Below, one piece after another: positions 1 through 60,343 of a stretch of DNA of 60,343 nucleotides. This stretch comes from a virus (taxonomy: Duplodnaviria > Caudoviricetes). The notes under the pieces were generated by a model that was given only the letters and a program-made list of their open reading frames with translations, made no database searches and was not told the DNA's origin. Where the stretch lies: IMG/VR virus record IMGVR_UViG_3300027813_000013, positions 1 through 60,343 of that record; one strand, given 5' to 3'. The translations under genes and the position numbers were made by a program. How positions within the stretch are numbered: the first letter of the stretch is position 1; every line of letters starts with the position of its first letter.

Positions 1-336
1 ACGGACAGAAATTACAGTTACACGGACAGAAATTACAGTTACACGGACAGAAATTACAGTTACACGGACAGAAATTACAGTTACACGGACAGAAATTACA
101 GTTACACGGACAGAAATTACAGTTACACGGACAGAAATTACAGTTACACGGACAGAAATTACAGTTACACGGACAGAAATTACAGTTACACGGACAGAAA
201 TTACAGTTACACGGACAGAAATTACAGTTACATGGACAGAAATTACAGTCACAAGTACAATAGTTACAATCACAAGTACAATAGTTACAATCACATGGAC
301 AAAAATTACAGTCACATGGACAAAAATTACAGTCAC
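1..336. repeat. 21-bp coding tandem repeat: 11 identical units (1-231) plus 5 variant units (232-336)
   Basis: Unit acggacagaaattacagttac. On the minus strand each unit encodes C-[N/D]-C-N-[F/Y]-C-[P/T]. The variant units preserve all Cys codons. Confidence 0.95.
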
Positions 337-673
337 ATGGACATGCTACTTTCCATTCATCGAGTTTTGTTACCAGATCATCTATATGAGCGGCGGCTAT
401 TAAATCTCCGACACTTACAGCACCATAAGATAATGTTGGTGCAGGACTTGGTGGAGTTACACCATATAACTTATTTACTATTTCTCCACGTAATTCATTC
501 CAAATTGAGGCGGCAACAGGATCCACCATACTAGACCAAGATGAAGTTGCTATACTTCTTCTTGTAAATTCAGCATTTAATGAAGTTCTGCAAGTAGTTA
601 TGTCTGATTGTTCAATTAATGAACCAGATTGTGCTGGTAAACCAGTTAAATTGGTAGGACACGGCGAACCCAT
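1..673 (-). CDS. Cys-rich repeat protein, 3' end outside the window; not in the ORF track
   Basis: Hand translation from ATG at 673 (GGAG-N5-ATG): MGSPCPTNLTGLPAQSGSLIEQSDITTCRTSLNAEFTRR...VGDLIAAAHIDDLVTKLDEWKVACPCDCNFCPCDCNFCPCDCNYCTCDCNYCTCDCNFCPCNCNFCP... The frame stays open to the window edge and is on the same strand as the upstream fibre genes. Confidence 0.85.
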   Translation of the reverse strand, partial: MGSPCPTNLTGLPAQSGSLIEQSDITTCRTSLNAEFTRRSIATSSWSSMVDPVAASIWNELRGEIVNKLYGVTPPSPAPTLSYGAVSVGDLIAAAHIDDLVTKLDEWKVACPCDCNFCPCDCNFCPCDCNYCTCDCNYCTCDCNFCPCNCNFCPCNCNFCPCNCNFCPCNCNFCPCNCNFCPCNCNFCPCNCNFCPCNCNFCPCNCNFCPCNCNFCPCNCNFCP

Positions 674-765
674 TATATCTCCATAAGAAACATTTTATAC
701 TTTCAAAATCATACTGCTAATTAATAATACTTTGGTAAAGCTGTGGACATATATTATATATATTA

Positions 766-3700
766 TCATACTTTTACTTCAACAAATCCCGCATTACTAT
801 TAGATAATGCTATTCCAATTAAATCGTGTTTATGAGGCGTATATTCGTATTTAGTTATAACTTTTCCAGTTCCATCATTATAAGCTATAATAAGGTCTCC
901 TTTGTTACATCCTCCCTCGATCTTAACAAATATTCTACCTGTCAAACAAATGAAAATCATATATTCATTTTCTCTTTGTTTCGCACCATCATTCATTCTC
1001 AATCCAGGTTTGTCTGAAACAACACCAGCATAGGGCATTTCAGCTTGATACAAAGTAACTTCTTTTGTTCCTCCAATTGCTAAAACAGTTCCTGGATCAT
1101 AGATTTCATCAGATTCATATCTCTCGGCCAAGTCAGACCAGTTTGCTGATGTCGCTCTTCCATTAAATGTAACTGCATACATGTCATTATACACCATTGT
1201 TGATGTACCAATATCATGCGTATTATTTGCGACAGGAACAATAGCTACTGTTGTCATTGTTCCTTCAAAACCAGAAGTTCCGTGTGTTCTTAAATTTGCT
1301 ACTCCAGTTGCACCACTTGAAGAGTAAATTGGGAAATTCATAGCTAATTGAGTTGGAGTTGTAACATCATCTACAAGAAATCCAGAATACGCTCCAAGAG
1401 TAGTTGATGTTGCATAATATTGAACATATCCAGCGGCTCCTGCTGGGAAACTTCCATCTAGACCAGCACTTCCTGATGTACCAGCAGAACCAGCACTTCC
1501 AGCACTTCCAGAAGAACCAGATGAAGCATAAGTTAATCCAGAAGATCCCGAAGTACCAGAAGATCCTTCTCCAAAAGTTAATGCCGCCCAGCCTGTTTGC
1601 GGTCCCTCAAAAACAATTTTTACAGTATTTGAATCTATATACCGAGTTGATTCTGGTACAATTACATCATAATTAGAATCTACAACTTCTATATTTAATG
1701 GTCTAGTTCCTAAATTATGATTTATCAACCAAACAAGGGATGATGCGGCCTGAGTATGAATAAAAGAACCACCGTCTTGTCCAGATGATCCTGCACTTCC
1801 TGCAGAACCAGAAGATCCAGCAGAACCAGATGATCCAGCACTTCCAGAAGTTCCTGCAGTTCCTGCAGAACCAGCACTTCCTGCGCTTCCAGTAGAGCCA
1901 GATGAAGCATAAGTTAATCCAGAAGATCCCGAAGTACCGGAAGATCCTTCTCCAAAAGTTATTGCGGCATAGCCTGCTTGTGAAGTAGGAAAGATTATTT
2001 TTACAGTATTAGAATCTATGTATTGAGTTGATTCTGGAAAAATTACATTGTAATTGGTATCTACAACTTCAATATTTACAGGTCGTGTATTAAGATTGTA
2101 AGGTATCAACCAAACAAGTGCAGGCGTAGATTGTGTATGAATATAAGAACCGCCGTCTGATCCAGAGGATCCAGCAGTTCCACCGGTTCCAGAAGTTCCA
2201 TCTACGCCAGACGATCCTGCACTTCCAGCACTTCCAGCAGAGCCAGCACTTCCTGAACTTCCAGCAGAACCAGACGAACCAGCAGAACCAGAAGTTCCTG
2301 ATGTACCAGCATCACCAGTTCTTGCAAATGTAACGATTATTCTATCATCATCAGCAAAGAATGTATTTTGTCCTGCGATTTTTGAAACTTCTATTTCTTG
2401 AAAATCTGTTTCATTAGTAACCTCTGAAATTGTAAACATTACAAATTCAGAAGAAGCGCCTTTTTTAGATAATTTTATATGACCCTTAATCGCAGAAGTT
2501 GCTCCCTCCACTTGGTCTAAAAAATCTGAAGTTGATGTTCCGTTTACATCAGCTTCGCTTATAGAAATTCTGTCAACCAATGCCATACTTGTGGGAGCAG
2601 TTCCAGTATCAATTCCTACTTCAAGCCTACCAGCACCTGGATCACTTGCGGCTCCTGTAAATCCTGTAACTTCAAAATCATATTCGAAAGATGCACCACC
2701 AAAAGTTCCTGATGTACCAGCACTTCCTGATGTACCAGCACTTCCTGCGCTTCCAGCACTTCCAGCAGAGCCAGCAGATCCAGCACTTCCAGCAGAACCA
2801 GCAGAGCCAGATGAAGCATATGTTAGTCCAGAAGATCCTGCGCTACCTGCAGAGCCAGCACTTCCTGCACTTCCAGAAGATCCAGCAGAACCAGCAGATC
2901 CAGCACTTCCAGATGATCCTGCAGAGCCTGAACTTCCTGCAGATCCAGCACTTCCAGCAGAACCAGAACTTCCAGCACTTCCTGTGCTACCAGCAGAACC
3001 AGAACTTCCTGCAGAGCCAGAAGATCCAGCAGAACCAGAAGATCCAGCACTTCCTGCGCTACCAGCACTACCTGCGCTTCCAGCAGAGGCATAAGTCAAT
3101 CCAGAAGATCCTGCAGAACCAGCACTTCCTGCGCTTCCAGAAGATCCAGCACTTCCTGCAGATCCAGCACTTCCAGCAGAACCAGAACTTCCAGCACTTC
3201 CTGTGCTACCAGCAGAACCAGAACTTCCTGCAGAGCCAGAAGATCCAGCAGAACCAGAACTTCCTGCAGAGCCAGAAGATCCAGCACTTCCTGCGCTTCC
3301 AGCAGAACCAGCACTTCCTGCACTTCCAGAAGAACCAGAAGTTCCTGTAGTTCCAGAAGATCCAGATGAAGCATATGTTAGTCCAGAAGTTCCAGCAGAA
3401 CCAGAAGTTCCTTCTCCAAAAGTTACTGCAACATATCCTGCTTGTGCGGTAGTAAAAATTATTTTTATATTACTTGAATCAATAAATTGGGTTGATTCAG
3501 GAAAAAGCATATTGTAATTAGAATCTACAACTTCTATATTTACAAGTCTATTTCCTAAAGCATGATTTACTAGCCAAACAAGTGCAGGCGTAGATTGTGT
3601 ATGAATAAAAGAACCACCATCTCGTCCAGATGATCCTGCAGAACCAGCAGAACCAGCACTTCCAGATGATCCAGCACTTCCTGCGCTTCCTGCAGAACCA

Positions 3701-5373
3701 GAACTTCCTGCAGAGCCAGAAGATCCAGCAGAACCAGATGAACCAGCACTTCCAGCAGAGCCAGCACTTCCAGAAGATCCAGATGAAGCATATGTTAGTC
3801 CAGAAGAACCCGCAGATCCAGCACTTCCAGCAGAACCAGCAGATCCAGCACTTCCAGATGATCCCGCAGAGCCTGAACTTCCTGCAGAGCCAGCACTTCC
3901 AGCAGAACCAGAACTTCCTGCGCTTCCAGCAGAACCAGCACTTCCTGCGCTACCTGCAGAGCCAGCACTTCCTGCGCTACCGGAACTTCCAGCAGAACCA
4001 GATGTTCCTGAAGTTCCAGATGTACCAGCATCACCAGCCCTTGCAAATGTAACAACTATATCTTCATCATCTGCAAAAAAAGCATCATTTCCACCAACTT
4101 TTGAAACTTCTATCTCTTGAAAATCTGTGTAATTAGTAACCTCTGAAATTGTAAATATTACATATTCACTTGAAACTAATCTTCGATGAATTCTTACATG
4201 ACCTTTAATCGCAGAACTTGCTGTTTGTACTTGAGTTAAAAAACTTTCAGTTGATGTTCCATTTACATCTACTTCACTTATAGAAATTCTATCAACTGTA
4301 GAAAAATCAGTAGGCGCAGATCCAGTATCAATTCCTACTTCAACTCTACCAGCACCAGGATCACTTGCGGCGCCTGTAAATGTCGTAACTTCAAAATCAT
4401 ATTCGAAAGATGCACCACCAAAAGTACCATCTAATCCAGAAGATCCCGAAGTACCAGCACTTCCTGCAGAACCAGCAGATCCAGCAGATCCTGCGCTTCC
4501 AGCAGATCCAGCAGAGCCAGCACTTCCTGCACTTCCAGAAGAACCAGAAGTTCCTGCAGAGCCAGAAGATCCAGCACTTCCAGCAGAACCAGCACTTCCT
4601 GCGCTTCCAGCAGATCCAGCAGAGCCAGCACTTCCTGCACTTCCAGAAGAACCAGAAGTTCCTGCAGAGCCAGAAGATCCAGCACTTCCAGCAGAACCAG
4701 CACTTCCTGCGCTTCCTGCAGATCCAGCACTTCCAGCAGAACCAGCACTTCCTGCACTTCCCGAAGAACCAGCACTTCCAGAAGATCCAGATGAAGCATA
4801 TGTTAGTCCAGACGATCCAGATGTTCCAGAACTTCCTTCTCCAAAAGTTATTGCCGCCCATCCGGCTGTTGCCGTAGAAAATATTATTTTTACATTATTT
4901 GAATCTATGTATTGAGTTGATTCTGGAAAAATTACATTGTAATTGGTATCTACAACTTCAATATTTACGGGTCTAGTATTTAAATTATAAGGTATTAACC
5001 AAACAAGTGCAGGCGTAGATTGTGTATGAATAAAAGAACCACCATCTTGTCCAGATGATCCAGCACTTCCTGCGCTACCAGCAGAACCAGCACTTCCAGC
5101 AGAACCAGCAGATCCAGATGAAGCATAAGTCAATCCCGAAGATCCTGCACTACCTGCAGAGCCAGCAGATCCAGCACTTCCTGAACTTCCAGCAGAACCA
5201 GACGAACCAGCAGAACCAGACGAACCAGCAGAACCAGATGAACCAGCGGAGCCAGCACTTCCAGAAGATCCAGTACTTCCAGCAGAACCAGCACTTCCTG
5301 CAGAACCTGAAGAGTTGTTCAGATAAGTTTTTATACTAAATTCAGCGTGTTCGCCTTTAAGAAATAATGCCAT
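766..5373 (-). CDS. Modular collagen-like (Gly-Ser-Ala/Gly-Ser-Ser) fibre protein with C-terminal chaperone/peptidase-G2-like domain
   Basis: Long G-X-Y tracts; 4 copies of a HTQ..VW...HNL..RP.N.EVVD module; 2 copies of a FGGASFEYDF..DPGAG module. The C-terminus SDLAERYESDEIYDPGTVLAIGG..GVVSDKPG..ICLTGRI.VK resembles intramolecular chaperone domains of phage fibres. Confidence 0.75.
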   Translation of the reverse strand: MALFLKGEHAEFSIKTYLNNSSGSAGSAGSAGSTGSSGSAGSAGSSGSAGSSGSAGSSGSAGSSGSAGSAGSAGSAGSSGLTYASSGSAGSAGSAGSAGSAGSAGSSGQDGGSFIHTQSTPALVWLIPYNLNTRPVNIEVVDTNYNVIFPESTQYIDSNNVKIIFSTATAGWAAITFGEGSSGTSGSSGLTYASSGSSGSAGSSGSAGSAGSAGSAGSAGSAGSAGSAGSAGSSGSAGTSGSSGSAGSAGSAGSAGSAGSAGSAGSAGSSGSAGTSGSSGSAGSAGSAGSAGSAGSAGSAGSAGSAGTSGSSGLDGTFGGASFEYDFEVTTFTGAASDPGAGRVEVGIDTGSAPTDFSTVDRISISEVDVNGTSTESFLTQVQTASSAIKGHVRIHRRLVSSEYVIFTISEVTNYTDFQEIEVSKVGGNDAFFADDEDIVVTFARAGDAGTSGTSGTSGSAGSSGSAGSAGSAGSAGSAGSAGSAGSSGSAGSAGSAGSSGSAGSSGSAGSAGSAGSAGSAGSSGLTYASSGSSGSAGSAGSAGSSGSAGSSGSAGSSGSAGSAGSAGSSGSAGSAGSAGSSGRDGGSFIHTQSTPALVWLVNHALGNRLVNIEVVDSNYNMLFPESTQFIDSSNIKIIFTTAQAGYVAVTFGEGTSGSAGTSGLTYASSGSSGTTGTSGSSGSAGSAGSAGSAGSAGSSGSAGSSGSAGSSGSAGSSGSAGSTGSAGSSGSAGSAGSAGSAGSSGSAGSAGSAGSSGLTYASAGSAGSAGSAGSAGSSGSAGSSGSAGSSGSAGSTGSAGSSGSAGSAGSAGSSGSAGSSGSAGSAGSAGSSGSAGSAGSAGSAGSSGLTYASSGSAGSAGSAGSAGSAGSAGSAGSAGTSGSAGTSGTFGGASFEYDFEVTGFTGAASDPGAGRLEVGIDTGTAPTSMALVDRISISEADVNGTSTSDFLDQVEGATSAIKGHIKLSKKGASSEFVMFTISEVTNETDFQEIEVSKIAGQNTFFADDDRIIVTFARTGDAGTSGTSGSAGSSGSAGSSGSAGSAGSAGSAGSSGVDGTSGTGGTAGSSGSDGGSYIHTQSTPALVWLIPYNLNTRPVNIEVVDTNYNVIFPESTQYIDSNTVKIIFPTSQAGYAAITFGEGSSGTSGSSGLTYASSGSTGSAGSAGSAGTAGTSGSAGSSGSAGSSGSAGSAGSSGQDGGSFIHTQAASSLVWLINHNLGTRPLNIEVVDSNYDVIVPESTRYIDSNTVKIVFEGPQTGWAALTFGEGSSGTSGSSGLTYASSGSSGSAGSAGSAGTSGSAGLDGSFPAGAAGYVQYYATSTTLGAYSGFLVDDVTTPTQLAMNFPIYSSSGATGVANLRTHGTSGFEGTMTTVAIVPVANNTHDIGTSTMVYNDMYAVTFNGRATSANWSDLAERYESDEIYDPGTVLAIGGTKEVTLYQAEMPYAGVVSDKPGLRMNDGAKQRENEYMIFICLTGRIFVKIEGGCNKGDLIIAYNDGTGKVITKYEYTPHKHDLIGIALSNSNAGFVEVKV

Positions 5374-5693
5374 TAAATACTCGTATAACTAATTACCACT
5401 GAAACTTTGTTTATTGTATCAGCAATTGCTTGAATAGTGTCACTTGCACCCATCAAGATTCTCTCGCTTCCAAAAGCAAAAGTATCAGTTGCATTTATTG
5501 TTAATTCCTTCATTATCGTATGTTCATCACCCAAAGTGTCGCCACTAGGAACAATCCATACCGTTACATCTATATTTGAAGCATCTGTATTACAAAAAAA
5601 TATTGTTGTAACAGCAGATTCTCCTGATGAAGTATAAACCGTAGTAGGAGTTGCGGATGATGTACTCGCTATTAAATTTGTTTCGATTGACAT
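5373..5693 (-). CDS. Small beta-rich virion protein, putative fibre adaptor
   Basis: 106 aa with the pattern TTVYT..V.TIFFCN..V.VWIV..I.K...I common in marine phage fibre clusters. It is translationally coupled to both neighbouring fibre genes. Confidence 0.55.
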   Translation of the reverse strand: MSIETNLIASTSSATPTTVYTSSGESAVTTIFFCNTDASNIDVTVWIVPSGDTLGDEHTIMKELTINATDTFAFGSERILMGASDTIQAIADTINKVSVVISYTSI

Positions 5694-5694
5694 A

Positions 5695-8600
5695 TTAGAA
5701 TATTAATCCATAAGTTATTGCTTTTTTGCGTGAAACTAATTCATCGGGATCATCAGTTCCTTGTCTAAAATATATACCTGTTCCTCCTGCCCCCGAAGAA
5801 CTTGAAAAAACTGCAGATTGACCCGCAGACAAAGTAGGTTTATTTCCAGAAACATCATCTCTTTGAGACATCTGTACAAATCCAGTTGTTCCGCTTGTAC
5901 CTACCAAAAATGTTTTACCAGTCACGCTTAATTCATTACCATCAAATGTTAAATTTGCTTCTGCATCACCAGTAATAGTATCAGCATTAATAGAAATTAA
6001 ACGATCTTCTGCAGAATTATTTAGGTGTAAAAGCCCAGACGATCCTGCGCTTCCTGCGCTTCCTGCGCTTCCTGCGCTTCCAGAAGATCCAGATGAAGCA
6101 TATGTTAGTCCAGAAGATCCTGCAGTTCCAGAAGATCCTGAAGTTCCTTCTCCATAAGTTAATGCGACATATCCTTTTATCGCAGAAGTAAATACTATTT
6201 TTACAGTATTATTGTCTATAAATTGAATTGATTCTGGATAAATTGAATTATACCACTCATCCGTAACTTCTACATTTACAACTCTCAATCCTAAATTATG
6301 GGGTATTACCCAAGCCGCTGAAGCTACAGTTTGTGAATGTAAAAAAGAACTACCATCTTGTCCAGATGATCCAGCACTTCCTGCAGAACCAGCACTTCCT
6401 GCGCTTCCAGCAGATCCAGAAGATCCAGATGAAGCATAAGTTAGTCCAGACGATCCAGAACTTCCAGATGTACCAACATCACCAGTTCTTGCAAATGTAA
6501 CAACTATGTCTTGATTGTCAGGAAAAAATGCATTTTGTCCACCAATTTTTGAAACTTCTATTTCATGAAAGTCTGTTAGATCAGTAACCTCCGAAATCGT
6601 AAACATTACATATTGATCATGCTCTGATTTTTGATGAAGTCTTACATGTCCTCTAATCGCAGAAGATGATGTTGCTACTTGCTGTAAAAAACTCTCTGTT
6701 GATGTTCCGTTTACATCAGATTCGCTTATAGAAATTCTGTCAACTGTAGAAAAATCTGTTGGAGCAGTTCCAGTATCAATTCCTACTTCAACTCTACCAA
6801 CACCAGGATCACTTGGAGCTCCTGTAAACGATGTATTTTCAAAATCATATTCGAAAGCCGCCCCACCAAAAACACCATCTTGTCCAGATGATCCTGAACT
6901 TCCTGCAGAACCAGAACTTCCAGATGAGCCAGCACTTCCTGCGCTTCCTGCAGAGCCAGAACTTCCAGCAGAACCAGAACTTCCAGCAGAGCCAGAACTT
7001 CCAGCAGAACCAGATGAACCAGCACTTCCTGCACTTCCTGCGCTTCCAGTAGAGCCAGCAGAGCCAGAACTTCCAGCAGAACCAGAACTTCCAGCAGAAC
7101 CAGATGAACCAGCACTTCCTGCAGAACCAGCAGAACCAGCGGAGCCAGCACTTCCAGCAGAGCCAGCAGAGCCAGATGAAGCATAAGTTAATCCAGAAGA
7201 TCCAGATGTTCCAGAACTTCCTTCTCCAAAAGTTAATGCCGCCCAACCAGAAATTGTAGAAGCAAAGATTATTTTTACATTATTTGAATCTATATAATTA
7301 ACTGATTCTGGATAAATTACATCATAATTGCTATTGACAACTTCAAGATTTATCGGTCTAGTTCCTAAATTGTGATTTATCAACCAAACATTGGAGGCTA
7401 CAGCTTGAGTATGAATAAAAGAACCACCATCTTGTCCAGAAGATCCTGCACTTCCTGCAGATCCAGCACTTCCAGATGAGCCAGAAGATCCGGTCAGTCC
7501 TGTTGTTCCTGAACTACCAGCAGATCCAGAAGAACCAGATGAAGCATATGTTAGTCCAGAAGATCCTGCAGATCCAGATGAAGCATATGTTAGTCCAGAC
7601 GATCCAGAAGATCCAGTAGAACCAGAAGTTCCAGAATCACCAGTTCTCGCAAATGATGCAACAAGTTCAGTATTGTTTTGAAAATTATTTAATGAAGAGT
7701 CTAAAAATGTAACATTTACATAATACCATGAAGGATTTGTAGTGTCAAATCCATTGATACCATATAAGAAAAAATCTTCAGGAGCTGATTTATCATAAAC
7801 CCGAAAATGGCCTTTTGGATCACTAAAAGCAACATCATCGATTGTCTGTAAGAAAGAATCTATTGTTGTACCATCTTGATCGGTATCACTTATTCTTAAT
7901 CTATTAGCAGTATTGGGATATGTAAAAGTACCAGAAGTTAATGTAAATGCTAATTTACCTGTGCCTGGATCATCCGTTGATTGATCTGTATTATAACGAT
8001 ATGCAAATGAAGCACCGCCAAAACCGCCATCTTGTCCAGATGATCCTGAAGTACCAACTGTACCAGAACTTCCTGAAGTTCCTGAACTTCCATCTGAACC
8101 AGAAGATCCAGCACTTCCTGCAGAACCAGCACTTCCTGCGCTTCCAGCAGATCCAGAACTTCCAGTAGAACCAGACGATCCAGCACTTCCTGAGATACCA
8201 GAAGAACCAGCAGAACCAGCACTTCCTGCGCTTCCAGCACTTCCCGAAGAACCAGAAGTTCCGTCTAATCCAGATGATCCCGCACTTCCTGCAGAACCAG
8301 CACTTCCAGCAGATCCAGAACTTCCAGCAGAACCAGACGATCCAGCACTTCCTGAGCTACCAGCACTTCCAGCAGAGCCAGCACTTCCTGCAGAGCCAGC
8401 AGAACCAGCACTTCCTGCAGAACCAGCACTTCCTGCGCTTCCCGAAGAACCAGATGAAGCATATGTTAGTCCAGAAGAGCCTGCAGTTCCAGAAGACCCT
8501 GAAGTTCCAGAAGATCCTTCTCCAAAAGTTACTGAACACCAACCTGCAACAGAAGAATCAAATATTATTTTTACATTATTAGAATCTGTAAATTGAATAG

Positions 8601-9420
8601 TTTCTGGGACAATTACATTGTAATTAGAATCTACAACTTCAATATTTAAAGGTCTAACGCCTAAATTGTGATTTATTAACCAGACAAATGATGCTATAGA
8701 TTGAGTATGAATATGAGAACCACCATCTTGTCCAGACGATCCCGCACTTCCAGAAGTTCCTGTAGATCCAGCAGATCCAGATGAAGCATAAGTTAAACCC
8801 GAAGACCCAGAAGTTCCAGCAGTTCCAGCAGATCCAGAAGTTCCTGTATCTCCAGAAGAGCCAGAAGTTCCATGAGTACCTAAAAATGATCCATCAACTC
8901 CAGATGAACCCGCAGATCCCGAAGAAGTATCTCCTCCTCCGCCACCTCCAGATTCGCCCCAACCACTTCCTCCAGCTACTCTTTGTGCAGTTTGAGTGGC
9001 TTTTTTGCTAACTTTCTTAACAACTGCTTTGAAATTATCTAACTCTTTTGCAAGTTTAGTTACATCAGCATCATCACCTGGTTCTCCCTGGTCTCCTTTT
9101 GGACCTATAGGACCAGTATCTCCTAGCTCCCCCTTAGGACCCAGAACACCCTGTGGACCAATTCTTCCTGCTTCTCCTGCTTCTCCTTTAGAGCCTGCTT
9201 CTCCTGCAGAGCCCTGTTCACCCTTTTCGCCCTTGGATCCTTCAGTACCCTTAATCTCAAGAACTTTGACTTTTTCACCAGTAACAGGATCTAAAATTTC
9301 TTTTACACCCTCAACCAGTTCGTCTTTAGTCTTTTTTAATTGTTTTTTAGTATAAGCAAGAGAAGTTGCTAGAACCTTACTTAAATCTAAGTCTTTAGAC
9401 TCTTTTTGATCATCTTTCAT
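5695..9420 (-). CDS. Modular collagen-like fibre protein
   Basis: N-terminal helix, a classical collagen tract ([13 protein letters not shown]...[13 protein letters not shown]), then GSA/GSS tracts with 3 HTQ/HSQ modules and 2 FGGA(S/A)F modules. It ends in hydrophobic KAITYGLIF. Confidence 0.75.
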
Positions 9421-9445
9421 TTATATCTCTGCACCCACCTGAGGA

Positions 9446-11128
9446 TCAATCTACAAATTTTTCATCATCTTCTAAAACAGAAAAAAGAATATCATTTACT
9501 TTATCTTTAATATCATTCTCTTTTTTCGCTGATTCAAACTTTTCTTCAATTTTCTTATCAATATTTTCATTGATATTTTGTTTATTGTTTGTATCTATTT
9601 CTACAGAATTGAACTGCATATCTTCTTCTCCCGAAAATCTAGGATCATCCATCTCTTTTTGAATTTGTTCATCATTAGTTTTAACTTCATCATCAGTCAT
9701 CATTAAAATATGCTTTCTAATATATTCATGCGACCAATATTTTCCAGCATAATCTTGTAAATCTCTTAAAATGTTTAATCTATCTTGCATAAGTTCACTC
9801 TGTTTTATTTCTGCAAAATGACTATCATTTTCAAATTCATAAAATATTTCATTTTTAATATTTTTCCAATCGTCTTTAGACATTATGCCCTTGAGGGTTA
9901 ATTGTCTTTCCATCATTTCATCAAACATTAAACTAAATCTGCTTTGAAGTTTATTAACAAAACGTGTAAATTTAACTTCATCTCTTGAAATTTCAGTAGC
10001 ACGACCAATCGTATAATTTGCTTCTGATTCAAGTCTTGAAATAGGAACACCTAAAGATTTGTAAAGTTTTTTCTGAAAATATAATACATCTTCAATATCT
10101 CCAAGATTTGCACCACCAGGCAAAGTAGTAATTTCTGTTCCTCTTCCACCCTCTCTTCGTGGCATCCAATAATCTTCAAGCATTGACATGTGTTTTCTAT
10201 CATCTCTAACTTCACCTGTTTGAGCATCATATACAAGTTTGTTTTTATATCTTGCCATTAAGTCACGCATGTATTGTTCTGCTTTTAACTTAGGTAAATT
10301 TCCAACATCAACATAAAAAATTCTTCTCTCTGGGGCTCGTGAAATACGATAAATTACGAGAGAATCCTCGATCATTCTTAATTGATTTAATGGTTTGATT
10401 GCTTTGTGTAGGTAGGACAAAACTAATGTACGTGTACTGTTCATCAGTCCTGAATGTGTATATACAATCGCATCAGGAGATATTTTTAAACCAGTGGCGG
10501 CACTTGTAAAAGCAGTACCCATTGTCTGCCCCTGTGATTGATATATTCCTTTTTGATTATAAACATAATATTCCGTGACGGTGGTTTTTGTTTTACCGTC
10601 AGGCTGTCTGTCGTTTTTCTTTTCTCGAATTTTCTTTATTTTTCTAGGATCTAATACTCTTAATTCATGAATACCTTTTTCCATATTGTTTTCATCAACA
10701 ATAACATGATAATAAATTCTACCATCAATATACCATCTTTTAAAAACATCATGTCCTAAATTTTGTAGATCTAAAAGTTTACTTATTTGTTTAAATTCTA
10801 GTCTTATTTTGTCTCTAATAGGCTCAGAAACATTTAAATTATCTACATTAATTCTTACGAGGGGTTTTTCTTTTGAGGCTACAATTGCTTCATTAATAAT
10901 ATCATCAATAGCATTTTCTACTTCTGCTTGAAGACCCATATCACGATATCTGTTTATTAATTCAGATTCGCTTTTTATAGCTCCTTCTGTATCGACATAT
11001 GTTCCATAAGCACCACCAGATGCTACTGTTAATGAACCATCTTCATATTCTGGTTCAGCAAAGGTTTGGGCTTTTACGTTTTTCTTTTCTTTTTTTCCGA
11101 TTGAAAAACCGAACAGTTCAATAGGCAT
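9446..11128 (-). CDS. gp20: Portal vertex protein
   Basis: T4 gp20 motifs: WYIDGRIYYH, SYLHKAIKPLNQLRMIEDSLVIYRISRAPERRIFYVDVGNLPK, EDYWMPRREGGRGTEITTLPGG. Confidence 0.98.
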   Translation of the reverse strand: MPIELFGFSIGKKEKKNVKAQTFAEPEYEDGSLTVASGGAYGTYVDTEGAIKSESELINRYRDMGLQAEVENAIDDIINEAIVASKEKPLVRINVDNLNVSEPIRDKIRLEFKQISKLLDLQNLGHDVFKRWYIDGRIYYHVIVDENNMEKGIHELRVLDPRKIKKIREKKNDRQPDGKTKTTVTEYYVYNQKGIYQSQGQTMGTAFTSAATGLKISPDAIVYTHSGLMNSTRTLVLSYLHKAIKPLNQLRMIEDSLVIYRISRAPERRIFYVDVGNLPKLKAEQYMRDLMARYKNKLVYDAQTGEVRDDRKHMSMLEDYWMPRREGGRGTEITTLPGGANLGDIEDVLYFQKKLYKSLGVPISRLESEANYTIGRATEISRDEVKFTRFVNKLQSRFSLMFDEMMERQLTLKGIMSKDDWKNIKNEIFYEFENDSHFAEIKQSELMQDRLNILRDLQDYAGKYWSHEYIRKHILMMTDDEVKTNDEQIQKEMDDPRFSGEEDMQFNSVEIDTNNKQNINENIDKKIEEKFESAKKENDIKDKVNDILFSVLEDDEKFVD

Positions 11129-11131
11129 AAT

Positions 11132-11203
11132 ATTTCCTGAATGCGAGTTAAATAAAATAATACAATACTAATTTATATTTATTCACTCGCAAAATCAGAA
11201 AAT
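11132..11203 (-). promoter_or_regulatory. Long hairpin covering the gp20 RBS, with a late promoter ATAAATA (11176-11182) in its 5' arm
   Basis: Minus strand ATTTTCTGA..GCGAGT...ACTCGC..TCAGGAAAT pairs. The AGGA RBS lies in the 3' arm, 6 nt before the ATG. Confidence 0.65.
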
Positions 11204-11218
11204 TGAGATTAAGGCGCT

Positions 11219-11821
11219 TTATGTTGCAGAGCCTACAGTGATGGCTTTCGCACCTGTACCTTTTCCAGTACCTTTGGTGGTTGCGACCCGGGTCCAATAA
11301 TCATAAGCAAAAGTTACAGTATATTCTTCAATGGTATCATTATCGCCCCAATCAAGGGTAATTTCTGAAAGATCAGTTGGAAACATATTTATAAATGAAT
11401 AGCTTGCAGACTTTTTCTGACCCGCTCCTTTGCTGAATTGGTCAACTGTTCCTGTTGAAGTATACGAGAGTGATGGTGTTCCAGAAGCCTGAGTTGCCCG
11501 TATATTGCCCGAATGAGAATTTATATGGTCCATCCACTGTTCAAATTGTGATCTTATAGTAAAATTCTCATCATTAAGAACCGTTATAGTCCATTCTGGA
11601 AAAGTTCTATTTCCAGCTAACTTAACTTCTCTACCAAAATAAGGAACTATAACTGTTCCAATTGTGGCGCCAGGTATTGATGTTCCTTTAGCAAACAATT
11701 TCAAGTCAGTACCATTAAAGGCAGTCCCTGTAAGTACATTAGTAAGTGTTACCTCAAATAAATTTGCTCTTTGTCCATCATAGTGCATCCCATCTCTGAA
11801 GGCTGTTATATTAAATGCCAT
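11219..11821 (-). CDS. gp19: Tail tube protein
   Basis: RANLFEV, IPGATIG..VPYFGREVKLAGNRTFPEWTITVLNDENF, FPTDLSEITLDW..DTIEEYTVTFAYDYW. Follows gp18. Confidence 0.97.
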   Translation of the reverse strand: MAFNITAFRDGMHYDGQRANLFEVTLTNVLTGTAFNGTDLKLFAKGTSIPGATIGTVIVPYFGREVKLAGNRTFPEWTITVLNDENFTIRSQFEQWMDHINSHSGNIRATQASGTPSLSYTSTGTVDQFSKGAGQKKSASYSFINMFPTDLSEITLDWGDNDTIEEYTVTFAYDYWTRVATTKGTGKGTGAKAITVGSAT

Positions 11822-11832
11822 TTATTTTCTCC

Positions 11833-14151
11833 TTAAATTGCGTTAACCACTTCAGAAAATTCAACTCCTGAAGCTACTGCGACAAAGTTTAATCCAATGA
11901 AATTAATTGATTTAGTGGGCTTGATAAAAATATCGCCTCTAAACTCATTTCTATTTATAACCACAGGTGTATTATTTGTGCCGTCACAAATTACTTTAAA
12001 ATCTTCTATTCCCCTTCGTCCTTGAATATCTCTTAAAAAGGGTTCAACCATAGAAACAAAATTTAATCGTGTAAAATCATCATTAAATTCAAACAATAAA
12101 TTTTCAGCGGCATTTGCTATGGCTTTTTCTAGAATAATAAAAAGTCTACGCACATTAATTCTATCAAAAGATGATGGTCTTGCTAACAATGTTTTATCGC
12201 CAAATAAAACTTTGCCTTTTCCAGGAAATGATGCTATTGGATTAATTCCATTTGTATACAAATCATCTCTTTCTGCGTTATTTGGGACATATGCTAAAAA
12301 TTCTGCACCTTTTATATTTCCTCTTGTAAATCCCGCAGGTGAAACATAGGGATTAACATTATCTGCTTGGGCACAGATTCCAGCAACATCAGCATTCATT
12401 GGAATCCACCTATACATAGAATTGTATCTGTCAAATATGTATTTGTAACTTCCATCCATAACAGCATAACTTGTACTTGGCATTGCATTTCTTCTAGCAA
12501 CTACGTTTGTTATTTCAGATCCTTCTTTGTTAACAACATCTGCTTCTTCAGGAGAAATAAATACAACACAATCTTTTCTAGACTCTGCAATTTCATTGAT
12601 CAAATATGTGCATAAAGTATTTGATGCTTCGCCTGAAATTAATAAAGAAACATCTATTTTTGCAGGATCTTTGAAATAACTATAAGCAGTAATTTCATCT
12701 GAAGCTGAAGAACTATATCCATCGGCTCCTGAGGAAAAACTAGCAGTCATAATTCCATTTGCACCCGAATCACTAAACGCTCCTGCAAAATAAGCTGAAG
12801 TGTTTCCTTGATCAAGAGTGTCTCCCCAATCATGAGTAATTTTATTGGATCCAGCATCAAGAGGCGCATCTCCCATAGCATCATGGTCCGTCCATCTTAC
12901 ATATCTGGAAGAATCATTTATTGCTTCTTTATAATAGATAATTTCACCAGTAGATCCTGTCGCTCCGCTTGCTACAGACAATCCTTCCCAATTTCCAATG
13001 ACTTGCTTTTCTGGATTATTTCCTCCTCTAGAATCTTTTACTCCTAAAATCTCACCATCTTCATCTACTATTACGACATGAATTTCATCTCCAACATCTT
13101 TAGATCCAGTTTTTTCATAAGCATGAACACTGGTAAGAGGAGGACGTGAGCCAAAAGTACTTCTGTATTCCCATTCTCTTGACCAGTCAGCCTGTGTGGT
13201 TACCGCTCTATCTAATTTAGTTGCAACAGTCAATGATGTTGAATTTGCAATGGCTGTCACTCTTCTTTTATGGGCTGTAGGCGAATCATCATCTTTGAAC
13301 GTAAGAATGTCTCCCACATGTATTTGTCGAGTAAAGTTAGTATGTGTTCCCGTAATTGTTGAACTTCCTGCTACAACAGTAAGTGTACCCAGCATATTGG
13401 TGTTGGCTTCTTCAAAAGCAGACCTTTTTTTCCTTGAAAGACTCGCACCTGTCATAGCCACATCATCTCCCAGTCCAGTAGTTTCTGTTCCGCCTGTAGC
13501 TTGTGAAATTGTTATTGCAGTATTAGAAGTAATTGAAGTTACTATTCCACTATTAGCACCATGAACAATTACATCTCCAATTCTTAATTCTACATCTGCT
13601 ACTGTACTAACTCCTGTGAGTCCTGTTGTAGCATCAGAATTGGTCCATGTTCCTGTAAGGCCCAAATCAGTAGAACTTGAAAGTGAAACAGTACCATCAG
13701 TCTGGTTAACTTGTGTATTTGCTCTATCTGCAACACAAATGGACATTCTCATTGAATTTCCGAGTACTCCTGGATATTTTGCTGTAAAACTTGTTCCTGA
13801 AGTTGTTGTAGATTCGTATGTATTTTGATATTCTTTATTATTACGAATTAAAATTGCGGCACCACCAGTTACTGCATTTTTAGCAACCGATGTATTAGCG
13901 GCTCTAACAACTCTTAGTTTATTTGAATAACTCAAAAAACTTGTAGCACTAAAAAATGTTTTGTATGTATTGGCGTTCGGTTTTCCGAACACAGCAACCA
14001 TCTCTTCTTCTGAAGTAACTAATGTAGCAACCTCCAAGGGTCCCCATGTTAAATTCCCTGCTATAGCACCATCTGAAATAGAAGGAATGGGTACTCTAGT
14101 GGTTAAATCGATCTCTGCTACGGCTACGCCTGGACTAACTTGAAATGCCAT
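11833..14151 (-). CDS. gp18: Tail sheath protein
   Basis: MAFQVSPGV..EIDLT, SPAGFTRG, LFGDKT..SSFDRINVRRLF, IFIKPTKSINFI. Confidence 0.98.
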   Translation of the reverse strand: MAFQVSPGVAVAEIDLTTRVPIPSISDGAIAGNLTWGPLEVATLVTSEEEMVAVFGKPNANTYKTFFSATSFLSYSNKLRVVRAANTSVAKNAVTGGAAILIRNNKEYQNTYESTTTSGTSFTAKYPGVLGNSMRMSICVADRANTQVNQTDGTVSLSSSTDLGLTGTWTNSDATTGLTGVSTVADVELRIGDVIVHGANSGIVTSITSNTAITISQATGGTETTGLGDDVAMTGASLSRKKRSAFEEANTNMLGTLTVVAGSSTITGTHTNFTRQIHVGDILTFKDDDSPTAHKRRVTAIANSTSLTVATKLDRAVTTQADWSREWEYRSTFGSRPPLTSVHAYEKTGSKDVGDEIHVVIVDEDGEILGVKDSRGGNNPEKQVIGNWEGLSVASGATGSTGEIIYYKEAINDSSRYVRWTDHDAMGDAPLDAGSNKITHDWGDTLDQGNTSAYFAGAFSDSGANGIMTASFSSGADGYSSSASDEITAYSYFKDPAKIDVSLLISGEASNTLCTYLINEIAESRKDCVVFISPEEADVVNKEGSEITNVVARRNAMPSTSYAVMDGSYKYIFDRYNSMYRWIPMNADVAGICAQADNVNPYVSPAGFTRGNIKGAEFLAYVPNNAERDDLYTNGINPIASFPGKGKVLFGDKTLLARPSSFDRINVRRLFIILEKAIANAAENLLFEFNDDFTRLNFVSMVEPFLRDIQGRRGIEDFKVICDGTNNTPVVINRNEFRGDIFIKPTKSINFIGLNFVAVASGVEFSEVVNAI

Positions 14152-14190
14152 ATTATTTCTCCCTAAATTATTAAAAAATTGCTTTCAATA

Positions 14191-14198
14191 TATTTATA
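14191..14198 (-). promoter_or_regulatory. T4-type late promoter for gp18-gp19
   Basis: Exact TATAAATA on the minus strand in the intergenic region about 40 nt upstream of gp18. gp33 is present in the window. Confidence 0.8.
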
Positions 14199-14235
14199 TT
14201 TTAGCTGATTTTAGAAATGTTTTTATTTAGTCTAA

Positions 14236-14243
14236 TATAAATA
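14236..14243 (+). promoter_or_regulatory. Late promoter for the HNH-like gene
   Basis: Exact TATAAATA, 4 nt before the ATG at 14248. Confidence 0.7.
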
Positions 14244-14247
14244 AAAC

Positions 14248-14670
14248 ATGGAGAAGGCAAAAATAAGATTTGAAAAAAAAATTATAATGACAAATAACTG
14301 TTGGTTTTGGGCCGCAAGTAAAACAAAACAGGGTTATGGCATGTTTTCGTATGATGGAAAATCGATTCCTGCTCATAGGTTTGCCTATATTGCTTATAAG
14401 GGACCCATTGAACAAGATAAAATAGTTCATCAATCATGCAATAACACATACTGCGTAAATCCAGAACATCTGTATTTAACCACAAAAAGTGAAACGAGAA
14501 ACAAGTTTTATGAATTAAGAATTAATCCTGAAATGATATTTGGTGAATCTGTGAGGTATTTGGATAAATTGAAAAAATTGAGACCCGATTTAAAACATGA
14601 TATAGAGGAATTAATAGGTCAAATAAAAAATCCCAAAAACATTTATCGCATTAATGTAGATAATCAGTAG
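14248..14670 (+). CDS. Zn-binding HNH-family (homing endonuclease-like) protein, probably degenerate active site
   Basis: CWFW....GYG......AHRFAY...GPI....VHQSCNNTYCVNPEHL matches the HNH_3-type motif. Confidence 0.8.
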   Translation: MEKAKIRFEKKIIMTNNCWFWAASKTKQGYGMFSYDGKSIPAHRFAYIAYKGPIEQDKIVHQSCNNTYCVNPEHLYLTTKSETRNKFYELRINPEMIFGESVRYLDKLKKLRPDLKHDIEELIGQIKNPKNIYRINVDNQ

Positions 14671-16300
14671 AGTACTTTGTGTCTACTACCCATTTTTCAC
14701 CACCCATATCAACAGTTTCTGGTTCATAAGAATTTCTACCATCATTTATAAATCCAAAAGGAATCAATTGTGATTCTGCGTCATCTACTTGGTCTTTAAA
14801 CATTTTTTCACGCAAATCTAAGTCTGTAACTTCTGTAAAATATTTTTGATTCACCAACCAACCAAACAAAATTAAAGTCATCATCAGGTCATCATGATAT
14901 CCTTCATCTGCTTCGTAACTAGATCCTTTGGCAATAAATGTTGTCATTTCAGTAATAGTATCAAGATCCCAAATAAGTAATTTATCTCCTTCTACCAAAT
15001 CTTTTAAACTAGAGCATCCTTTTCTTTTAACTTCTTTTGTAGTTCTAATTCCTAATTGCGAAGTTTTTCCAAATCCTCCACCCAAAGTTTGACCAGATCT
15101 TCCCATAACACTTGTCTGAAAAATATTAGGATATTCTAAATCATAATGTAAAATATCTGCTACTTGACCACCGATATCATTTATTTCAACCAAAACATAT
15201 GCATGATTATAATATTTGCTTACATTATCAACAACATTTGGCAATAACATAGGAGAAATATTTGGATCTCTATATTTTGCAACTTGTTCATATGGAAACT
15301 GAGAAACATCAATTATTGAAAATGCAGAATAATCTTGACCTCTTCCCCTTGCAACATCAACTATACAAACATATGAGTGCTTAGGATCTGGTTCAACATA
15401 TACATCTAGGCAATCTTTCTGTATGACAGGTGGCTTATAAGGCATTGTCCTTAATTTTGAAGGAGCAATTAATGTATTTTGTGAACCAATAAAATCACAT
15501 TCATATTCTTGAGCAAATTGCATTTCACTCGTATTTTTTATCGTTTCTTCTTTCCATTTTGCATCTCTTCCTGGTGTCTGAGACCAATGAACCTCAATGG
15601 GAATATAATTACTTCTTTTCTCTTCAGCATCGATCCACATCTTATAAAACATGTTCAATCCTTTTGGAGTTGATACAATAAAAACTTTAGTAGTATTACC
15701 AGAAGAAATTGTAGGATATACTGAAGTAAAAAACTCTTCTGCTAACCTAGGAGGATCAATATGGGCAAACTCATCCATAAAAATGATATTAAAAGACGAT
15801 CCACGAACAGCAGAAGAAGAAGTTGAAGCAGATATAACTTTACTACCATTTTCTAATTCAATATTACCCCTATTCCAAACAACTACGCCTTGTTGTAACC
15901 ATTTTGGTAAATGTTCATAAGCAACTTTTAGTCTTTGAAGAATTTCTCTTGAAGTAGAGCCCTTATTTGCTAATATAGCAATATTAGATTGTGGATTAAA
16001 AAGAGCAAAATGTAATAAGTAAGCAACAATGGTTGTTGATTTTCCAGTTTGTCTAGGCATTTTACAAATAACAAAACGGTTCTCATGCATTGTCTGAACC
16101 ATTTCTTCTTGATAATCATAAAGATCAAAGGGCATTAATCCATGATCAACATGAATAATCTTCATATAGTTTTTTGCAAAATGTACAGGATCTTTAGAAC
16201 ACCTAAGATACTCATCTAAAGTATCTTTATCATATTCTATTGGAATATATGCCGCTTTAAGTAGAGGATTTCCTGCATAATTTTGTATACGTTCTGCCAT
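14651..16300 (-). CDS. gp17: Terminase large subunit
   Basis: Walker A MPRQTGKST, Walker B IIFMDEFAH, IVSTPKG, nuclease DVARGRGQDYS, HDDLMM. Confidence 0.98.
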   Translation of the reverse strand: MAERIQNYAGNPLLKAAYIPIEYDKDTLDEYLRCSKDPVHFAKNYMKIIHVDHGLMPFDLYDYQEEMVQTMHENRFVICKMPRQTGKSTTIVAYLLHFALFNPQSNIAILANKGSTSREILQRLKVAYEHLPKWLQQGVVVWNRGNIELENGSKVISASTSSSAVRGSSFNIIFMDEFAHIDPPRLAEEFFTSVYPTISSGNTTKVFIVSTPKGLNMFYKMWIDAEEKRSNYIPIEVHWSQTPGRDAKWKEETIKNTSEMQFAQEYECDFIGSQNTLIAPSKLRTMPYKPPVIQKDCLDVYVEPDPKHSYVCIVDVARGRGQDYSAFSIIDVSQFPYEQVAKYRDPNISPMLLPNVVDNVSKYYNHAYVLVEINDIGGQVADILHYDLEYPNIFQTSVMGRSGQTLGGGFGKTSQLGIRTTKEVKRKGCSSLKDLVEGDKLLIWDLDTITEMTTFIAKGSSYEADEGYHDDLMMTLILFGWLVNQKYFTEVTDLDLREKMFKDQVDDAESQLIPFGFINDGRNSYEPETVDMGGEKWVVDTKYSTDYLH

Positions 16301-17721
16301 TATTTCAACTCGTAATTTACTAAACCTTGTTTTGCAGTAAAATCTGTAGCGCCTGACATTGATCCTAATATTTTTAATTTAGCAGATTTAGGAGAAACCA
16401 TTTTTATATCAATAATACCTTTTCTCCATTTAGATTTACTTAAATTTGCTTGATAAAAATCTTTACCACCAATTATTTCGTGAACATACTTTCTTGATAA
16501 ACGATCATTATTTAATACACTCGCCACAGAATAATTAAAAAAAGAAGTAATTGTAAAAGGATAATTATTTCTTATTGTTTGTATAACTTGTTCTCTTCCA
16601 TCAAAAGTTTTTTTCTTTATAAAATAATCTTCTATTGCTCCTATTACTTCATCAAGTTCTTTATTTTCTTTTGAAGAAAGTTCTTGATTCATTGCAACTT
16701 TTCGGATACTATCATAAAGAGAATGATTTGAATTTTTTACAATTGTTTTTTTTATTTTTAATACTGATCTTAATCCAACTTCAAATGTTATATTTTTTGA
16801 ATATTTAAATCTATTCGCTCCTACTTGTTGTGATGTATACCCCATATTAGATGCAATTCGACACATTTTTTTTAAAAAACAATCTCTATACTCAGTATAA
16901 TATTTCATTCCATAAGGAAGAACATTCGACATAAATGATGCGGCGGCCCCTTTATCATATTTACTTGATACACTAACAGTAGTCGTATCAAATGTCAAAC
17001 TACTATCAACAAGTTTAAATGCGGGATCAGTTGGAATACTAAAAGATTTTAAATTTATACCAAACATATTAGAAGGAGTACATGTGTTTGATAATTGATT
17101 TTTGAATGCTAATATTCCTATCAAAATTTCACCAAAATATACACCAAGCTCATCAATATGACTATCATCAATACCATTCAAATCAATTTCAGACAAATCA
17201 TCTTTATCCAAATATGTTTTTATTTTTTCTATAAGATAATCATTATCATGTATTTTATTATCTAATCCCCAAATAACGCTTTTTTTTAAATCTTCATAAG
17301 TCTCAAATAGTTTTACTGGAACATCTTTTTTAGAAAGAACTGTTATTTTTTCATCTTTACCTTTTTCTGTGAAATCTTCTGCTAATATTTGTAATTTTTG
17401 AGGTCTTTCAGCACCAAGATCATCTGTAGGTTTTCTTATTTTTGAAATTAATACATAGCCCTTTTTTCTTTGATACTCAATATTAGCATACTTTTTTTTT
17501 TGAAATTCTTTATATTTCTCTGAAGCTAACTTTATCGGAGTTCTTGGTGGAATATTAATATTCATGCTTTCTAATTCATTATTTTTATCTTCAAACATTT
17601 CAGCAAACTGACCATTTTCTATTCTTATCTTCAATTTATTCCAGTCAGCATTTTCTGTAATGTATCGTGTAAAAACCACATCTCCTGGATTTCTTCTATC
17701 AATTTGCCCTAAATGTGCCAT
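16300..17721 (-). CDS. Hypothetical protein, possible PD-(D/E)XK-like nuclease fold
   Basis: 473 aa, translationally coupled to its neighbours. The pattern YFGEIL...P..PAFKLVD...VSVSSK...GAAAS is reminiscent of restriction-like nucleases. Confidence 0.4.
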   Translation of the reverse strand: MAHLGQIDRRNPGDVVFTRYITENADWNKLKIRIENGQFAEMFEDKNNELESMNINIPPRTPIKLASEKYKEFQKKKYANIEYQRKKGYVLISKIRKPTDDLGAERPQKLQILAEDFTEKGKDEKITVLSKKDVPVKLFETYEDLKKSVIWGLDNKIHDNDYLIEKIKTYLDKDDLSEIDLNGIDDSHIDELGVYFGEILIGILAFKNQLSNTCTPSNMFGINLKSFSIPTDPAFKLVDSSLTFDTTTVSVSSKYDKGAAASFMSNVLPYGMKYYTEYRDCFLKKMCRIASNMGYTSQQVGANRFKYSKNITFEVGLRSVLKIKKTIVKNSNHSLYDSIRKVAMNQELSSKENKELDEVIGAIEDYFIKKKTFDGREQVIQTIRNNYPFTITSFFNYSVASVLNNDRLSRKYVHEIIGGKDFYQANLSKSKWRKGIIDIKMVSPKSAKLKILGSMSGATDFTAKQGLVNYELK

Positions 17722-17945
17722 TATTCTTTTTTATCTTTTTTATATTGAACAATTTTTTTTGCACGTTTTAAATCATCTTTAGAAAGGTTACCATATGGTC
17801 TCTCTAAAGAATCTGGTTGTTTATCTATTTTTCCACCCTTTTGTTTAAACTTATGTAAGGCTAATGCTTTTTTTAATGCATCTTTATTATCTTCATCAAC
17901 TTCTACTTCTTCTATTTCTTTTAAATATTGTTTAAATTTTTTCAT
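17721..17945 (-). CDS. Small charged protein, probable internal head protein
   Basis: N-terminus MKKFKQYLKE resembles the T4 capsid-targeting sequence (MKTYQEFIAE type) ending in a gp21-type L-x-E site. Confidence 0.55.
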   Translation of the reverse strand: MKKFKQYLKEIEEVEVDEDNKDALKKALALHKFKQKGGKIDKQPDSLERPYGNLSKDDLKRAKKIVQYKKDKKE

Positions 17946-18343
17946 TTTTCTTTATCCTTTAACATTTTTTGAAGCTCTGCAGTACTACCTATAAATAATG
18001 CATTTGTTACACTATTAGGACTAGCAGTTGTTTCTTGTGTAATGTCTTTTACTTGCTTATGAACATTTAATAAATTTTGATTTTGTTCACCTACAGTTTT
18101 AATCAATTGACCAACAACTTCAAACATTCTAGCGTTACCACTATCTCTTGCATCTTGTAATAAATCTTCAATAGCATCTTGTCCTCTTTCAATAATATTG
18201 TATATATTTTCACGGGCATACTTATAATCAGTATTCAAATCATTTGTGTTTGATTCAACCATTTTTCTTTCTGGGGGCTTTTTAATAATAGAACTAGCAG
18301 GTATTTCTAATATTTTATCTAATTTATCTTCGAAAGTTTTCAT
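17942..18343 (-). CDS. gp16: Terminase small subunit
   Basis: DYKYARENIYNIIERGQDAIE..ARMFEVVGQLIK..VTNALFIGSTAELQKML. Confidence 0.93.
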   Translation of the reverse strand: MKTFEDKLDKILEIPASSIIKKPPERKMVESNTNDLNTDYKYARENIYNIIERGQDAIEDLLQDARDSGNARMFEVVGQLIKTVGEQNQNLLNVHKQVKDITQETTASPNSVTNALFIGSTAELQKMLKDKEK

Positions 18344-18354
18344 TGTAATTTATA

Positions 18355-19290
18355 CTATGAGTAAATTCCTGTAGCGGGGTCATAATCAACTGGTGGATTA
18401 TAAACAGTTATTGTAGTATTTGCATCAAAATCGTCTCCTGGAGTAATATATGTATTTGCTCCACCTTCAGGAACAATTGTAATTTTACTAATTATATTAC
18501 CAAGACCTAATTTAGTTTCACTTGCTTCGGTTATAAGATGATCTCCCGTTTCTAGTTGAAAATAATCTTCTGAAAAATTTGTACTAGATTCTAAAGAAAA
18601 TCTTTCAAATACTCCAGTTGAAGGCGTCTCGGGAACAGTTTCTTTAAATGCAATTTCGACTGATTTAATAATTGATTGACCAGATTTGACATCAGGATAG
18701 ATGAATCCTTTTAACATAAAGTTTATTGTCCAAACAATTGTTCTTCTAGCAGAGAATTCTCCTTCATAAGAATCTTCACTTGTTGCGCTTTGAAGTACAA
18801 TAGGAATATCTAACTTGATACCCATCTCTGTTAAAATATTTACGCTTACATTAAACTCTGGAGTAAAGAATGGTAGAACTTGTTCTAATATTTGAGTACC
18901 GTCTTCAGCATTTTCTACAAATGCATATAAAGAAAAATCAAAAATATATGGTGAAGGATTAAACATCTTTTTAATGTTTCTTTCACCATTAACCGTTTCT
19001 TTATGAGTTAATGTGCCTATTGTATTTAATTTTCTAATGGGATCATAAGCTATGCCAGTCATTTCAAATCCTATTCTAGGAAGTTGAATAGCAACTTGCT
19101 TATCTAAATCAGCATCTTGATTTATTCTTGTAAGAAATTTTTGCTTTGGACCATAGGCTATTGGTACTTTTTGACGAGATAAAACATTACCGCCTGAGTC
19201 CTTTTTCTCAATATTAATATCATTAAATAATGTTCCAAACAACGCAACATATTTTCTTATTGTTTGATGATAAAAAGTTTGTCCTAACAT
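18355..19290 (-). CDS. gp15: Tail sheath stabiliser / tail terminator
   Basis: FYHQTIRKYVALFGTLFN, KVPIAYGPKQKFL, LPRIGFE..YDPIRK, QILEQVLPFFTP. Confidence 0.96.
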   Translation of the reverse strand: MLGQTFYHQTIRKYVALFGTLFNDINIEKKDSGGNVLSRQKVPIAYGPKQKFLTRINQDADLDKQVAIQLPRIGFEMTGIAYDPIRKLNTIGTLTHKETVNGERNIKKMFNPSPYIFDFSLYAFVENAEDGTQILEQVLPFFTPEFNVSVNILTEMGIKLDIPIVLQSATSEDSYEGEFSARRTIVWTINFMLKGFIYPDVKSGQSIIKSVEIAFKETVPETPSTGVFERFSLESSTNFSEDYFQLETGDHLITEASETKLGLGNIISKITIVPEGGANTYITPGDDFDANTTITVYNPPVDYDPATGIYS

Positions 19291-19314
19291 AACACTCCAT
19301 AAAGATTGTAATAT

Positions 19315-19332
19315 TATTTAGTTGTATAAATA
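19315..19332. promoter_or_regulatory. Back-to-back late promoters: CTAAATA (minus, 19315-19321) for gp15 and TATAAATA (plus, 19325-19332) for the 116-aa gene
   Basis: Both motifs lie in the short divergent intergenic region. Confidence 0.7.
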
Positions 19333-19337
19333 GTCTT

Positions 19338-19688
19338 ATGGCACTTACTATAAAAACTCAAGGCGAAAATTTAACGATGCATCAAGGTAGTAACTTTGAA
19401 AAAGTTTTTACTGCTAAAGATGCAAACAATTCAAATGTAACCATAAGTACTGGTACTTGTGCTTCTAAAATGAAGAAGAATCACACAACTTCTAATACTT
19501 CTTGGATAATGTCTTTCGCGGCGGCAGTATCTGGCAGTAATGTCACAATAACTGCTAATGCTACTCAAACAGCAAATATGTCTTCTGGATTATATGTTTA
19601 TGATGTTGAATACACCCAAACGGATGCTTTAACAAAGGAAAGGATAGTTGAAGGCATGATCACAATTCTTCCAGAATCTACAACTTAA
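19338..19688 (+). CDS. Small virion structural protein (beta-sandwich)
   Basis: NLTMHQGSNF...ITANATQTANM..GLYVYDVE....RIVEGMITI.P pattern common in T4-like marine phage structural regions. It has its own late promoter. Confidence 0.65.
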   Translation: MALTIKTQGENLTMHQGSNFEKVFTAKDANNSNVTISTGTCASKMKKNHTTSNTSWIMSFAAAVSGSNVTITANATQTANMSSGLYVYDVEYTQTDALTKERIVEGMITILPESTT

Positions 19689-20545
19689 AAATTACCCTCA
19701 CTAAACGGATTTGATTCTGAAAAATCAATAATAGAGTCTGCTTCAGTTTCAATGGTTATATTATTTGCAGAAGCATCATTAACAAATACTTGTGTATCTG
19801 GTGTTGCTGTTACAGAAAAATATGCTCCGCTTGTATTACCGACAACATTTTGAGATGTAGTAAAAGTACCCTTCAAATCTGTTAATTTCAATACTCTATC
19901 AGTAGAATTCCAAGATATTACTCTTCCTTTCGTATTTGCAGAACTTTCTGTGCTTCCAACATACACATATTCATCATCTACATAATTTCCTGATCCGCCT
20001 GATTCAAAATTTACTTCTATTGAATAAGCATATTTATCTTCTATTTCGTCTATGTCCTCAATACCAGTATCAATTCTTTGATCATCATATTGAAATAATT
20101 CACACGTTAAATCAAATATTGGTAATTTACCAAATTGATAAAACATGGATTCATGCTCGACAAATCTAACTTCGTATAATTTTTTATTTAATGGAAAAAA
20201 TATTATATCGCCTTCTCTTGGCCTATCATAACCAGTATCTAAATTTTCCCATCGTCTTCTGGCCACAGAAAAAATTACTTGATCTCTTATTTCTAATCCA
20301 AATCTTGAAATAAAATCGCCTTCTCCTTCAAACCCATCAACAGATTTAACATACATTTCAATTAAATGAGATTTACTAAATTGAGATATTGTATCTTCGC
20401 CATAAAGTATATCTTCATTCATGTATTGTCTTGGAAGATAATAGTTATCTATTCCAAAATTTTTTATCGATTCGATAATAAGATCTTGGTGTAAATTCTG
20501 TTCTGCAGTATTGTTAAAATGATTAAAATAAGAATTAGTAGGCAT
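19685..20545 (-). CDS. gp14: Neck protein
   Basis: EQNL.QDLIIESIK..G...YLPR, GFEGEGDFISRFGL, RPREGD, FVEHE..FYQFGK, IIDFSESNPF. Confidence 0.95.
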   Translation of the reverse strand: MPTNSYFNHFNNTAEQNLHQDLIIESIKNFGIDNYYLPRQYMNEDILYGEDTISQFSKSHLIEMYVKSVDGFEGEGDFISRFGLEIRDQVIFSVARRRWENLDTGYDRPREGDIIFFPLNKKLYEVRFVEHESMFYQFGKLPIFDLTCELFQYDDQRIDTGIEDIDEIEDKYAYSIEVNFESGGSGNYVDDEYVYVGSTESSANTKGRVISWNSTDRVLKLTDLKGTFTTSQNVVGNTSGAYFSVTATPDTQVFVNDASANNITIETEADSIIDFSESNPFSEGNF

Positions 20546-21549
20546 TATCCCGGACCAACCATAAAGTCAACTGGTAGTTCGAATTTAAGAGAGGCTTGTT
20601 CTTCTGTTTCTCTTAATTCTTGATTTGCTTCTTCAAATAGTGATCTCCCATTTAATGTCGTTCCTCCTGGAAGTTGTACACCTTCATATTTTATTAAATT
20701 GGCCCCCCATTGTCTCTTAAAAAGGGCTGTAACATATCTCTTTAAAAACATATCATTATATACATCTGTAAATGTTACAGGATCAATTATTCTATATGCT
20801 TCTACTACAAGATATTCATCGATTTCAACATCATCATTCCAATCCATGTCTATATATAATCGATTTTGGTGTCTATTAAATCGTAGAGGTTTTTTTCCTA
20901 CGAACATGTCATTCAACAATTGTAAATGTTGCATTGACATTTTATAATTTATTATAGAAGTAGCAGTAAGATAAGGCATTTCATTTAAATGAAATTGATA
21001 TCTAAATGAAAACAAATCACTTGATGTTTGTCCTCCACCAGTATCTTGTATATCAAAAATTCCTGTCACACCAATTATGGAATCATTTAATGTAATATAA
21101 TGATTATCTATATCACCAAAAGTAACTAACGTTGCATCAGTATCGGCTACTGCGGCCGTCCCACTTGAACTTCCAGTTATTGTTTCGCCATTTGAAAAAC
21201 TAGATGTAACATCATTATTTGAAATTCCATTCGTATCTAAATGTGATTTGAATGTTATAGTAGTAGAATTTGCAGACTCTACAGTTGCAGTCGCATTTGA
21301 TGTTCCACCAGTTATTGTCTCGCCATCAGTAAAACCTGTTCCAGAAATAATTTTAACAGTTGAGCCAGTAATTTGATGTACATTATACATTCTTTCAACA
21401 CCATCAAAATGATATTCTTGAAAAAACTGTAGTCCCTCATCCATTCGATCTTCCAGTTGATCATCTTCTACATTTATTTCAATAACTGGTTGTCCCAATG
21501 TTCTAAGACAATATTGTTTTAATTCTTCTCTTGTGCTAGGTTTTGCCAT
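20545..21549 (-). CDS. gp13: Neck protein
   Basis: REELKQYCLRTLGQPVIEINVEDDQLEDR, YNDMFLKRYVTALFKRQWGANL.KY.G.QLPGG.TLNG. Confidence 0.96.
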   Translation of the reverse strand: MAKPSTREELKQYCLRTLGQPVIEINVEDDQLEDRMDEGLQFFQEYHFDGVERMYNVHQITGSTVKIISGTGFTDGETITGGTSNATATVESANSTTITFKSHLDTNGISNNDVTSSFSNGETITGSSSGTAAVADTDATLVTFGDIDNHYITLNDSIIGVTGIFDIQDTGGGQTSSDLFSFRYQFHLNEMPYLTATSIINYKMSMQHLQLLNDMFVGKKPLRFNRHQNRLYIDMDWNDDVEIDEYLVVEAYRIIDPVTFTDVYNDMFLKRYVTALFKRQWGANLIKYEGVQLPGGTTLNGRSLFEEANQELRETEEQASLKFELPVDFMVGPG

Positions 21550-21555
21550 TTTACC

Positions 21556-23202
21556 TTACGTTTGATTTACAACTGTTCCACCGGTGTCTCTCACACCTAA
21601 TCTACAATTAACAGTAACAGTAGAATTTGCGGCTAATAAAGGACCTCCGAAATTAGTTACTCCGTTCGCTAATGCACTAAAAATATCAGCGGATGAATTT
21701 GCAAAGTGAATAACTTTTGTTCCCCCTATAACAAGAGCGGAGGTTGAAACCTGTAATCCTGTCAGGTTTGCATTCTGTACAATAGAAATACCCTTTCCTC
21801 CATCTGCTGTAACTTTTAATCCTGTAGTTCCAGTAGCACCTGTCGCATCTTGTAATATATCAACAACTGATCTAGCAATAGTAGAACTATTATTATCTGT
21901 TATAGCAAGCATGGAACCTGACATATCATGAGAAGTTCCTGTTACAGCTCCATGTGTTAGTGCCATTGCATGACCGGTAGTCGTATTAGCCCGTAACTCA
22001 AAAACATTTGCAGTACACCCAGCAGTATTCGCATCAATACGAATTCCTTGTTGATCAGCATCATTTAAGTCCACCCAAATTCCTGTTGTGCCATCAGTCG
22101 ACCCTACGTTTACATGTAATTTGCCTGACTGAGTTCCTATTGTGTCTCCGCCAACAATTTGCATATAACCACCATTCTCATTACCAAATACAACTGTATT
22201 TGCACCATCTGTGACTAGATGCATACTATCTGTTAAATGATTATAAATTAAAGCTCCCCTGTCAGCATCATCGGGATCACCAAATGCAATAGCACCATTT
22301 GAGGCATTGTTTGAAAGTAACGTCATACCAACTGAAGTGTTTCCTTCTAGCACCACATCATCTGTGGACACCTCAACTGCGGTAGCAGTAGTCGATCCTG
22401 CCGCAAAATCTGTTCTTATATGCAGTCTTCCTTTAGATGAAGTTGCAGAAATTGGAGTTGTTGTATATTCTGGAAAATTACCAATAGCCACATTAGCAGT
22501 TCCCACATCTGTACCAAAAATAGGACCAATATTAGCTACAAGGGCAGAGGCCGTGTTAACAGATATATTTGCAGAATGTGTAAATCCTCCAATTGTAGTT
22601 GGAGTATTATATGTTCCATTATTAAAGGATGCACCAGTAAATATGTGGGGACCCACAGAGGATATTGTAATAATTTGTGCCGTTGCAGAATCAGTAATGT
22701 TGACATTCATATTATTAATCGTTCCACCATTAAGTATAGCTGAAGAAACCGTTCCTAAATCAGAAACAGTTGCTCCCTGGAGATCAATTGTAGATGCACC
22801 ATTTGCTCTTAATGATGCACCATTTAAATTTATTTCACATTCATTTATTTGGGCTCTTTCAATTTTACTATCAGGACTAGCACCAGTGATGGTTGCTCCA
22901 GCACCTTCAACTAATGCAAATTTTTCGACTGTTCCTAAATCTGAAGTAGTTGCTCCAGTAAAATCTACAGTACCTCCCGAAAACAATAATTTAGATCCAG
23001 TTACATTTGCACCCGTAACAATATTTGCGCTTATTGTATTAATCAAAAGTCCACCAGTAGTATTAGCAGAAATCAAATTAGATGCTGGATTGTCATCTGA
23101 ATTTTGATTCAATACTGTAATAACCTGATTTGTTTTTGAACGCCATTGCTCAAAAGTATTGACCAATTCTACACTAGTAATACCAGAGTCAGATATTGCC
23201 AT
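21556..23202 (-). CDS. Fibre protein at the wac/fibritin position
   Basis: N-terminal NTFEQWRSKTN motif typical of T4-like fibre anchors, with a beta-rich body. Lies directly upstream of gp13. Confidence 0.6.
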   Translation of the reverse strand: MAISDSGITSVELVNTFEQWRSKTNQVITVLNQNSDDNPASNLISANTTGGLLINTISANIVTGANVTGSKLLFSGGTVDFTGATTSDLGTVEKFALVEGAGATITGASPDSKIERAQINECEINLNGASLRANGASTIDLQGATVSDLGTVSSAILNGGTINNMNVNITDSATAQIITISSVGPHIFTGASFNNGTYNTPTTIGGFTHSANISVNTASALVANIGPIFGTDVGTANVAIGNFPEYTTTPISATSSKGRLHIRTDFAAGSTTATAVEVSTDDVVLEGNTSVGMTLLSNNASNGAIAFGDPDDADRGALIYNHLTDSMHLVTDGANTVVFGNENGGYMQIVGGDTIGTQSGKLHVNVGSTDGTTGIWVDLNDADQQGIRIDANTAGCTANVFELRANTTTGHAMALTHGAVTGTSHDMSGSMLAITDNNSSTIARSVVDILQDATGATGTTGLKVTADGGKGISIVQNANLTGLQVSTSALVIGGTKVIHFANSSADIFSALANGVTNFGGPLLAANSTVTVNCRLGVRDTGGTVVNQT

Positions 23203-23419
23203 CTTTATCCTTACTTAACAATTCTAAAATTTTGTTTACATTTTTCTTTATATGATTCATTTCATTTTTTAAAGTATTTATTTCATTTGCATTAGACATT
23301 ATCGTATTTGTTTGCGATACTTTTTGTCTATGTTTCAATAAAGCCGATTGATCTGTTGCAATAAGAGCATTGGAATACACATCTCTATGATATCTTGGAT
23401 CGTCTGTTTTTACTATCAA
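23189..23419 (-). CDS. Small coiled-coil hypothetical protein
   Basis: RD..SNALI...EINTLKNEMNHIK..ILELL. Coupled to the VrlC-like gene; this pairing is common in T4-like marine phages. Confidence 0.6.
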   Translation of the reverse strand: MIVKTDDPRYHRDVYSNALIATDQSALLKHRQKVSQTNTIMSNANEINTLKNEMNHIKKNVNKILELLSKDKDGNI

Positions 23420-26400
23420 GGTGTTCCCTCACTATCAAGAGCAATTGCACGTAAACTAACTATTTTAGGTATTCCTATAAAAGAGTCTTGTGCTACTCTA
23501 TCTAAAGTCATAACCAATTTAATTGAAAACGTTCTAAATTGATCATATTTTGCACCGGTGCCAGCTAGATAAGTAATTTTTTCATCTATAGTTTTAAATT
23601 CAAAACGTTTAAAGTCGTCTTCATTTAAAGAATAGGTAGTGCTTGCTGTTTGCTGTTCCATAAGATACCATGCTTTTTCATCAAAAGGCTCGGAATCATC
23701 ACTAGAAAGAACCTTGTAATAAACATGGATGTTAGATCCTCTGGGCTTATATGCATCCATATATATTTTAAGATCGGTTGCATCAAAATTCTCTTCTAAT
23801 GTTACTCGCCTTGAAATATACCTAGATGTTAAATTACCACCAGAAGAAAATGATGCTACATTAGTTGTTTGAACATTTACAGTACTATTAGCACCTTCAC
23901 CAACAACACTAATAACTGCAGTTGTTGTCATTCGTACATTATCAGAAACAGAAACAGATCCTCCAACATCCCAGTTAGTAATAGTTGGTGTAGAAATATA
24001 TCCTGAACCACCATGTTTAACCGAAACTTGATTGATAATGCCATTTGCATGAACATTAGCGGCTATTGTTGCAGTATTTGCGCCAATATCAGGAGCAGAT
24101 ACTACAAATACACTTGTATTACCTTCTGATGCCACATTGCTTGTTGTATTTCCAACTTCTGCACCAAAATAACCAGTACCAAAGTTAGACACAACAATAT
24201 CGGAATTTGATAAACTTCCATTGTTAATAAGATTTTCAATAGTAATAATACCCGTTCTTTGCTCATCAAGTACTGGAGATATTAAAGTATTTGCAGTTTC
24301 AAAATATGCATTAATTGTAAAACTATTATTTGCGGCTTGTGGGTATGTAATTTGCTTTTGTTTTTTGAAATCAATATTTTTATTTTCTTTAAATTTTACT
24401 AAAGAGCCTTTTGTTGATCCTGCTAAATCTGTTGCATAATAATTAAAACTTGTATAAGTATTTGCAAAATTAATAATTTCTGTCACTACTTTAAAAGTAT
24501 CTATAGTTGTATTTGAACTTGCATTTCCACTTGAAACATCAGAATTATCTAATCTAACATATGCATTCGATGATATAAACTCGCATCTATCCAATTGAAA
24601 CATTAAACCCTGATCTAATACTTCATTCCAAGCTCCTACATTTGTGGGCTTGAAAAAACTTCCAACATATGGCTGTTTTGTTATTTTTTTAGAAGTTCCA
24701 GTATGATAGGCACCATATTCAAAACCATAAAGTTTATATGCACTACTATTAGTTGTTACGCAAATTGCATATTCGTCTGGAGCAAGAAAAATAGGATGAT
24801 CAAATTTAAACATCGTTCTTGTGCCCTTATCCGTATCATTTTTATTTGCACTATAGGAATTTCCTAAAAATCCGGCAGGAAATCCTCCACTAGTATTTGC
24901 TACTGGAGTACTTGTATTTGCAGTAATTTTTCCAGGAGTCAAAATAACTTCACTTCCTGGTATAATCAAGGAGGTACTTGGCATTCCATTAATTATAGGT
25001 CTGAGTTGTACATTTACAGGAGACCTATTTCCTACTGATGCAGATTTTTCATTAAAAAATAATGTGACAGAATCAACAAAAAGTCCTGTAGGATATTGAT
25101 TTTTGTCAATAAAGAAAGTTTGTGCCATAGGATTCATATAATCCGTAGACTTAGACTGCCTTCCGTCAGAAGTTGATCTCGTAACTCTTTCTTCTTTAAT
25201 ATTTTCTCGTCTAGAAATGAGGGGTCTGGGAGAAACAAGACCCAATTCATTTTTAGAATCAAGTACTCCTGATGAATGAAATACTTCTTCTGCAACTGAT
25301 GTAGTAACAGCAGGAATATTATCAGGATCATCTGTCACTCTAAAAATATTTTGTCCACCGGTGAATTTATCAGGAGGAACATTAAAAACTCCCCCTACAA
25401 CACCTTCAGAAGAAACTGTTAAATACGAATCTTCAAAATTATAATTTACAATTGCAGTAATAGAACCGTTTGCTTTTGTATCGTCTCCTTGAATTACGGA
25501 TCCAACAGTAAAAGCAGTTTGGGCTGACATATCTGTAAGTAAAACAGTACAAGTGTTCTGAATATTTCTATCACTCATGTAAATAATTTTAGCAGTATTA
25601 CCCGCACTCGCTCCAGAACCTTGAATAGAAACTTGTTCAAAATTGCCCGCAGTAGTTCTAAATACGTTAGATGTGCTTACATTTGACAAACTCACAACAG
25701 AGGCCTGTTTCACATTAGACGACATATTGCTATCGGAGAAATAGGTATAAAGATTTTTGTTTGGTTTCAATCCTTTAGCAACAAAAGTTATTGATTGTTC
25801 TCTTACTTTTGGAACTACGCTTAAATTGACTGTTTTATTTCCAATAGACTTAACTATTTTTTCCGGTACACTTCCTGAACTCAATCCGGTCAATGTTTTA
25901 GTTTGGTTCGTTGTTTTTGCTCTTCTATCATTGTTTTTTGTATCACCAATATTTCTTATACCTTCTTTAACATCGTTATTGACTTGGGATCCAGACCAAA
26001 TTTCTTCCCAATCATTCCAATGGGTACCATGTCCTTTATTTGTTAAACTTTCAGAAGCCCAATTGTCATATTGTCCTTCAACATTAACCTTTACTTGTAC
26101 TTGACTGCTTTGATCATACCACATATCTCCATATGGATCTAATTTCATTTGTCCTATATAATTCTGAACAGAGAATGGGTTTATTTGAAAAACCCTTTGA
26201 ACATTTTTACCATCATTCGACCCTGTAAGGGGCATTTGTATAAACGTATTCGATGCAAACGGTAAGGTTAATATACCAGAATTATTTTCTAAAGTTGAAA
26301 AAGCAGTCCCACCATCAGAATTTGCATTAAAGTTTAATGGATGTAAATCTGAACTAAAAGTTGGTCTTAGGTGTCTCTTATCAAAATCAATTGACATAGC

Positions 26401-29400
26401 ATAATCATCATCAAAAACATCTCCAACACTATGTCCCGCAAATGGATCTACAAGAATTCCATTTTTAAATCGATCATTATTATTAGCATCAGTAATGATT
26501 AATCCATCGGCCTCTTTCTCTAATAAGCTAAGAGAAACATAATATTCAAGATTTTCAAGTCTTCTTTCAAGTTTACCAACATCTCTCATCGTAAATCTCT
26601 TATTTTCAACATAATTTACTTTTACATCATCTGACTTAAAAGTATATGCTGGTATTTCAAGATTATACAATGTCATTGCATCATCATCATCTGGAGGCAA
26701 CTGTGAAAATTTATCAGATATTCCTTCAATTACATCAAACGTTTTATCTCTATTCAATACAATTTTATCTTTTCTTGAAACATAGTATTGATAATCTGTA
26801 TCAAATGTATAATCATAATCAGGCATTGCTTTTTCATTGAACACATTTGATGTTATTGTAATGTCGTTTGTATATGAATAAGTATCTGTATTCGCAGTTT
26901 CAAAACCCAATCTTTTAGGTCTAAAATCGATCATATCTCTTAGTTCAACTTTTGTACCAGTTGTTGGACTTGTATATGTAGGAATATCATCATATGATGT
27001 ATTACCAGAACCAGAAAAAGTATAAGAATCAACTATAAATGGACCCCGCCCCGTATGATTATAATAATCAACTATTGCTACTACTTGACCAGTTGGTTTT
27101 AGTTCTCCGGTTTTTAAAGTTATAGTTCCATAGTCATAATAATTGTCTCTTTGACCGTTATCAAATATAAAGCTACTAGTTATATTATGAGCATTTGCAG
27201 TATTAGACATAGCCTCAAGTATCATAGCATTTGTAACTTCTTTCGTATCAGATAAAGAACTTACAATCCCAACTAACTTTTTAATGTCTGCTATTTCTAA
27301 ACTATTAGTAATACCAGGTTCAGTATTCATGTCAATTCCCAAATGAATTTGACCAGAATCTGCTTGAATCGTATTTGATGAAGCTGTTACCACATTAGCA
27401 ACTGTAGTATTTCCTGTAACTAAAGTTTTTTTCCCGAGTCCACCATTCGATGTATTCGCTCCATCAGTCGCTTTATACAACATTGTAGCATAAACATATA
27501 TGTTTTTGCCTGCATAAGAAGCCGCAGGAATCGTAGTGTTTCCAGATGTTACAATATCTACTTGATCCCCAGTAGCATTCAATGTCATCGATCTACCATC
27601 TGCTATACTGGAACCCGAAGTATTACTGAATTCTAGATAATCTCCTTGACTTGTGCCTACTCCTGCTTCATTACAAAAAACCAAATAGTTTGCATCTATA
27701 GTAGATGCAGAAATGGCTCCTGCACCAGTTGCTGGATAAAACAATTCATCAGAGTTCGGAGCCGAGAGAGTTGTAGTGCCAGTACCACTAAGCAATGCTG
27801 TAAATCCTCTTTTAAATTTATAATTTGCTTTTGACAAACTTGCAAGTGTTTTGTTTTGAAAAGGAAACAGTAATGATCTTTGATCTTCGGTATTATCGTA
27901 TAGAACAGTATTTCCAGTATCAGTTACATCACTTCTACCACTAATATCAATATTCATGGCTTTATCAAAATCGGTACCGGATGCCGTTGAAATAATAGAA
28001 CTAATATCTTTAACTCCAAAATTTATAGAATAAGTAGAAGTGGCTTGAGTTGGTTGTGTCAAAGCAGATTCTAATAGTGCAGTATAGTTCGAGGATTCAA
28101 GGGTTGCATCTGCATCTATATCATAACCCATCGGAGTTGTACCAGTATTTGCGCCCGACCATGAAATAATTTTTCTTGTATCAGAGGTATTTACTCCCAA
28201 ATATGAAGTATTAACAGTTATAGATGATCCATATAAGCAATTGACTGTTGGAAAAGAAGCGGCTCCAGACTCTACTAAATTAATAAGTGTATTATTAGCA
28301 GTAATAGCAGAGGCTACTGTTCCTTCTACTTTATTAAATCTAAAATCAAATAAATGAGCATCATATATTGCAGGAAATTTTACATGATAAGTACCATTTG
28401 CATCAGCACCACCACCATATTCTGAATTTACAGTAGATGATCTTCCTGCTTTAAAATCAAGTTGTCTTAATCGTACTGTTCCTATTTTTGTATTTGCTAT
28501 TGATGCGGCACTTGTATTATCAACTCCAACAAACTTTATACTTAAAGTATTTGCTGTATATGTAATTTTATTAGCTTCGGTTACTGTTCCATGTAGTTGA
28601 GTTGTTGATGGCCACTTAACTATATGTAAATCCATTAAGTCGGCACCCGTACCTCCAGATGATGAATTAATAGATGCACTATTTACACCCAAAGTAAAAG
28701 CAGTATTAGAAATAACATCTGTTACAACTGCATATGGTCCAAATTCAACTCCTTGTTTTTCTGCGGTAACTGATTCTGTATCTCTCGCTTTATTTAAATT
28801 CAAATATGTAGGAAATAAAGTTTCATGTTCAAAACCTTTTATGTATGCTTTTCCTGGACTTAATTCTGCAGTTATTTTTGTAGAAACACCTATTCTTTGA
28901 TTAGTACTTCCATCACCCAAGGCGGTTCCAGTTGTTAATGTAAGAGCCGTAGTATTTCCTATAGATGTAACTTCAGCAGTTTTTGATGTGTTACTAGAAA
29001 AGAATATAGTATCACCAACATTAACATCTGCTATAAAATTTGCACCGTTAGCTGTAACAGTTGCACTTGTGTTTGCTGATGTTCTATCGCCTGCAGTTCC
29101 TCCTATTTTATGATCAATAACATCAAGCAAAAATGGTCTAACTGTAAAATCACCAGAAGCATCAAATGTTCTTCTTGCTAGAATCTTTTCAACATTTCCC
29201 AGAATAGGAAATTTTATTTCTTCAATCTTTTCACCATTTTCCAATCTTAACAATTCAATAAAATCAGTATCCGAACTTCTGGCAATTGGATCTACGATTC
29301 CTGTTAGATATTCAGGTGTTCCAGATGCAGGTGTTGAAGGACTGCCTTGTATTAAATAATTAAATTCTGTAGTAGATCCGATGACTGAAACTGTAAATTT

Positions 29401-30333
29401 TCCGTTATATTCTGATTCAGTGGTGCCCGATACGACTATGACATCACCAACAGATAAATTATGATCAGTCGTTGTTGTTATACTTACTGTTCCTGATCTG
29501 TTATCTTTTGTATTAATAGCAAATGTAACACCCGATGAAGCTATTGTTTTACCAACTTCAAAATAGGGCTTTGTTGATAATGTCAAATCAACTTTATATC
29601 TATTTGCTCCAGGAGCAGTATAATTAGGAGTTCCTATTGCATTATCTAAAAGTGAAGAATCTTCAATACTTGTAACAATAGATTCTGTAATTGATAAACC
29701 TATTCTTGTAGAAGGATTAATGTTTTTAGTATCTAAAATAATACTTTGAGGAGAAACATGTAAAAAATAACCACCAAGATAGAATAGTCCTTCATTGACA
29801 CTAACTACAGAACCGACACCTGAAGCCAAAGATGTGGCAGTAGTTGATCCAGTTAGTCCGTCCGCTTCTCCTGCCACGGTCGCAAAAATTGTTGTTCCTG
29901 CATCAATCGTATTAATTGTTTCATCATCTAAAAATTTAGTATCATCAATATAATTAACCATCAAAGTGTCTAGAGATGTGGTCGAAAATTTTTGAGATGT
30001 TACAACTTCTGCTTTTGCTCCAGATGTTTGACCTTGAACTGTTCTTCCATTAAATAGAGATGAAACGATTGCGACATCTGAATATGTTGGTTTTAATTGT
30101 AAAGAACTAATCTTATTATTTAAGACTAATTCTGCACCCAAAACTCTAGAACCGTCTTGATAAAGAGTGTCTCCTGTTTTTTCTAATTGATTTTGAAGAA
30201 TAGATTGTATTTGATTTAATTCTCTCGCCTGAACCGAATATCCGGGTCGATATAGGACTTTATGAAAATTATTCTCTTCATTGAAATCATCATAATATGG
30301 CGATATGTTAAAATCTTGTGTTAATTTAGGCAT
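23416..30333 (-). CDS. Giant virion structural protein, VrlC/DUF4815-like
   Basis: FNISPYYDDF..FHKVLYRPGYSVQARELNQIQSILQNQ, NYTAPGANRYK, ARRTFDASGDF, NKRFTMRDVGKLERR..LEYY.SLSLLE, RFKNGILVDPF, PMAQTF. Confidence 0.85.
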   Translation of the reverse strand: MPKLTQDFNISPYYDDFNEENNFHKVLYRPGYSVQARELNQIQSILQNQLEKTGDTLYQDGSRVLGAELVLNNKISSLQLKPTYSDVAIVSSLFNGRTVQGQTSGAKAEVVTSQKFSTTSLDTLMVNYIDDTKFLDDETINTIDAGTTIFATVAGEADGLTGSTTATSLASGVGSVVSVNEGLFYLGGYFLHVSPQSIILDTKNINPSTRIGLSITESIVTSIEDSSLLDNAIGTPNYTAPGANRYKVDLTLSTKPYFEVGKTIASSGVTFAINTKDNRSGTVSITTTTDHNLSVGDVIVVSGTTESEYNGKFTVSVIGSTTEFNYLIQGSPSTPASGTPEYLTGIVDPIARSSDTDFIELLRLENGEKIEEIKFPILGNVEKILARRTFDASGDFTVRPFLLDVIDHKIGGTAGDRTSANTSATVTANGANFIADVNVGDTIFFSSNTSKTAEVTSIGNTTALTLTTGTALGDGSTNQRIGVSTKITAELSPGKAYIKGFEHETLFPTYLNLNKARDTESVTAEKQGVEFGPYAVVTDVISNTAFTLGVNSASINSSSGGTGADLMDLHIVKWPSTTQLHGTVTEANKITYTANTLSIKFVGVDNTSAASIANTKIGTVRLRQLDFKAGRSSTVNSEYGGGADANGTYHVKFPAIYDAHLFDFRFNKVEGTVASAITANNTLINLVESGAASFPTVNCLYGSSITVNTSYLGVNTSDTRKIISWSGANTGTTPMGYDIDADATLESSNYTALLESALTQPTQATSTYSINFGVKDISSIISTASGTDFDKAMNIDISGRSDVTDTGNTVLYDNTEDQRSLLFPFQNKTLASLSKANYKFKRGFTALLSGTGTTTLSAPNSDELFYPATGAGAISASTIDANYLVFCNEAGVGTSQGDYLEFSNTSGSSIADGRSMTLNATGDQVDIVTSGNTTIPAASYAGKNIYVYATMLYKATDGANTSNGGLGKKTLVTGNTTVANVVTASSNTIQADSGQIHLGIDMNTEPGITNSLEIADIKKLVGIVSSLSDTKEVTNAMILEAMSNTANAHNITSSFIFDNGQRDNYYDYGTITLKTGELKPTGQVVAIVDYYNHTGRGPFIVDSYTFSGSGNTSYDDIPTYTSPTTGTKVELRDMIDFRPKRLGFETANTDTYSYTNDITITSNVFNEKAMPDYDYTFDTDYQYYVSRKDKIVLNRDKTFDVIEGISDKFSQLPPDDDDAMTLYNLEIPAYTFKSDDVKVNYVENKRFTMRDVGKLERRLENLEYYVSLSLLEKEADGLIITDANNNDRFKNGILVDPFAGHSVGDVFDDDYAMSIDFDKRHLRPTFSSDLHPLNFNANSDGGTAFSTLENNSGILTLPFASNTFIQMPLTGSNDGKNVQRVFQINPFSVQNYIGQMKLDPYGDMWYDQSSQVQVKVNVEGQYDNWASESLTNKGHGTHWNDWEEIWSGSQVNNDVKEGIRNIGDTKNNDRRAKTTNQTKTLTGLSSGSVPEKIVKSIGNKTVNLSVVPKVREQSITFVAKGLKPNKNLYTYFSDSNMSSNVKQASVVSLSNVSTSNVFRTTAGNFEQVSIQGSGASAGNTAKIIYMSDRNIQNTCTVLLTDMSAQTAFTVGSVIQGDDTKANGSITAIVNYNFEDSYLTVSSEGVVGGVFNVPPDKFTGGQNIFRVTDDPDNIPAVTTSVAEEVFHSSGVLDSKNELGLVSPRPLISRRENIKEERVTRSTSDGRQSKSTDYMNPMAQTFFIDKNQYPTGLFVDSVTLFFNEKSASVGNRSPVNVQLRPIINGMPSTSLIIPGSEVILTPGKITANTSTPVANTSGGFPAGFLGNSYSANKNDTDKGTRTMFKFDHPIFLAPDEYAICVTTNSSAYKLYGFEYGAYHTGTSKKITKQPYVGSFFKPTNVGAWNEVLDQGLMFQLDRCEFISSNAYVRLDNSDVSSGNASSNTTIDTFKVVTEIINFANTYTSFNYYATDLAGSTKGSLVKFKENKNIDFKKQKQITYPQAANNSFTINAYFETANTLISPVLDEQRTGIITIENLINNGSLSNSDIVVSNFGTGYFGAEVGNTTSNVASEGNTSVFVVSAPDIGANTATIAANVHANGIINQVSVKHGGSGYISTPTITNWDVGGSVSVSDNVRMTTTAVISVVGEGANSTVNVQTTNVASFSSGGNLTSRYISRRVTLEENFDATDLKIYMDAYKPRGSNIHVYYKVLSSDDSEPFDEKAWYLMEQQTASTTYSLNEDDFKRFEFKTIDEKITYLAGTGAKYDQFRTFSIKLVMTLDRVAQDSFIGIPKIVSLRAIALDSEGTP

Positions 30334-30336
30334 CCG

Positions 30337-32118
30337 TTAAAACTCCAATACAATCTTAAAATCTTCTACTTGATTCTGTAGTCTAGTAATTTTGGCTCTA
30401 TTTTCAATATAAAGTATATCTCCACTATAAGGTTTCATTCCTGGTTGACTGATACCATTTGCAGAGATTGTTCCGGTCGAGCTTGTATTTGCACCAGTCA
30501 CAACAGTACTATCCACAAAACTACCTTTTACTTCATTTATTCTTAATGTATTATTATTTAGAAAATCAACAACAACACCATTAGCAGTACTATTTTCTAA
30601 AGATGTTCCTGTATAAACTTTTTCGTCTGATTGAAAAGATCCTGCAACAGATCCCACCTTTAAAGTTGTAGATTGATCGGTTAACGAATCTGTAAAAAAT
30701 GCAAGATTATTTGCAGATTGTAGGGGATCTCTCAATAAACCCACTTGTCTAAAGTCATTAGATGTTGTAAATTTTCCCGATTCATTTCCAGAAATACGAG
30801 TATCAACCAAAACCCTATTTCCTCCCAATTCCTCAATAGCATTCTTTCCGTGTCCTCCAACTGGTCCAATAATAACTGTAGAAGTTGCCCCTGTTCCGTG
30901 AGTTGTGTTAGCAATAATGGACGATTCAGCTACCGTGAAGTTTGATCCTTGTGCTGATACAACTATTTCTGTTACTCCATGGGTAGCATTTCCTCTTGCT
31001 CTTCCCTTAAAACCAGATCCATCTCCATTTATAGTAATTGATGGAGTTACTTCATAACCAGAAACCGTATTCGGTGTAACCGTAAAAGCAGGAGAAACAG
31101 TTATTCTCTGAAGCAATGCATCATATTGGGTGATCGTAGTTTGTTCACCCTGCCCCGCATTATTTACAACAAAAACAGTTGAATTTACATATAAATCATC
31201 TGCACTAGTATTTGCACCCGATGATAATTGCATTACAGTAGAATTAGATACACTTGCAAAAAATCCAGTATCAAATTTATATGTTGATACGGATTCTGTA
31301 GAAATTGTTGCTCTTGAATTAGATGTTTGTCCTAAAATAACTTCACCACTGACGAATTTTGTATTTCCTGTACTAGAGCCATAAGTTAAACTATTTGCCG
31401 CAGAAACAAAACTAACAATAGTTCCATATTGATTCGATGTTTGACCATACACAATCTCACCAGTAATAAAATCTTGATCATCACCAACAGAATTTTTTGG
31501 ACCTGCAGTAAATTCAGCTTTAAAATCTCCATTTGCAGTTTTATTAATAATATCTATTTGTCCATCTATAGTAGCATCTTCAACTGCAATTTGCCTAGAA
31601 TCTACGCTTTTTTGTACAGGAATATATTCAGATGTTACAAATTTTAAAGTATCTTGAGATGTAACCGTATACATGTACTTCCACTTATATCCATCAGCAA
31701 TCTCAATAACTGCTGTACCTGAACCAGTTGGCTGAATAGTTGAAGTACCATTTGATAAATTATTTTGTAAACATTTATATACATTTAAATCTTCTGTAGT
31801 AACATAAAAACTATTTGACAACTGATCTGGATTTGTATGAGTATAAGCAGTATATGCAGTATTTGATTCCCAGTTAGTTCTTGTAATAACATGTTTAACA
31901 TCTGCAGGAGTAACTTTTTTTGCGGCAATTATCTGATCCCAATAACTATATAAAGTATTTGCTACAGCTTCGTTAGGAGCAGGTGGAGCATCTTCATCAT
32001 CCCATTCTTGAACTTTTCCTATAAACAAATATAAATTTGTTGCTGAAGTTTCTTCAAGAGATTCAATGAATTGTTCTGCATTGTGTATTTTAAATTTTGT
32101 CGTTACTAATTTAGCCAT
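30337..32118 (-). CDS. gp8: Baseplate wedge subunit
   Basis: FYV.TEDLNVYKCLQN, DGYKWKYMY, GGHG.NA.EELGG, NDFRQVGLLRDP, YSGDILYIENR..ITR..Q.EDFKIVLEF. Confidence 0.92.
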   Translation of the reverse strand: MAKLVTTKFKIHNAEQFIESLEETSATNLYLFIGKVQEWDDEDAPPAPNEAVANTLYSYWDQIIAAKKVTPADVKHVITRTNWESNTAYTAYTHTNPDQLSNSFYVTTEDLNVYKCLQNNLSNGTSTIQPTGSGTAVIEIADGYKWKYMYTVTSQDTLKFVTSEYIPVQKSVDSRQIAVEDATIDGQIDIINKTANGDFKAEFTAGPKNSVGDDQDFITGEIVYGQTSNQYGTIVSFVSAANSLTYGSSTGNTKFVSGEVILGQTSNSRATISTESVSTYKFDTGFFASVSNSTVMQLSSGANTSADDLYVNSTVFVVNNAGQGEQTTITQYDALLQRITVSPAFTVTPNTVSGYEVTPSITINGDGSGFKGRARGNATHGVTEIVVSAQGSNFTVAESSIIANTTHGTGATSTVIIGPVGGHGKNAIEELGGNRVLVDTRISGNESGKFTTSNDFRQVGLLRDPLQSANNLAFFTDSLTDQSTTLKVGSVAGSFQSDEKVYTGTSLENSTANGVVVDFLNNNTLRINEVKGSFVDSTVVTGANTSSTGTISANGISQPGMKPYSGDILYIENRAKITRLQNQVEDFKIVLEF

Positions 32119-32123
32119 ATCTT

Positions 32124-32130
32124 TATTTAT
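32124..32130 (-). promoter_or_regulatory. Late promoter for gp8
   Basis: ATAAATA 5 nt before the ATG at 32118; no SD. Confidence 0.65.
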
Positions 32131-32145
32131 GCCAATAAAAAATTT

Positions 32146-35100
32146 TTATGTTTGTATATATTTAGGTGTTTGATTATCAAATGATGATAGTGTTTCAAAT
32201 TTAAAACTGCCTTCGGTTGATGTATTTCCAAGATATCCTGCATTAGCAGTACCTATTCCATCTTCAAGAAGCAACAATCCTGTCGCTATTGAACTGATTG
32301 ATATGTTCATGAAATTGTTTGAACCATCATAAGGATTTGATAAAGATATAGTAGTTGCATTTCTTTCTAAATCAAAATTTCTTAATGTATGTGAAGTTAT
32401 AGTTTGACCAGTTGATCCATTACCTATTGCTATATTTAAGTTTAAGGTTTGATCAGTTATTGATAAAATTTTTGCTTTAAGTAGCGGATCAGAAGATAAT
32501 GTAATAACATCATTTACTAATAAATCTTCACCAAAAAAAGAACTCGTTCCCACTAAATTAGTATTTCCTGACAGTATACCATTTACATTAGTTGTTCCTC
32601 TTACTGTTGATTCAAGCAAATTATAAAACTGTATATCATCATTATCAAACTTGGATGAACTGGGATCAACCATATTCTGAATAAAGTTATCATTATCTTC
32701 CATAATAAAACTTCCTGGATACCCTTCTGAACTATTCTCTAAAATCATATTAAAAGAAGTATCCGTACTTATTGCAGTATTTCCTATCAAACATGTCGAA
32801 TTAATTACTTCAATAATTTTTGTATTTTGTGAAGTTGATATTGTTTTAATTCTATCATTTATTCTAAAATCTTCTTGAAAATCTGTTGCAATTCCAAATA
32901 TTACATTTGATTTTACATATTGAAATTCCGCAGTTGTAACTGATTCATTATTTTGATATATACTATCTTCTAACGCTAAAACTAATCCATATCCTTCTTC
33001 TAATGCTAAATCTCCTGTCAAATCTGCAGAGCCACTTATCCTGCCAAGCTCATCGTAAATAGTTTGATGGCCGCCCTCTAAAATCATATTATATGTGTTT
33101 ATATTAATTACTGAGGTGTTTCCGATTATAGAATTTGCATTACTTGAAACATCAAACTGACCATTACATGAATGCAAAATTAATATATTATTATTTGAAT
33201 CATCCAATTCATGTCTAAGAACAACACCAGTTACTTTTTCGTTTGTCGTAGCATTCATTTGTGTAACTACAGTATTTGCAACAAAATTAGCACTAGCACT
33301 AAAATCATTTGGTACAGTTGAAGTCTTAGGATAAGTATCACCTAAACCTATAATAGAAATAACATTTGATGAGGATGATGCTATTGTACCTGCTAAATAA
33401 TTTTCTAATCTCAATTCACCATAAGAAACTTCAAAAGATTGTTCATTGTCAATTATTACATGATCTCCTTCAGAATATGTTAATCTAAAATTTGTAGATA
33501 CTCCTTGTAATATATTAGAATTACCTGTTAAGGAAACGGATCCTGAAGATAGATTTTGATTGTTATTAAATATTACATTATGTCTTGGATCGGAAAAATC
33601 TTCTAACAATATATCATCAGCATCATCTTCTTTTATTGCAGAATCTCCTCCTTCAAATTGTAATTTACTATCAAATCCAACATTCAATTCAACAGCATCG
33701 GGCGTAAATTCTCCAAAAAGTTTTGTTCCTGTAGGGTGTAATAAGTTAAAAACAACCTCTTGATATTCATTGAGTTGTTTATTTGCAATTAAAGAATAAG
33801 AATAATCTTGATAAAAATCACTATCAATAAGTTTTTTATTGGAACTGGGTTGTCCGTTTTCATCAAGATATAGTCCTGTCTCAACCCTCATTGCACTAAT
33901 TTTTGCTATTAAATTTGCGTTTTCTGATCCGAGACCAGGCAATGTTATCACAGGAGCAGAAGTAAATCCAACTCCTGGATCTTGAATTTCAATTGATTTA
34001 ATAGAGCCAGTACCAACATCTGCGGCAGAAACCCCTATAGATGCATTATTTCCCAACTCGCCTCCAGCAGAAAAAGCAACACCAGTATTTACAGTTGCAA
34101 AAGCGGCCGAATTAGCGCCAGTAATAACTTCATTTGAAACAAAATCAATAGTGGAAAAAGCATATTCATCATCAGTAGTATGCCCAAAAGGTAATGTAAA
34201 TTTTACAGAAATATCTTCATTATATAATATAGTTCCTGTAGCAGGAGTTGTAAGGGAACCCCCTACGGTATATGAAAAAGAAGTTGTACTTGCTACCGTA
34301 ATTGTTGCAGTTCCATTGTAACCAGCAGGACTTGCTCCTGTTATAGCAACTATTTGCCCATCTTCTAATCCGTGTTTTCCATATGTGGTTGCAGTTGCAG
34401 TTGTGCTGGTTCTAGTAAGTGATGTAATACCAAAACTTAATGTTTGATAACCACCAGTCACAGTTACGCCAGTAGAAGTGGGATACCAATCACATGCTGA
34501 AGTATTGTTTGAACTATTAAAAAGTTCTCTTGCATCAATTCCTCGTCTATATTTTATCGTATTAACAGAAGCAGAACCACCAGTAACAAATTGTAAATGA
34601 TATACTGATGGATTTGAGACTGCCAAATAAGTAGAATTATTTACAAGCAGATCATTTCTTTGTGCAATTGGAATTTTTTGAGTTACATTTTCATCTAAAA
34701 ATTTTATAGTCTTTACTCTTATTCTAGTAGGATTTTTAATCTCACTTTCGTATGATGTGAACACATCACCAAAAAATGTTCCTATTTTATTTCCATTATT
34801 TGAAGTAATCTTTTCTCCTGCATCAAAAAAGCCTGTAATCGCATTTGTTGTAGCAAGTCCATCGGGGTCTGCATTTAAGTTCAAAATTTGAATAGATGAT
34901 TCAACAAAATCTCCAGTTGTTATCTCTTCAACTGAGATTTGAGGAATTGCCTCATAACCAGAGCCAGATCCAGTTGTTTGTATAGAACCAATAGATCCTG
35001 CATCTAGTTTAGAAAATCCTAATGTATCAATTAATCTGTCCTCACTATTTGCTGTCACATCTCCACTCAATTCATATGCTAAGTCGTTGAATACAGTTGC

Positions 35101-36369
35101 ACTATAATTTCCTATTATATCTTCATTTTTCGAAAACGTAAAAGAATCAATTACATCTTTAATTTTTCCAGTAAACCCAGTCCCAAATGTAGCAAAATTA
35201 TTTACATCTAACGATTTATTTTCAACATATCCGTCCCCTCCATCAAATACAGTAAAATCAGTTAATGTGCCTTGACCAACACTTGTTACTTTTGCTTTTG
35301 CTTCAACACCGCCTCCACCAGTAAACGTAAGTTTATCATCTATTTTATAGTTAGAACCTGCTGAAGAAATAACAACATCGGATAACAATCCCTGTGAAAT
35401 ACCATTACCAAATACCCCATCAACATCATTTGAAGAAACGGATTCACCTACAATAAATGTTCCAATAATATTTGTTAAAAATAGTTCTGTTACATTAAAA
35501 ACTCCAGCCGCAAATTTTTCAATACGATTTACAATTCCAGTTGCACCTGATTGCATCCCTTTAATAGAATGGCTTTCAAATGATGCTATAGAATCTGAAG
35601 TAATAACTCTGATAGATTGATCTTGTTGCCAATTCCCCGAAGAAAGTTTAAGTAAATCTATTTTTGGAGTATAAAAAATAAGATTTTGTATATCATACAA
35701 TGATTTAAATAAAAAATCATATGAAGAACTTGTTCCTTTTGCTCTGTAAATATCTGATATATGTTTTATTAAAAGCGACTTATCTGCACTTAAAGTCATT
35801 GGAATATTTACTAAAAATTCTTTAGTAAAATGATCCAGCATAGATGATGTAGTACTATCGATATCCCTTGATTTTAATAATGTTCTTGATGCAAAAAGGG
35901 GATTTTTTTGAAAATTAACTACAGTACCAAGTGTACGATTATTTGTGCCTTTTATTATTTCGCCTACTTCAAAATCTGTTTTTGTTACTCCAGTTACATA
36001 AATTTTACTTGATGCTGTATTTGTATTTCTATCAACCGTTCCAGTCGCACCCGAACTTAAACCCGTTATTGTTTCGTTTAAGTCATAAGCACTTAAATCG
36101 GTTCTCCCCCCCTCAACTAATAAATCATCAGTTGTTTCTAAAACAAAATTCCCCTGTTCACTTTCTAAAATAAAATGAAATTCATCTTGAACCACAGTTG
36201 AAATAGTTAATTCATGTGATTCCATCCACTTATAATAAAATTTTAAAAATTCAGAAAAATTTGTTCCTTCATCTTTAACAAAATCAGGTAATTGACTATC
36301 AATTAAATTTGATATTTTACCTACTAATTTTATATTATTTTCGTCTTTTAAGAAATCGTATTCTGACAT
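32146..36369 (-). CDS. gp7: Baseplate wedge subunit (gp7-like)
   Basis: QLPDFV..F.EFLKFYYKWME, IYRAKGT..SY.FLF, DSDFYQDYSY, LLHPTGTKLFGE. Lies between gp6 and gp8. Confidence 0.8.
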   Translation of the reverse strand: MSEYDFLKDENNIKLVGKISNLIDSQLPDFVKDEGTNFSEFLKFYYKWMESHELTISTVVQDEFHFILESEQGNFVLETTDDLLVEGGRTDLSAYDLNETITGLSSGATGTVDRNTNTASSKIYVTGVTKTDFEVGEIIKGTNNRTLGTVVNFQKNPLFASRTLLKSRDIDSTTSSMLDHFTKEFLVNIPMTLSADKSLLIKHISDIYRAKGTSSSYDFLFKSLYDIQNLIFYTPKIDLLKLSSGNWQQDQSIRVITSDSIASFESHSIKGMQSGATGIVNRIEKFAAGVFNVTELFLTNIIGTFIVGESVSSNDVDGVFGNGISQGLLSDVVISSAGSNYKIDDKLTFTGGGGVEAKAKVTSVGQGTLTDFTVFDGGDGYVENKSLDVNNFATFGTGFTGKIKDVIDSFTFSKNEDIIGNYSATVFNDLAYELSGDVTANSEDRLIDTLGFSKLDAGSIGSIQTTGSGSGYEAIPQISVEEITTGDFVESSIQILNLNADPDGLATTNAITGFFDAGEKITSNNGNKIGTFFGDVFTSYESEIKNPTRIRVKTIKFLDENVTQKIPIAQRNDLLVNNSTYLAVSNPSVYHLQFVTGGSASVNTIKYRRGIDARELFNSSNNTSACDWYPTSTGVTVTGGYQTLSFGITSLTRTSTTATATTYGKHGLEDGQIVAITGASPAGYNGTATITVASTTSFSYTVGGSLTTPATGTILYNEDISVKFTLPFGHTTDDEYAFSTIDFVSNEVITGANSAAFATVNTGVAFSAGGELGNNASIGVSAADVGTGSIKSIEIQDPGVGFTSAPVITLPGLGSENANLIAKISAMRVETGLYLDENGQPSSNKKLIDSDFYQDYSYSLIANKQLNEYQEVVFNLLHPTGTKLFGEFTPDAVELNVGFDSKLQFEGGDSAIKEDDADDILLEDFSDPRHNVIFNNNQNLSSGSVSLTGNSNILQGVSTNFRLTYSEGDHVIIDNEQSFEVSYGELRLENYLAGTIASSSSNVISIIGLGDTYPKTSTVPNDFSASANFVANTVVTQMNATTNEKVTGVVLRHELDDSNNNILILHSCNGQFDVSSNANSIIGNTSVININTYNMILEGGHQTIYDELGRISGSADLTGDLALEEGYGLVLALEDSIYQNNESVTTAEFQYVKSNVIFGIATDFQEDFRINDRIKTISTSQNTKIIEVINSTCLIGNTAISTDTSFNMILENSSEGYPGSFIMEDNDNFIQNMVDPSSSKFDNDDIQFYNLLESTVRGTTNVNGILSGNTNLVGTSSFFGEDLLVNDVITLSSDPLLKAKILSITDQTLNLNIAIGNGSTGQTITSHTLRNFDLERNATTISLSNPYDGSNNFMNISISSIATGLLLLEDGIGTANAGYLGNTSTEGSFKFETLSSFDNQTPKYIQT

Positions 36370-36370
36370 A

Positions 36371-38236
36371 TTAATAATTTACTGCCGTTGTTTGAGATGT
36401 TGTAGTTTCTGTTGTTGTGATTTGAGTTTGTTTATTAACTATAGAAGTATCATTCATTTTCAAATTAATATCTTTTTCTTCAATTGTTATTAATTGTTCT
36501 CTCAAAGATAAAACATCACCTAAAACAGGTATAATTGTTATGCTAATCTCAGTACCGGCATATGAAGAAGGATCAAAAGAATTTAATACTACTCTTCCGG
36601 TTATATAATCAATAGTGCCAATTTTATCTCTAACGGAAAATTCGACTCCTTCATTATCTGTTCTATAAATTTTTAACAAACCATTATGATCTTTTATTTT
36701 ACAATTTTCTCTTAAAGTATTTTGTTCATCCAATATAGAAAATACAGTAGAAGACAAGGTAGCGGCATGACCCGAATGGGGATGACTAATCGCATTATTG
36801 AATTTTAAAATATATGATAATTTCGTATTTAATACTGGTTCAATTGTTTTTTTCAATCTAATAGCACTATCATCACCTAAAATAGAAGAATCTGTATTAT
36901 CAATTTTTGTTTGTAACTTTGACAATCTAAATGTTTGTTCAAATTTGTAAAGGTCTTCGGCAACATATGTATTAATAGAACTTATAATACTGCTTCTTAA
37001 TGCTTGTGAAGTTTTTACCGTTTTTCGTGAATCAAAATTAACAGTTGATGACAATAAAACATAAACATAATCGATATCAACAAATTCAGGTGTTATAGAT
37101 GCAACATTATATTTTTTAAGAATATTGTCTTTAATATTTGTTTTTACTGAGTCTGTTAAATAAAGTCCCGATTTAGGTTTTATACCTATAAAAACTTTTC
37201 CATATTCTGGAGGATCTGCCTCTTCTCCTCCATATACAACTATTGATTCTGCTAAAGGATAATCTCTTAATACTATTCTTTTATAATCATCTGTTGTTAC
37301 TGCTCGATTTTGTGTATTATAATGTCTAGGAGCATTAAATCTTATAGAATTAATAGATTCTTCATCTGAACCTCCTTCTGCTTTATCATTAGTTACAAGT
37401 GTAACTGTTGAATATCCTCCAGCAGTTGTTGCAACTGCAAAATTATTTGCACCATTTCCTAAAACACCAGAACAAATATTATAATCAATAATAACAATGT
37501 TACCATTTTTTAATTTTCTTCCTAAAACTCCATCTCCAAATTTTATTTCTGTTAAAAAATCTGTACCTTCTTCTATAAAAAACACATTTGATGTTGAACT
37601 AACTTCAAGCAAATCAGTTGCCTGAGTATAAGGCGATATTTCTGTAATAGAAGAATTTTCTTTAATAGAAACTGTAATTGTTGAATGATCAACTCCTCTA
37701 TTAGGAACCGTAAATTTTTGTGAAGAATCTTTCGTATTGGCAGTATAGCTAAAAGTTAAGGGATCTCCTTCAATCAATGAAACATTTTGAACAGTAACAG
37801 TTGCATTATCAGAATTTGCAGTTGTCGAATATGATTGGTCCGCAACAAAAGTATAATTAATACCGTCTATAGCAGAACTAAATTTTGTATTTTTTGCTAT
37901 AGTAATATTTGCAGGAGCATCATTAGGAGTTATTGATATATTTACATTTGCTTTTGCACCTGTTCTTGATTTTGGAACATATCCTAACAATTTAGACAAA
38001 GATATCATGGCATTTCTAGTAGTGGCAGAATCAATAAACATTTCATTTGCGACCATATTCAAATAAAAAGCATTATAATGAGTATTATATGCTAAAATAT
38101 CTAATAAATGAGAAATGGTAGAACCTTCTAAATTATAATCTCTAAAGACATCTTGTTCTTTAAGAAAACTTTTAAAATTATTTTTTATTTGATCAAAATC
38201 TAATTCTGAAACTCTTAATTTACTAGCTTCCGCCAT
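36371..38236 (-). CDS. gp6: Baseplate wedge subunit
   Basis: ELDFDQIK..DYNLEGS..LLDILAYNTHYNAFY.NM.ANEMFIDSA, FGDGVLG, QNRAVT..DY, GGEEADPPEYGKVFI. Confidence 0.97.
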   Translation of the reverse strand: MAEASKLRVSELDFDQIKNNFKSFLKEQDVFRDYNLEGSTISHLLDILAYNTHYNAFYLNMVANEMFIDSATTRNAMISLSKLLGYVPKSRTGAKANVNISITPNDAPANITIAKNTKFSSAIDGINYTFVADQSYSTTANSDNATVTVQNVSLIEGDPLTFSYTANTKDSSQKFTVPNRGVDHSTITVSIKENSSITEISPYTQATDLLEVSSTSNVFFIEEGTDFLTEIKFGDGVLGRKLKNGNIVIIDYNICSGVLGNGANNFAVATTAGGYSTVTLVTNDKAEGGSDEESINSIRFNAPRHYNTQNRAVTTDDYKRIVLRDYPLAESIVVYGGEEADPPEYGKVFIGIKPKSGLYLTDSVKTNIKDNILKKYNVASITPEFVDIDYVYVLLSSTVNFDSRKTVKTSQALRSSIISSINTYVAEDLYKFEQTFRLSKLQTKIDNTDSSILGDDSAIRLKKTIEPVLNTKLSYILKFNNAISHPHSGHAATLSSTVFSILDEQNTLRENCKIKDHNGLLKIYRTDNEGVEFSVRDKIGTIDYITGRVVLNSFDPSSYAGTEISITIIPVLGDVLSLREQLITIEEKDINLKMNDTSIVNKQTQITTTETTTSQTTAVNY

Positions 38237-38722
38237 TTAAGTACCTCTTGTTGTTTCTAAAAATGTAGTAAATGTAACCGGCTCAGTCTCATTTACTACT
38301 GAAAAAATTATCTTAATTCGATAACCCGCACCGTTTCTTTCACTATCAACGACTACATTTAATATATTCGCTCTTGGTTCAAAATTTGCAACTACAGTTC
38401 TAATCTCATCTTCAATTAATTGTTCAGTAATTATGTCATTTGGTTCAAATAATAAGTCCGATATATTTGAACCAACACCAGGTTGAAACGGTCTTTCAAA
38501 CTTTTTAGTTAAAATTAATTGCCTTAAAGCACTTTTTACTGCATTGCTTCCCGTTTTTAAGGCAATATCTCCTGTATTAGGATTGCTCAAAAATTGAATA
38601 CTTAAATCTTTGGGCTGATGCATTAGAGATATTGCATGCCGTTGTGCATCTTTTTCCGAGAAACTTTGATAAAATTCAGAATCTGGAAAAGTGTAATCTT
38701 CTTGTGTTGAATTTGTAGCCAT
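38237..38722 (-). CDS. gp25: Baseplate wedge / sheath initiator; start re-assigned to ATG 38722
   Basis: DL..F..NP.TGDI..AVK.AL..LILT..FERPFQP..GS....LLFE, I...VANFEPR. The ORF-track start (38827) overlaps the upstream gene. Confidence 0.9.
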   Translation of the reverse strand: MATNSTQEDYTFPDSEFYQSFSEKDAQRHAISLMHQPKDLSIQFLSNPNTGDIALKTGSNAVKSALRQLILTKKFERPFQPGVGSNISDLLFEPNDIITEQLIEDEIRTVVANFEPRANILNVVVDSERNGAGYRIKIIFSVVNETEPVTFTTFLETTRGT

Positions 38723-38727
38723 ATGTT

Positions 38728-38734
38728 TATTTAG
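38728..38734 (-). promoter_or_regulatory. Late promoter variant for gp25-gp6-gp7
   Basis: CTAAATA 5 nt before the ATG at 38722. Confidence 0.6.
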
Positions 38735-38744
38735 TCTAATTTCC

Positions 38745-38981
38745 CTATGAAAGTCTTCCCTTACATATTGCCGATCCAGAACCAGCAATAGGACCTGATC
38801 CAGTACCAGCAAAAGTTCCTGTAACAACAGTAGTTACTGGAGTAGTAACATCTGCGGCAATTACATAAGTGTGTATTGCAGTGGCTATTAATTCAGCAAC
38901 TTTCTCTTCTGATCCAGCCGCAGATCCAAGTTTAAATGCGGCCTTTATATTAGTTTTTAATGTTTCAATTTCTAGTGGCAT
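38745..38981 (-). CDS. Small baseplate/spike-associated protein (putative)
   Basis: 78 aa with a GGAG RBS; helix AELIATAIHTYV followed by a Gly-rich beta hairpin. Sits at the gp5.4 position, without a PAAR motif. Confidence 0.5.
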   Translation of the reverse strand: MPLEIETLKTNIKAAFKLGSAAGSEEKVAELIATAIHTYVIAADVTTPVTTVVTGTFAGTGSGPIAGSGSAICKGRLS

Positions 38982-38989
38982 AATATCTC

Positions 38990-41900
38990 CTATGCAGTTG
39001 TAAATGAATTAAAATATGTTACAGTTGTCGTCAATGCTTTTCCGCCTTCATTTGTTCCTCCTACAGTAGCTCCAACTCTCACATAATATTGAGTAGATGT
39101 GTCTAATCTAGTGGAATTGTCATTTGTCGTTATGTCCCAATAGTCGCCAATAGTATGTCCAGTGGTTGAATCAAATTTAATCGATATACCATCCGCTAAG
39201 TATTGTACTCCTCCGGTTATGGAGATTTGCTCAACCCAGTTGGTGTCAGGAACAGCTTTGGCTTGCCACATAAATACATCTGCACCGCCTGGTGTCGAGA
39301 ATATTTGCACTCGATAAATATCACCTGCACTATTTCCCTCATAAACTCCACTATACGTTGCATCATTTAATCCAGATCCAGAAAATGTAGTTAGACCATA
39401 GCGGGTCACTCCAAGCTGAATCTTTATTTGTGTTCCATATGTACCACATGTTGTAAGAGAGCCGTCACCGAGAGCAATTGTTCCTGAAGAAAAATCTGAA
39501 ACAGTCCCTAACTCTATTTCTGCATCCAAAGCAAAAGTTGACAAACTAGGAACTTCATTAAAATGTATAATAACAGGAGTTCCTCTTGCTATTCTTGAAG
39601 ATTGATTTGGCATAGATACAGAAGTTCCTGTTCCCAATTCTATTTCTTGTCCGTCTGGTGTAAAAACAGAAGCATTTATTGCTTTAAAATCAACATCTGT
39701 AACAGTATTAGCATAATTCGAAGGAGCAAAATTACTGGCCAGATTCATATCACCTTTATTTTTTGCTGTATCTGTTACCCTAGCATATAGATTTTTACTC
39801 TGTGTTAACTGTAAATTTGTATTTGACAATATTGCTGGTTGAAATTCAAATACAGTATCATTATTTGAACTAGAAAAAGTTGGACTCAATGGTATTGTAT
39901 TTTGAAAATTACTATCATAAGAAAGTAAAACATTATAAGATGTTCTAACCAGAGAATCTGCGCTATTAAAATCAATGCTTTCAACATTCATTGTTTGATT
40001 AAATGTAACAGTAAGATTTGAATTCTCATCAATACCTGTTTGATTTCCATCTATAGGAGACACTAAAACCGAATTCTTACTAAAAAACACATTTGCTACA
40101 ATTCCAGTTGTTGCAGTTTTTAGTCCTGGTCCTACTATTCCTTCACTACCTGAACTACTTGCAAAAGTATACCCATTCGATGTTCTTCCTACAATTCTTT
40201 CTGCACTAGAATTTGCAGATACAAATTCATCATCTGGAGTGGTCTTTCTATAAACTAGTTTTCTGGTTCCTGTAGTAAAAGAAATAACGTTTCCTTCTGG
40301 AGGAGTCGTAATTCCATACCTATCAATTGTAAAATCGGGACCAGCAAATACTTTACACACTTCTCCAGGAGTAAGGGGTATAATGGCCCCATCTTCACCA
40401 GGCAATTCTGTATATCTAAGGGTTTGTATTGCTCCTGAATCTTCAGTAAAATCTAAAACCCTCCCTTTACCTTTTGATGTTAGTCCTAAAAAGGTATCTC
40501 CAGCAGTTAATCCTATAGCAGGTGTTCCTGTATTCGCAATAATCTGTAACTGTCTAACTCCTGATATAGTTTCCCCTGGAACATAATAATTTTCTGTATC
40601 TGCAGGAATTGCATTTACTGTAAGAACTTTTGCAGAACTAACATTTGCTGTTAACATTTGATTTCGTTCTGGTGAAGCATCAGATACACCTTTAGCAACC
40701 TTTAATGTATAAATGCTATTTGCAGATAAGTTTGCTATGGGGGTAAACTTAAAAGTATCATTCTCATTATCAGTTGATGTTACAACTGGAATCGTAGACA
40801 TTTGAACAACAGTATCGTAATTATCAGAAGACAGTTGTACTGTGCCTGTAGGTACTGTACTTGTTGTTGCAGTTGATATTGTATCTATATTCATGGCTTC
40901 AGAAAATTGAACTAATATAGATTCAGCATCAAGATCAATATCAACTGCTTGATAATCATCGGGAGAAGTTATTTCAGATACAGTATTACTTTCTAAAACC
41001 ATTCCTGCAACACCATCAGTTCCTGCACTTGTAAAAGATATTTTTCTAATTTCTGGCGGTTCTTCATCTTTGGAGAAAACTGTTTCTTGACCAGTTGTTG
41101 GATCTATAACAGATACTCCAGTAGTAATTCCTATAGTTGTTGTATATTCATAGATACTGGATGTTTGTCCCAAATCTTGGATATCTGTTTTTGCTTTTAT
41201 TTTGTATCGATGTCTCGGTTCAAGAATTTCAGGAACAACTGCAAATACAGAATTACCCGCACTTGCTGTCACAGAAACACAATTTACAAGATACACAAAA
41301 CCAGAATCTGATAATTGTATTGTACTTGAAGCAGAATCTTGTTGATATGCAAATGAAGTAGAAGTTACAAAATCCCCTGTTGATCCATTTGCTGAAATTA
41401 AATGAGTATTGTTTGCAACCGTAATACTGCTTGTATTCATAGATTGACTAAAATTTACGAATATAGCATTATATCTTTCTGCATAAGTGACACCACTATC
41501 ATAGCTAATTTGAAGTTTAGGATTTCCAGGAGCAGGACTTTGAGTAGTTTCAGGAACATCTGAACCTAAATCATACTGAAAAGTATTTGATGTTGGAACA
41601 AGTAATACTGATATTGTCTTATTATAAATCGCTTGAGTAGAATCAACAATTTTTATGAGACTTCCAGTAGATAAGTTGTGATAATGATTTGTAGATACAA
41701 GAGCAATAGTTCCTTTTCTTGTAATTTGTGTAACTTTCAATTTTCTTGCAACCGATTCACCGTCTCCAGGAAAAGTAGAATTTACTTTTGGTGCAGAAGA
41801 ATGAAAGGGATGTACATTATGATCAGGAGAGGTATTCGCCTTTATGTGAAATCTAATATCATTAGTAGAAGTTGAAACATCAACTATAGAATTATTAACA

Positions 41901-43213
41901 AAAACATCAGTTGAGATTTTACCATTCGTATCAACAGGAACATATGATATAGTTGAACCACTGGATTTTATTAGTTTTCCTTTTGCGGTTGAAGCAACTG
42001 TTGTACTATCTTTAATTGTAGAAAAAGTATTATTCAATGAACCACTAGACAAATTATTGGTTTTCTTATGAGGAACAGATAATACTTTTTTTCTTATAGT
42101 ATAGGTGGTCGGAGTGGACAACCCATCTGTTTCAGACCATACCAATAAATCGTCTTTATTCACATTTCTATAATAATTCAATCCACCAGCACTACTTCCT
42201 GTGCCATCCACAGGAATAGAAAATGTATCTGCTGTAATTTTTGTTATTGTATATTCTCCTGTATTAACTACATTTCCGCTTACTACATCATAAACTTCTA
42301 TTTTATCATCATCAATTAAATCATGAGTTGTACTAGAAACAACTATAGGATTTGTAGCAGTATAAGAGACATTCATCCTATACGAATCAGGCTCTAATTG
42401 ATATGTTAATTTCGTTCCATCTATAGATCTAATTTTTAAAGCAGTTGCTCCAGAAGCTGTTGTTTCACCTGTCCGATATAAACTCATAGTATCTTCACTC
42501 TCAAACTTTGGATGGGATGCTGTATCGAGATCAGGGCTTTTTTCGGATAAAAGTAACGAGGCAGGTTCAATTTGCATCGAAAATCCCTCATAATAATCAT
42601 TTGTAGTCACAAAACTTTTTGTATTATCAGTAACAAAACCCCTCTCTGTACTATAACTAATTTTTGTTCCAGATACATCAAGTAAATTATCAGTATCTAT
42701 TTTTAAAAAATAAGTTGTGTTAGACGAAAGATTTGCTTTTGGTGTAAGGGCATACGTTTGATCATCAGATGTTTCTGCAATAGAAGACATTTCTACAAAT
42801 TTATCAATTGTGATGGAATTCCACGCGGAGTCTGGTAAAGAAGTCAATTTTAAGGCTTGTAGATTATTACCATCAGTAATGGATGCTGTTGATTCGTGGC
42901 CATAAACAACATGTGTTAGACCAATAGTTCCTTTTTGATTTTGAAGAGCAACAGGCAATTTAGTATCTTTATTGAAGGTCTTGACAGAATTTTTATCAAC
43001 ATCTTGTGAAAATTTTATAGAAATTTTACTATCAATATCAGTAAAAATAGAACCATTTTTTAAATCATCATTAGAATAATGATCTGTTCCCATATGACCA
43101 GATGATCCTGCATTTTGCCAATCTTCACCGTGATTATAATAATATGTTCCCGAAGCGCCAGCACTTCCACTTGATGTAAAGGTTCCTGTTCTAGAAATTG
43201 CATTATTAGCCAT
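38990..43213 (-). CDS. Large virion protein with multiple bacterial Ig-like (Big_5/SbsA-like) domains
   Basis: Repeated I.V.FS..MN..S(I/V) ... F.P..NL..N..Y.L.V....D motifs (FSQDVD, FSQSMN, FSEAMN, FNQTMN, FNEVPS). Confidence 0.7.
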   Translation of the reverse strand: MANNAISRTGTFTSSGSAGASGTYYYNHGEDWQNAGSSGHMGTDHYSNDDLKNGSIFTDIDSKISIKFSQDVDKNSVKTFNKDTKLPVALQNQKGTIGLTHVVYGHESTASITDGNNLQALKLTSLPDSAWNSITIDKFVEMSSIAETSDDQTYALTPKANLSSNTTYFLKIDTDNLLDVSGTKISYSTERGFVTDNTKSFVTTNDYYEGFSMQIEPASLLLSEKSPDLDTASHPKFESEDTMSLYRTGETTASGATALKIRSIDGTKLTYQLEPDSYRMNVSYTATNPIVVSSTTHDLIDDDKIEVYDVVSGNVVNTGEYTITKITADTFSIPVDGTGSSAGGLNYYRNVNKDDLLVWSETDGLSTPTTYTIRKKVLSVPHKKTNNLSSGSLNNTFSTIKDSTTVASTAKGKLIKSSGSTISYVPVDTNGKISTDVFVNNSIVDVSTSTNDIRFHIKANTSPDHNVHPFHSSAPKVNSTFPGDGESVARKLKVTQITRKGTIALVSTNHYHNLSTGSLIKIVDSTQAIYNKTISVLLVPTSNTFQYDLGSDVPETTQSPAPGNPKLQISYDSGVTYAERYNAIFVNFSQSMNTSSITVANNTHLISANGSTGDFVTSTSFAYQQDSASSTIQLSDSGFVYLVNCVSVTASAGNSVFAVVPEILEPRHRYKIKAKTDIQDLGQTSSIYEYTTTIGITTGVSVIDPTTGQETVFSKDEEPPEIRKISFTSAGTDGVAGMVLESNTVSEITSPDDYQAVDIDLDAESILVQFSEAMNIDTISTATTSTVPTGTVQLSSDNYDTVVQMSTIPVVTSTDNENDTFKFTPIANLSANSIYTLKVAKGVSDASPERNQMLTANVSSAKVLTVNAIPADTENYYVPGETISGVRQLQIIANTGTPAIGLTAGDTFLGLTSKGKGRVLDFTEDSGAIQTLRYTELPGEDGAIIPLTPGEVCKVFAGPDFTIDRYGITTPPEGNVISFTTGTRKLVYRKTTPDDEFVSANSSAERIVGRTSNGYTFASSSGSEGIVGPGLKTATTGIVANVFFSKNSVLVSPIDGNQTGIDENSNLTVTFNQTMNVESIDFNSADSLVRTSYNVLLSYDSNFQNTIPLSPTFSSSNNDTVFEFQPAILSNTNLQLTQSKNLYARVTDTAKNKGDMNLASNFAPSNYANTVTDVDFKAINASVFTPDGQEIELGTGTSVSMPNQSSRIARGTPVIIHFNEVPSLSTFALDAEIELGTVSDFSSGTIALGDGSLTTCGTYGTQIKIQLGVTRYGLTTFSGSGLNDATYSGVYEGNSAGDIYRVQIFSTPGGADVFMWQAKAVPDTNWVEQISITGGVQYLADGISIKFDSTTGHTIGDYWDITTNDNSTRLDTSTQYYVRVGATVGGTNEGGKALTTTVTYFNSFTTA

Positions 43214-46200
43214 TATATCAATTCTCCAGATTCTACAGTTACAGGGTTTATATCAAATCCAATATTAAGATTTTTTCTTTCTTTTATTGATTGTCCTTCA
43301 AGACTTATAATACTCGTTTGAACTACAACTTTATAGAGGTTTGTCGTGCTTGTTCTTGGCATTGGATCTTTAGTTTTTAAATCTATATTAAAAAATTCTT
43401 TCTCAAATATACCATTTTCATCAGCCGGAGAACTTGCCTCAAAACTAGTTTTCGGCTGTTGTGAAAATTGATAAAAAGTAGTATCAGCAGAAAAGCTGGA
43501 ACGAGTTATTCCCTCATTGGCACCAAAAGTTCCTTGATACAATGCAATTGCATCATTTTTTGTAGGTGTTCCTGAAAAAAGAAGATTTCCCATTTGAATT
43601 TTTGGTGAAAATTCTACAGTTCTCTCCATCTGGGTATTAATTGCATTGCGATCAGCTTTACTTAATTCATTAGCATCATTTGTAAATTTAATTCTTATAG
43701 TTCCATCATCATCTAATTTCGATAATCTCTCTATTTCTATCCAATTACCGTCTTTATCTTGTCCTTGTATCTCATATACATATGGTACTATTTTTTGAGC
43801 AATGCTATCATCTTTATCAAATAAATTTGCAAGAAATCCTTTTCCAAGAGTTTCCAATGCACCAAAGCTATCCATGAATTTATCAAATTTTGATATGTCA
43901 GGACCTTGAGCAAAAAACACAATAGCACCAGAATATTTTAAATTATCAAGTTCACTTAATGCCTTAGGAATGCCATCAGGCTCTATTTCTTGTTCTTGTA
44001 TACTTGGTCTTAAAACTTTTCTTTTTACTTTTTTATCTAATCCAGTAAAAGGATCTTGTATTACGGTTTCTGATTCAACTGTTTCCAGACTTATTTCATG
44101 TACTTTATTTTTTGCAGTTTGTATTGCTTTTATGTTCGACAATTTCTTTTTAAAATCACCAATTCCATCTCCACTAAATTGTGCCGAATAAAGACCTGCC
44201 GCATTTAATCCCTTAGAGAAAAATGCGATCAATTGTTGAATTTGATCATTCAATCTTTGTATTGCTACTATCTGTCTTTCTAAAAATGCTATGTATGCAT
44301 CTATTGATTTAGCTATAGATTCAACTTGTTTTTTGAATCCTTTTACCATACCGATTGCTTGGTCTATGGTTGCACCATATGCTGGAAATAAATCCGAAAC
44401 TCTTATATATTTCCAATTAGGTGAAAGATTTTTACTAGATGCTAACAATTGAAACGGTTGATTGGGAGGACCATCAACACCAGCTTTTCCAGAAGGTATT
44501 TTCGTTTTCCAAGAATATACTACACCGTCTGGTGGAGATATTGCTTTTTTAACATCAATGAAATTTCCCAAATCTGTTGTATATGTTCCGTCAAAATTTA
44601 AAAATCCCAATTCAATCTCAAGAGACTTCATTCCAGTAGGTTTCGGTGATGCTTGAGGATTGACATTAGGGTTGGGATAAGTAAAAAGTTTTTCTTTTGT
44701 TAAGTCGTCCATGCTTTCTATAGGCACCCCATCAACTTTAATGTTAGCAACATGCCATTGTACACCTATTGACGGAAACACATCTAATAATTTACCATAA
44801 TTAAATTCAAATTTCTTATCTACACCCAAACTTGCATCATAACCTTTTAAATTTCTATCGGATAGATCAAATGGTTGCAAATATTGATGATCAATTATCG
44901 CTCCTTTTTTAAGTTCTCGTATAAACCTCATATAAGAGTTTATGACAAGTTGACTATTGCCGCCTCCCAGTAAGATGTTAAGTCCTTTTATAAAACTACC
45001 GGCCGATTCACATTCAGTTCTAATTTCATTCCCCCATGTACCCGTGGGTATGATTTCTGATATGGTAGTACTGCCTTCTCTAATTGTTCCAAAAAATGTA
45101 CCAGTTGATTTTGGAATTGGTTTTTCTAATGTATCTGTTCTAAAAATTGCATATTCTTCTTTAGGAACATATTCTTTTGAAATTGCTCGGACAATTGGTG
45201 ATGTGGCCGAATTAAGGGGTTTATGATTTGTTCTTTGAAGTTCGCCTCTGACACTTTTTACTTTAACACTATTTTGTATAACCATGCCATTTAGAATAAC
45301 TATTGGAAGATGTTCAATAACTTCAGCGGAAAAACTACTAACTCCTAATATTCCCCCCTCTTGAACGATTTTTTGACCTGGTTTAAACATGGGTATTTTA
45401 AATTTCTTATCGCTTTCATGTACCCCATTTTTATATGTTCCATCTTTAAGACCTGTTCTTGGCTTAAAATCACCAAGCTCATAAAACCATTCTGATGTCG
45501 CCAAAGCCTGACTCTGCTGATACTCTGCTTCCCCAGACTCTTCCCAACCATTAATAGCTGACCAGGTCCTGGTATCTTTAAGTACTGAATTATGAAGAGG
45601 TTCTCCTAACGAAATAGTCTTTTTTGTATCATCTAATTTATTCGAAGGATTGAGTAAGACAGGAAACAATTCATCGCCTATAACAGAACCAAAATAATCC
45701 GCAAATGATTGTACAATTTGAATTACATCATTAATTGTTGGAAGAGTGAACATAATCATAAATGCTTTATAGGGACCAGAACCTGTTGGTTTATTACCAT
45801 CTGGACTAGACCCCGATAAAGAATCTATTATTTTATTTACGCAATCTTCAGGGGTTAATTCTTTAACTAATAGATTTTTCTGTGTAACATCAATTGATGT
45901 AAAAAGCGCATCTTTCGCTCCTTCAACAATTTGTCCAGTCAATGATTGACCAAGAGACTCTTGAGTTATACCCATTCCAGGATGCCATCCTGCTTGGCGT
46001 TTGGCGGCATCCGCGGCAGTATCAGTATAAAAAACAGAAGAACCTTTCCATAATTCTGGATGAAAAAAATTACGAATACCCATCAACGTATCATAAACTG
46101 CGGTTTTTGTCAGAACAGGACGTCCCCTCTCGATGGTAAGCAATTCTTGACCAGGAGTAAGTAGAGACTCTCCATTTTTTGTTTTTACAAAGGTACCACG

Positions 46201-46641
46201 TTCACTATAACCAACTGCCGTTGCATCAAGTCCCGACATGGCGGCAACAAGACCAAGTACTGCTTCATCTAATTTATCCGTGTTCAATGGTTGAGGATAT
46301 GTTCCATCTTTCCAGGGCCAAACACTAACACTACCAAATCCTAAAGCATCCATTTCTTCAAGTGCTTCTATCAAAGCATCAATAGTCTCAATTAAAGCCG
46401 CAACAAGAGGATTTTTAAAAGCCTGTAAAAATAATTTTGTTGCTTGAAAAAACTGAATTAACGTGTCTGAAACTCTTGAAAATTCAGCACCAAATGCACT
46501 TAATCCTTCTAAAAATGCATTCATCGCATCACCTGCAGATCCACCGAACGGAGAACCCTCCATTTGTTTTAAATAAACATCATCTCCTGTTTGAGAAGTC
46601 CCAGGATCTGTACTTTCTTTTGTTGGGACAGCTTCAGCCAT
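43213..46641 (-). CDS. Large hypothetical protein in the spike locus
   Basis: 1142-aa ORF coupled to its neighbours, with two long amphipathic helical segments. No family recognised. Confidence 0.6.
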   Translation of the reverse strand: MAEAVPTKESTDPGTSQTGDDVYLKQMEGSPFGGSAGDAMNAFLEGLSAFGAEFSRVSDTLIQFFQATKLFLQAFKNPLVAALIETIDALIEALEEMDALGFGSVSVWPWKDGTYPQPLNTDKLDEAVLGLVAAMSGLDATAVGYSERGTFVKTKNGESLLTPGQELLTIERGRPVLTKTAVYDTLMGIRNFFHPELWKGSSVFYTDTAADAAKRQAGWHPGMGITQESLGQSLTGQIVEGAKDALFTSIDVTQKNLLVKELTPEDCVNKIIDSLSGSSPDGNKPTGSGPYKAFMIMFTLPTINDVIQIVQSFADYFGSVIGDELFPVLLNPSNKLDDTKKTISLGEPLHNSVLKDTRTWSAINGWEESGEAEYQQSQALATSEWFYELGDFKPRTGLKDGTYKNGVHESDKKFKIPMFKPGQKIVQEGGILGVSSFSAEVIEHLPIVILNGMVIQNSVKVKSVRGELQRTNHKPLNSATSPIVRAISKEYVPKEEYAIFRTDTLEKPIPKSTGTFFGTIREGSTTISEIIPTGTWGNEIRTECESAGSFIKGLNILLGGGNSQLVINSYMRFIRELKKGAIIDHQYLQPFDLSDRNLKGYDASLGVDKKFEFNYGKLLDVFPSIGVQWHVANIKVDGVPIESMDDLTKEKLFTYPNPNVNPQASPKPTGMKSLEIELGFLNFDGTYTTDLGNFIDVKKAISPPDGVVYSWKTKIPSGKAGVDGPPNQPFQLLASSKNLSPNWKYIRVSDLFPAYGATIDQAIGMVKGFKKQVESIAKSIDAYIAFLERQIVAIQRLNDQIQQLIAFFSKGLNAAGLYSAQFSGDGIGDFKKKLSNIKAIQTAKNKVHEISLETVESETVIQDPFTGLDKKVKRKVLRPSIQEQEIEPDGIPKALSELDNLKYSGAIVFFAQGPDISKFDKFMDSFGALETLGKGFLANLFDKDDSIAQKIVPYVYEIQGQDKDGNWIEIERLSKLDDDGTIRIKFTNDANELSKADRNAINTQMERTVEFSPKIQMGNLLFSGTPTKNDAIALYQGTFGANEGITRSSFSADTTFYQFSQQPKTSFEASSPADENGIFEKEFFNIDLKTKDPMPRTSTTNLYKVVVQTSIISLEGQSIKERKNLNIGFDINPVTVESGELI

Positions 46642-46804
46642 TATTTTCCATTTCTTTTAATTGTTGTGCTTTAGCAGTATCTAGTTGAATTTTTAAAAAT
46701 GATATGTAATCATTATTAAAATCTTTAACTTTGCCTAAAAGTTCTACCATATTTTTGTTAACTATTGGTTTTTGTTCTAAAACAACTTCTTCTTTTTTAT
46801 TCAT
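46634..46804 (-). CDS. Small hypothetical protein (56 aa), not in the ORF track
   Basis: MNKKEEVVLEQKPIVNKNMVELLGKVKDFNNDYISFLKIQLDTAKAQQLKEMENNG. ATGA overlap with the gp5 stop; it fills the gap and overlaps the next start. Confidence 0.7.
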   Translation of the reverse strand: MNKKEEVVLEQKPIVNKNMVELLGKVKDFNNDYISFLKIQLDTAKAQQLKEMENNG

Positions 46805-48846
46805 GCTTGAAACACCTTATCTATTTCTGCATCAAATTGCATAATTTCACTCATATTCGATGCTGGACCACTTGGACCAGCAGGAGTTGGATGAGTCATA
46901 TTTTGTAATGACATTGATAATTTTTTTAATAAAGTATGTATATTGGAAGCCTTGTTCCCCATAGAAATAAGCCCCCCCGCATCCATTTTAATATTAACAC
47001 TTGAATTTTTAATTTCTATATCTGTCTTAGCTTCAACAGAAAAATTTGTTCCTGCTGTTAGTTCAATCTTTCCTATACCCGCCCAAATCTCAACATCACC
47101 CGCATAAGTAGTAACATCCAGTCCACTTGCACTTAATTCTAAAGATGATGCTGATCCTGAAGGACCACTATGTAATTTAATCGGCATAGCTGGGGATGAG
47201 GCCTCAAAAGTAATTGGTTTTAATACACATACTTTTTTTATTCCCGCACCAAAGATACCCTTTACGATTTCATTTGAACTTCCTTCTACTGTTACTTCAC
47301 AATCTGCTCCTATATTCGTTTTAGAACTTCCCGAAACAACTTGTTCGTGATTCTTGGCTTGTAATTGAAAATCACCATACTCTTGTACACAGCTTTCACC
47401 AGTCATCGTTATTGGCCTTGATTCGTCTCCAGCGGCCATTGCCATTTGTTCTAATGAAAATTTTGATTGTCCTTTAGCTGTTCCAATGATTGTAAGATTT
47501 CTTGCTTTAATAGTCATTTCACCATCTTTTAGATCAACATTATAATTTCCTTTAGTCACTTCCATATTTACATCGCCATCTCCAGCAAATTTTATATGAT
47601 TACTCCCACCACTTCTAGAATTATAAACATGGTTCATTGATCCTTCAACATGTTTTATCTCATCACCATAAATGTGAGAATGAACATCTGAGTCACAAAG
47701 AGAATAAGATTTACCAACAGTATTATCGACCCTAGAACCGTCAGGTAAAAATTCAAGAAAACTTTGAGTCCTATGAAGTAGTCTAACCCTTTCTCCTCCC
47801 GGAGTATCATCTAATTCAAATAGATGTCCACTTTCAGTATATGTAACATGATTATAAGGATATTCAGGATTAAAACCGTTTGGAGGTATAGCCCAAGGAG
47901 CTTCATCTTTTGCCGCTTTTTCAATTCCTGTATGCAAATTTGACTGAGTTGCACCCAAACTTCCTACGATTCTATGAGCCGCCATTTCAACTTGAGATTG
48001 AGGATGAGTAGAAGATTTTGGATCACTTCTATTCAGTTTTCTTGAAGTGGCATACTCATCTAAAAACTTTACTCTATTTAAACCAAGCAAATTTGTTGCA
48101 GGTAAAGACATAATTGGTACACCATTCCCATCAAATATAATTCTATTTTCATCAGGATTTCTAGAAAATACCTGAGAAGTCATCATCGGAGAATTATTTT
48201 TGGAAGGAAAAGCCAAAATCGATCCCCGAGGCCCCCCGAACAGGACACCAGATTCTCTTTTATAGATATTTGCTTGAATTTTCGAGTCATCTTCATTTTT
48301 TCCAAACCAAATTCTTCCACCTTTCATCGGAGTTTCCCCTACAAAATCATAATGTTCTTCATTCGCAAAACTTTGACCGTGTTCTATAACTTTTGCAGGA
48401 ATACCTGTAATAAATCTATCAATATAAAGAGGAGGGTAGGGGGCATTTCGTCTTTCATAGATTGATCTAGAATCGTTAAATCCTCTATCAGGATTTGCAA
48501 TATTTTCAGGTATACCCCCAGATGTTCCTAAGACAACTGGTTCTTGTGCTTCTCTTCCATCTCTAAAAAATCCGAATACATGAGTTCCTTCTACTAATCC
48601 AGTAGGAGTAGTTCCAATTCCAGATATTGCCGCCGAGGTTACTGGCTGAATAATATCCGCCCAAGGAAGATCACCTGTTGGTATTAGTGTTTTATCATCT
48701 GTATGAAATCCAATACATCTTACCTTAACTCTTCCAAGAAAAAGCGGATCTTTTCTATTTTCAACAACACCATAGAACCAGACAAAACCTTCTGTTCCCA
48801 TAAAATCTTTTACATCATTATCGTTTAAAATAGTTGAACTATTCAT
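46801..48846 (-). CDS. gp5: Baseplate hub / central spike protein, no recognisable lysozyme domain
   Basis: OB-fold FVWFYGVVENRKDPLFLGRVKVRC.G.H...LPWA..GFFRDG..AQEPVV; YPYNHV..TESGH.FE.DDTPGGER; beta-helical C-terminal part. Confidence 0.93.
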   Translation of the reverse strand: MNSSTILNDNDVKDFMGTEGFVWFYGVVENRKDPLFLGRVKVRCIGFHTDDKTLIPTGDLPWADIIQPVTSAAISGIGTTPTGLVEGTHVFGFFRDGREAQEPVVLGTSGGIPENIANPDRGFNDSRSIYERRNAPYPPLYIDRFITGIPAKVIEHGQSFANEEHYDFVGETPMKGGRIWFGKNEDDSKIQANIYKRESGVLFGGPRGSILAFPSKNNSPMMTSQVFSRNPDENRIIFDGNGVPIMSLPATNLLGLNRVKFLDEYATSRKLNRSDPKSSTHPQSQVEMAAHRIVGSLGATQSNLHTGIEKAAKDEAPWAIPPNGFNPEYPYNHVTYTESGHLFELDDTPGGERVRLLHRTQSFLEFLPDGSRVDNTVGKSYSLCDSDVHSHIYGDEIKHVEGSMNHVYNSRSGGSNHIKFAGDGDVNMEVTKGNYNVDLKDGEMTIKARNLTIIGTAKGQSKFSLEQMAMAAGDESRPITMTGESCVQEYGDFQLQAKNHEQVVSGSSKTNIGADCEVTVEGSSNEIVKGIFGAGIKKVCVLKPITFEASSPAMPIKLHSGPSGSASSLELSASGLDVTTYAGDVEIWAGIGKIELTAGTNFSVEAKTDIEIKNSSVNIKMDAGGLISMGNKASNIHTLLKKLSMSLQNMTHPTPAGPSGPASNMSEIMQFDAEIDKVFQA

Positions 48847-50557
48847 CACCTGCTCCCTCCCAGTAGTCCGTTGTTTGACTCGATTCGTCTATTGATGATT
48901 CATCAATCGAAGCCCCATACCCAGCATGATCTCTTATAGATGTCTTTGACAGTTTAGAAAATAACGTATCTTTTGCTAATTCCATTGTTGTTAGATAACT
49001 ATTGCCGTGTATTACTGCATGTTGAACTTTCGTTATTAAATAATATCCAGTATAAAAAGAATGTTGTTCGTCTGGATAATAATTCGAAGGATATTTTAGT
49101 TCTATTATTTCACCAACAACTCTATTATGATCACCTGGTATAGTTATTTGCGTTATTATATTTCTAATTTGTCTTGATTGAGAATAACTTTGTATCAACC
49201 ATCTCTCCACTTGTTTATCTACAGAAATAGCACCTTTGGAGTTATCTGTCATAACATTTTGTAATAACTTTGTAATCATTTTTTCATTATGTTGAAAATT
49301 TGTAGATGCATACTTATAAAATGTTTCAGATGTATCCATTCCATAATGCTCATTATTGGTCAGTGGATATTTTTCTCCCTTTTTTCCAACATGTCTAAAA
49401 TTATTGAATTGAGATATATAATCATATTCATAATAAGTTACCTTATGATTTGCTTTGTATAATTTATTAGTAAATCTTGCATCATTAGTAAATTTTGCAT
49501 CAGAAGTGGGTGGTGGAACATGTGGCGTAGATGATGATTGATTTATAGAACCAATTCTTTGAGTTGTTGGATCATAAGTCAACAATCTTCCCGAATACAT
49601 TCCTTCAATTAAATTATTTAAAACATTAAAAGTAGATTGTATTTTGTATCGAACAACTGTAAATTCTTTTTGAAGTGGGGTGGAATCTATAATTTCAGAT
49701 GGTCTTATTACATAAGAAACCACTGGCACCTCAACTGATGATGTCTGTGCCGCCTTGCTGATTCTTAGGGCCTTTTGAAGACCATAATCCATGCCAGTTG
49801 CTTCTAATTCTGCTATATCAGAGTCTTCAACTACAGCAGGAGACTGAGTTACTAAAGGATGTAACAGATCGGACAATGTTTTAAAATAAAAACCAAATTT
49901 ATTCTCATAAAATACAAATTTTCCAAAATTTGCACTTTTTCCTCTTTGTTGCATTTCAACATTTGAAGCAACAGATTTTTTAACAACCATATCTATTGCT
50001 TGAAAAGGTCTTACTGTAGGCAATACAAAATGCATTCCATAAAAAGTTCCATCTGAATCCCCTTTTTTGTCAGAATGTAATGTTTTTGCATCAGTAACAA
50101 AAGAATCTGATACTATATACTTTTCATATATGTCTGCAATAATAGTAGAGGCCAACTCAGATTTATATGATTTCGATACTCTATTTCTTAAATTTGCAAT
50201 AAACTCATGTGAACAAAATTCCAATACATAAAATCTAGTGGGCCCCTCTTCTATAGTAGCGGATCTTTTAACAATTGTAAATGTAGCATCCCAATCCGGA
50301 CCATCTAATAATTTATTTTTTAACTGTATACGTATTGTTTCTTGTCCAATAAAAGGAATTCTTTCGTCTAGTCCAGCGACATCAAATATTTTTACATCAC
50401 CAGTTATAACATTACTTTCAAATAAAGATTCGTTTATTGTGAATCCTGCAATTGCTGAATTATTTTCAGAATCGATTGCATAGGGTATTCCTTTATAATT
50501 TGTAAATGTTATAGTCCAGGCTGAATCGGTACTAAAGTTAGAATCGGCTTCTGACAT
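48839..50557 (-). CDS. Baseplate hub protein (gp27-like)
   Basis: I.ESLF...ITG....D.......PFIGQE, FVFYEN..GFYF..L, I.IPGD....VGEII, G.YLITKVQH. Lies between gp53 and gp5. Confidence 0.65.
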   Translation of the reverse strand: MSEADSNFSTDSAWTITFTNYKGIPYAIDSENNSAIAGFTINESLFESNVITGDVKIFDVAGLDERIPFIGQETIRIQLKNKLLDGPDWDATFTIVKRSATIEEGPTRFYVLEFCSHEFIANLRNRVSKSYKSELASTIIADIYEKYIVSDSFVTDAKTLHSDKKGDSDGTFYGMHFVLPTVRPFQAIDMVVKKSVASNVEMQQRGKSANFGKFVFYENKFGFYFKTLSDLLHPLVTQSPAVVEDSDIAELEATGMDYGLQKALRISKAAQTSSVEVPVVSYVIRPSEIIDSTPLQKEFTVVRYKIQSTFNVLNNLIEGMYSGRLLTYDPTTQRIGSINQSSSTPHVPPPTSDAKFTNDARFTNKLYKANHKVTYYEYDYISQFNNFRHVGKKGEKYPLTNNEHYGMDTSETFYKYASTNFQHNEKMITKLLQNVMTDNSKGAISVDKQVERWLIQSYSQSRQIRNIITQITIPGDHNRVVGEIIELKYPSNYYPDEQHSFYTGYYLITKVQHAVIHGNSYLTTMELAKDTLFSKLSKTSIRDHAGYGASIDESSIDESSQTTDYWEGAGDE

Positions 50558-50568
50558 ATTATATCCTA

Positions 50569-51147
50569 CTAATTAGCATAAATGCTTCTTAACTCATTCA
50601 TAATCTGTTTGGAATAAGTATTTTCTATTAAAACAATTTCTTTTTTTTGATTGTTATTCATAATTTCATAATCATAATTGTATATTATTTTTCTTTCTGT
50701 AATAATAAGAGCATCATATGTTTCTTTATTAACGATTGCAACCTTTTCCAAAATTTTACCTGTATCCGCCGTTGCTTTAGTGCCGCTTCTTAATATTCGT
50801 TCATAATGATGTATTTCTGTTCTTGCAGAATCTATCGAACCATATTTTTCTTTAATAAAGTTTGATAGATCATTTCCAAATAAAGGCCATTCATATAAAG
50901 GATCTTGAATTTGATTTGCTAAAAATATTAAGAAGGTATAATCTGAAGATCCATAATATTGAGATGCTATAACATCGGGTCTTTCGAATTCTTTTATTCG
51001 ATATGGATAATATGAAGAGATATTTTTTAAAACTTCATTATTTACATTTACTCTAGACAACAAATTTGTTGCAAGTGTGCCTCTAATAGGTTTAACTTTA
51101 TCCATATTATAATAAAATGTTTTATAATTTCTAAAAAATTCTGACAT
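50569..51147 (-). CDS. gp53: Baseplate wedge component
   Basis: Y.IKEFERPDVIA..YYG...Y..LIFLAN.I.DP.YEWP, IHHYE, YDYE...N..K.EI.L. Confidence 0.92.
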   Translation of the reverse strand: MSEFFRNYKTFYYNMDKVKPIRGTLATNLLSRVNVNNEVLKNISSYYPYRIKEFERPDVIASQYYGSSDYTFLIFLANQIQDPLYEWPLFGNDLSNFIKEKYGSIDSARTEIHHYERILRSGTKATADTGKILEKVAIVNKETYDALIITERKIIYNYDYEIMNNNQKKEIVLIENTYSKQIMNELRSIYAN

Positions 51148-52244
51148 TAATAATCCTCCGCATGTGATCTATCAAGGGTAAAGTTTTCTTTAAATTGAAG
51201 CTGTAAACCTATTGTTGTCGGTAGTCCATTTTCTTCAAAAAATTTAGGTGAATATTTTGTTTTAAGTGATACTAAAAATGAATTTCCTATACGATGTAAA
51301 TATGTATTTTTTTCCAAATTACTATAAAATTGAATTCTATAAGAATTAGGAAAAGAAAAGAAAGCAGAATTCATTTTATTCGCAATCTTTAATGTTGTTT
51401 TTTTAGCACTATTATATGCTGGATGTCCTGGTGACATGTTCTGTCTATCATATGATACTACTTCTGTCACGGGATCCGTAGTTTCTAGGTCTAACTGATT
51501 CAATCCTGGTAGCATTCCATATTTTAAATTTGTTATAATTTTCATAAGCGTTTCAGATTCAATCGCAGATTTAGGATTAAATTCAAAATTAAAAGAATGT
51601 TCCCGCAATTTTTTTATTCCTGTAAATATAAGAGAAGTATATGGATTTCTTGCCTCCCTCATAGACATAGATGCTATTTGCTCCCCTTTTGCACTTGAAG
51701 GAGCTAATGATCCAAAGGCACTTGCTACATTAAATTTAATTCTATTCGCAAAATCTCCTCTTAAATCTTTACTATTATAATATGGAGAAACCTGTTGTGC
51801 TACATCTTTTCCCATTCTTCCATATAAATCCATAGCATTTTGTAAAAAACCACCGCTTCCTTCAGTTGCAAAAGAAGCATAATTTTCTCTTAAATCATTT
51901 GTTATTTGTTGTGCATTTTGGGATAAAATGTCCCCAAAGATACCCAAATTCACATCAGAATAATCCGCAGAATATTGTGTTTTTAATGAACCAACAGGCA
52001 AATGTAAAACAAAACTTTTACCCCGATCATAAAAATGACTTGATTCATTACCAGAAGTAACTTCTTCCATACCAGTCTGTCCATTAAATGCATCATTACT
52101 TTTGCTGGGTGGATTGAATATCAATTCTGATATTACCATAAAATGTTGCAACCCTTCAGCCGTAGCAATCCCCTTAGGATATTCAAATCTTTTTGCGCCT
52201 ACTATTCTATTTAAACTCCTACTCGGATCTTTTCTTCTGGCCAT
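51147..52244 (-). CDS. gp48: Baseplate tail-tube cap, gp48-like
   Basis: YP..., L.LP......YSADY, NPY...IF.G...R.HSFNFEF.PKS..E...L..I...K..MLP, P..Y.I, LQFKE. Confidence 0.7.
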   Translation of the reverse strand: MARRKDPSRSLNRIVGAKRFEYPKGIATAEGLQHFMVISELIFNPPSKSNDAFNGQTGMEEVTSGNESSHFYDRGKSFVLHLPVGSLKTQYSADYSDVNLGIFGDILSQNAQQITNDLRENYASFATEGSGGFLQNAMDLYGRMGKDVAQQVSPYYNSKDLRGDFANRIKFNVASAFGSLAPSSAKGEQIASMSMREARNPYTSLIFTGIKKLREHSFNFEFNPKSAIESETLMKIITNLKYGMLPGLNQLDLETTDPVTEVVSYDRQNMSPGHPAYNSAKKTTLKIANKMNSAFFSFPNSYRIQFYSNLEKNTYLHRIGNSFLVSLKTKYSPKFFEENGLPTTIGLQLQFKENFTLDRSHAEDY

Positions 52245-52245
52245 A

Positions 52246-53136
52246 TTATTCTCCGCTTATACCATACATAGCACCATAATCTTCAAAACATCTTTCTTTA
52301 GTATAAATCTCAGTTTCTTTAACAGTTACATTTAATGTAGCAGTTAATGGAGCATTTGTTCCTTTATAGAAAGTAGGATTTTGCGTTCCTGCTGAATAAT
52401 CAATTGTAAAATTCTGTATAACTGCTTTTCGAATTTTTATTAACTTGTCCTTATTTGTTTTACCATAATTTCCAGTAGTAGGAAAAAATGAAATATTAAC
52501 CTTATCGGGCATTGTTAAAATACCTGTACTTTGAGAACCCATTTCATCGGTTCGGTTTGTTCTTATTTTTTCTGGTAACATTGCATTTTTAAAAGTTTCA
52601 ATAATTTTTTTTATATGTTCACTTTCATGGGCCCTTTTAGGTATAAGAACAAAAGAAAAAGAAAATTCTCTAAATCCTACACTATTAAATACATTTGTAA
52701 TATAAGGGTTTTGTATTGTATTTAATCCTTTTGCAACTCCTGCTTTTAAACCAGGAGTTCCACTTAATACTACATCTGAAGCTATTCTGGCAAATGTTCC
52801 TGCATTAAAAGAAGATAGTCCCGTTTTTGCAATATTAGATAACCGGTCTATGCTTACATTTCCTGCTGAAGCTCCTACTGCGATTGCGCCAACAACATCA
52901 AATTCAACATTATCATATTTTACATTAATAGCATCATTTATTTCTGGAAAAGGCAACACTACACAAGAAGAAATTCTTGATTTCCCTTCTTCAAGAGTAA
53001 TAAATTCAAATAAACAAAATTTTCTTGATTCTGGTTCTGCTCCAGAAGACCCAATATTTTCTGGAAATCTGTGAACAGGAACACCTGTTCTTACATTAAT
53101 TAGTCGTGCTAATTTAGTGGCCGCATCTGTAGACAT
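52246..53136 (-). CDS. gp48: Second gp48-like tail-tube cap paralogue
   Basis: FP.., LPFP..I.D...V.Y, NPY...VF..VGFREFSFSF.LIPK...E...I..II..FK..MLP, P....I.F, L.V..KETEI.T. Confidence 0.7.
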   Translation of the reverse strand: MSTDAATKLARLINVRTGVPVHRFPENIGSSGAEPESRKFCLFEFITLEEGKSRISSCVVLPFPEINDAINVKYDNVEFDVVGAIAVGASAGNVSIDRLSNIAKTGLSSFNAGTFARIASDVVLSGTPGLKAGVAKGLNTIQNPYITNVFNSVGFREFSFSFVLIPKRAHESEHIKKIIETFKNAMLPEKIRTNRTDEMGSQSTGILTMPDKVNISFFPTTGNYGKTNKDKLIKIRKAVIQNFTIDYSAGTQNPTFYKGTNAPLTATLNVTVKETEIYTKERCFEDYGAMYGISGE

Positions 53137-53148
53137 TATTCTCCTTGT

Positions 53149-53164
53149 TATACATAATATTTAG
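53149..53164. promoter_or_regulatory. Late-promoter-like motifs in the divergent gp48/gp4 gap
   Basis: CTAAATA on the minus strand (53158-53164) and TATACATA (one mismatch) on the plus strand (53149-53156). Confidence 0.45.
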
Positions 53165-53165
53165 C

Positions 53166-53597
53166 ATGAGTTACAAAGGAAAATATAAAGTAAAGAATCT
53201 AAAAAAATATAAGGGAGATCCTACTAAAATAACTTACCGTTCTTTATGGGAAAAAAAATTCATGAATTATTGTGAAGGAAATCCTATGGTTATCGAATGG
53301 TCAAGTGAAGAAGTAGTTGTGCCCTATAAATCTCCTATTGATAAAAGAATGCATAGATATTTTCCTGATTTTTGGATTAAAATAAAAAGGAAAGATGGTC
53401 TAACAGAATGCATTGTTATAGAAGTCAAACCTAAAAAACAAACATCTCCTCCCAAAAAACCCAAAAGAGTTACTAAAAGATATTTATCCGAAGTATACAC
53501 ATTTGGTGTAAATGAAGCAAAATGGAGGGCGGCTACAGAGTTTTGTAAAAACAGAAAATGGAGATTTAAGATCATTACGGAAGATCATCTTTTTTAG
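53166..53597 (+). CDS. gp4: Head completion nuclease; start re-assigned to ATG 53166
   Basis: YKGKY...N.KKYKGD...I.YRSLWE..FM..C, WSSEE..VPY.SP.D...HRYFPDF, IEVKP, VN.AKW.AA. Confidence 0.95.
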   Translation: MSYKGKYKVKNLKKYKGDPTKITYRSLWEKKFMNYCEGNPMVIEWSSEEVVVPYKSPIDKRMHRYFPDFWIKIKRKDGLTECIVIEVKPKKQTSPPKKPKRVTKRYLSEVYTFGVNEAKWRAATEFCKNRKWRFKIITEDHLF

Positions 53598-53604
53598 CTA
53601 AATA
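53598..53604 (+). promoter_or_regulatory. Late promoter variant for the gp2 to tape-measure operon
   Basis: CTAAATA 5 nt before the ATG at 53610; no SD. Confidence 0.6.
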
Positions 53605-53609
53605 TAACT

Positions 53610-54191
53610 ATGGCACAACAAGATCAAACATTTTTAGATAGATTAAAAAATGCACTAAGAAGAAATGAGGGGCAACCAAAAACACGTAATGCATCACAGT
53701 GGTTTCGTAGAAAAGTTGGCGCCCTGAGATCAGAATTGAGAAGTAGATTTAGTGAAGTCGATACTGCAGACGAGTTTTATAAAACTGCTAAAAAATCAGG
53801 CACAGGAACAATATTACCAGGTGCGATGGCATCATATTTTTATGATCCAAAAACTAAAGAAAAAATGAAATATTATGATAGATTTCCATTGATCTTGTGT
53901 GTGAAAATGTATGGTAATGGATTTCTTGGTTTAAATTTTCATTATCTTCCACCATTGCTTAGAGCAAAATTGATGGATGCTATTGATCGTTCTAAAAGCG
54001 TAAATTATGAAGCACTTTCAAGAATTAAAGAGCTTAAACCAACAGTAAAAAGATATTTATATAAACACATAACATCTAGAGTTGTAATTGTAGACGAAGA
54101 TGAAAAAGAAATTGCATTATTTTTACCAACAGAAAGATTTAAAAAAGAAAACAAACTTGTCGTTTGGGGAGATAGTAGGAGAATGATATAA
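53610..54191 (+). CDS. gp2: DNA end protector protein
   Basis: YFYDPKTKEKMKYYDRFPLI, GFLGLNFHYLPP..RAKL, KP.VKRYL..H, LPTERF.K...VW.DSR. Confidence 0.95.
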   Translation: MAQQDQTFLDRLKNALRRNEGQPKTRNASQWFRRKVGALRSELRSRFSEVDTADEFYKTAKKSGTGTILPGAMASYFYDPKTKEKMKYYDRFPLILCVKMYGNGFLGLNFHYLPPLLRAKLMDAIDRSKSVNYEALSRIKELKPTVKRYLYKHITSRVVIVDEDEKEIALFLPTERFKKENKLVVWGDSRRMI

Positions 54192-54751
54192 TGCCTTTAA
54201 ACATAGACACATTTAGAAATAATTTAGCGTTTCATGGTGGTCCTGCACCAGTCAATAGATACGAAGTTACTATTCCAAGATTCCAAACCAGTTCGTTAAC
54301 TCTTCTCTGCGAACAGGCAGAACTTCCAGGTAAAACCATACTCACAGTTGAAGATAAATTATATGGACCCGTAAGAAAAATAGGTTATGGTCAAATGTTT
54401 ATTGATACTACAATGACATTTATTTGTACGGCGAACGGTTGGGAAGAAAAAGAATTTTTTGATGATTGGCAGAATCAGATAGTCGATCCCGAAATGTATG
54501 ATGCTTCATACTATGAAGATTATATAACTGATATTCGCTTAAAAACGTTTACAGAAGGAAATCAACCAAGCTATAGCATAATTTTTATGGAAGCATTTCC
54601 TTTAAATGTAGGGGCAATAAATTTGGGATGGAGCCAAAATAATGAATATGCCAGACTTAGTGTTACATTCGCATATCGAAGATGGAAACAATTGCCAAAA
54701 GAACAAGATTTAGGCGGTTCGCTTGGTCAGTCTGAAGGATTTCAAACATAA
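54191..54751 (+). CDS. Tail-tube initiator / gp19-like protein (gp54-like)
   Basis: NRYEV.I, CEQAELPGKTI.T, GY......TMTF, FFDDWQ..I, F.EAFP..VG.I.L, LSVTFAYR.W. Confidence 0.75.
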   Translation: MPLNIDTFRNNLAFHGGPAPVNRYEVTIPRFQTSSLTLLCEQAELPGKTILTVEDKLYGPVRKIGYGQMFIDTTMTFICTANGWEEKEFFDDWQNQIVDPEMYDASYYEDYITDIRLKTFTEGNQPSYSIIFMEAFPLNVGAINLGWSQNNEYARLSVTFAYRRWKQLPKEQDLGGSLGQSEGFQT

Positions 54752-54769
54752 TTAAAAAATGGAGATATA

Positions 54770-55516
54770 ATGAGTTTACCCGTAATTGATGCACCAACAT
54801 TTGAAATGAACTTGCTATCAATAAAAGATCCAATAACATATAGACCCTTTTTAGTCAAAGAAGAAAAACTTTTATTAATGGCCATGGAAGCAGGGGATCA
54901 ACAAGAGATAGTACACACTTCAAAACAAATAATTAATAATTGTATTTTATCTAAAAACGTTAATGCTGATAACTTACCATTATTTGATTTACAAATGGCA
55001 TTGTTAAAGATAAGATCAAAATCTGTTGGTGAAGAAATTGAAATACAAATGGGGCATTTTGAAGGAAAAAATAGTAAAGATGAAGAGTGCGATGGTGTCA
55101 GCAAAATAAAAATAAATCTAACTGATTTAAAACTTACTACGAATAAAGAACATTCTAAACTCGTTAAATTGACAGATGCAATTTCAATTGATATGAAATA
55201 TCCAACCATGTCTGTTTACAATCGAATGTCGGAATTAGAAGATGTAGAAGATGTTTCAACTGTAAACGAATTATTTGCCGTTATCATTGATTGTATTGAT
55301 AACATATATTCTGGTGACGAAATTTTTAGTGCGAATGATCATACTAAAGAAGAAATGACTAGTTTTGTTAATAGCTTAACGAGTGATCAATTTGAAAAAC
55401 TTAAAACATTTTTCAATACAATGCCTGCTCTATTATATGATATCGAATTTACTTGTTCGAAATGCAATTGTCATGAAAAACAAACTTTAAACGGAGTTGC
55501 CGATTTTTTTTTATGA
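54770..55516 (+). CDS. gp26: Baseplate hub assembly protein
   Basis: MSLP....P.F...L......YRPFLVKEEK.LLMA, L..FD....L.IRSKSVGE, MKYP, QF.K...FF.TMP, C..C......L.G..DFF. Confidence 0.9.
   Translation: MSLPVIDAPTFEMNLLSIKDPITYRPFLVKEEKLLLMAMEAGDQQEIVHTSKQIINNCILSKNVNADNLPLFDLQMALLKIRSKSVGEEIEIQMGHFEGKNSKDEECDGVSKIKINLTDLKLTTNKEHSKLVKLTDAISIDMKYPTMSVYNRMSELEDVEDVSTVNELFAVIIDCIDNIYSGDEIFSANDHTKEEMTSFVNSLTSDQFEKLKTFFNTMPALLYDIEFTCSKCNCHEKQTLNGVADFFL
55504..55513 (+). promoter_or_regulatory. Candidate -1 ribosomal frameshift site (T TTT TTT / T TTT TTA)
   Basis: GAT TTT TTT TTA TGA at the end of gp26. The gp51 ATG (55513) is in the -1 frame. Confidence 0.6.
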
Positions 55517-55701
55517 TATGTAGTCATAATAATTTAACAAACTATTATCAACTAACCTTTCAGTTAATGCAACATCATAAATATAGTTTAACAGAGATAG
55601 AAAATCTAATACCCTTTGAAAGAGACATTTACGTAGAAATGTTAATATCCCACATAGAAGAAGAAAACAGAAAAAATGAAGAACATCAGAGAAGGCAGTA
55701 A
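55513..55701 (+). CDS. gp51: Baseplate hub assembly catalyst (short gp51-like)
   Basis: L.NYY...FQLMQHHKYSLTEIENLIPFERDIYV.ML..HIEEEN. Confidence 0.9.
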   Translation: MICSHNNLTNYYQLTFQLMQHHKYSLTEIENLIPFERDIYVEMLISHIEEENRKNEEHQRRQ

Positions 55702-57539
55702 TGGCTCGTAAACCCCACAACTATTCACATTTTCAAAGTCTTGTTAATGAACTTAAAGATCAGAATAAGCATAATTTTGCAGGTCTTCAGACCCATTTAG
55801 AAGTACAAACTGATGTGCTACAAAGCATGAAAGGGTTCTTGCTAAAGGGAGTACAAGAAGATCAAGCAGACAACAGAAGAGAGAAAGAGGATCGGCTTGA
55901 GGGGAAAGCAGATAAAAGAAAAGCTGTAAACATGAAATCCAAACTGGATATGCCAAGATTTTCAGGAAAAGGATTCATGGGAATGTTGGGAAATTTTTTA
56001 TCTACTGCACTTATAGGAATTCCTGGGGGATTAAGAAGATTTTTACCACGAAGTTTGGGTCTGGCATTGCTACCTAAATTAGCAAGAGGCGTAGCTTTAA
56101 TGGTTGCAGGACCATCATTAATTAAAGCATTACAAGCAGGATTTGATCAAAAAACTTTTAGTGGTGGTGTTACAGCATTTATGGATTCGTATTTTTCTCC
56201 ATCGGGTGGAGCTTATAAAAGTCTTGCAGGGGCCGCGGCAGGAGGTGCTGGAAAAGGTGCTTTGGTCGGTTTTGGATTATTAGGACCAAGAGGAGCAATA
56301 ATTGGTGGAGTTCTTGGAGGAGCATTATCTGGACTAAATCATATTTTTGCAGAAGATAAATCAAAAATGAATTCCAAAAACGTAATGACTAAAGTAAAAG
56401 AACACTTGATGGAGAATATAAATTTATGGGCCGGAGCTGGTGGGGCTGTTTTAGGTATGAAATTAGGAGTAGTTGGAGGTCCAGCAGGAATGATAGCTGG
56501 AGCAATTCTTGGAGCAGGTATTGGAATAATAGGAGCAGGCTCCATTAAAGAAATGATGAAAGTAGAAGAAGGTGGAGAGAAAGATATTGGTAAAGCATTC
56601 AAGCAAGGCTTAAAAAATTATCTTATGAGTGACGAATTCGATGGTTCGGCTCTGCCATGGGCGGGGGGATTTTTTGGTGCGGCGGCATTTTCTGGTTTTG
56701 GTCCTGCAGGAATGATTGCTGGTATGATATTGGGAGCTGGTGCTGGAATAATAGGAGGACCCGTTTTAGCAGAAGCATTGAAAGCTCAAAAAGGAGAAGG
56801 AGGAAGTCTTGCGGGTCACATGAAAACTCAATTATGGAAATATTTACAAAGCAGTCCATATCTAAAACACGCTTTATTGGGGGCTGGACTTTTTGGAGGA
56901 GCCGCAATGCTCGGACTTGGACCAGTAGGATTAGTTGCAGGTATTGTAATAGGAGGTGCTATAGGAATTATTGCAACATGGGTAGGAAAAGCACTAGAGG
57001 ATTTGATAGGTACATCTGGAGCTAATTCTGTAATGGGCAAACTCTTTGGGAAAGAAAAAGAAAAACATTGGAATCAGAAGGTGCGGGATGCACAGGATGC
57101 AGATGAAGAGCGACAAACCCAACACACACTAGGACTTTTGAGGGCTGACCCTACAGATGGTGTGGGACAGAATGCAGAAAAACTTCGAAAAGCATATGCT
57201 ATTGCCGCCAAAGAACTGGGTATTGGGATGGGCAAATACGATGCATCTGCCTCCGTTCTGGCTTCGAAAAGAGTAGGTACTGGCATGTGGGGAGGTATGG
57301 GTTACGGCGCAGGTGACTTAAAATCGACAGATAAAGAAGAACAGCAATTTTTACGATTAGATTTTCAGAGGAAAAAAATACTTGAACTGGAAAGAGAAAG
57401 AGATGCCTTAAAAACCCAAACAGGAAGCACCGGAGGAATGAACATTTTCAGCGATTCAAGTTCGAGGAGTACTATAAATAGCACCCCAGATAACGCCTTT
57501 CCAAACTTGAATGGAGGAATGATTGACTCTATTGCATAA
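55701..57539 (+). CDS. Probable tape-measure protein (gp29 position) with glycine-zipper hydrophobic repeats
   Basis: Follows gp26/gp51; 612 aa, helical; four G-P-x-G-(M/A/L)-(I/V)-x-G hydrophobic hairpins; low-complexity C-terminus. Confidence 0.6.
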   Translation: MARKPHNYSHFQSLVNELKDQNKHNFAGLQTHLEVQTDVLQSMKGFLLKGVQEDQADNRREKEDRLEGKADKRKAVNMKSKLDMPRFSGKGFMGMLGNFLSTALIGIPGGLRRFLPRSLGLALLPKLARGVALMVAGPSLIKALQAGFDQKTFSGGVTAFMDSYFSPSGGAYKSLAGAAAGGAGKGALVGFGLLGPRGAIIGGVLGGALSGLNHIFAEDKSKMNSKNVMTKVKEHLMENINLWAGAGGAVLGMKLGVVGGPAGMIAGAILGAGIGIIGAGSIKEMMKVEEGGEKDIGKAFKQGLKNYLMSDEFDGSALPWAGGFFGAAAFSGFGPAGMIAGMILGAGAGIIGGPVLAEALKAQKGEGGSLAGHMKTQLWKYLQSSPYLKHALLGAGLFGGAAMLGLGPVGLVAGIVIGGAIGIIATWVGKALEDLIGTSGANSVMGKLFGKEKEKHWNQKVRDAQDADEERQTQHTLGLLRADPTDGVGQNAEKLRKAYAIAAKELGIGMGKYDASASVLASKRVGTGMWGGMGYGAGDLKSTDKEEQQFLRLDFQRKKILELERERDALKTQTGSTGGMNIFSDSSSRSTINSTPDNAFPNLNGGMIDSIA

Positions 57540-57544
57540 TAGAA

Positions 57545-57582
57545 TGAGTTTGTTCAATGAAGTTAATCAAAGAACAAACTCA
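57545..57582. terminator. Inverted repeat between convergent genes, probable bidirectional terminator or processing stem
   Basis: Perfect 11-bp arms TGAGTTTGTTC / GAACAAACTCA between the tape-measure stop and the gp32 stop. Confidence 0.6.
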
Positions 57583-57591
57583 AAAATATGT

Positions 57592-58482
57592 TTAATTATC
57601 TTCTGCTAACTTAGCAAAATAAGACATATCCTCATCTTCTCCTTCAGAAGATGTTTCCTTATTCGTAGGAGGAGTAAAATTTTCTTCTGCAGTTTTTGGT
57701 TTAGATACAGGAGTACGCACCTCAGGAAGATTAGTTTCTACTATAAGAACAGAATCCAATCTCGCTTTCAAATCTTCATAAGACTTAAATTGATCATCAC
57801 CAGTAAACTCTGTAAGAGCATACTCTGAATTCCAAATCTTTTCAAGTTCAGTTTCATCATCTACGAGTTGTGTACCTTTATCAAATTCACTCTTATCGTA
57901 ATTTCGATAACCTTCAACTTGACGAATCTTTAATTTGAAGTTAGCCCCCTCCCAAAGATCAAATGGGTTGACAGGAGATTCGTCTTCAAATTCGGGATTC
58001 ATCACATCATTAACCTTATCGAAAATCTTCTTCCCAAATTTATACAAAAAGACTTTCCCCTCATTCTGAGGATTCTTTGTGTCAGAAACAACATAAATGT
58101 TGCTGATGTAAGTTAAGCGGCGCTTTTGCTTACGAGCAATATCTTTGTTCGCCTCTATTCCAGAATTCCAAAGTTGAGAATTATACTCTGAAACAGGATC
58201 TTTCTTACCAAGAGTTGTCAAAGAGTTTTCAATGTACCATTGTCCTGTTGGTCCTTGAAAACCATGATTGAAGACTCTTGCCCATGGAACATCCTCTCCA
58301 TCTACTGGGGGAAGAAATCGAATAACAGCAAATCCGTTTCCAGACTTGTCGATTTCAGGTTTCCAAAATCGATCATCGACATAACTCTTTGATTCAGAAG
58401 GAGTGTCGATCTTCTCGATTTCTTTGTGAAGATTTTGCATGAAGGATGCACGGGATTTTTTTAGTGCGGATAGTGTAGCCAT
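57592..58482 (-). CDS. gp32: Single-stranded DNA-binding protein
   Basis: DDRFWKPE.DKSGNG.AVIRFLP, HGFQGP.G.WYIENSLTT, GKVFLYKFGKKIFDK, GANFKLKI, acidic tail with YFAKLAE. Confidence 0.98.
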   Translation of the reverse strand: MATLSALKKSRASFMQNLHKEIEKIDTPSESKSYVDDRFWKPEIDKSGNGFAVIRFLPPVDGEDVPWARVFNHGFQGPTGQWYIENSLTTLGKKDPVSEYNSQLWNSGIEANKDIARKQKRRLTYISNIYVVSDTKNPQNEGKVFLYKFGKKIFDKVNDVMNPEFEDESPVNPFDLWEGANFKLKIRQVEGYRNYDKSEFDKGTQLVDDETELEKIWNSEYALTEFTGDDQFKSYEDLKARLDSVLIVETNLPEVRTPVSKPKTAEENFTPPTNKETSSEGEDEDMSYFAKLAEDN

Positions 58483-58526
58483 ATTTACCTTTCGTATATC
58501 GGAATATTCGTTGTATTAGTTGTATA

Positions 58527-59117
58527 TTAAATTTTGTCTCGTAAAATCTTACGAAACTTCGTCTTATCCACCTCCAAAAATGGAGTGTATTTTAAAACTT
58601 TATCTCTAAACTGAGGCCAGACAAAAGTTTCTTTTATCTTTTGATCCCAGTCAGGAACAAAGTTAAGTATCATATTAAGTATGGAAAAAGTTTCCATACA
58701 AATATATTTAGCAATCGCCTGTTTCAGTAATAAAGGATGTTGACCTTTTTTAATTTTGAACCAATTTTCAAAATCTTCTTTGATCAACAATTTATCAATA
58801 TCATTACTAAAAATATAACTCATGCTTTGTATTCTTTTTTGCCATTCTTTATATTTGACTTCTGCTTGTGAATCAAGTGCATCACCTATCCACAAATTTT
58901 CGTTCTCAATAAAGTTAGCAACAAAGAATTTCGATATCTCATCATCCTTATAACTTTTTGACAATTTCACAAAAAAGATTTGATCGTTGCGTTTTTTAAA
59001 AGCATTAAATGAGATTTTTCTTTTTTTATGCTTAAAGTAATCATACTTATTAGCATGGAAATGAGTCTTGATTGAAACATATTCTTTATAGCAATCAAAC
59101 GGATCCATTTTTATCAT
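58527..59117 (-). CDS. gp59: Helicase loader
   Basis: Y..Y..IK.HF....YDYFK, F.KRND..FF.KL, FFVANF, W.KRIQS..Y.F..D, HP.LL, I..ET, KY.PFL. Confidence 0.9.
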   Translation of the reverse strand: MIKMDPFDCYKEYVSIKTHFHANKYDYFKHKKRKISFNAFKKRNDQIFFVKLSKSYKDDEISKFFVANFIENENLWIGDALDSQAEVKYKEWQKRIQSMSYIFSNDIDKLLIKEDFENWFKIKKGQHPLLLKQAIAKYICMETFSILNMILNFVPDWDQKIKETFVWPQFRDKVLKYTPFLEVDKTKFRKILRDKI

Positions 59118-59338
59118 AGTCCTGGTATTGTAGCAGTTTTTGGGAGATAATGCAAGGCTGTAACCTCTTCTCTTAATTTATCTTTCAGAGAACCCTGAAC
59201 AAGTTTTCCAACTGTTTGAGGTTCCATTTGTGTTTCTTCACAATAATAGGATATTGCATCCAAGTATGTCATTTTTTTACTACTAACAATGTCTTCTATG
59301 ATAATTGCAAAATCTAGAGGTTTTATAGTTTTAATCAT
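59114..59338 (-). CDS. gp33: Late transcription coactivator
   Basis: F...IE.IV.....TYLDAI..YCEE...EP..V.KL....LKDKL..E...L.YLPK. Canonical gp33-gp59-gp32 order. Confidence 0.9.
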   Translation of the reverse strand: MIKTIKPLDFAIIIEDIVSSKKMTYLDAISYYCEETQMEPQTVGKLVQGSLKDKLREEVTALHYLPKTATIPGL

Positions 59339-60343
59339 TTCAGCAGTTTTTCTTTGTCTATTACTCTTATTACTTTAAGCACTTTTTGATAAACATTTTC
59401 TGGTGTGATAGTTTTAGTACATTCAAACATTCTATCAGTATTTTTATGATCTGGACACCAGATCCAATCGCCTGGATCAAATTTATGTCGATTATAACAA
59501 CTATTACAAACAGCATCATTATGAATTCTGAAACATTTTGAAGAGAATTCTGATTTAGGATTACTAAATCCTGATATTAATATTACATATTTATTTAAAG
59601 CCCACGCTAACCATGATAGACCAGAACCCAATCCAATGAAAAACTCAGCACCATTTAAAGTTGCTATCGTTTGATCTAAAGTTCGACCATGCCTGCCTAT
59701 CACATTTTTAGGTGATTTATTAAAATATTCTCCTTGTCCAAATGACTCATGTTTATCAATACATACTACATTATAACCCTTTTTGGATAAAAAGTCAACC
59801 ACTTTGTCCCAGCCCTCTGGATTATTCCAATATTTTGCTTGAGCAGTTGATTGCATACCAATGCAAACATATGGTTTTTTCAATTCTGTTTCTGTTTCTT
59901 TAACTTTTATGTTACATCTTGTTTCTTTAAAATCTTTAATTCCAAGAATACCTGCACATAATTCTTGCAAAGAAACATCTTTCATATCTACAGGGGATTG
60001 GGTACTAGTCTCAAAAAAACCTATTCTATAAGAAGATACAAAATCATTAAAACCAGATTCAGGAGTTATAAAGGTTATTTCAGGATATGAATCTATCAAA
60101 TGCTCATTGTAAAATGTACTGCAATACATTTTACAATTATGTTTTTTACGAAATTCTTCAACAACTGGCGTCCAAGCTAAAGTATCTCCCAATGCAACTG
60201 AATCAAACCAAACAAAAACATTTTTATTTGTAAGGTCTTGTTCATACTCAAATTCTATTTTTTCTGTTTCGATATTTATTGCTTCAACCCTCCAATTTAT
60301 ATAATAATCAAGACCGCAAGCAACCCATCCTCCAGTAGAAATA
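59335..60343 (-). CDS. Aah/TibC-family (BAHT) protein O-heptosyltransferase, 5' end outside the window
   Basis: The frame stays open past the ORF-track start (..GGWVACGLDYYINWRVE..VFVWFDSVALGDTLAW..). Motifs LGDxLxW, YVCI..QSTAQAKYWNN..GW, FFIGLGSGLSWLAW, ISGFS.P..EF and the iron-binding C-x2-C...WCP.H.....FECTK.I match the family. Confidence 0.85.
   Translation of the reverse strand, partial: ISTGGWVACGLDYYINWRVEAINIETEKIEFEYEQDLTNKNVFVWFDSVALGDTLAWTPVVEEFRKKHNCKMYCSTFYNEHLIDSYPEITFITPESGFNDFVSSYRIGFFETSTQSPVDMKDVSLQELCAGILGIKDFKETRCNIKVKETETELKKPYVCIGMQSTAQAKYWNNPEGWDKVVDFLSKKGYNVVCIDKHESFGQGEYFNKSPKNVIGRHGRTLDQTIATLNGAEFFIGLGSGLSWLAWALNKYVILISGFSNPKSEFSSKCFRIHNDAVCNSCYNRHKFDPGDWIWCPDHKNTDRMFECTKTITPENVYQKVLKVIRVIDKEKLLK

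Follow-up and report, generated by a model that had tools for sequence, protein, structure and literature searches.

A cysteine-heptad array next to the fibre genes of a marine T4-like phage, a probable substrate for radical-SAM stapling

What is the function of a phage gene that runs into a long array of cysteine heptads directly after the genes for the tail fibres? The window analysed here, the 60,343 nucleotides of IMG/VR record IMGVR_UViG_3300027813_000013, comes from a marine, T4-like phage, and its edge truncates such a gene. An earlier note, made from the sequence alone, had proposed either a metal-binding or Fe-S solenoid on the virion or a RiPP-like substrate for a radical-SAM (rSAM) or similar maturase. 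Since three rSAM genes of the Cys-cross-linking type adjoin the gene in relatives, we suggest, by analogy with known maturases, that the phage probably staples one of its own proteins chemically.

The open reading frame was described earlier as a minus-strand ORF with a good RBS and no stop inside the window, and it is just that: it starts at an ATG at 673-671, is preceded by a GGAG, and has no stop codon down to window base 2 (Table 1). A promoter and terminator scan of window positions 1-1200 gave 8 promoter-like sites, where shuffled sequence gave 5.3 +/- 2.0, and no terminators. Among 53 distinct 21-nt units from 7 clade genes, entropy averages 0.50 at the first codon position, 0.29 at the second, and 0.95 at the third, and variation in the Cys codons is limited to TGT versus TGC, which together identify the Cys frame as the coding frame. 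The codon-position entropy and the conservation at the protein level rule out the explanation that this is a DNA repeat only, without coding function.

The array comprises 16 exact heptads and the first two residues ("CP", window 7..2, minus strand) of a 17th, and 49 Cys fall in the final 114 residues of the 224-aa protein. Tandem Repeats Finder reports a period of 21, 16.3 copies, 95% matches, and a score of 525. Six distinct heptad variants occur in the window and each retains all three Cys, in agreement with the earlier note, whose count of at least 16 heptads is what this contig shows, the contig ending inside the array. The break falls within ten identical 21-nt units; complete relatives have 7 to 17 heptads. 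In the Logan contigs listed for four seawater runs, sequence starts only at window 314, the array edge, and of the clade's 16 metagenome contigs, 5 break off within the array or shortly ahead of it. Arrays of this kind break short-read assemblies, so that such genes are often truncated at contig ends and overlooked by annotation, as here.

Table 1. Features of the window relevant to the heptad gene (all on the minus strand).
Feature	Position	Strand	Remarks
Heptad array, 16 exact heptads C-[PT]-C-[DN]-C-N-[FY]	8..343	-	Residues 111-222
Identical 21-nt units, n=10	8..217	-	Contig terminates within them
Cys-heptad protein CDS	2..673	-	224 aa; 3' end lost at contig end
N-domain, aa 1-110	344..673	-	Alignments A1, A2; AF2 pLDDT ~90 over residues 20-110
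RBS GGAG	679..682	-	Direct sequence reading; spacer of 5 nt to ATG 673-671
Collagen-like fibre protein, 1535 aa	766..5373	-	Pfam Collagen E 4.5e-84; PHROG tail-fibre families; upstream of heptad gene
106-aa gene between the two fibre genes	5373..5693	-	Same gene, same place in L110
Second collagen-like fibre protein, 1241 aa	5695..9420	-	PHROG tail-fibre families
T4 gp20-type portal protein	9446..11128	-	phrog_213 E 2e-205

The gene is real and conserved in its family. Homologues with a Cys tail, on which the earlier reading depended, exist in numbers: clustered at 50% identity, 454 representatives match the window protein at E<=1e-3, of which 159 reach <=1e-10 and 11 reach <=1e-30. Homologue identities range from 46 to 94%, and the heptad cysteines are all kept across the family. 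In the window's clade the proteins are small (~180-260 aa), and complete members end in ...CNCN-x-x-K. Heptad composition was tallied over 844 heptads in 158 proteins with a pattern that preset Cys at positions 1, 3, and 5 and restricted positions 4, 6, and 7 to D/N/Q, N/D/A, and Y/F/H/W, so that at the latter three only the proportions count as findings: N 557, D 210, and Q 77 at position 4; N 736, D 76, and A 32 at position 6; and Y 713, H 72, F 54, and W 5 at position 7. Position 2 is T, P, V, or S. Each heptad reads as two overlapping C-x-x-[N/D/Q] motifs with i to i+3 spacing, C1 to N/D4 and C3 to N6. Neither Pfam nor NCBIfam, metallothionein families included, has a family matching the heptad protein at E<=0.1 or E<=0.01. 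RNA polymerase II CTD heptads, the sole PDB sequence match of the complete clade member P0003 (E down to 8e-15), were rejected as an artefact of period 7 and composition. A tblastn search of GenBank phages with the 224-aa protein gave zero matches, the repeats being hidden by the low-complexity filter, and members from Campylobacter phages were found by pattern scan only. Our literature search found no paper on the phage heptad family.

Ahead of the array lies a non-repetitive domain with the invariant start MGSPCPxNLT and the end LDEWKVAC. The three similar segments pointed out earlier in these ~110 residues are confirmed by a GxxIxxxxxxxLRxx consensus that occurs three times in the 71-sequence alignment A2, and by AF2, which places one helix after each unit (H22-38, H55-69, and H94-109; pLDDT ~90). 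The domain is predicted to consist of three beta-alpha-like units. The AF2 model made with 12 sequences had a mean pLDDT of 49.9, and with 71 sequences the N-domain became confident and the heptads did not; the heptads on their own gave no fold (pLDDT 36-58). Foldseek against PDB and BFVD returned nothing at E<=0.001. The best Z values of a wide VIA-align search were 8.5 (the designed filament 8UBG) and 8.4 (3VP7, a BARA domain with a beta-alpha repeat of threefold type, superposed over 113 residues at rmsd 3.5), and since values of this size are common for helical models with this tool, no fold was assigned.

Because the record ends at window base 1 and does not contain the maturase genes, the leftward check for radical-SAM/SPASM or 2OG oxygenase genes was run on relatives, and it returned three rSAM genes and a PF05118 gene. 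In 88%-identical contigs, rSAM1 begins 3 nt past the stop of the heptad gene and is followed by rSAM2 and later by rSAM3, as expected from the idea of a maturase encoded just beyond the window. The full order in the L003-type cassette is rSAM1, rSAM2, two unknowns, rSAM3, further unknowns, PF05118 (an Asp/Asn beta-hydroxylase-like gene, found nearby in the window's clade), ACP, SDR, and a KASIII/type III PKS-like gene. Within the window's clade, rSAM genes are found in 7/7 metagenome loci that reach at least ~3.3 kb downstream, and also in the sole match from a genome collection. For the window's own population, a loose contig end from run X1 hints at the same layout: it fits the window from base 200, and read by eye on the gene strand it extends leftwards through Q-G-K-stop, 3 nt, and M-N-N-M-Q, where L003 has N-S-K-stop, 3 nt, and M-N-N-I-R, the start of rSAM1. 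For this genome the rSAM link is accordingly one of synteny and of this one contig end.

The association holds in both directions across the family. Inspection of homologue neighbourhoods, as had been advised, found, in 19/24 viral heptad loci, a same-strand rSAM no more than 4 kb away, and of the five loci without a close rSAM, four are cut by a contig end adjoining the gene. In the L010/L011 arrangement the rSAMs are located 3.2 kb further on, as L110 shows, and L018 has a heptad protein with complete 8-kb flanks and no rSAM. In the reverse test, at least 3 heptads lie within 6 kb in 18/23 loci that carry a relative of rSAM2 (tblastn E<=1e-45), and a 19th locus has 2; graded by identity to rSAM2, the count is 18/34 loci at >=29% and 0/44 among the distant rSAMs at <29%. 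Over 26 non-redundant loci, just two families occur in a majority, namely the heptad protein in 26 and the rSAMs in 24 (75 ORFs), and many loci have a fourth rSAM. This gene context in relatives supports the earlier reading of a RiPP-like substrate.

The three enzymes have conserved Cys patterns. CX3CX2C is accompanied by 7 conserved C-terminal Cys in rSAM1 (12/12 sequences; SPASM-like, with a weak SPASM match), by 7 Cys including CX2CX5CX3C in rSAM2 (10/10; canonical SPASM), and by CX3CX2CX2C in rSAM3 (8/8). Both the 88%-identical relatives and the wider family have an adjacent rSAM that combines CX3CX2C with a SPASM domain of 7 Cys. For all three, the top PDB match is 5WGG/5WHY, which is CteB (as identified in PMC13692751), and the top NCBIfam match is the PapB ranthipeptide maturase model. 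No rSAM of the cassette reaches a curated NCBIfam cut-off, the best bits being 135.5 of 340 for PapB (NF047865), 66.2 of 425 for SCIFF (TIGR03974), and 38.6 of 525 for the CrpC type (TIGR04463), so thioether chemistry is suggested by analogy only. Judged by these scores, the enzymes lie within the superfamily and outside the PapB, SCIFF, and CrpC-type families. An N-terminal extension at the position of the RRE in related maturases is found in rSAM3 and is lacking in rSAM1 and rSAM2.

The closest precedent is CrpA/CrpC of Methanococcus voltae. As described by Dieter et al. 2026 (PMC13692751), the SPASM rSAM CrpC installs thioethers on CrpA, a 28.8-kDa Cys-repeat protein, at the motifs CAVD, PCAGD, ACAGM, and CPLVL. 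CrpA is like the phage protein in being protein-sized, in having an N-terminal recognition region followed by C-terminal Cys repeats with C-x-x-[Q/D]-type motifs, and in the low confidence of the AlphaFold model of its repeat region; CrpC resembles the phage rSAMs in its neighbouring gene and 7-Cys SPASM domain, and the Crp cluster also has a paralogous or accessory small protein. The repeats differ (7 residues with 3 Cys in the phage versus 17 residues in CrpA), as does the number of rSAMs (three or four versus one), and on the CrpC family model the rSAMs of the phage reach no more than 39 bits. The phage system also has a viral carrier and sits in a fibre-gene module, unlike CrpA/CrpC; in that article "phage" and "heptad" do not occur, and "virus" occurs solely in TEV protease.

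PapA/PapB (freyrasin) and the SCIFF pair CteA/CteB, the systems of the best profile and structure matches, offer a second comparison. Ranthipeptide substrates are Cys-rich with Cys-Xn-Asp/Asn/Thr-type motifs, the Asp, Asn, or Thr being the acceptors, and the phage protein likewise has repeated Cys-Xn-acceptor motifs C-terminal to a recognition-like region (16 heptads after the conserved 110-aa N-domain). Unlike ranthipeptides, the phage substrate would have ~200 aa or more and up to 17 or more repeats, the rSAM scores are far under the equivalog cut-offs, rSAM1 and rSAM2 lack the extension at the RRE site, and no protease or exporter was seen.

Taken together, we infer that the heptad protein is the substrate of the rSAM cassette past the contig end, that it becomes thioether-linked, and that it is part of a virion fibre, a joint reading that we think has somewhat better than an even chance of being right. 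The dedicated cassette would supply three rSAMs, of which two carry a SPASM-type domain of 7 Cys and the third an auxiliary motif of 4 Cys, and in this clade also the Asp/Asn beta-hydroxylase-like oxygenase, together with small conserved unknowns. The N-domain would dock the heptad protein onto the rSAM enzymes, which would then move along the array, joining Cys sulfurs to side-chain carbons of neighbouring residues at the C-x-x-[N/D/Q] sites, C1 to N/D4 and C3 to N6, with the CrpA-like i to i+3 spacing. The product would be a densely stapled rod that resists protease and redox. Points against this reading are the position of the maturase genes outside the record, the rSAM scores below every curated cut-off, the absence of an rSAM in L018, an rSAM2-type gene of phage CP220 that lies far from its heptad gene, the small size of the window's clade proteins, which lack S74 and Hint domains, and the heptads' failure to fold in AF2. 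A heptad with three Cys is also compatible with metal binding or disulfides.

An array of this kind could instead be an unmodified fibre module, binding Zn, Fe, Cu, or Fe-S or oxidised extracellularly to disulfides through CxCxC, with the rSAMs acting elsewhere. Some phage fibres carry metal ions on their axis, such as the iron sites of T4 gp37, and a tail that is 3/7 Cys with strict spacing, to which AF2 gives no fold by itself, would fit such a module. Metal binding is also weighed for CrpA by its authors (PMC13692751). We nevertheless consider it unlikely, since a specific rSAM trio is linked with the heptads both ways (19/24 and 18/23, against 0/44 for unrelated rSAMs), and since positions 4 and 6 are N/D/Q, which are not metal ligands, and position 7 is aromatic. 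Metal binding may also follow modification.

Would a stapled product stay on the virion or be released? We think that a virion fibre or fibre-associated part is favoured over a released peptide, because the gene trails fibre genes in a structural module and because the same heptads occur in giant fibre-like proteins and before the S74/Hint domains of relatives. The window is the structural module of a T4-like myovirus, and its portal protein is ~50% identical to portals of cyano-, pelagi-, and Methylophilales myophages. The heptad gene follows two collagen-like fibre genes here, on the same strand, and in L011, L014, and L110. In 46/158 relatives, SDxRLK, the start of an S74 domain, comes directly after the heptads, with a Peptidase_S74 Pfam match in the next ORF, a feature shared with tail fibres and tailspikes that have a C-terminal S74 intramolecular chaperone; heptads of other clades stand directly ahead of self-cleaving S74 or Hint domains. 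Some matched proteins are 1224 to 7009 aa long and have the matching stretch inside the chain, and the starts of P0060 and P0085 resemble a long repetitive fibre protein by eye. The window's clade is unlike the S74 fibres, with complete members ending in the CNCN-x-x-K tail, no Pfam match to a C-terminal Peptidase_S74 in the window protein, and no Hint domain. The earlier suggestion of a fibre-tip protein is plausible.

These small, S74-less clade proteins, with a leader-plus-core architecture, also suit a released RiPP-like product outside the virion, a diffusible or intracellular effector with, for example, antimicrobial, metallophore, or host-takeover activity, for which the N-domain of the window's clade could equally be a long leader. 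All rSAM matches are peptide maturases, and ACP, SDR, and KASIII-like genes lie downstream of the cassette in L003. In classical RiPP systems the leader is cleaved and the product exported. No leader protease or exporter was found by Pfam, PHROGs, and NCBIfam in the 12-13 ORFs that follow the heptad gene of L003, nor by Pfam alone in ORF samples from its surroundings in L110 (three of the four genes that separate it from rSAM1), L018, L019, L025, and L035 or in one member from each of six conserved neighbour families; several ORFs have no match at all, so this absence is not proven. With the placement of heptads inside very long proteins and ahead of self-cleaving S74 or Hint domains in other clades, and of the gene directly behind structural-module fibre genes on their strand, a released product seems improbable.

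The protein could also be an rSAM substrate for other chemistry, such as C-C cyclophanes at position 7, epimerisation, or formylglycine-type Cys oxidation, alone or mixed with thioethers, and the three or four enzymes may each perform a separate step. Position 7 is confined to Y/F/H/W, three paralogous enzymes occur per cassette with a fourth in many loci, and the weaker rSAM matches include the cyclophane-forming YhhB and XyeB, the anaerobic sulfatase maturase model, and the YydG epimerase. The top matches of all three rSAMs are thioether maturases, by PapB model and CteB structure, the invariant residues are Cys, and C-x-x-[N/D/Q] matches the modified motifs of CrpA, all of which make this alternative very unlikely.

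The reading of a thioether-linked virion protein can be carried to phages of another kind of host. The gp140-type proteins (phrog_26958) of Campylobacter phages CP220, CPt10, and CP21 have the same CTCDCNY/CTCNCNY heptads, 6 by pattern, although the run ACLCDCNYCTC...CNYCTCN reads as 7, and phrog_26958 matches the window protein at E 1.9e-29. At 534 aa they differ from it at both ends, the N-terminal part being different and longer and the C-terminal part degenerate and rich in CxC. The gp140-type gene has an rSAM1-type gene 2.2-2.3 kb downstream, and in CP220 the rSAM2-type gene is ~145 kb away from the heptad gene. In the parts of Timms et al. 2010 used here (PMC2853527), the heptads are treated only as "a 21 bp repeat motif" within CPT_0180, and the 11-12 rSAM genes are read as aids to host metabolism. 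The small peptides preceding the CP220 rSAM gp023 are not heptad proteins. The heptad protein is a likely substrate for rSAM genes of these three phages. Whether tailed phages from marine T4-like ones to those of Campylobacter use a private set of 3-4 rSAMs, here with an Asn/Asp hydroxylase, to turn a fibre CxCxCNY array into a thioether ladder is a more general proposal that we would put a little short of even.

Our literature search found no virion post-translational modification of the radical-SAM kind, and stapling of the heptad protein would, if true, be the first example of a virus structural protein cross-linked by radical-SAM enzymes. Phages would then be using oxygen-sensitive radical chemistry to harden or shape a protein of their own. 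The heptad protein offers a testable substrate for the rSAM genes of Campylobacter phages and, if the reading holds, a likely function for the unexplained rSAMs of the CP220 type. The cassette adds three new SPASM/twitch-type enzyme families acting, on this reading, on a highly regular 7-residue repeat, which would make a handy model of processive protein stapling, and the protein-sized thioether substrates introduced in 2026 with CrpA/CrpC would be extended to viruses.

The minus-strand gene at the left end of the window had been described in the earlier note as a hidden ORF with a ribosome-binding site and no stop in the window, ending in at least 16 Cys heptads that keep every Cys in variant units. 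This was confirmed at 673..2, with the three Cys retained in 6 of 6 distinct unit variants and 49 Cys among the 114 tail residues. Tandem Repeats Finder gives the array a period of 21, 16.3 copies, and 95% matches. Since five of the six frames of such a stop-free 21-nt repeat are open, the openness of the frame proves nothing by itself. The Cys frame, however, runs on unbroken from the start codon and the conserved N-terminal domain (N-domain, residues 1-110), homologs at 46-94% identity keep the protein and not the DNA, and in seven genes belonging to the window's clade the 53 distinct units have an entropy of 0.50, 0.29, and 0.95 at codon positions 1, 2, and 3, with Cys codons varying only between TGT and TGC. 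Together, these observations establish a real gene that is read in the Cys frame.

Features of the window and of related loci
Feature	Position	Strand	Remarks
Heptad protein ORF, 224 residues	673..2	-	ATG 673-671; no stop before left window end
Ribosome-binding site GGAG	682-679	-	5 nt before ATG
N-terminal part, residues 1-110	upstream of array	-	non-repetitive (sequence)
16 exact heptads C-[PT]-C-[DN]-C-N-[FY]	343..8	-	
Start of 17th heptad	7..2	-	first two residues (sequence)
Giant collagen-type fibre, 1535 aa	766-5373	-	long G-S/T-A runs
Giant collagen-type fibre, 1241 aa	5695-9420	-	long G-S/T-A runs
2305-aa ORF	23416-30333	-	sole match is unknown-function phrog_358
1407-aa ORF, baseplate region	38990-43213	-	no PHROG match at E<=1e-5
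1142-aa ORF, baseplate region	43213-46641	-	no PHROG match at E<=1e-5
L002-L004 cassette 1: rSAM1			Radical_SAM and weak SPASM match
Cassette 2: rSAM2			
Cassette 3: u273 and u141			two unknowns
Cassette 4: rSAM3			
Cassette 5: three unknowns			
Cassette 6: Asp/Asn beta-hydroxylase-like protein			PF05118, E 1.2e-7
Cassette 7: ACP, SDR, KASIII/type III PKS-like gene	L003:18679-20331		
Split S74 example	L019:7932-8543 with 8555-8836		
Split S74 example	L025:7881-8558 with 8581-8856		

The window is the complete IMG/VR record, a linear contig of 60,343 bases with a CheckV completeness of 33%. The last ten units of the array (8-217) are all identical, the Logan contigs listed from four seawater runs start at window position 314, the array edge, and 5 of 16 metagenome contigs of the window's clade end in the array or just before it, so the 16 heptads are the assembly's figure and not a measured count. 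Complete relatives carry 7-17 heptads. The commonest unit in the family is CTCNCNY (318), and the CPCNCNF type of the window is rarer (21).

A family profile built from 12 members and searched against 1.84 billion proteins retrieved, from clusters at 50% identity, 454 representatives with E<=1e-3, of which 159 reach <=1e-10 and 11 reach <=1e-30. At least one strict heptad is present in 143 of 158 family proteins examined, for a total of 844. The pattern fixed Cys at positions 1, 3, and 5 and limited positions 4, 6, and 7 to the residues counted, so only the proportions are findings: N 557, D 210, and Q 77 at position 4; N 736, D 76, and A 32 at position 6; and Y 713, H 72, F 54, and W 5 at position 7. 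Position 2 is T, P, V, or S. The N-domain is common to several clades, and its three similar segments, also claimed earlier, were recovered in a 71-sequence alignment as a GxxIxxxxxxxLRxx consensus occurring three times; residues E35 and R39 hardly vary. AF2 on this alignment predicts residues 20-110 at a pLDDT of about 90, with helices at 22-38, 55-69, and 94-109, and places the heptads at 36-58. Among solved and predicted viral structures there was no convincing match to the model; a wide VIA search gave Z scores of 8.5 and 8.4, the latter to a threefold beta-alpha BARA domain, within the tool's background for helical models. Two variations on the array were also observed. In gp140 of Campylobacter phage CP220 (L031:5933-7537), the heptads are followed over 200 residues by some ten degenerate pairs of the CxC[ND] type, which look like a decayed or spaced-out array, and in loci L021, L027, and L039 a single set of radical SAM genes has next to it a tandem run of two to four heptad paralogs.

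The earlier note had suggested looking leftwards for maturases, and in relatives this search found three radical SAM genes (rSAM1-3) and a PF05118 hydroxylase-like gene. The heptad gene is complete in the 88%-identical loci L002-L004, encoding 203 aa ending in CNCNNSK, and the first gene of the cassette begins 3 nt beyond its stop. The ACP, SDR, and KASIII/type III PKS-like genes may be part of the same pathway or form a separate lipid or polyketide module. All three enzymes conserve CX3CX2C, accompanied by seven C-terminal Cys in rSAM1 (12/12 sequences), by seven including the canonical CX2CX5CX3C in rSAM2 (10/10), and by CX3CX2CX2C in rSAM3 (8/8). Their best model match is the PapB ranthipeptide maturase, at scores far under its cut-off, and their best solved structure is CteB (5WGG/5WHY). 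About 110 residues precede CX3CX2C in rSAM3, whose matches to the SCIFF, CcpM, and HxsB models begin 20-40 profile positions in; in those maturases, the peptide-recognition domain occupies this place.

Heptad and radical SAM genes are linked in both directions. In an alignment-based scan of viral contigs, 19 of 24 heptad loci had, on the same strand and no more than 4 kb away, at least one rSAM1/2/3 homolog (phmmer E<1e-3); one of three near-identical contigs was scanned directly, and the other two carry an identical rSAM2. Two loci without one end inside the array (L015) or start inside the gene (L026), and L018, with full flanks, is a true exception. L010 and L011 extend only 0.9 and 1.6 kb downstream, and their lack of radical SAM genes is explained by L110, the single match in the genome collection, which shows their arrangement in full, running from the heptad gene through u273, PF05118, and two unknowns to rSAM1 and rSAM2. 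The heptad gene is complete in 11 of 16 metagenome loci of the window's clade, some of which duplicate IMG/VR contigs (e.g., L124 is L005); radical SAM genes occur in all seven of these that extend about 3.3 kb or more downstream, while the other four stop sooner, with u273 as first neighbor, with or without PF05118. Conversely, an rSAM2 alignment scanned against viral contigs gave 78 loci, and at E<=1e-45 at least three heptads lay within 6 kb in 18 of 23, with two heptads in one more. The remaining loci are L042, L053, L045, which lies close to a contig start, and L051, which is phage CPt10 and has its heptad gene elsewhere in the genome. By identity, heptads accompany 18 of 34 loci at >=29% and 0 of 44 below 29%, so heptads are not companions of ordinary viral radical SAM genes. 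Across 26 non-redundant loci, two families alone are found in most: the heptad protein, with 31 ORFs over all 26 loci, and radical SAM, with 75 ORFs over 24 loci. The next most frequent are fibre-like proteins in 17 loci, a number that low-complexity matches may have inflated, then a family of roughly 136 aa encoded after the heptad gene (16 loci) and u141 (11 loci).

For the window's own genome, one contig from a metagenome run (X1) fits from base 200 and extends 255 letters leftwards. On the strand of the gene, thirty of these letters read by eye as Q-G-K-stop, 3 nt, and M-N-N-M-Q; L003 has N-S-K-stop, 3 nt, and M-N-N-I-R, the start of rSAM1, and the closest complete relatives end in CNCNQGK. 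Coming from one contig of one run, this is a hint that rSAM1 would directly follow the heptad gene here as well.

Each heptad contains two overlapping C-x-x-[N/D/Q] motifs, from C1 to residue 4 and from C3 to residue 6. In Methanococcus voltae, the SPASM radical SAM enzyme CrpC was shown to form thioethers in CrpA, a 28.8-kDa protein with Cys repeats, at CAVD, PCAGD, ACAGM, and CPLVL, i.e., from Cys to about i+3, and the authors regard C-X-X-Q/D motifs as suggestive of thioether chemistry (2026; PMC13692751). The spacing in the phage heptads is alike. On this precedent and these motifs, the phage heptad protein is probably a protein-sized substrate whose array would be stapled by the three radical SAM enzymes, and Asn or Asp may also be hydroxylated in the window's clade. 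That the protein is a radical SAM/SPASM substrate, as first proposed in the earlier note, is supported by the gene context in relatives. Three rivals remain. Other radical SAM chemistry would suit position 7, which is always aromatic or His, but this reading, like that of a released RiPP-like product, explains the two-way linkage less simply than the substrate reading does. The same linkage weighs against an unmodified module based on metal or disulfides.

The window is a T4-like myovirus structural module (portal, sheath, tube, terminase, and baseplate genes) whose portal shares about 50% identity with portals of cyano-, pelagi-, and Methylophilales myophages. The stretch turns up in many seawater metagenomes, with half or more of the words sampled from it present in 10 runs. 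In both fibres, the G-S/T-A runs alternate with two repeated globular modules (...GGSFIHTQ... and ...FGGASFEYDF...). The contig of L110 (PAAV01000055.1; 161 kb, stretch 35% G+C), filed under a Chloroflexota MAG title, has the look of a T4-like phage genome that binning placed in a bacterial MAG. Its gene order repeats that of the window: a collagen-like fibre, the 106-aa gene, a further collagen-like fibre of 1662 aa, and the heptad gene, after which comes the radical SAM cassette.

A location in the virion is suggested indirectly by the position of the heptad gene after two collagen-like fibre genes and a 106-aa gene, and by family matches in proteins of 1224-7009 aa with the matched stretch internal to the chain; the starts of two of these, P0060 and P0085, read by eye as long repetitive fibre protein. 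SDxRLK directly follows the array in 46 of 158 members, and the ORF after it matches Peptidase_S74. Among 40 of these 46 proteins, 27 stop exactly 12 residues into the S74 motif (SDxRLKxxIxY[FM]-stop), and the rest of the domain (profile positions 16/20-57) lies 11-22 nt on in another frame, which would be a conserved split, or recoded, self-cleaving chaperone domain. Directly after its array, P0031 (520 aa) seems by eye to enter a self-splicing Hint/intein-type N-terminal block, with a long C-terminal domain beyond; heptads would here precede another, second type of self-cleaving module. The window's clade has neither an S74 nor a Hint-type C-terminal domain.

Part of this system has been recorded before. 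The study by Timms et al. 2010 (PMC2853527) notes "a 21 bp repeat motif" within CPT_0180/CPt10_1891, and reads the 11-12 radical SAM genes of CP220/CPt10 as metabolic, without linking them to the repeat; the CP220 record annotates the heptad protein as hypothetical, with six repeat_region features. Full-text literature searches (radical SAM with phage, ranthipeptide, tail fiber, thioether, RiPP, SPASM) returned no description of the phage heptad family, nor any paper with the heptad strings themselves, and the CrpA paper does not mention phages in its main text. As judged from sequence, the heptad and radical SAM genes are a phage-borne version of an already known kind of system.

Follow-up and report, generated by a model that had tools for sequence, protein, structure and literature searches.

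A TibC-like glycosyltransferase domain and serine-rich collagen-like fibres in a marine T4-like phage: a candidate system for virion glycosylation

The DNA analysed here, referred to as the window, comprises 60,343 nt of the virus record IMGVR_UViG_3300027813_000013 (Duplodnaviria; Caudoviricetes; positions 1 to 60,343) and is about one third of the genome of a marine T4-like myovirus. Two long fibre genes lie near one end, beside the portal gene, and a glycosyltransferase ORF that is open at the window end lies at the other. The main features are:

766..5373, minus strand: fibre gene 1, 1535 aa (Pfam Collagen, PHROG tail fibre, tract map)
5373..5693, minus strand: small ORF of 106 aa between the fibre genes (weak match to phrog_1276 only)
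5695..9420, minus strand: fibre gene 2, 1241 aa, immediately following the portal gene (Pfam Collagen, PHROG tail fibre, tract map)
9070..9249, minus strand: N-terminal canonical collagen-like segment of fibre 2 (translation, tract map)
9446..11128, minus strand: portal protein (gp20-like), used as synteny anchor (phrog_213, E = 2e-205)
59335..60342, minus strand: C-terminal TibC/Aah-type (BAHT, GT9) domain of a multi-glycosyltransferase gene (TIGR04414, PDB matches, full-length relatives)
59419..59508, minus strand: four Cys codons aligned with Cys-339, 342, 358 and 370 of the TibC iron finger (alignment)
59668..59670, minus strand: Thr codon where TibC has Arg-286 (alignment)
59833..59847, minus strand: QSTAQAKYW motif, with Thr and Lys at the positions of Thr-226 and Lys-230 in TibC (alignment)
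60184..60186, minus strand: LGD-motif Asp codon, at the position of Asp-110, the catalytic base of TibC (alignment)

Of 62 loci from this lineage, 59 have a homologous fibre following the portal. No autotransporter gene was found among the window ORFs, and the TibC-like gene is not adjacent to the fibre genes but lies 49.9 kb from them, as a sequence-only reading had cautioned with its estimate of about 50 kb.

The two fibres add up to 2776 aa, in agreement with that reading's description of about 2,800 aa of fibre protein with linkers of almost pure Gly-Ser-Ala and Gly-Ser-Ser. Both match the Pfam Collagen family (PF01391; E = 4.5e-84 for fibre 1 and 3e-55 for fibre 2), and the top PHROG matches of both are tail fibre families. 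Their Gly-X-Y tracts, 11 in fibre 1 (693 residues) and 12 in fibre 2 (516 residues), comprise 1,209 residues, with 261 and 176 Ser and 29 and 31 Thr, respectively. The tracts were also said to be free of proline, which holds for fibre 1 (0 Pro) but not quite for fibre 2 (5 Pro). Among the triplets, GSA (137 in fibre 1, 56 in fibre 2) and GSS (50 and 34) are the most frequent. In fibre 1, X is Ser in 193 of 231 triplets while Y is Ala in 143 and Ser in 68; Y is Ala in 70 of the 172 triplets of fibre 2, and is Ser almost always in the enzyme-adjacent fibres of other loci described below. The collagen-like segment at the N-terminus of fibre 2 differs from the Ser-rich tracts in being charged, with Pro, Lys and Glu. 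At the DNA level, the fibre genes repeat with periods in multiples of 9 but with matches of only 62–91%; the Gly-X-Y repeat is therefore maintained at the protein level, and an origin as a fresh slippage array or by chance is ruled out.

The globular parts of fibre 1 consist of a beta-sandwich domain of about 70 aa present in four copies, a domain of about 130 aa present in two, and a C-terminal domain of 236 aa, while in fibre 2 the 12 tracts alternate with two kinds of globular domain. An 81-aa repeated domain is predicted to be a beta-sandwich (single-chain model, pLDDT 83) and had no PDB match at E ≤ 0.001. The 236-aa domain of fibre 1 gave an unusable single-sequence fold (pLDDT 33), and the only named proteins related to it are hypothetical ones from Campylobacter phages. 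The fibres may be beads-on-a-string trimers, in which small beta-sandwich domains are interspersed with collagen-like rods.

The ORF at 59335–60342 scores 316.7 bits against TIGR04414 (hepto_Aah_TibC; HMM positions 49–373 of 374), above the curated cut-off of 200 bits, and also matches PF01075 (GT9; E = 1.3e-10) and the TibC chains 4rap and 4rb4 (E = 4e-65). The heptosyltransferase that had been recognised from its LGD and AKYW motifs and four Cys, and for which a search against the autotransporter heptosyltransferase family had been proposed, is thus a true Aah/TibC-family domain. According to the available text of PMC4358343, Asp-110 of TibC is the catalytic base, Thr-226 and Lys-230 contact the beta-phosphate, and Cys-339, 342, 358 and 370 form the iron finger. 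Among 67 aligned sequences, the Asp-110 position is invariably Asp (67/67), the Thr-226 position is Thr in 64, and the Lys-230 position, corresponding to the AKYW Lys codon at 59833–59835 (minus strand), is Lys in 63 and Arg in the remaining four. Trp occupies the Trp-305 position in 67/67, the window included, and each of the four iron-finger positions is Cys in 67/67; iron binding by the phage domain is predicted. Other positions diverge. Arg-286, which in TibC contacts adenine N1 and is the basis of ADP-sugar specificity (PMC4358343, same text), is matched by Arg in only 18 of the 67 and is Thr in the window and its whole clade. TibC assembles into a dodecameric ring and has a beta-hairpin thumb, whose tip residues Phe-265 and Val-266 align with Glu and Tyr in the window, in a loop where the alignment is unsure. 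All characterised BAHT members are described in that text as protein Ser O-glycosyltransferases, and their known substrates as strand-loop-strand repeats of beta-helices, not collagen, which accords with a second caution of the sequence-only reading.

In the relatives L003, L008, L015 and L380 (79–98% identical), the domain forms the C-terminal 335 aa or so of a 1136–1184-aa ORF built as GT2 + GT4 + BAHT. Judging by these relatives, the window ORF is the C-terminal third of such a fusion, of about 1140 aa, cut by the window end, and an earlier figure of about 48 missing residues should be replaced by about 800 aa (GT2 + GT4). The full-length L003 protein scores 326.6 bits against TIGR04414 (HMM positions 27–374) and, because the match begins at position 27, most of the N-terminal beta-barrel of TibC (residues 1–97) seems to be present behind its GT4 domain. 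A GT4-FkbM methyltransferase gene precedes the fusion gene. Since the TibC-like enzyme is one of three fused glycosyltransferase domains and follows this gene, a built-up, possibly methylated glycan appears more likely as its product than heptose alone. The cluster neighbours in relatives specify GT2, GT4 and GT8 enzymes, methyl- and sulfotransferases, UDP-galactopyranose mutase, an epimerase and a DegT aminotransferase.

These neighbours are typical glycan-building enzymes, and the cluster might instead remodel envelope glycans of the host during infection, a role suggested for the LPS-type clusters of cyanophages, with the fibres unrelated to it. A cyanomyovirus with 13 glycosyltransferases offers a parallel, these being read as cell-surface or DNA modifiers in the available text of PMC12801897. 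We consider envelope remodelling quite unlikely: TIGR04414 describes protein O-glycosyltransferases rather than enzymes of lipid-linked glycans, the iron finger and the catalytic residues show complete conservation, and the Ser/Thr-saturated fibres beside the enzyme would be left unexplained. It could also be argued that the enzymes hypermodify phage DNA with sugars, like the T-even glucosyltransferases, given that in this lineage the TibC-like gene adjoins the replication genes gp33, gp59 and gp32 and that phage glycosyltransferases often act on DNA (as stated in part of PMC12619734). Against this, a C-5 cytosine DNA methylase gene is present in a 161-kb relative (PAAV01000055.1), whose scanned ORFs included no dCMP hydroxymethylase, a gene content that makes the DNA reading unlikely; in other phages, it is fibre genes that lie next to the enzyme. 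We know of no BAHT enzyme that has DNA as its substrate, and give this alternative almost no weight.

A genomic association between the enzyme and Ser/Thr-rich collagen-like fibres was found across viral contigs. A fibre ORF was scored if it was collagen-like, had 15 or more triplets with Ser/Thr filling at least 50% of the X/Y positions, and lay within 10 kb of the enzyme. Proline-free ORFs of this kind occur at 20 of 80 viral enzyme loci, in 13 of the 27 lineages into which the enzymes fall at 70% identity (10 of 19 at 55%); the other 14 of the 27 have none within 10 kb. None was found at 80 random viral loci (1.06 Mb; 23 loci under 40% GC), giving Fisher p values of 4.9e-7 by locus and 1.1e-9 by lineage against controls that were richer in G+C (46% vs 33%) and matched neither for G+C nor for genome size. 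None was found either at 80 loci of an AT-rich marine RecA lineage or at 18 loci of other T4-like lineages. Where a collagen-like locus lies near the enzyme it is of the Ser/Thr type in 20 of 21 cases. Enzyme genes in viral contigs often lie directly upstream of Gly-Ser/Thr-Ser fibre genes, on the same strand in several lineages and with gaps of 0–68 bp in L043, L071, L067 and L030.

At the level of whole records, a GSS/GTS fibre is matched at E ≤ 1e-10 in 25 of 49 enzyme-bearing records against 1 of 50 random ones, and at 50% identity or more in 21/49 against 0/50. All three enzyme-bearing virus records that are at least 90% complete have such a match, while the 24 of 49 with no fibre anywhere are mostly fragments. 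The cultured Microcystis phage Mel-JY01 also has a match: at record positions 2–3052 it has a fibre ORF of at least 1016 aa (77 GTS and 57 GSS triplets), 1.7 kb upstream of a GT4-FkbM-BAHT gene. When named phages were searched by tblastn with the GSS/GTS fibre, the low-complexity filter masked the repeats and only the C-terminal tail-fibre domain was matched. The check on co-occurrence across phage genomes that had been put forward comes out in favour of a link.

The association could still be a by-product, with fibre genes and accessory glycosyltransferase islands both collecting in the variable host-range regions of large aquatic phages and the Gly-Ser-Ala helix requiring no modification. 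Ser-rich collagen-like fibres match several PHROG tail fibre families from cultured phages, and the enzyme is present in only 4 of 50,697 phage records, so that many such fibres probably exist without it; the incomplete matching of the random controls also leans this way. Close same-strand spacing in several lineages, the lack of such fibres at the marine RecA and other T4-like loci, and the near-exclusive Ser/Thr type of the collagen-like loci near the enzyme all speak against a by-product, and we regard it as very unlikely.

In the window's own lineage, all three records that are long enough retain both the fusion gene and the fibres: the window, IMGVR_UViG_3300028277_000001 (L015 and L116), where they are 49.8 kb apart, and PAAV01000055.1, where the distance is 49.5 kb. 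These records are close relatives, so their agreement counts as one evolutionary event. The remaining comparisons are uninformative: two longer records of other T4-like lineages (G111 and G112) lack both enzyme and fibres; the enzyme is absent from 10 records of fibre relatives, all at most 33% complete and none reaching 50 kb upstream of the fibre; and none of 11 short records holding close relatives of the enzyme has the fibre.

The gene order in cellular genomes places the enzyme immediately upstream of a giant surface protein with repeats. Eight of 13 tested large ORFs directly downstream of the enzyme in bacterial loci carry AIDA repeats, other downstream giants in cellular genomes carry Ig_J/fn3, CARDB or FG-GAP/RTX domains, and a GSS/GTS collagen-like protein is the downstream ORF in 2 of 42 cellular loci. 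A quick tree (SH-aLRT only, rooted at the midpoint) places the autotransporter-linked enzymes of E. coli and Caballeronia among phage rows and sets the window clade on a branch apart from the main clade of fibre-adjacent enzymes. The family has therefore changed substrate, and homology cannot tell what the acceptor is.

The fusion enzyme might accordingly glycosylate some other protein, of the capsid, the tail or the host, and leave the fibres bare. One candidate is a conserved Ser/Thr/Asn-rich ORF of 321–327 aa (S+T fraction 0.25) on the opposite strand inside the cluster of L015, G001 and L380. The diversity of BAHT substrates in cellular genomes, the separate branch of the window clade and the 50 kb between enzyme and fibres in the window would all fit an acceptor of this sort. 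Yet the 321–327-aa protein has no repeat structure and no family match, the recurrent neighbour over the 27 enzyme lineages is a Ser/Thr collagen-like fibre, and the window lineage retains fibres and enzyme together; a different acceptor is, in our view, unlikely.

Host ADP-heptose had been named as the sugar donor. The replacement of Arg-286 by Thr tells against it, as does the lack of visible ADP-heptose genes in the 161-kb relative (none were seen in G001 either). In L068, genes best matching HldD, HldE kinase and HldE adenylyltransferase, all below cut-offs, adjoin a BAHT gene whose product likewise has Thr at the Arg-286 position, so loss of this Arg is compatible with ADP-heptose. Heptose is a plausible donor in part of the BAHT family, and ADP-heptose is possibly that of the window enzyme.

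On balance, the explanation that we favour as a whole, and think somewhat probable, is that the fusion enzyme O-glycosylates the phage's own Ser-rich collagen-like fibres. The core of the earlier proposal, that the phage hyperglycosylates its fibres, is supported by the comparative association and by the conserved pairing within the lineage; a glycan built up by the three-glycosyltransferase fusion appears more likely than the bare heptose that it named. During infection, the TibC-like domain of a cytoplasmic fusion protein would attach a first sugar, taken from a host nucleotide-sugar that is possibly ADP-heptose, to Ser hydroxyls of newly made fibre chains. By analogy with TibC and Aah, which act in the bacterial cytoplasm, this priming would take place before or during trimerisation of the fibre. 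Extension and methylation of the glycan would then fall to the GT4 and GT2 domains of the fusion together with the GT4-FkbM methyltransferase protein encoded upstream, yielding a densely O-glycosylated fibre with an altered surface, in which sugars may take over the stabilising role of the hydroxyproline or charge pairs of other collagens.

A broader version can be offered only tentatively, and as a whole we think it doubtful: that large aquatic phages carry a protein-glycosylation assembly line, in which TibC-type enzymes prime hundreds of Ser on proline-free collagen helices and GT4/GT2 enzymes and methyltransferases build oligosaccharides on them, giving bottle-brush fibres held by glycans instead of hydroxyproline. 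In this lineage it may be part of a virion-modification island of about 40 kb, rich in radical SAM enzymes. If glycosylation of the fibres is confirmed, it would represent a second, mechanistically different kind of phage virion glycosylation, the first case of a virus employing the autotransporter-heptosyltransferase family, and a naturally occurring collagen helix with Ser-linked sugars in place of proline. It would bear on host recognition, protease resistance and mimicry of cell-surface glycans in abundant marine phages, and would make available an enzyme with which simple Gly-Ser repeats could be densely O-glycosylated.

No paper that joins phages, collagen-like fibres and the BAHT family came up in literature searches, and the nearest known systems each share only part of this arrangement. 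The closest are TibC-TibA and Aah-AIDA-I of E. coli, whose enzymes belong to the same family by HMM and PDB match (TIGR04414; 4RAP/4RB4; available text of PMC4358343). Both have the catalytic Asp, the Thr and Lys at the beta-phosphate, the Trp that contacts the sugar and the four Cys of the iron finger, and the presumed logic is the same, with a cytoplasmic enzyme placing many sugars on Ser of a long, repetitive surface protein. TibC and Aah, however, are bacterial enzymes of about 400 aa that stand alone and are encoded adjacent to a beta-helix autotransporter acceptor, whereas the domain described here is phage-encoded, fused behind GT2 and GT4, and 50 kb from its candidate acceptor, a collagen-like Gly-Ser-Ala helix, with no autotransporter present. 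Arg-286 of TibC is replaced by Thr, and the residues of the thumb tip differ too.

Glycosylation of mycobacteriophage virions (Freeman et al. 2023, as cited in PMC12801897 and PMC12619734) provides the precedent of phage glycosyltransferases that decorate the phage's own virion proteins, which in the present case is predicted from genes. In the account given by the citing passages of these two papers, the mycobacteriophage glycans are carried by the C-terminal ends of capsid and tail-tube subunits, and neither the BAHT family nor collagen-like repeats are mentioned there.

Among collagen-like proteins, the Gly-X-Y tracts give strong partial matches to prokaryotic Scl1/Scl2 and Lcl (NF038329, NF038330 and NF046116) of 288.5, 227.8 and 211.2 bits, all below the curated cut-offs of 325, 400 and 500. 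Unlike those proteins, the phage fibres lack an LPXTG anchor, and they have Ser and Ala at X and Y where the helix of Scl1/Scl2/Lcl is stabilised by Pro and charged pairs. The BclA-type system is cellular, not viral; its repeats are Thr-rich and contain Pro, and its glycosyltransferases come from other families. What the spore glycoproteins BclA and BclA3, with dedicated glycosyltransferases such as SgtA (PMC7157674), have in common with the proposed phage fibres is a collagen-like Gly-X-Y repeat of bacterial type, without hydroxyproline, that is O-glycosylated by a dedicated enzyme and displayed as surface filaments.

The Aah/TibC-type enzyme at one end of the window may, on the best reading of the comparisons made here, glycosylate the serine-rich collagen-like tail fibres encoded at the other end, and we rate this slightly above an even chance. 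The relevant features are:

Features of the window
766-5373 (-), tail fibre 1, 1535 aa
5695-9420 (-), tail fibre 2, 1241 aa
9446-11128, portal (PHROG match)
14248-14670 (+), HNH endonuclease
32146-36369 (-), 1407-aa ORF with baseplate wedge family matches
38990-43213 (-), second ORF of 1407 aa
43213-46641, 1142-aa ORF
57592-59338, gp32, gp59 and gp33 (PHROG matches)
59335-60342 (-), enzyme domain, open at the window end

The window is an entire IMG/VR record (completeness 33% by CheckV; G+C about 33%) and, judged from PHROG matches that also cover tail tube and sheath, large and small terminase, neck, and baseplate wedge and hub proteins, it carries the core structural and replication genes of a T4-like myovirus. 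Named Synechococcus, Pelagibacter and Methylophilales phages have portals no more than 53% identical to its own, and comparison of the window with named phages at the DNA level gave no match. The HNH ORF separates the tail sheath gene from the large terminase gene, runs on the other strand and probably encodes a mobile homing endonuclease. The two ORFs of exactly 1407 aa are separated by 2.6 kb; the second, and the 1142-aa ORF, matched no PHROG or NCBIfam family.

The sequence-only reading had recognised serine-dense, Gly-Ser-rich fibres at 766-9420, and this was borne out: both ORFs match Pfam Collagen (E 4.5e-84 and 3e-55 for fibres 1 and 2) and have tail fibre families as their top PHROG matches. 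Their Gly-X-Y tracts (693 and 516 residues) together hold 437 Ser, 60 Thr and 5 Pro, all five Pro lying in fibre 2, the N-terminal segment of which is charged and Pro-containing. Of the 231 triplets of fibre 1, 193 have Ser at X; the Y position is occupied by Ala in 143 and by Ser in 68. Alternating with the tracts are seven copies of a domain of about 70 aa, predicted to be a beta-sandwich (pLDDT 83) and without a PDB match at E <= 0.001, and four copies of a domain of about 130 aa. Since the fibre DNA repeats are only 62-91% matched, the repeat pattern speaks for selection acting on the protein and against recent slippage. The interruption G-L-T-Y-A-S-S-G occurs at tract ends eight times in fibre 1 (residues 81-1280) and seven times in fibre 2 (209-1105). 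Relatives within the lineage (L145, L154) share it, whereas fibres from eight other lineages lack it; it could mark a kink, a shift of register or a site of recognition. Among loci of this lineage, those with portals at least 70% identical, 59 of 62 have a homologous fibre gene after the portal and the remaining three stop at the portal; the 18 loci with about 52% portal identity have none.

An HMM comparison with the autotransporter heptosyltransferase family placed the enzyme ORF well inside it (TIGR04414, 316.7 bits against a curated cut-off of 200), and the TibC structures 4rap/4rb4 were matched at E 4e-65; PHROGs has no family for this domain, which is encoded in only 4 of 50,697 named phage records. 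Features named in the available text of the TibC structural paper (PMC4358343) were checked across 67 aligned sequences, namely those of the window, 63 distinct phage domains, the cultured Microcystis phage Mel-JY01 and two bacterial enzymes. Asp-110, Trp-305 and each of the four iron-finger Cys are invariant (67/67), Thr-226 is kept in 64 and Lys-230 in 63, the other four having Arg. Arg-286, described in that text as the adenine N1 contact, is Arg in only 18 of 67 and Thr across the window's entire clade. From these counts, the enzyme motifs noted earlier (Asp, Lys, four Cys) are real but one ligand contact is gone. At the stereoselectivity position, where TibC has Pro-300 and AAH has Ser-294, the window's enzyme has Gly.

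Among the relatives (125 viral stretches, 80 loci kept), the TibC-like domain is mostly the terminal part of a long ORF. In the window's clade (79-98% identity) this ORF has 1136-1184 aa, in the order GT2 (about 7-132), GT4 (about 563-720) and TibC-like domain (785-1128). The pairing of enzyme and fibres first observed is confirmed with one correction: the window's enzyme is a fragment of a three-domain fusion. Directly upstream in this clade is a GT4 + FkbM methyltransferase gene of 887-894 aa. In other phages the domain is fused to FkbM, MT24 or MT23 methyltransferases, GT4, or a second copy of itself, and in several a paralogue lies just downstream.

Co-occurrence of enzyme and fibre was the test proposed by the sequence-only reading. 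Within 10 kb of the enzyme, 20/80 loci have a collagen-like ORF that comprises 15 or more triplets and has Ser/Thr at half or more of its X/Y positions; by lineage the counts are 13/27 at 70% identity and 10/19 at 55%. No such ORF was found at 80 unrelated viral loci (1.06 Mb) drawn by a 14-mer of the window, only 23 of them under 40% G+C and one with a collagen-like ORF, which was Pro-rich, nor at 80 loci of a RecA-lineage control representing one AT-rich marine lineage (Fisher p 4.9e-7 by locus, 1.1e-9 by lineage). In L043, L071, L067 and L030, four viral stretches, the gap is 0-68 bp. The enzyme-adjacent fibres are of GSS/GTS type, with Ser/Thr at 0.6-1.0 and Pro nearly nil; as a caveat, Y is nearly always Ser in these, whereas the window's fibres carry their Ser chiefly at X. 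When the L030 fibre, which gives 13 matches on the window's own fibres, was searched against whole records, 25/49 enzyme-bearing records matched at E <= 1e-10 (21/49 at >=50% identity), compared with 1/50 random records (identity 31-35%). All three enzyme-bearing virus records at least 90% complete matched, as did Mel-JY01; the 24 non-matching records include all 11 short ones of the window's clade, too short to reach a fibre 50 kb off. The Mel-JY01 record (PP395634.1) opens with a reading frame (L094:2-3052, +) of at least 1016 aa that contains 202 Gly-X-Y triplets, among them 77 GTS and 57 GSS. As deposited, the record is annotated here with two minus-strand hypothetical CDS and, on the plus strand, with the last 534 bases only; this fibre gene looks mis-annotated, and the record start probably divides it.

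Three records of the window's lineage are long enough for both genes and all three have them, although, being closely related, they count as one evolutionary event. The separation of about 50 kb, raised earlier as a caveat, is real: 49.9 kb in the window, 49.8 kb in IMGVR_UViG_3300028277_000001 (L015 and L116) and 49.5 kb in PAAV01000055.1. Both genes are absent from two records, of 128 and 85 kb, that belong to other T4-like lineages. PAAV01000055.1 (L380, L427-L435; 161,038 bases), listed as part of a Chloroflexota MAG, aligns colinearly with the window (68-87% DNA identity) and carries gp21-23, gp41-47, UvsW/X/Y and RegA. It resembles a near-complete genome of a phage from this lineage that ended up in a bacterial bin. 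The interpretation put forward by the sequence-only reading is partly supported, a fibre target being favoured by comparative co-occurrence across loci, records and lineage.

Immediately past the end of the window, relatives have a same-strand gene run of about 40 kb that precedes their glycosyltransferase genes on the upstream side (L378:10265-19725 and L379:289-16988 in the relative record G001; L427:1250-2248 and L432:2575-8439 in PAAV01000055.1). It encodes at least 12 radical SAM/SPASM enzymes, a nitroreductase, 2OG-Fe(II) oxygenases, AMP-binding enzymes, a carbamoyltransferase and a CMP-sugar-type cytidylyltransferase fused to an aminotransferase, and is a modification island, unusually large for a phage. 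Further radical SAM genes follow the fibres.

Heptose as the transferred sugar is a guess, and a supply of ADP-heptose by the host is likewise no more than a possibility. ADP-heptose genes were found neither in the 40 kb upstream region of G001 nor in the rest of the 161-kb contig, and any donor must therefore come from the host. Elsewhere, a 110-kb phage record (95% complete) has three adjacent ADP-heptose-type genes beside a TibC-like fusion gene (L068:11410-13365, -), with best matches below cut-off: HldD, the 6-epimerase (162 bits; cut-off 274.6), the HldE heptose-7-phosphate kinase (117.5; 345) and the HldE heptose-1-phosphate adenylyltransferase (97; 181.5). An APS-kinase-like gene and a sulfotransferase are close by, and the enzyme of this record has Thr at the Arg-286 position.

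We found no paper joining phages, collagen-like fibres and the TibC/Aah family; in the available text of PMC12801897 and PMC12619734, mycobacteriophages are the sole case of virion glycosylation cited. A caveat comes from phylogeny: in a quick tree the window's clade (6 rows; SH-aLRT 95) branches separately from the main clade of fibre-adjacent enzymes, and the autotransporter-linked pair from E. coli and Caballeronia falls among rows from phages. In species-representative genomes, a GSS/GTS collagen ORF directly follows the enzyme at 2/42 other loci. Thirteen large ORFs directly downstream of the enzyme were picked from cellular loci: eight carry AIDA repeats, four are other giant surface proteins and one has no match, so the enzyme gene tends to lie directly upstream of a giant repeat protein. 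In the known cases this protein is the enzyme's substrate. On four Lentisphaerae/Victivallales MAG contigs (L384, L387, L395, L403) the TibC-like gene is followed by proteins of 1310-2456 aa that are not autotransporters and bear Ig_J/fn3, FG-GAP, RTX or CARDB repeats; the bacterial substrate range of the family may be wider than autotransporters.
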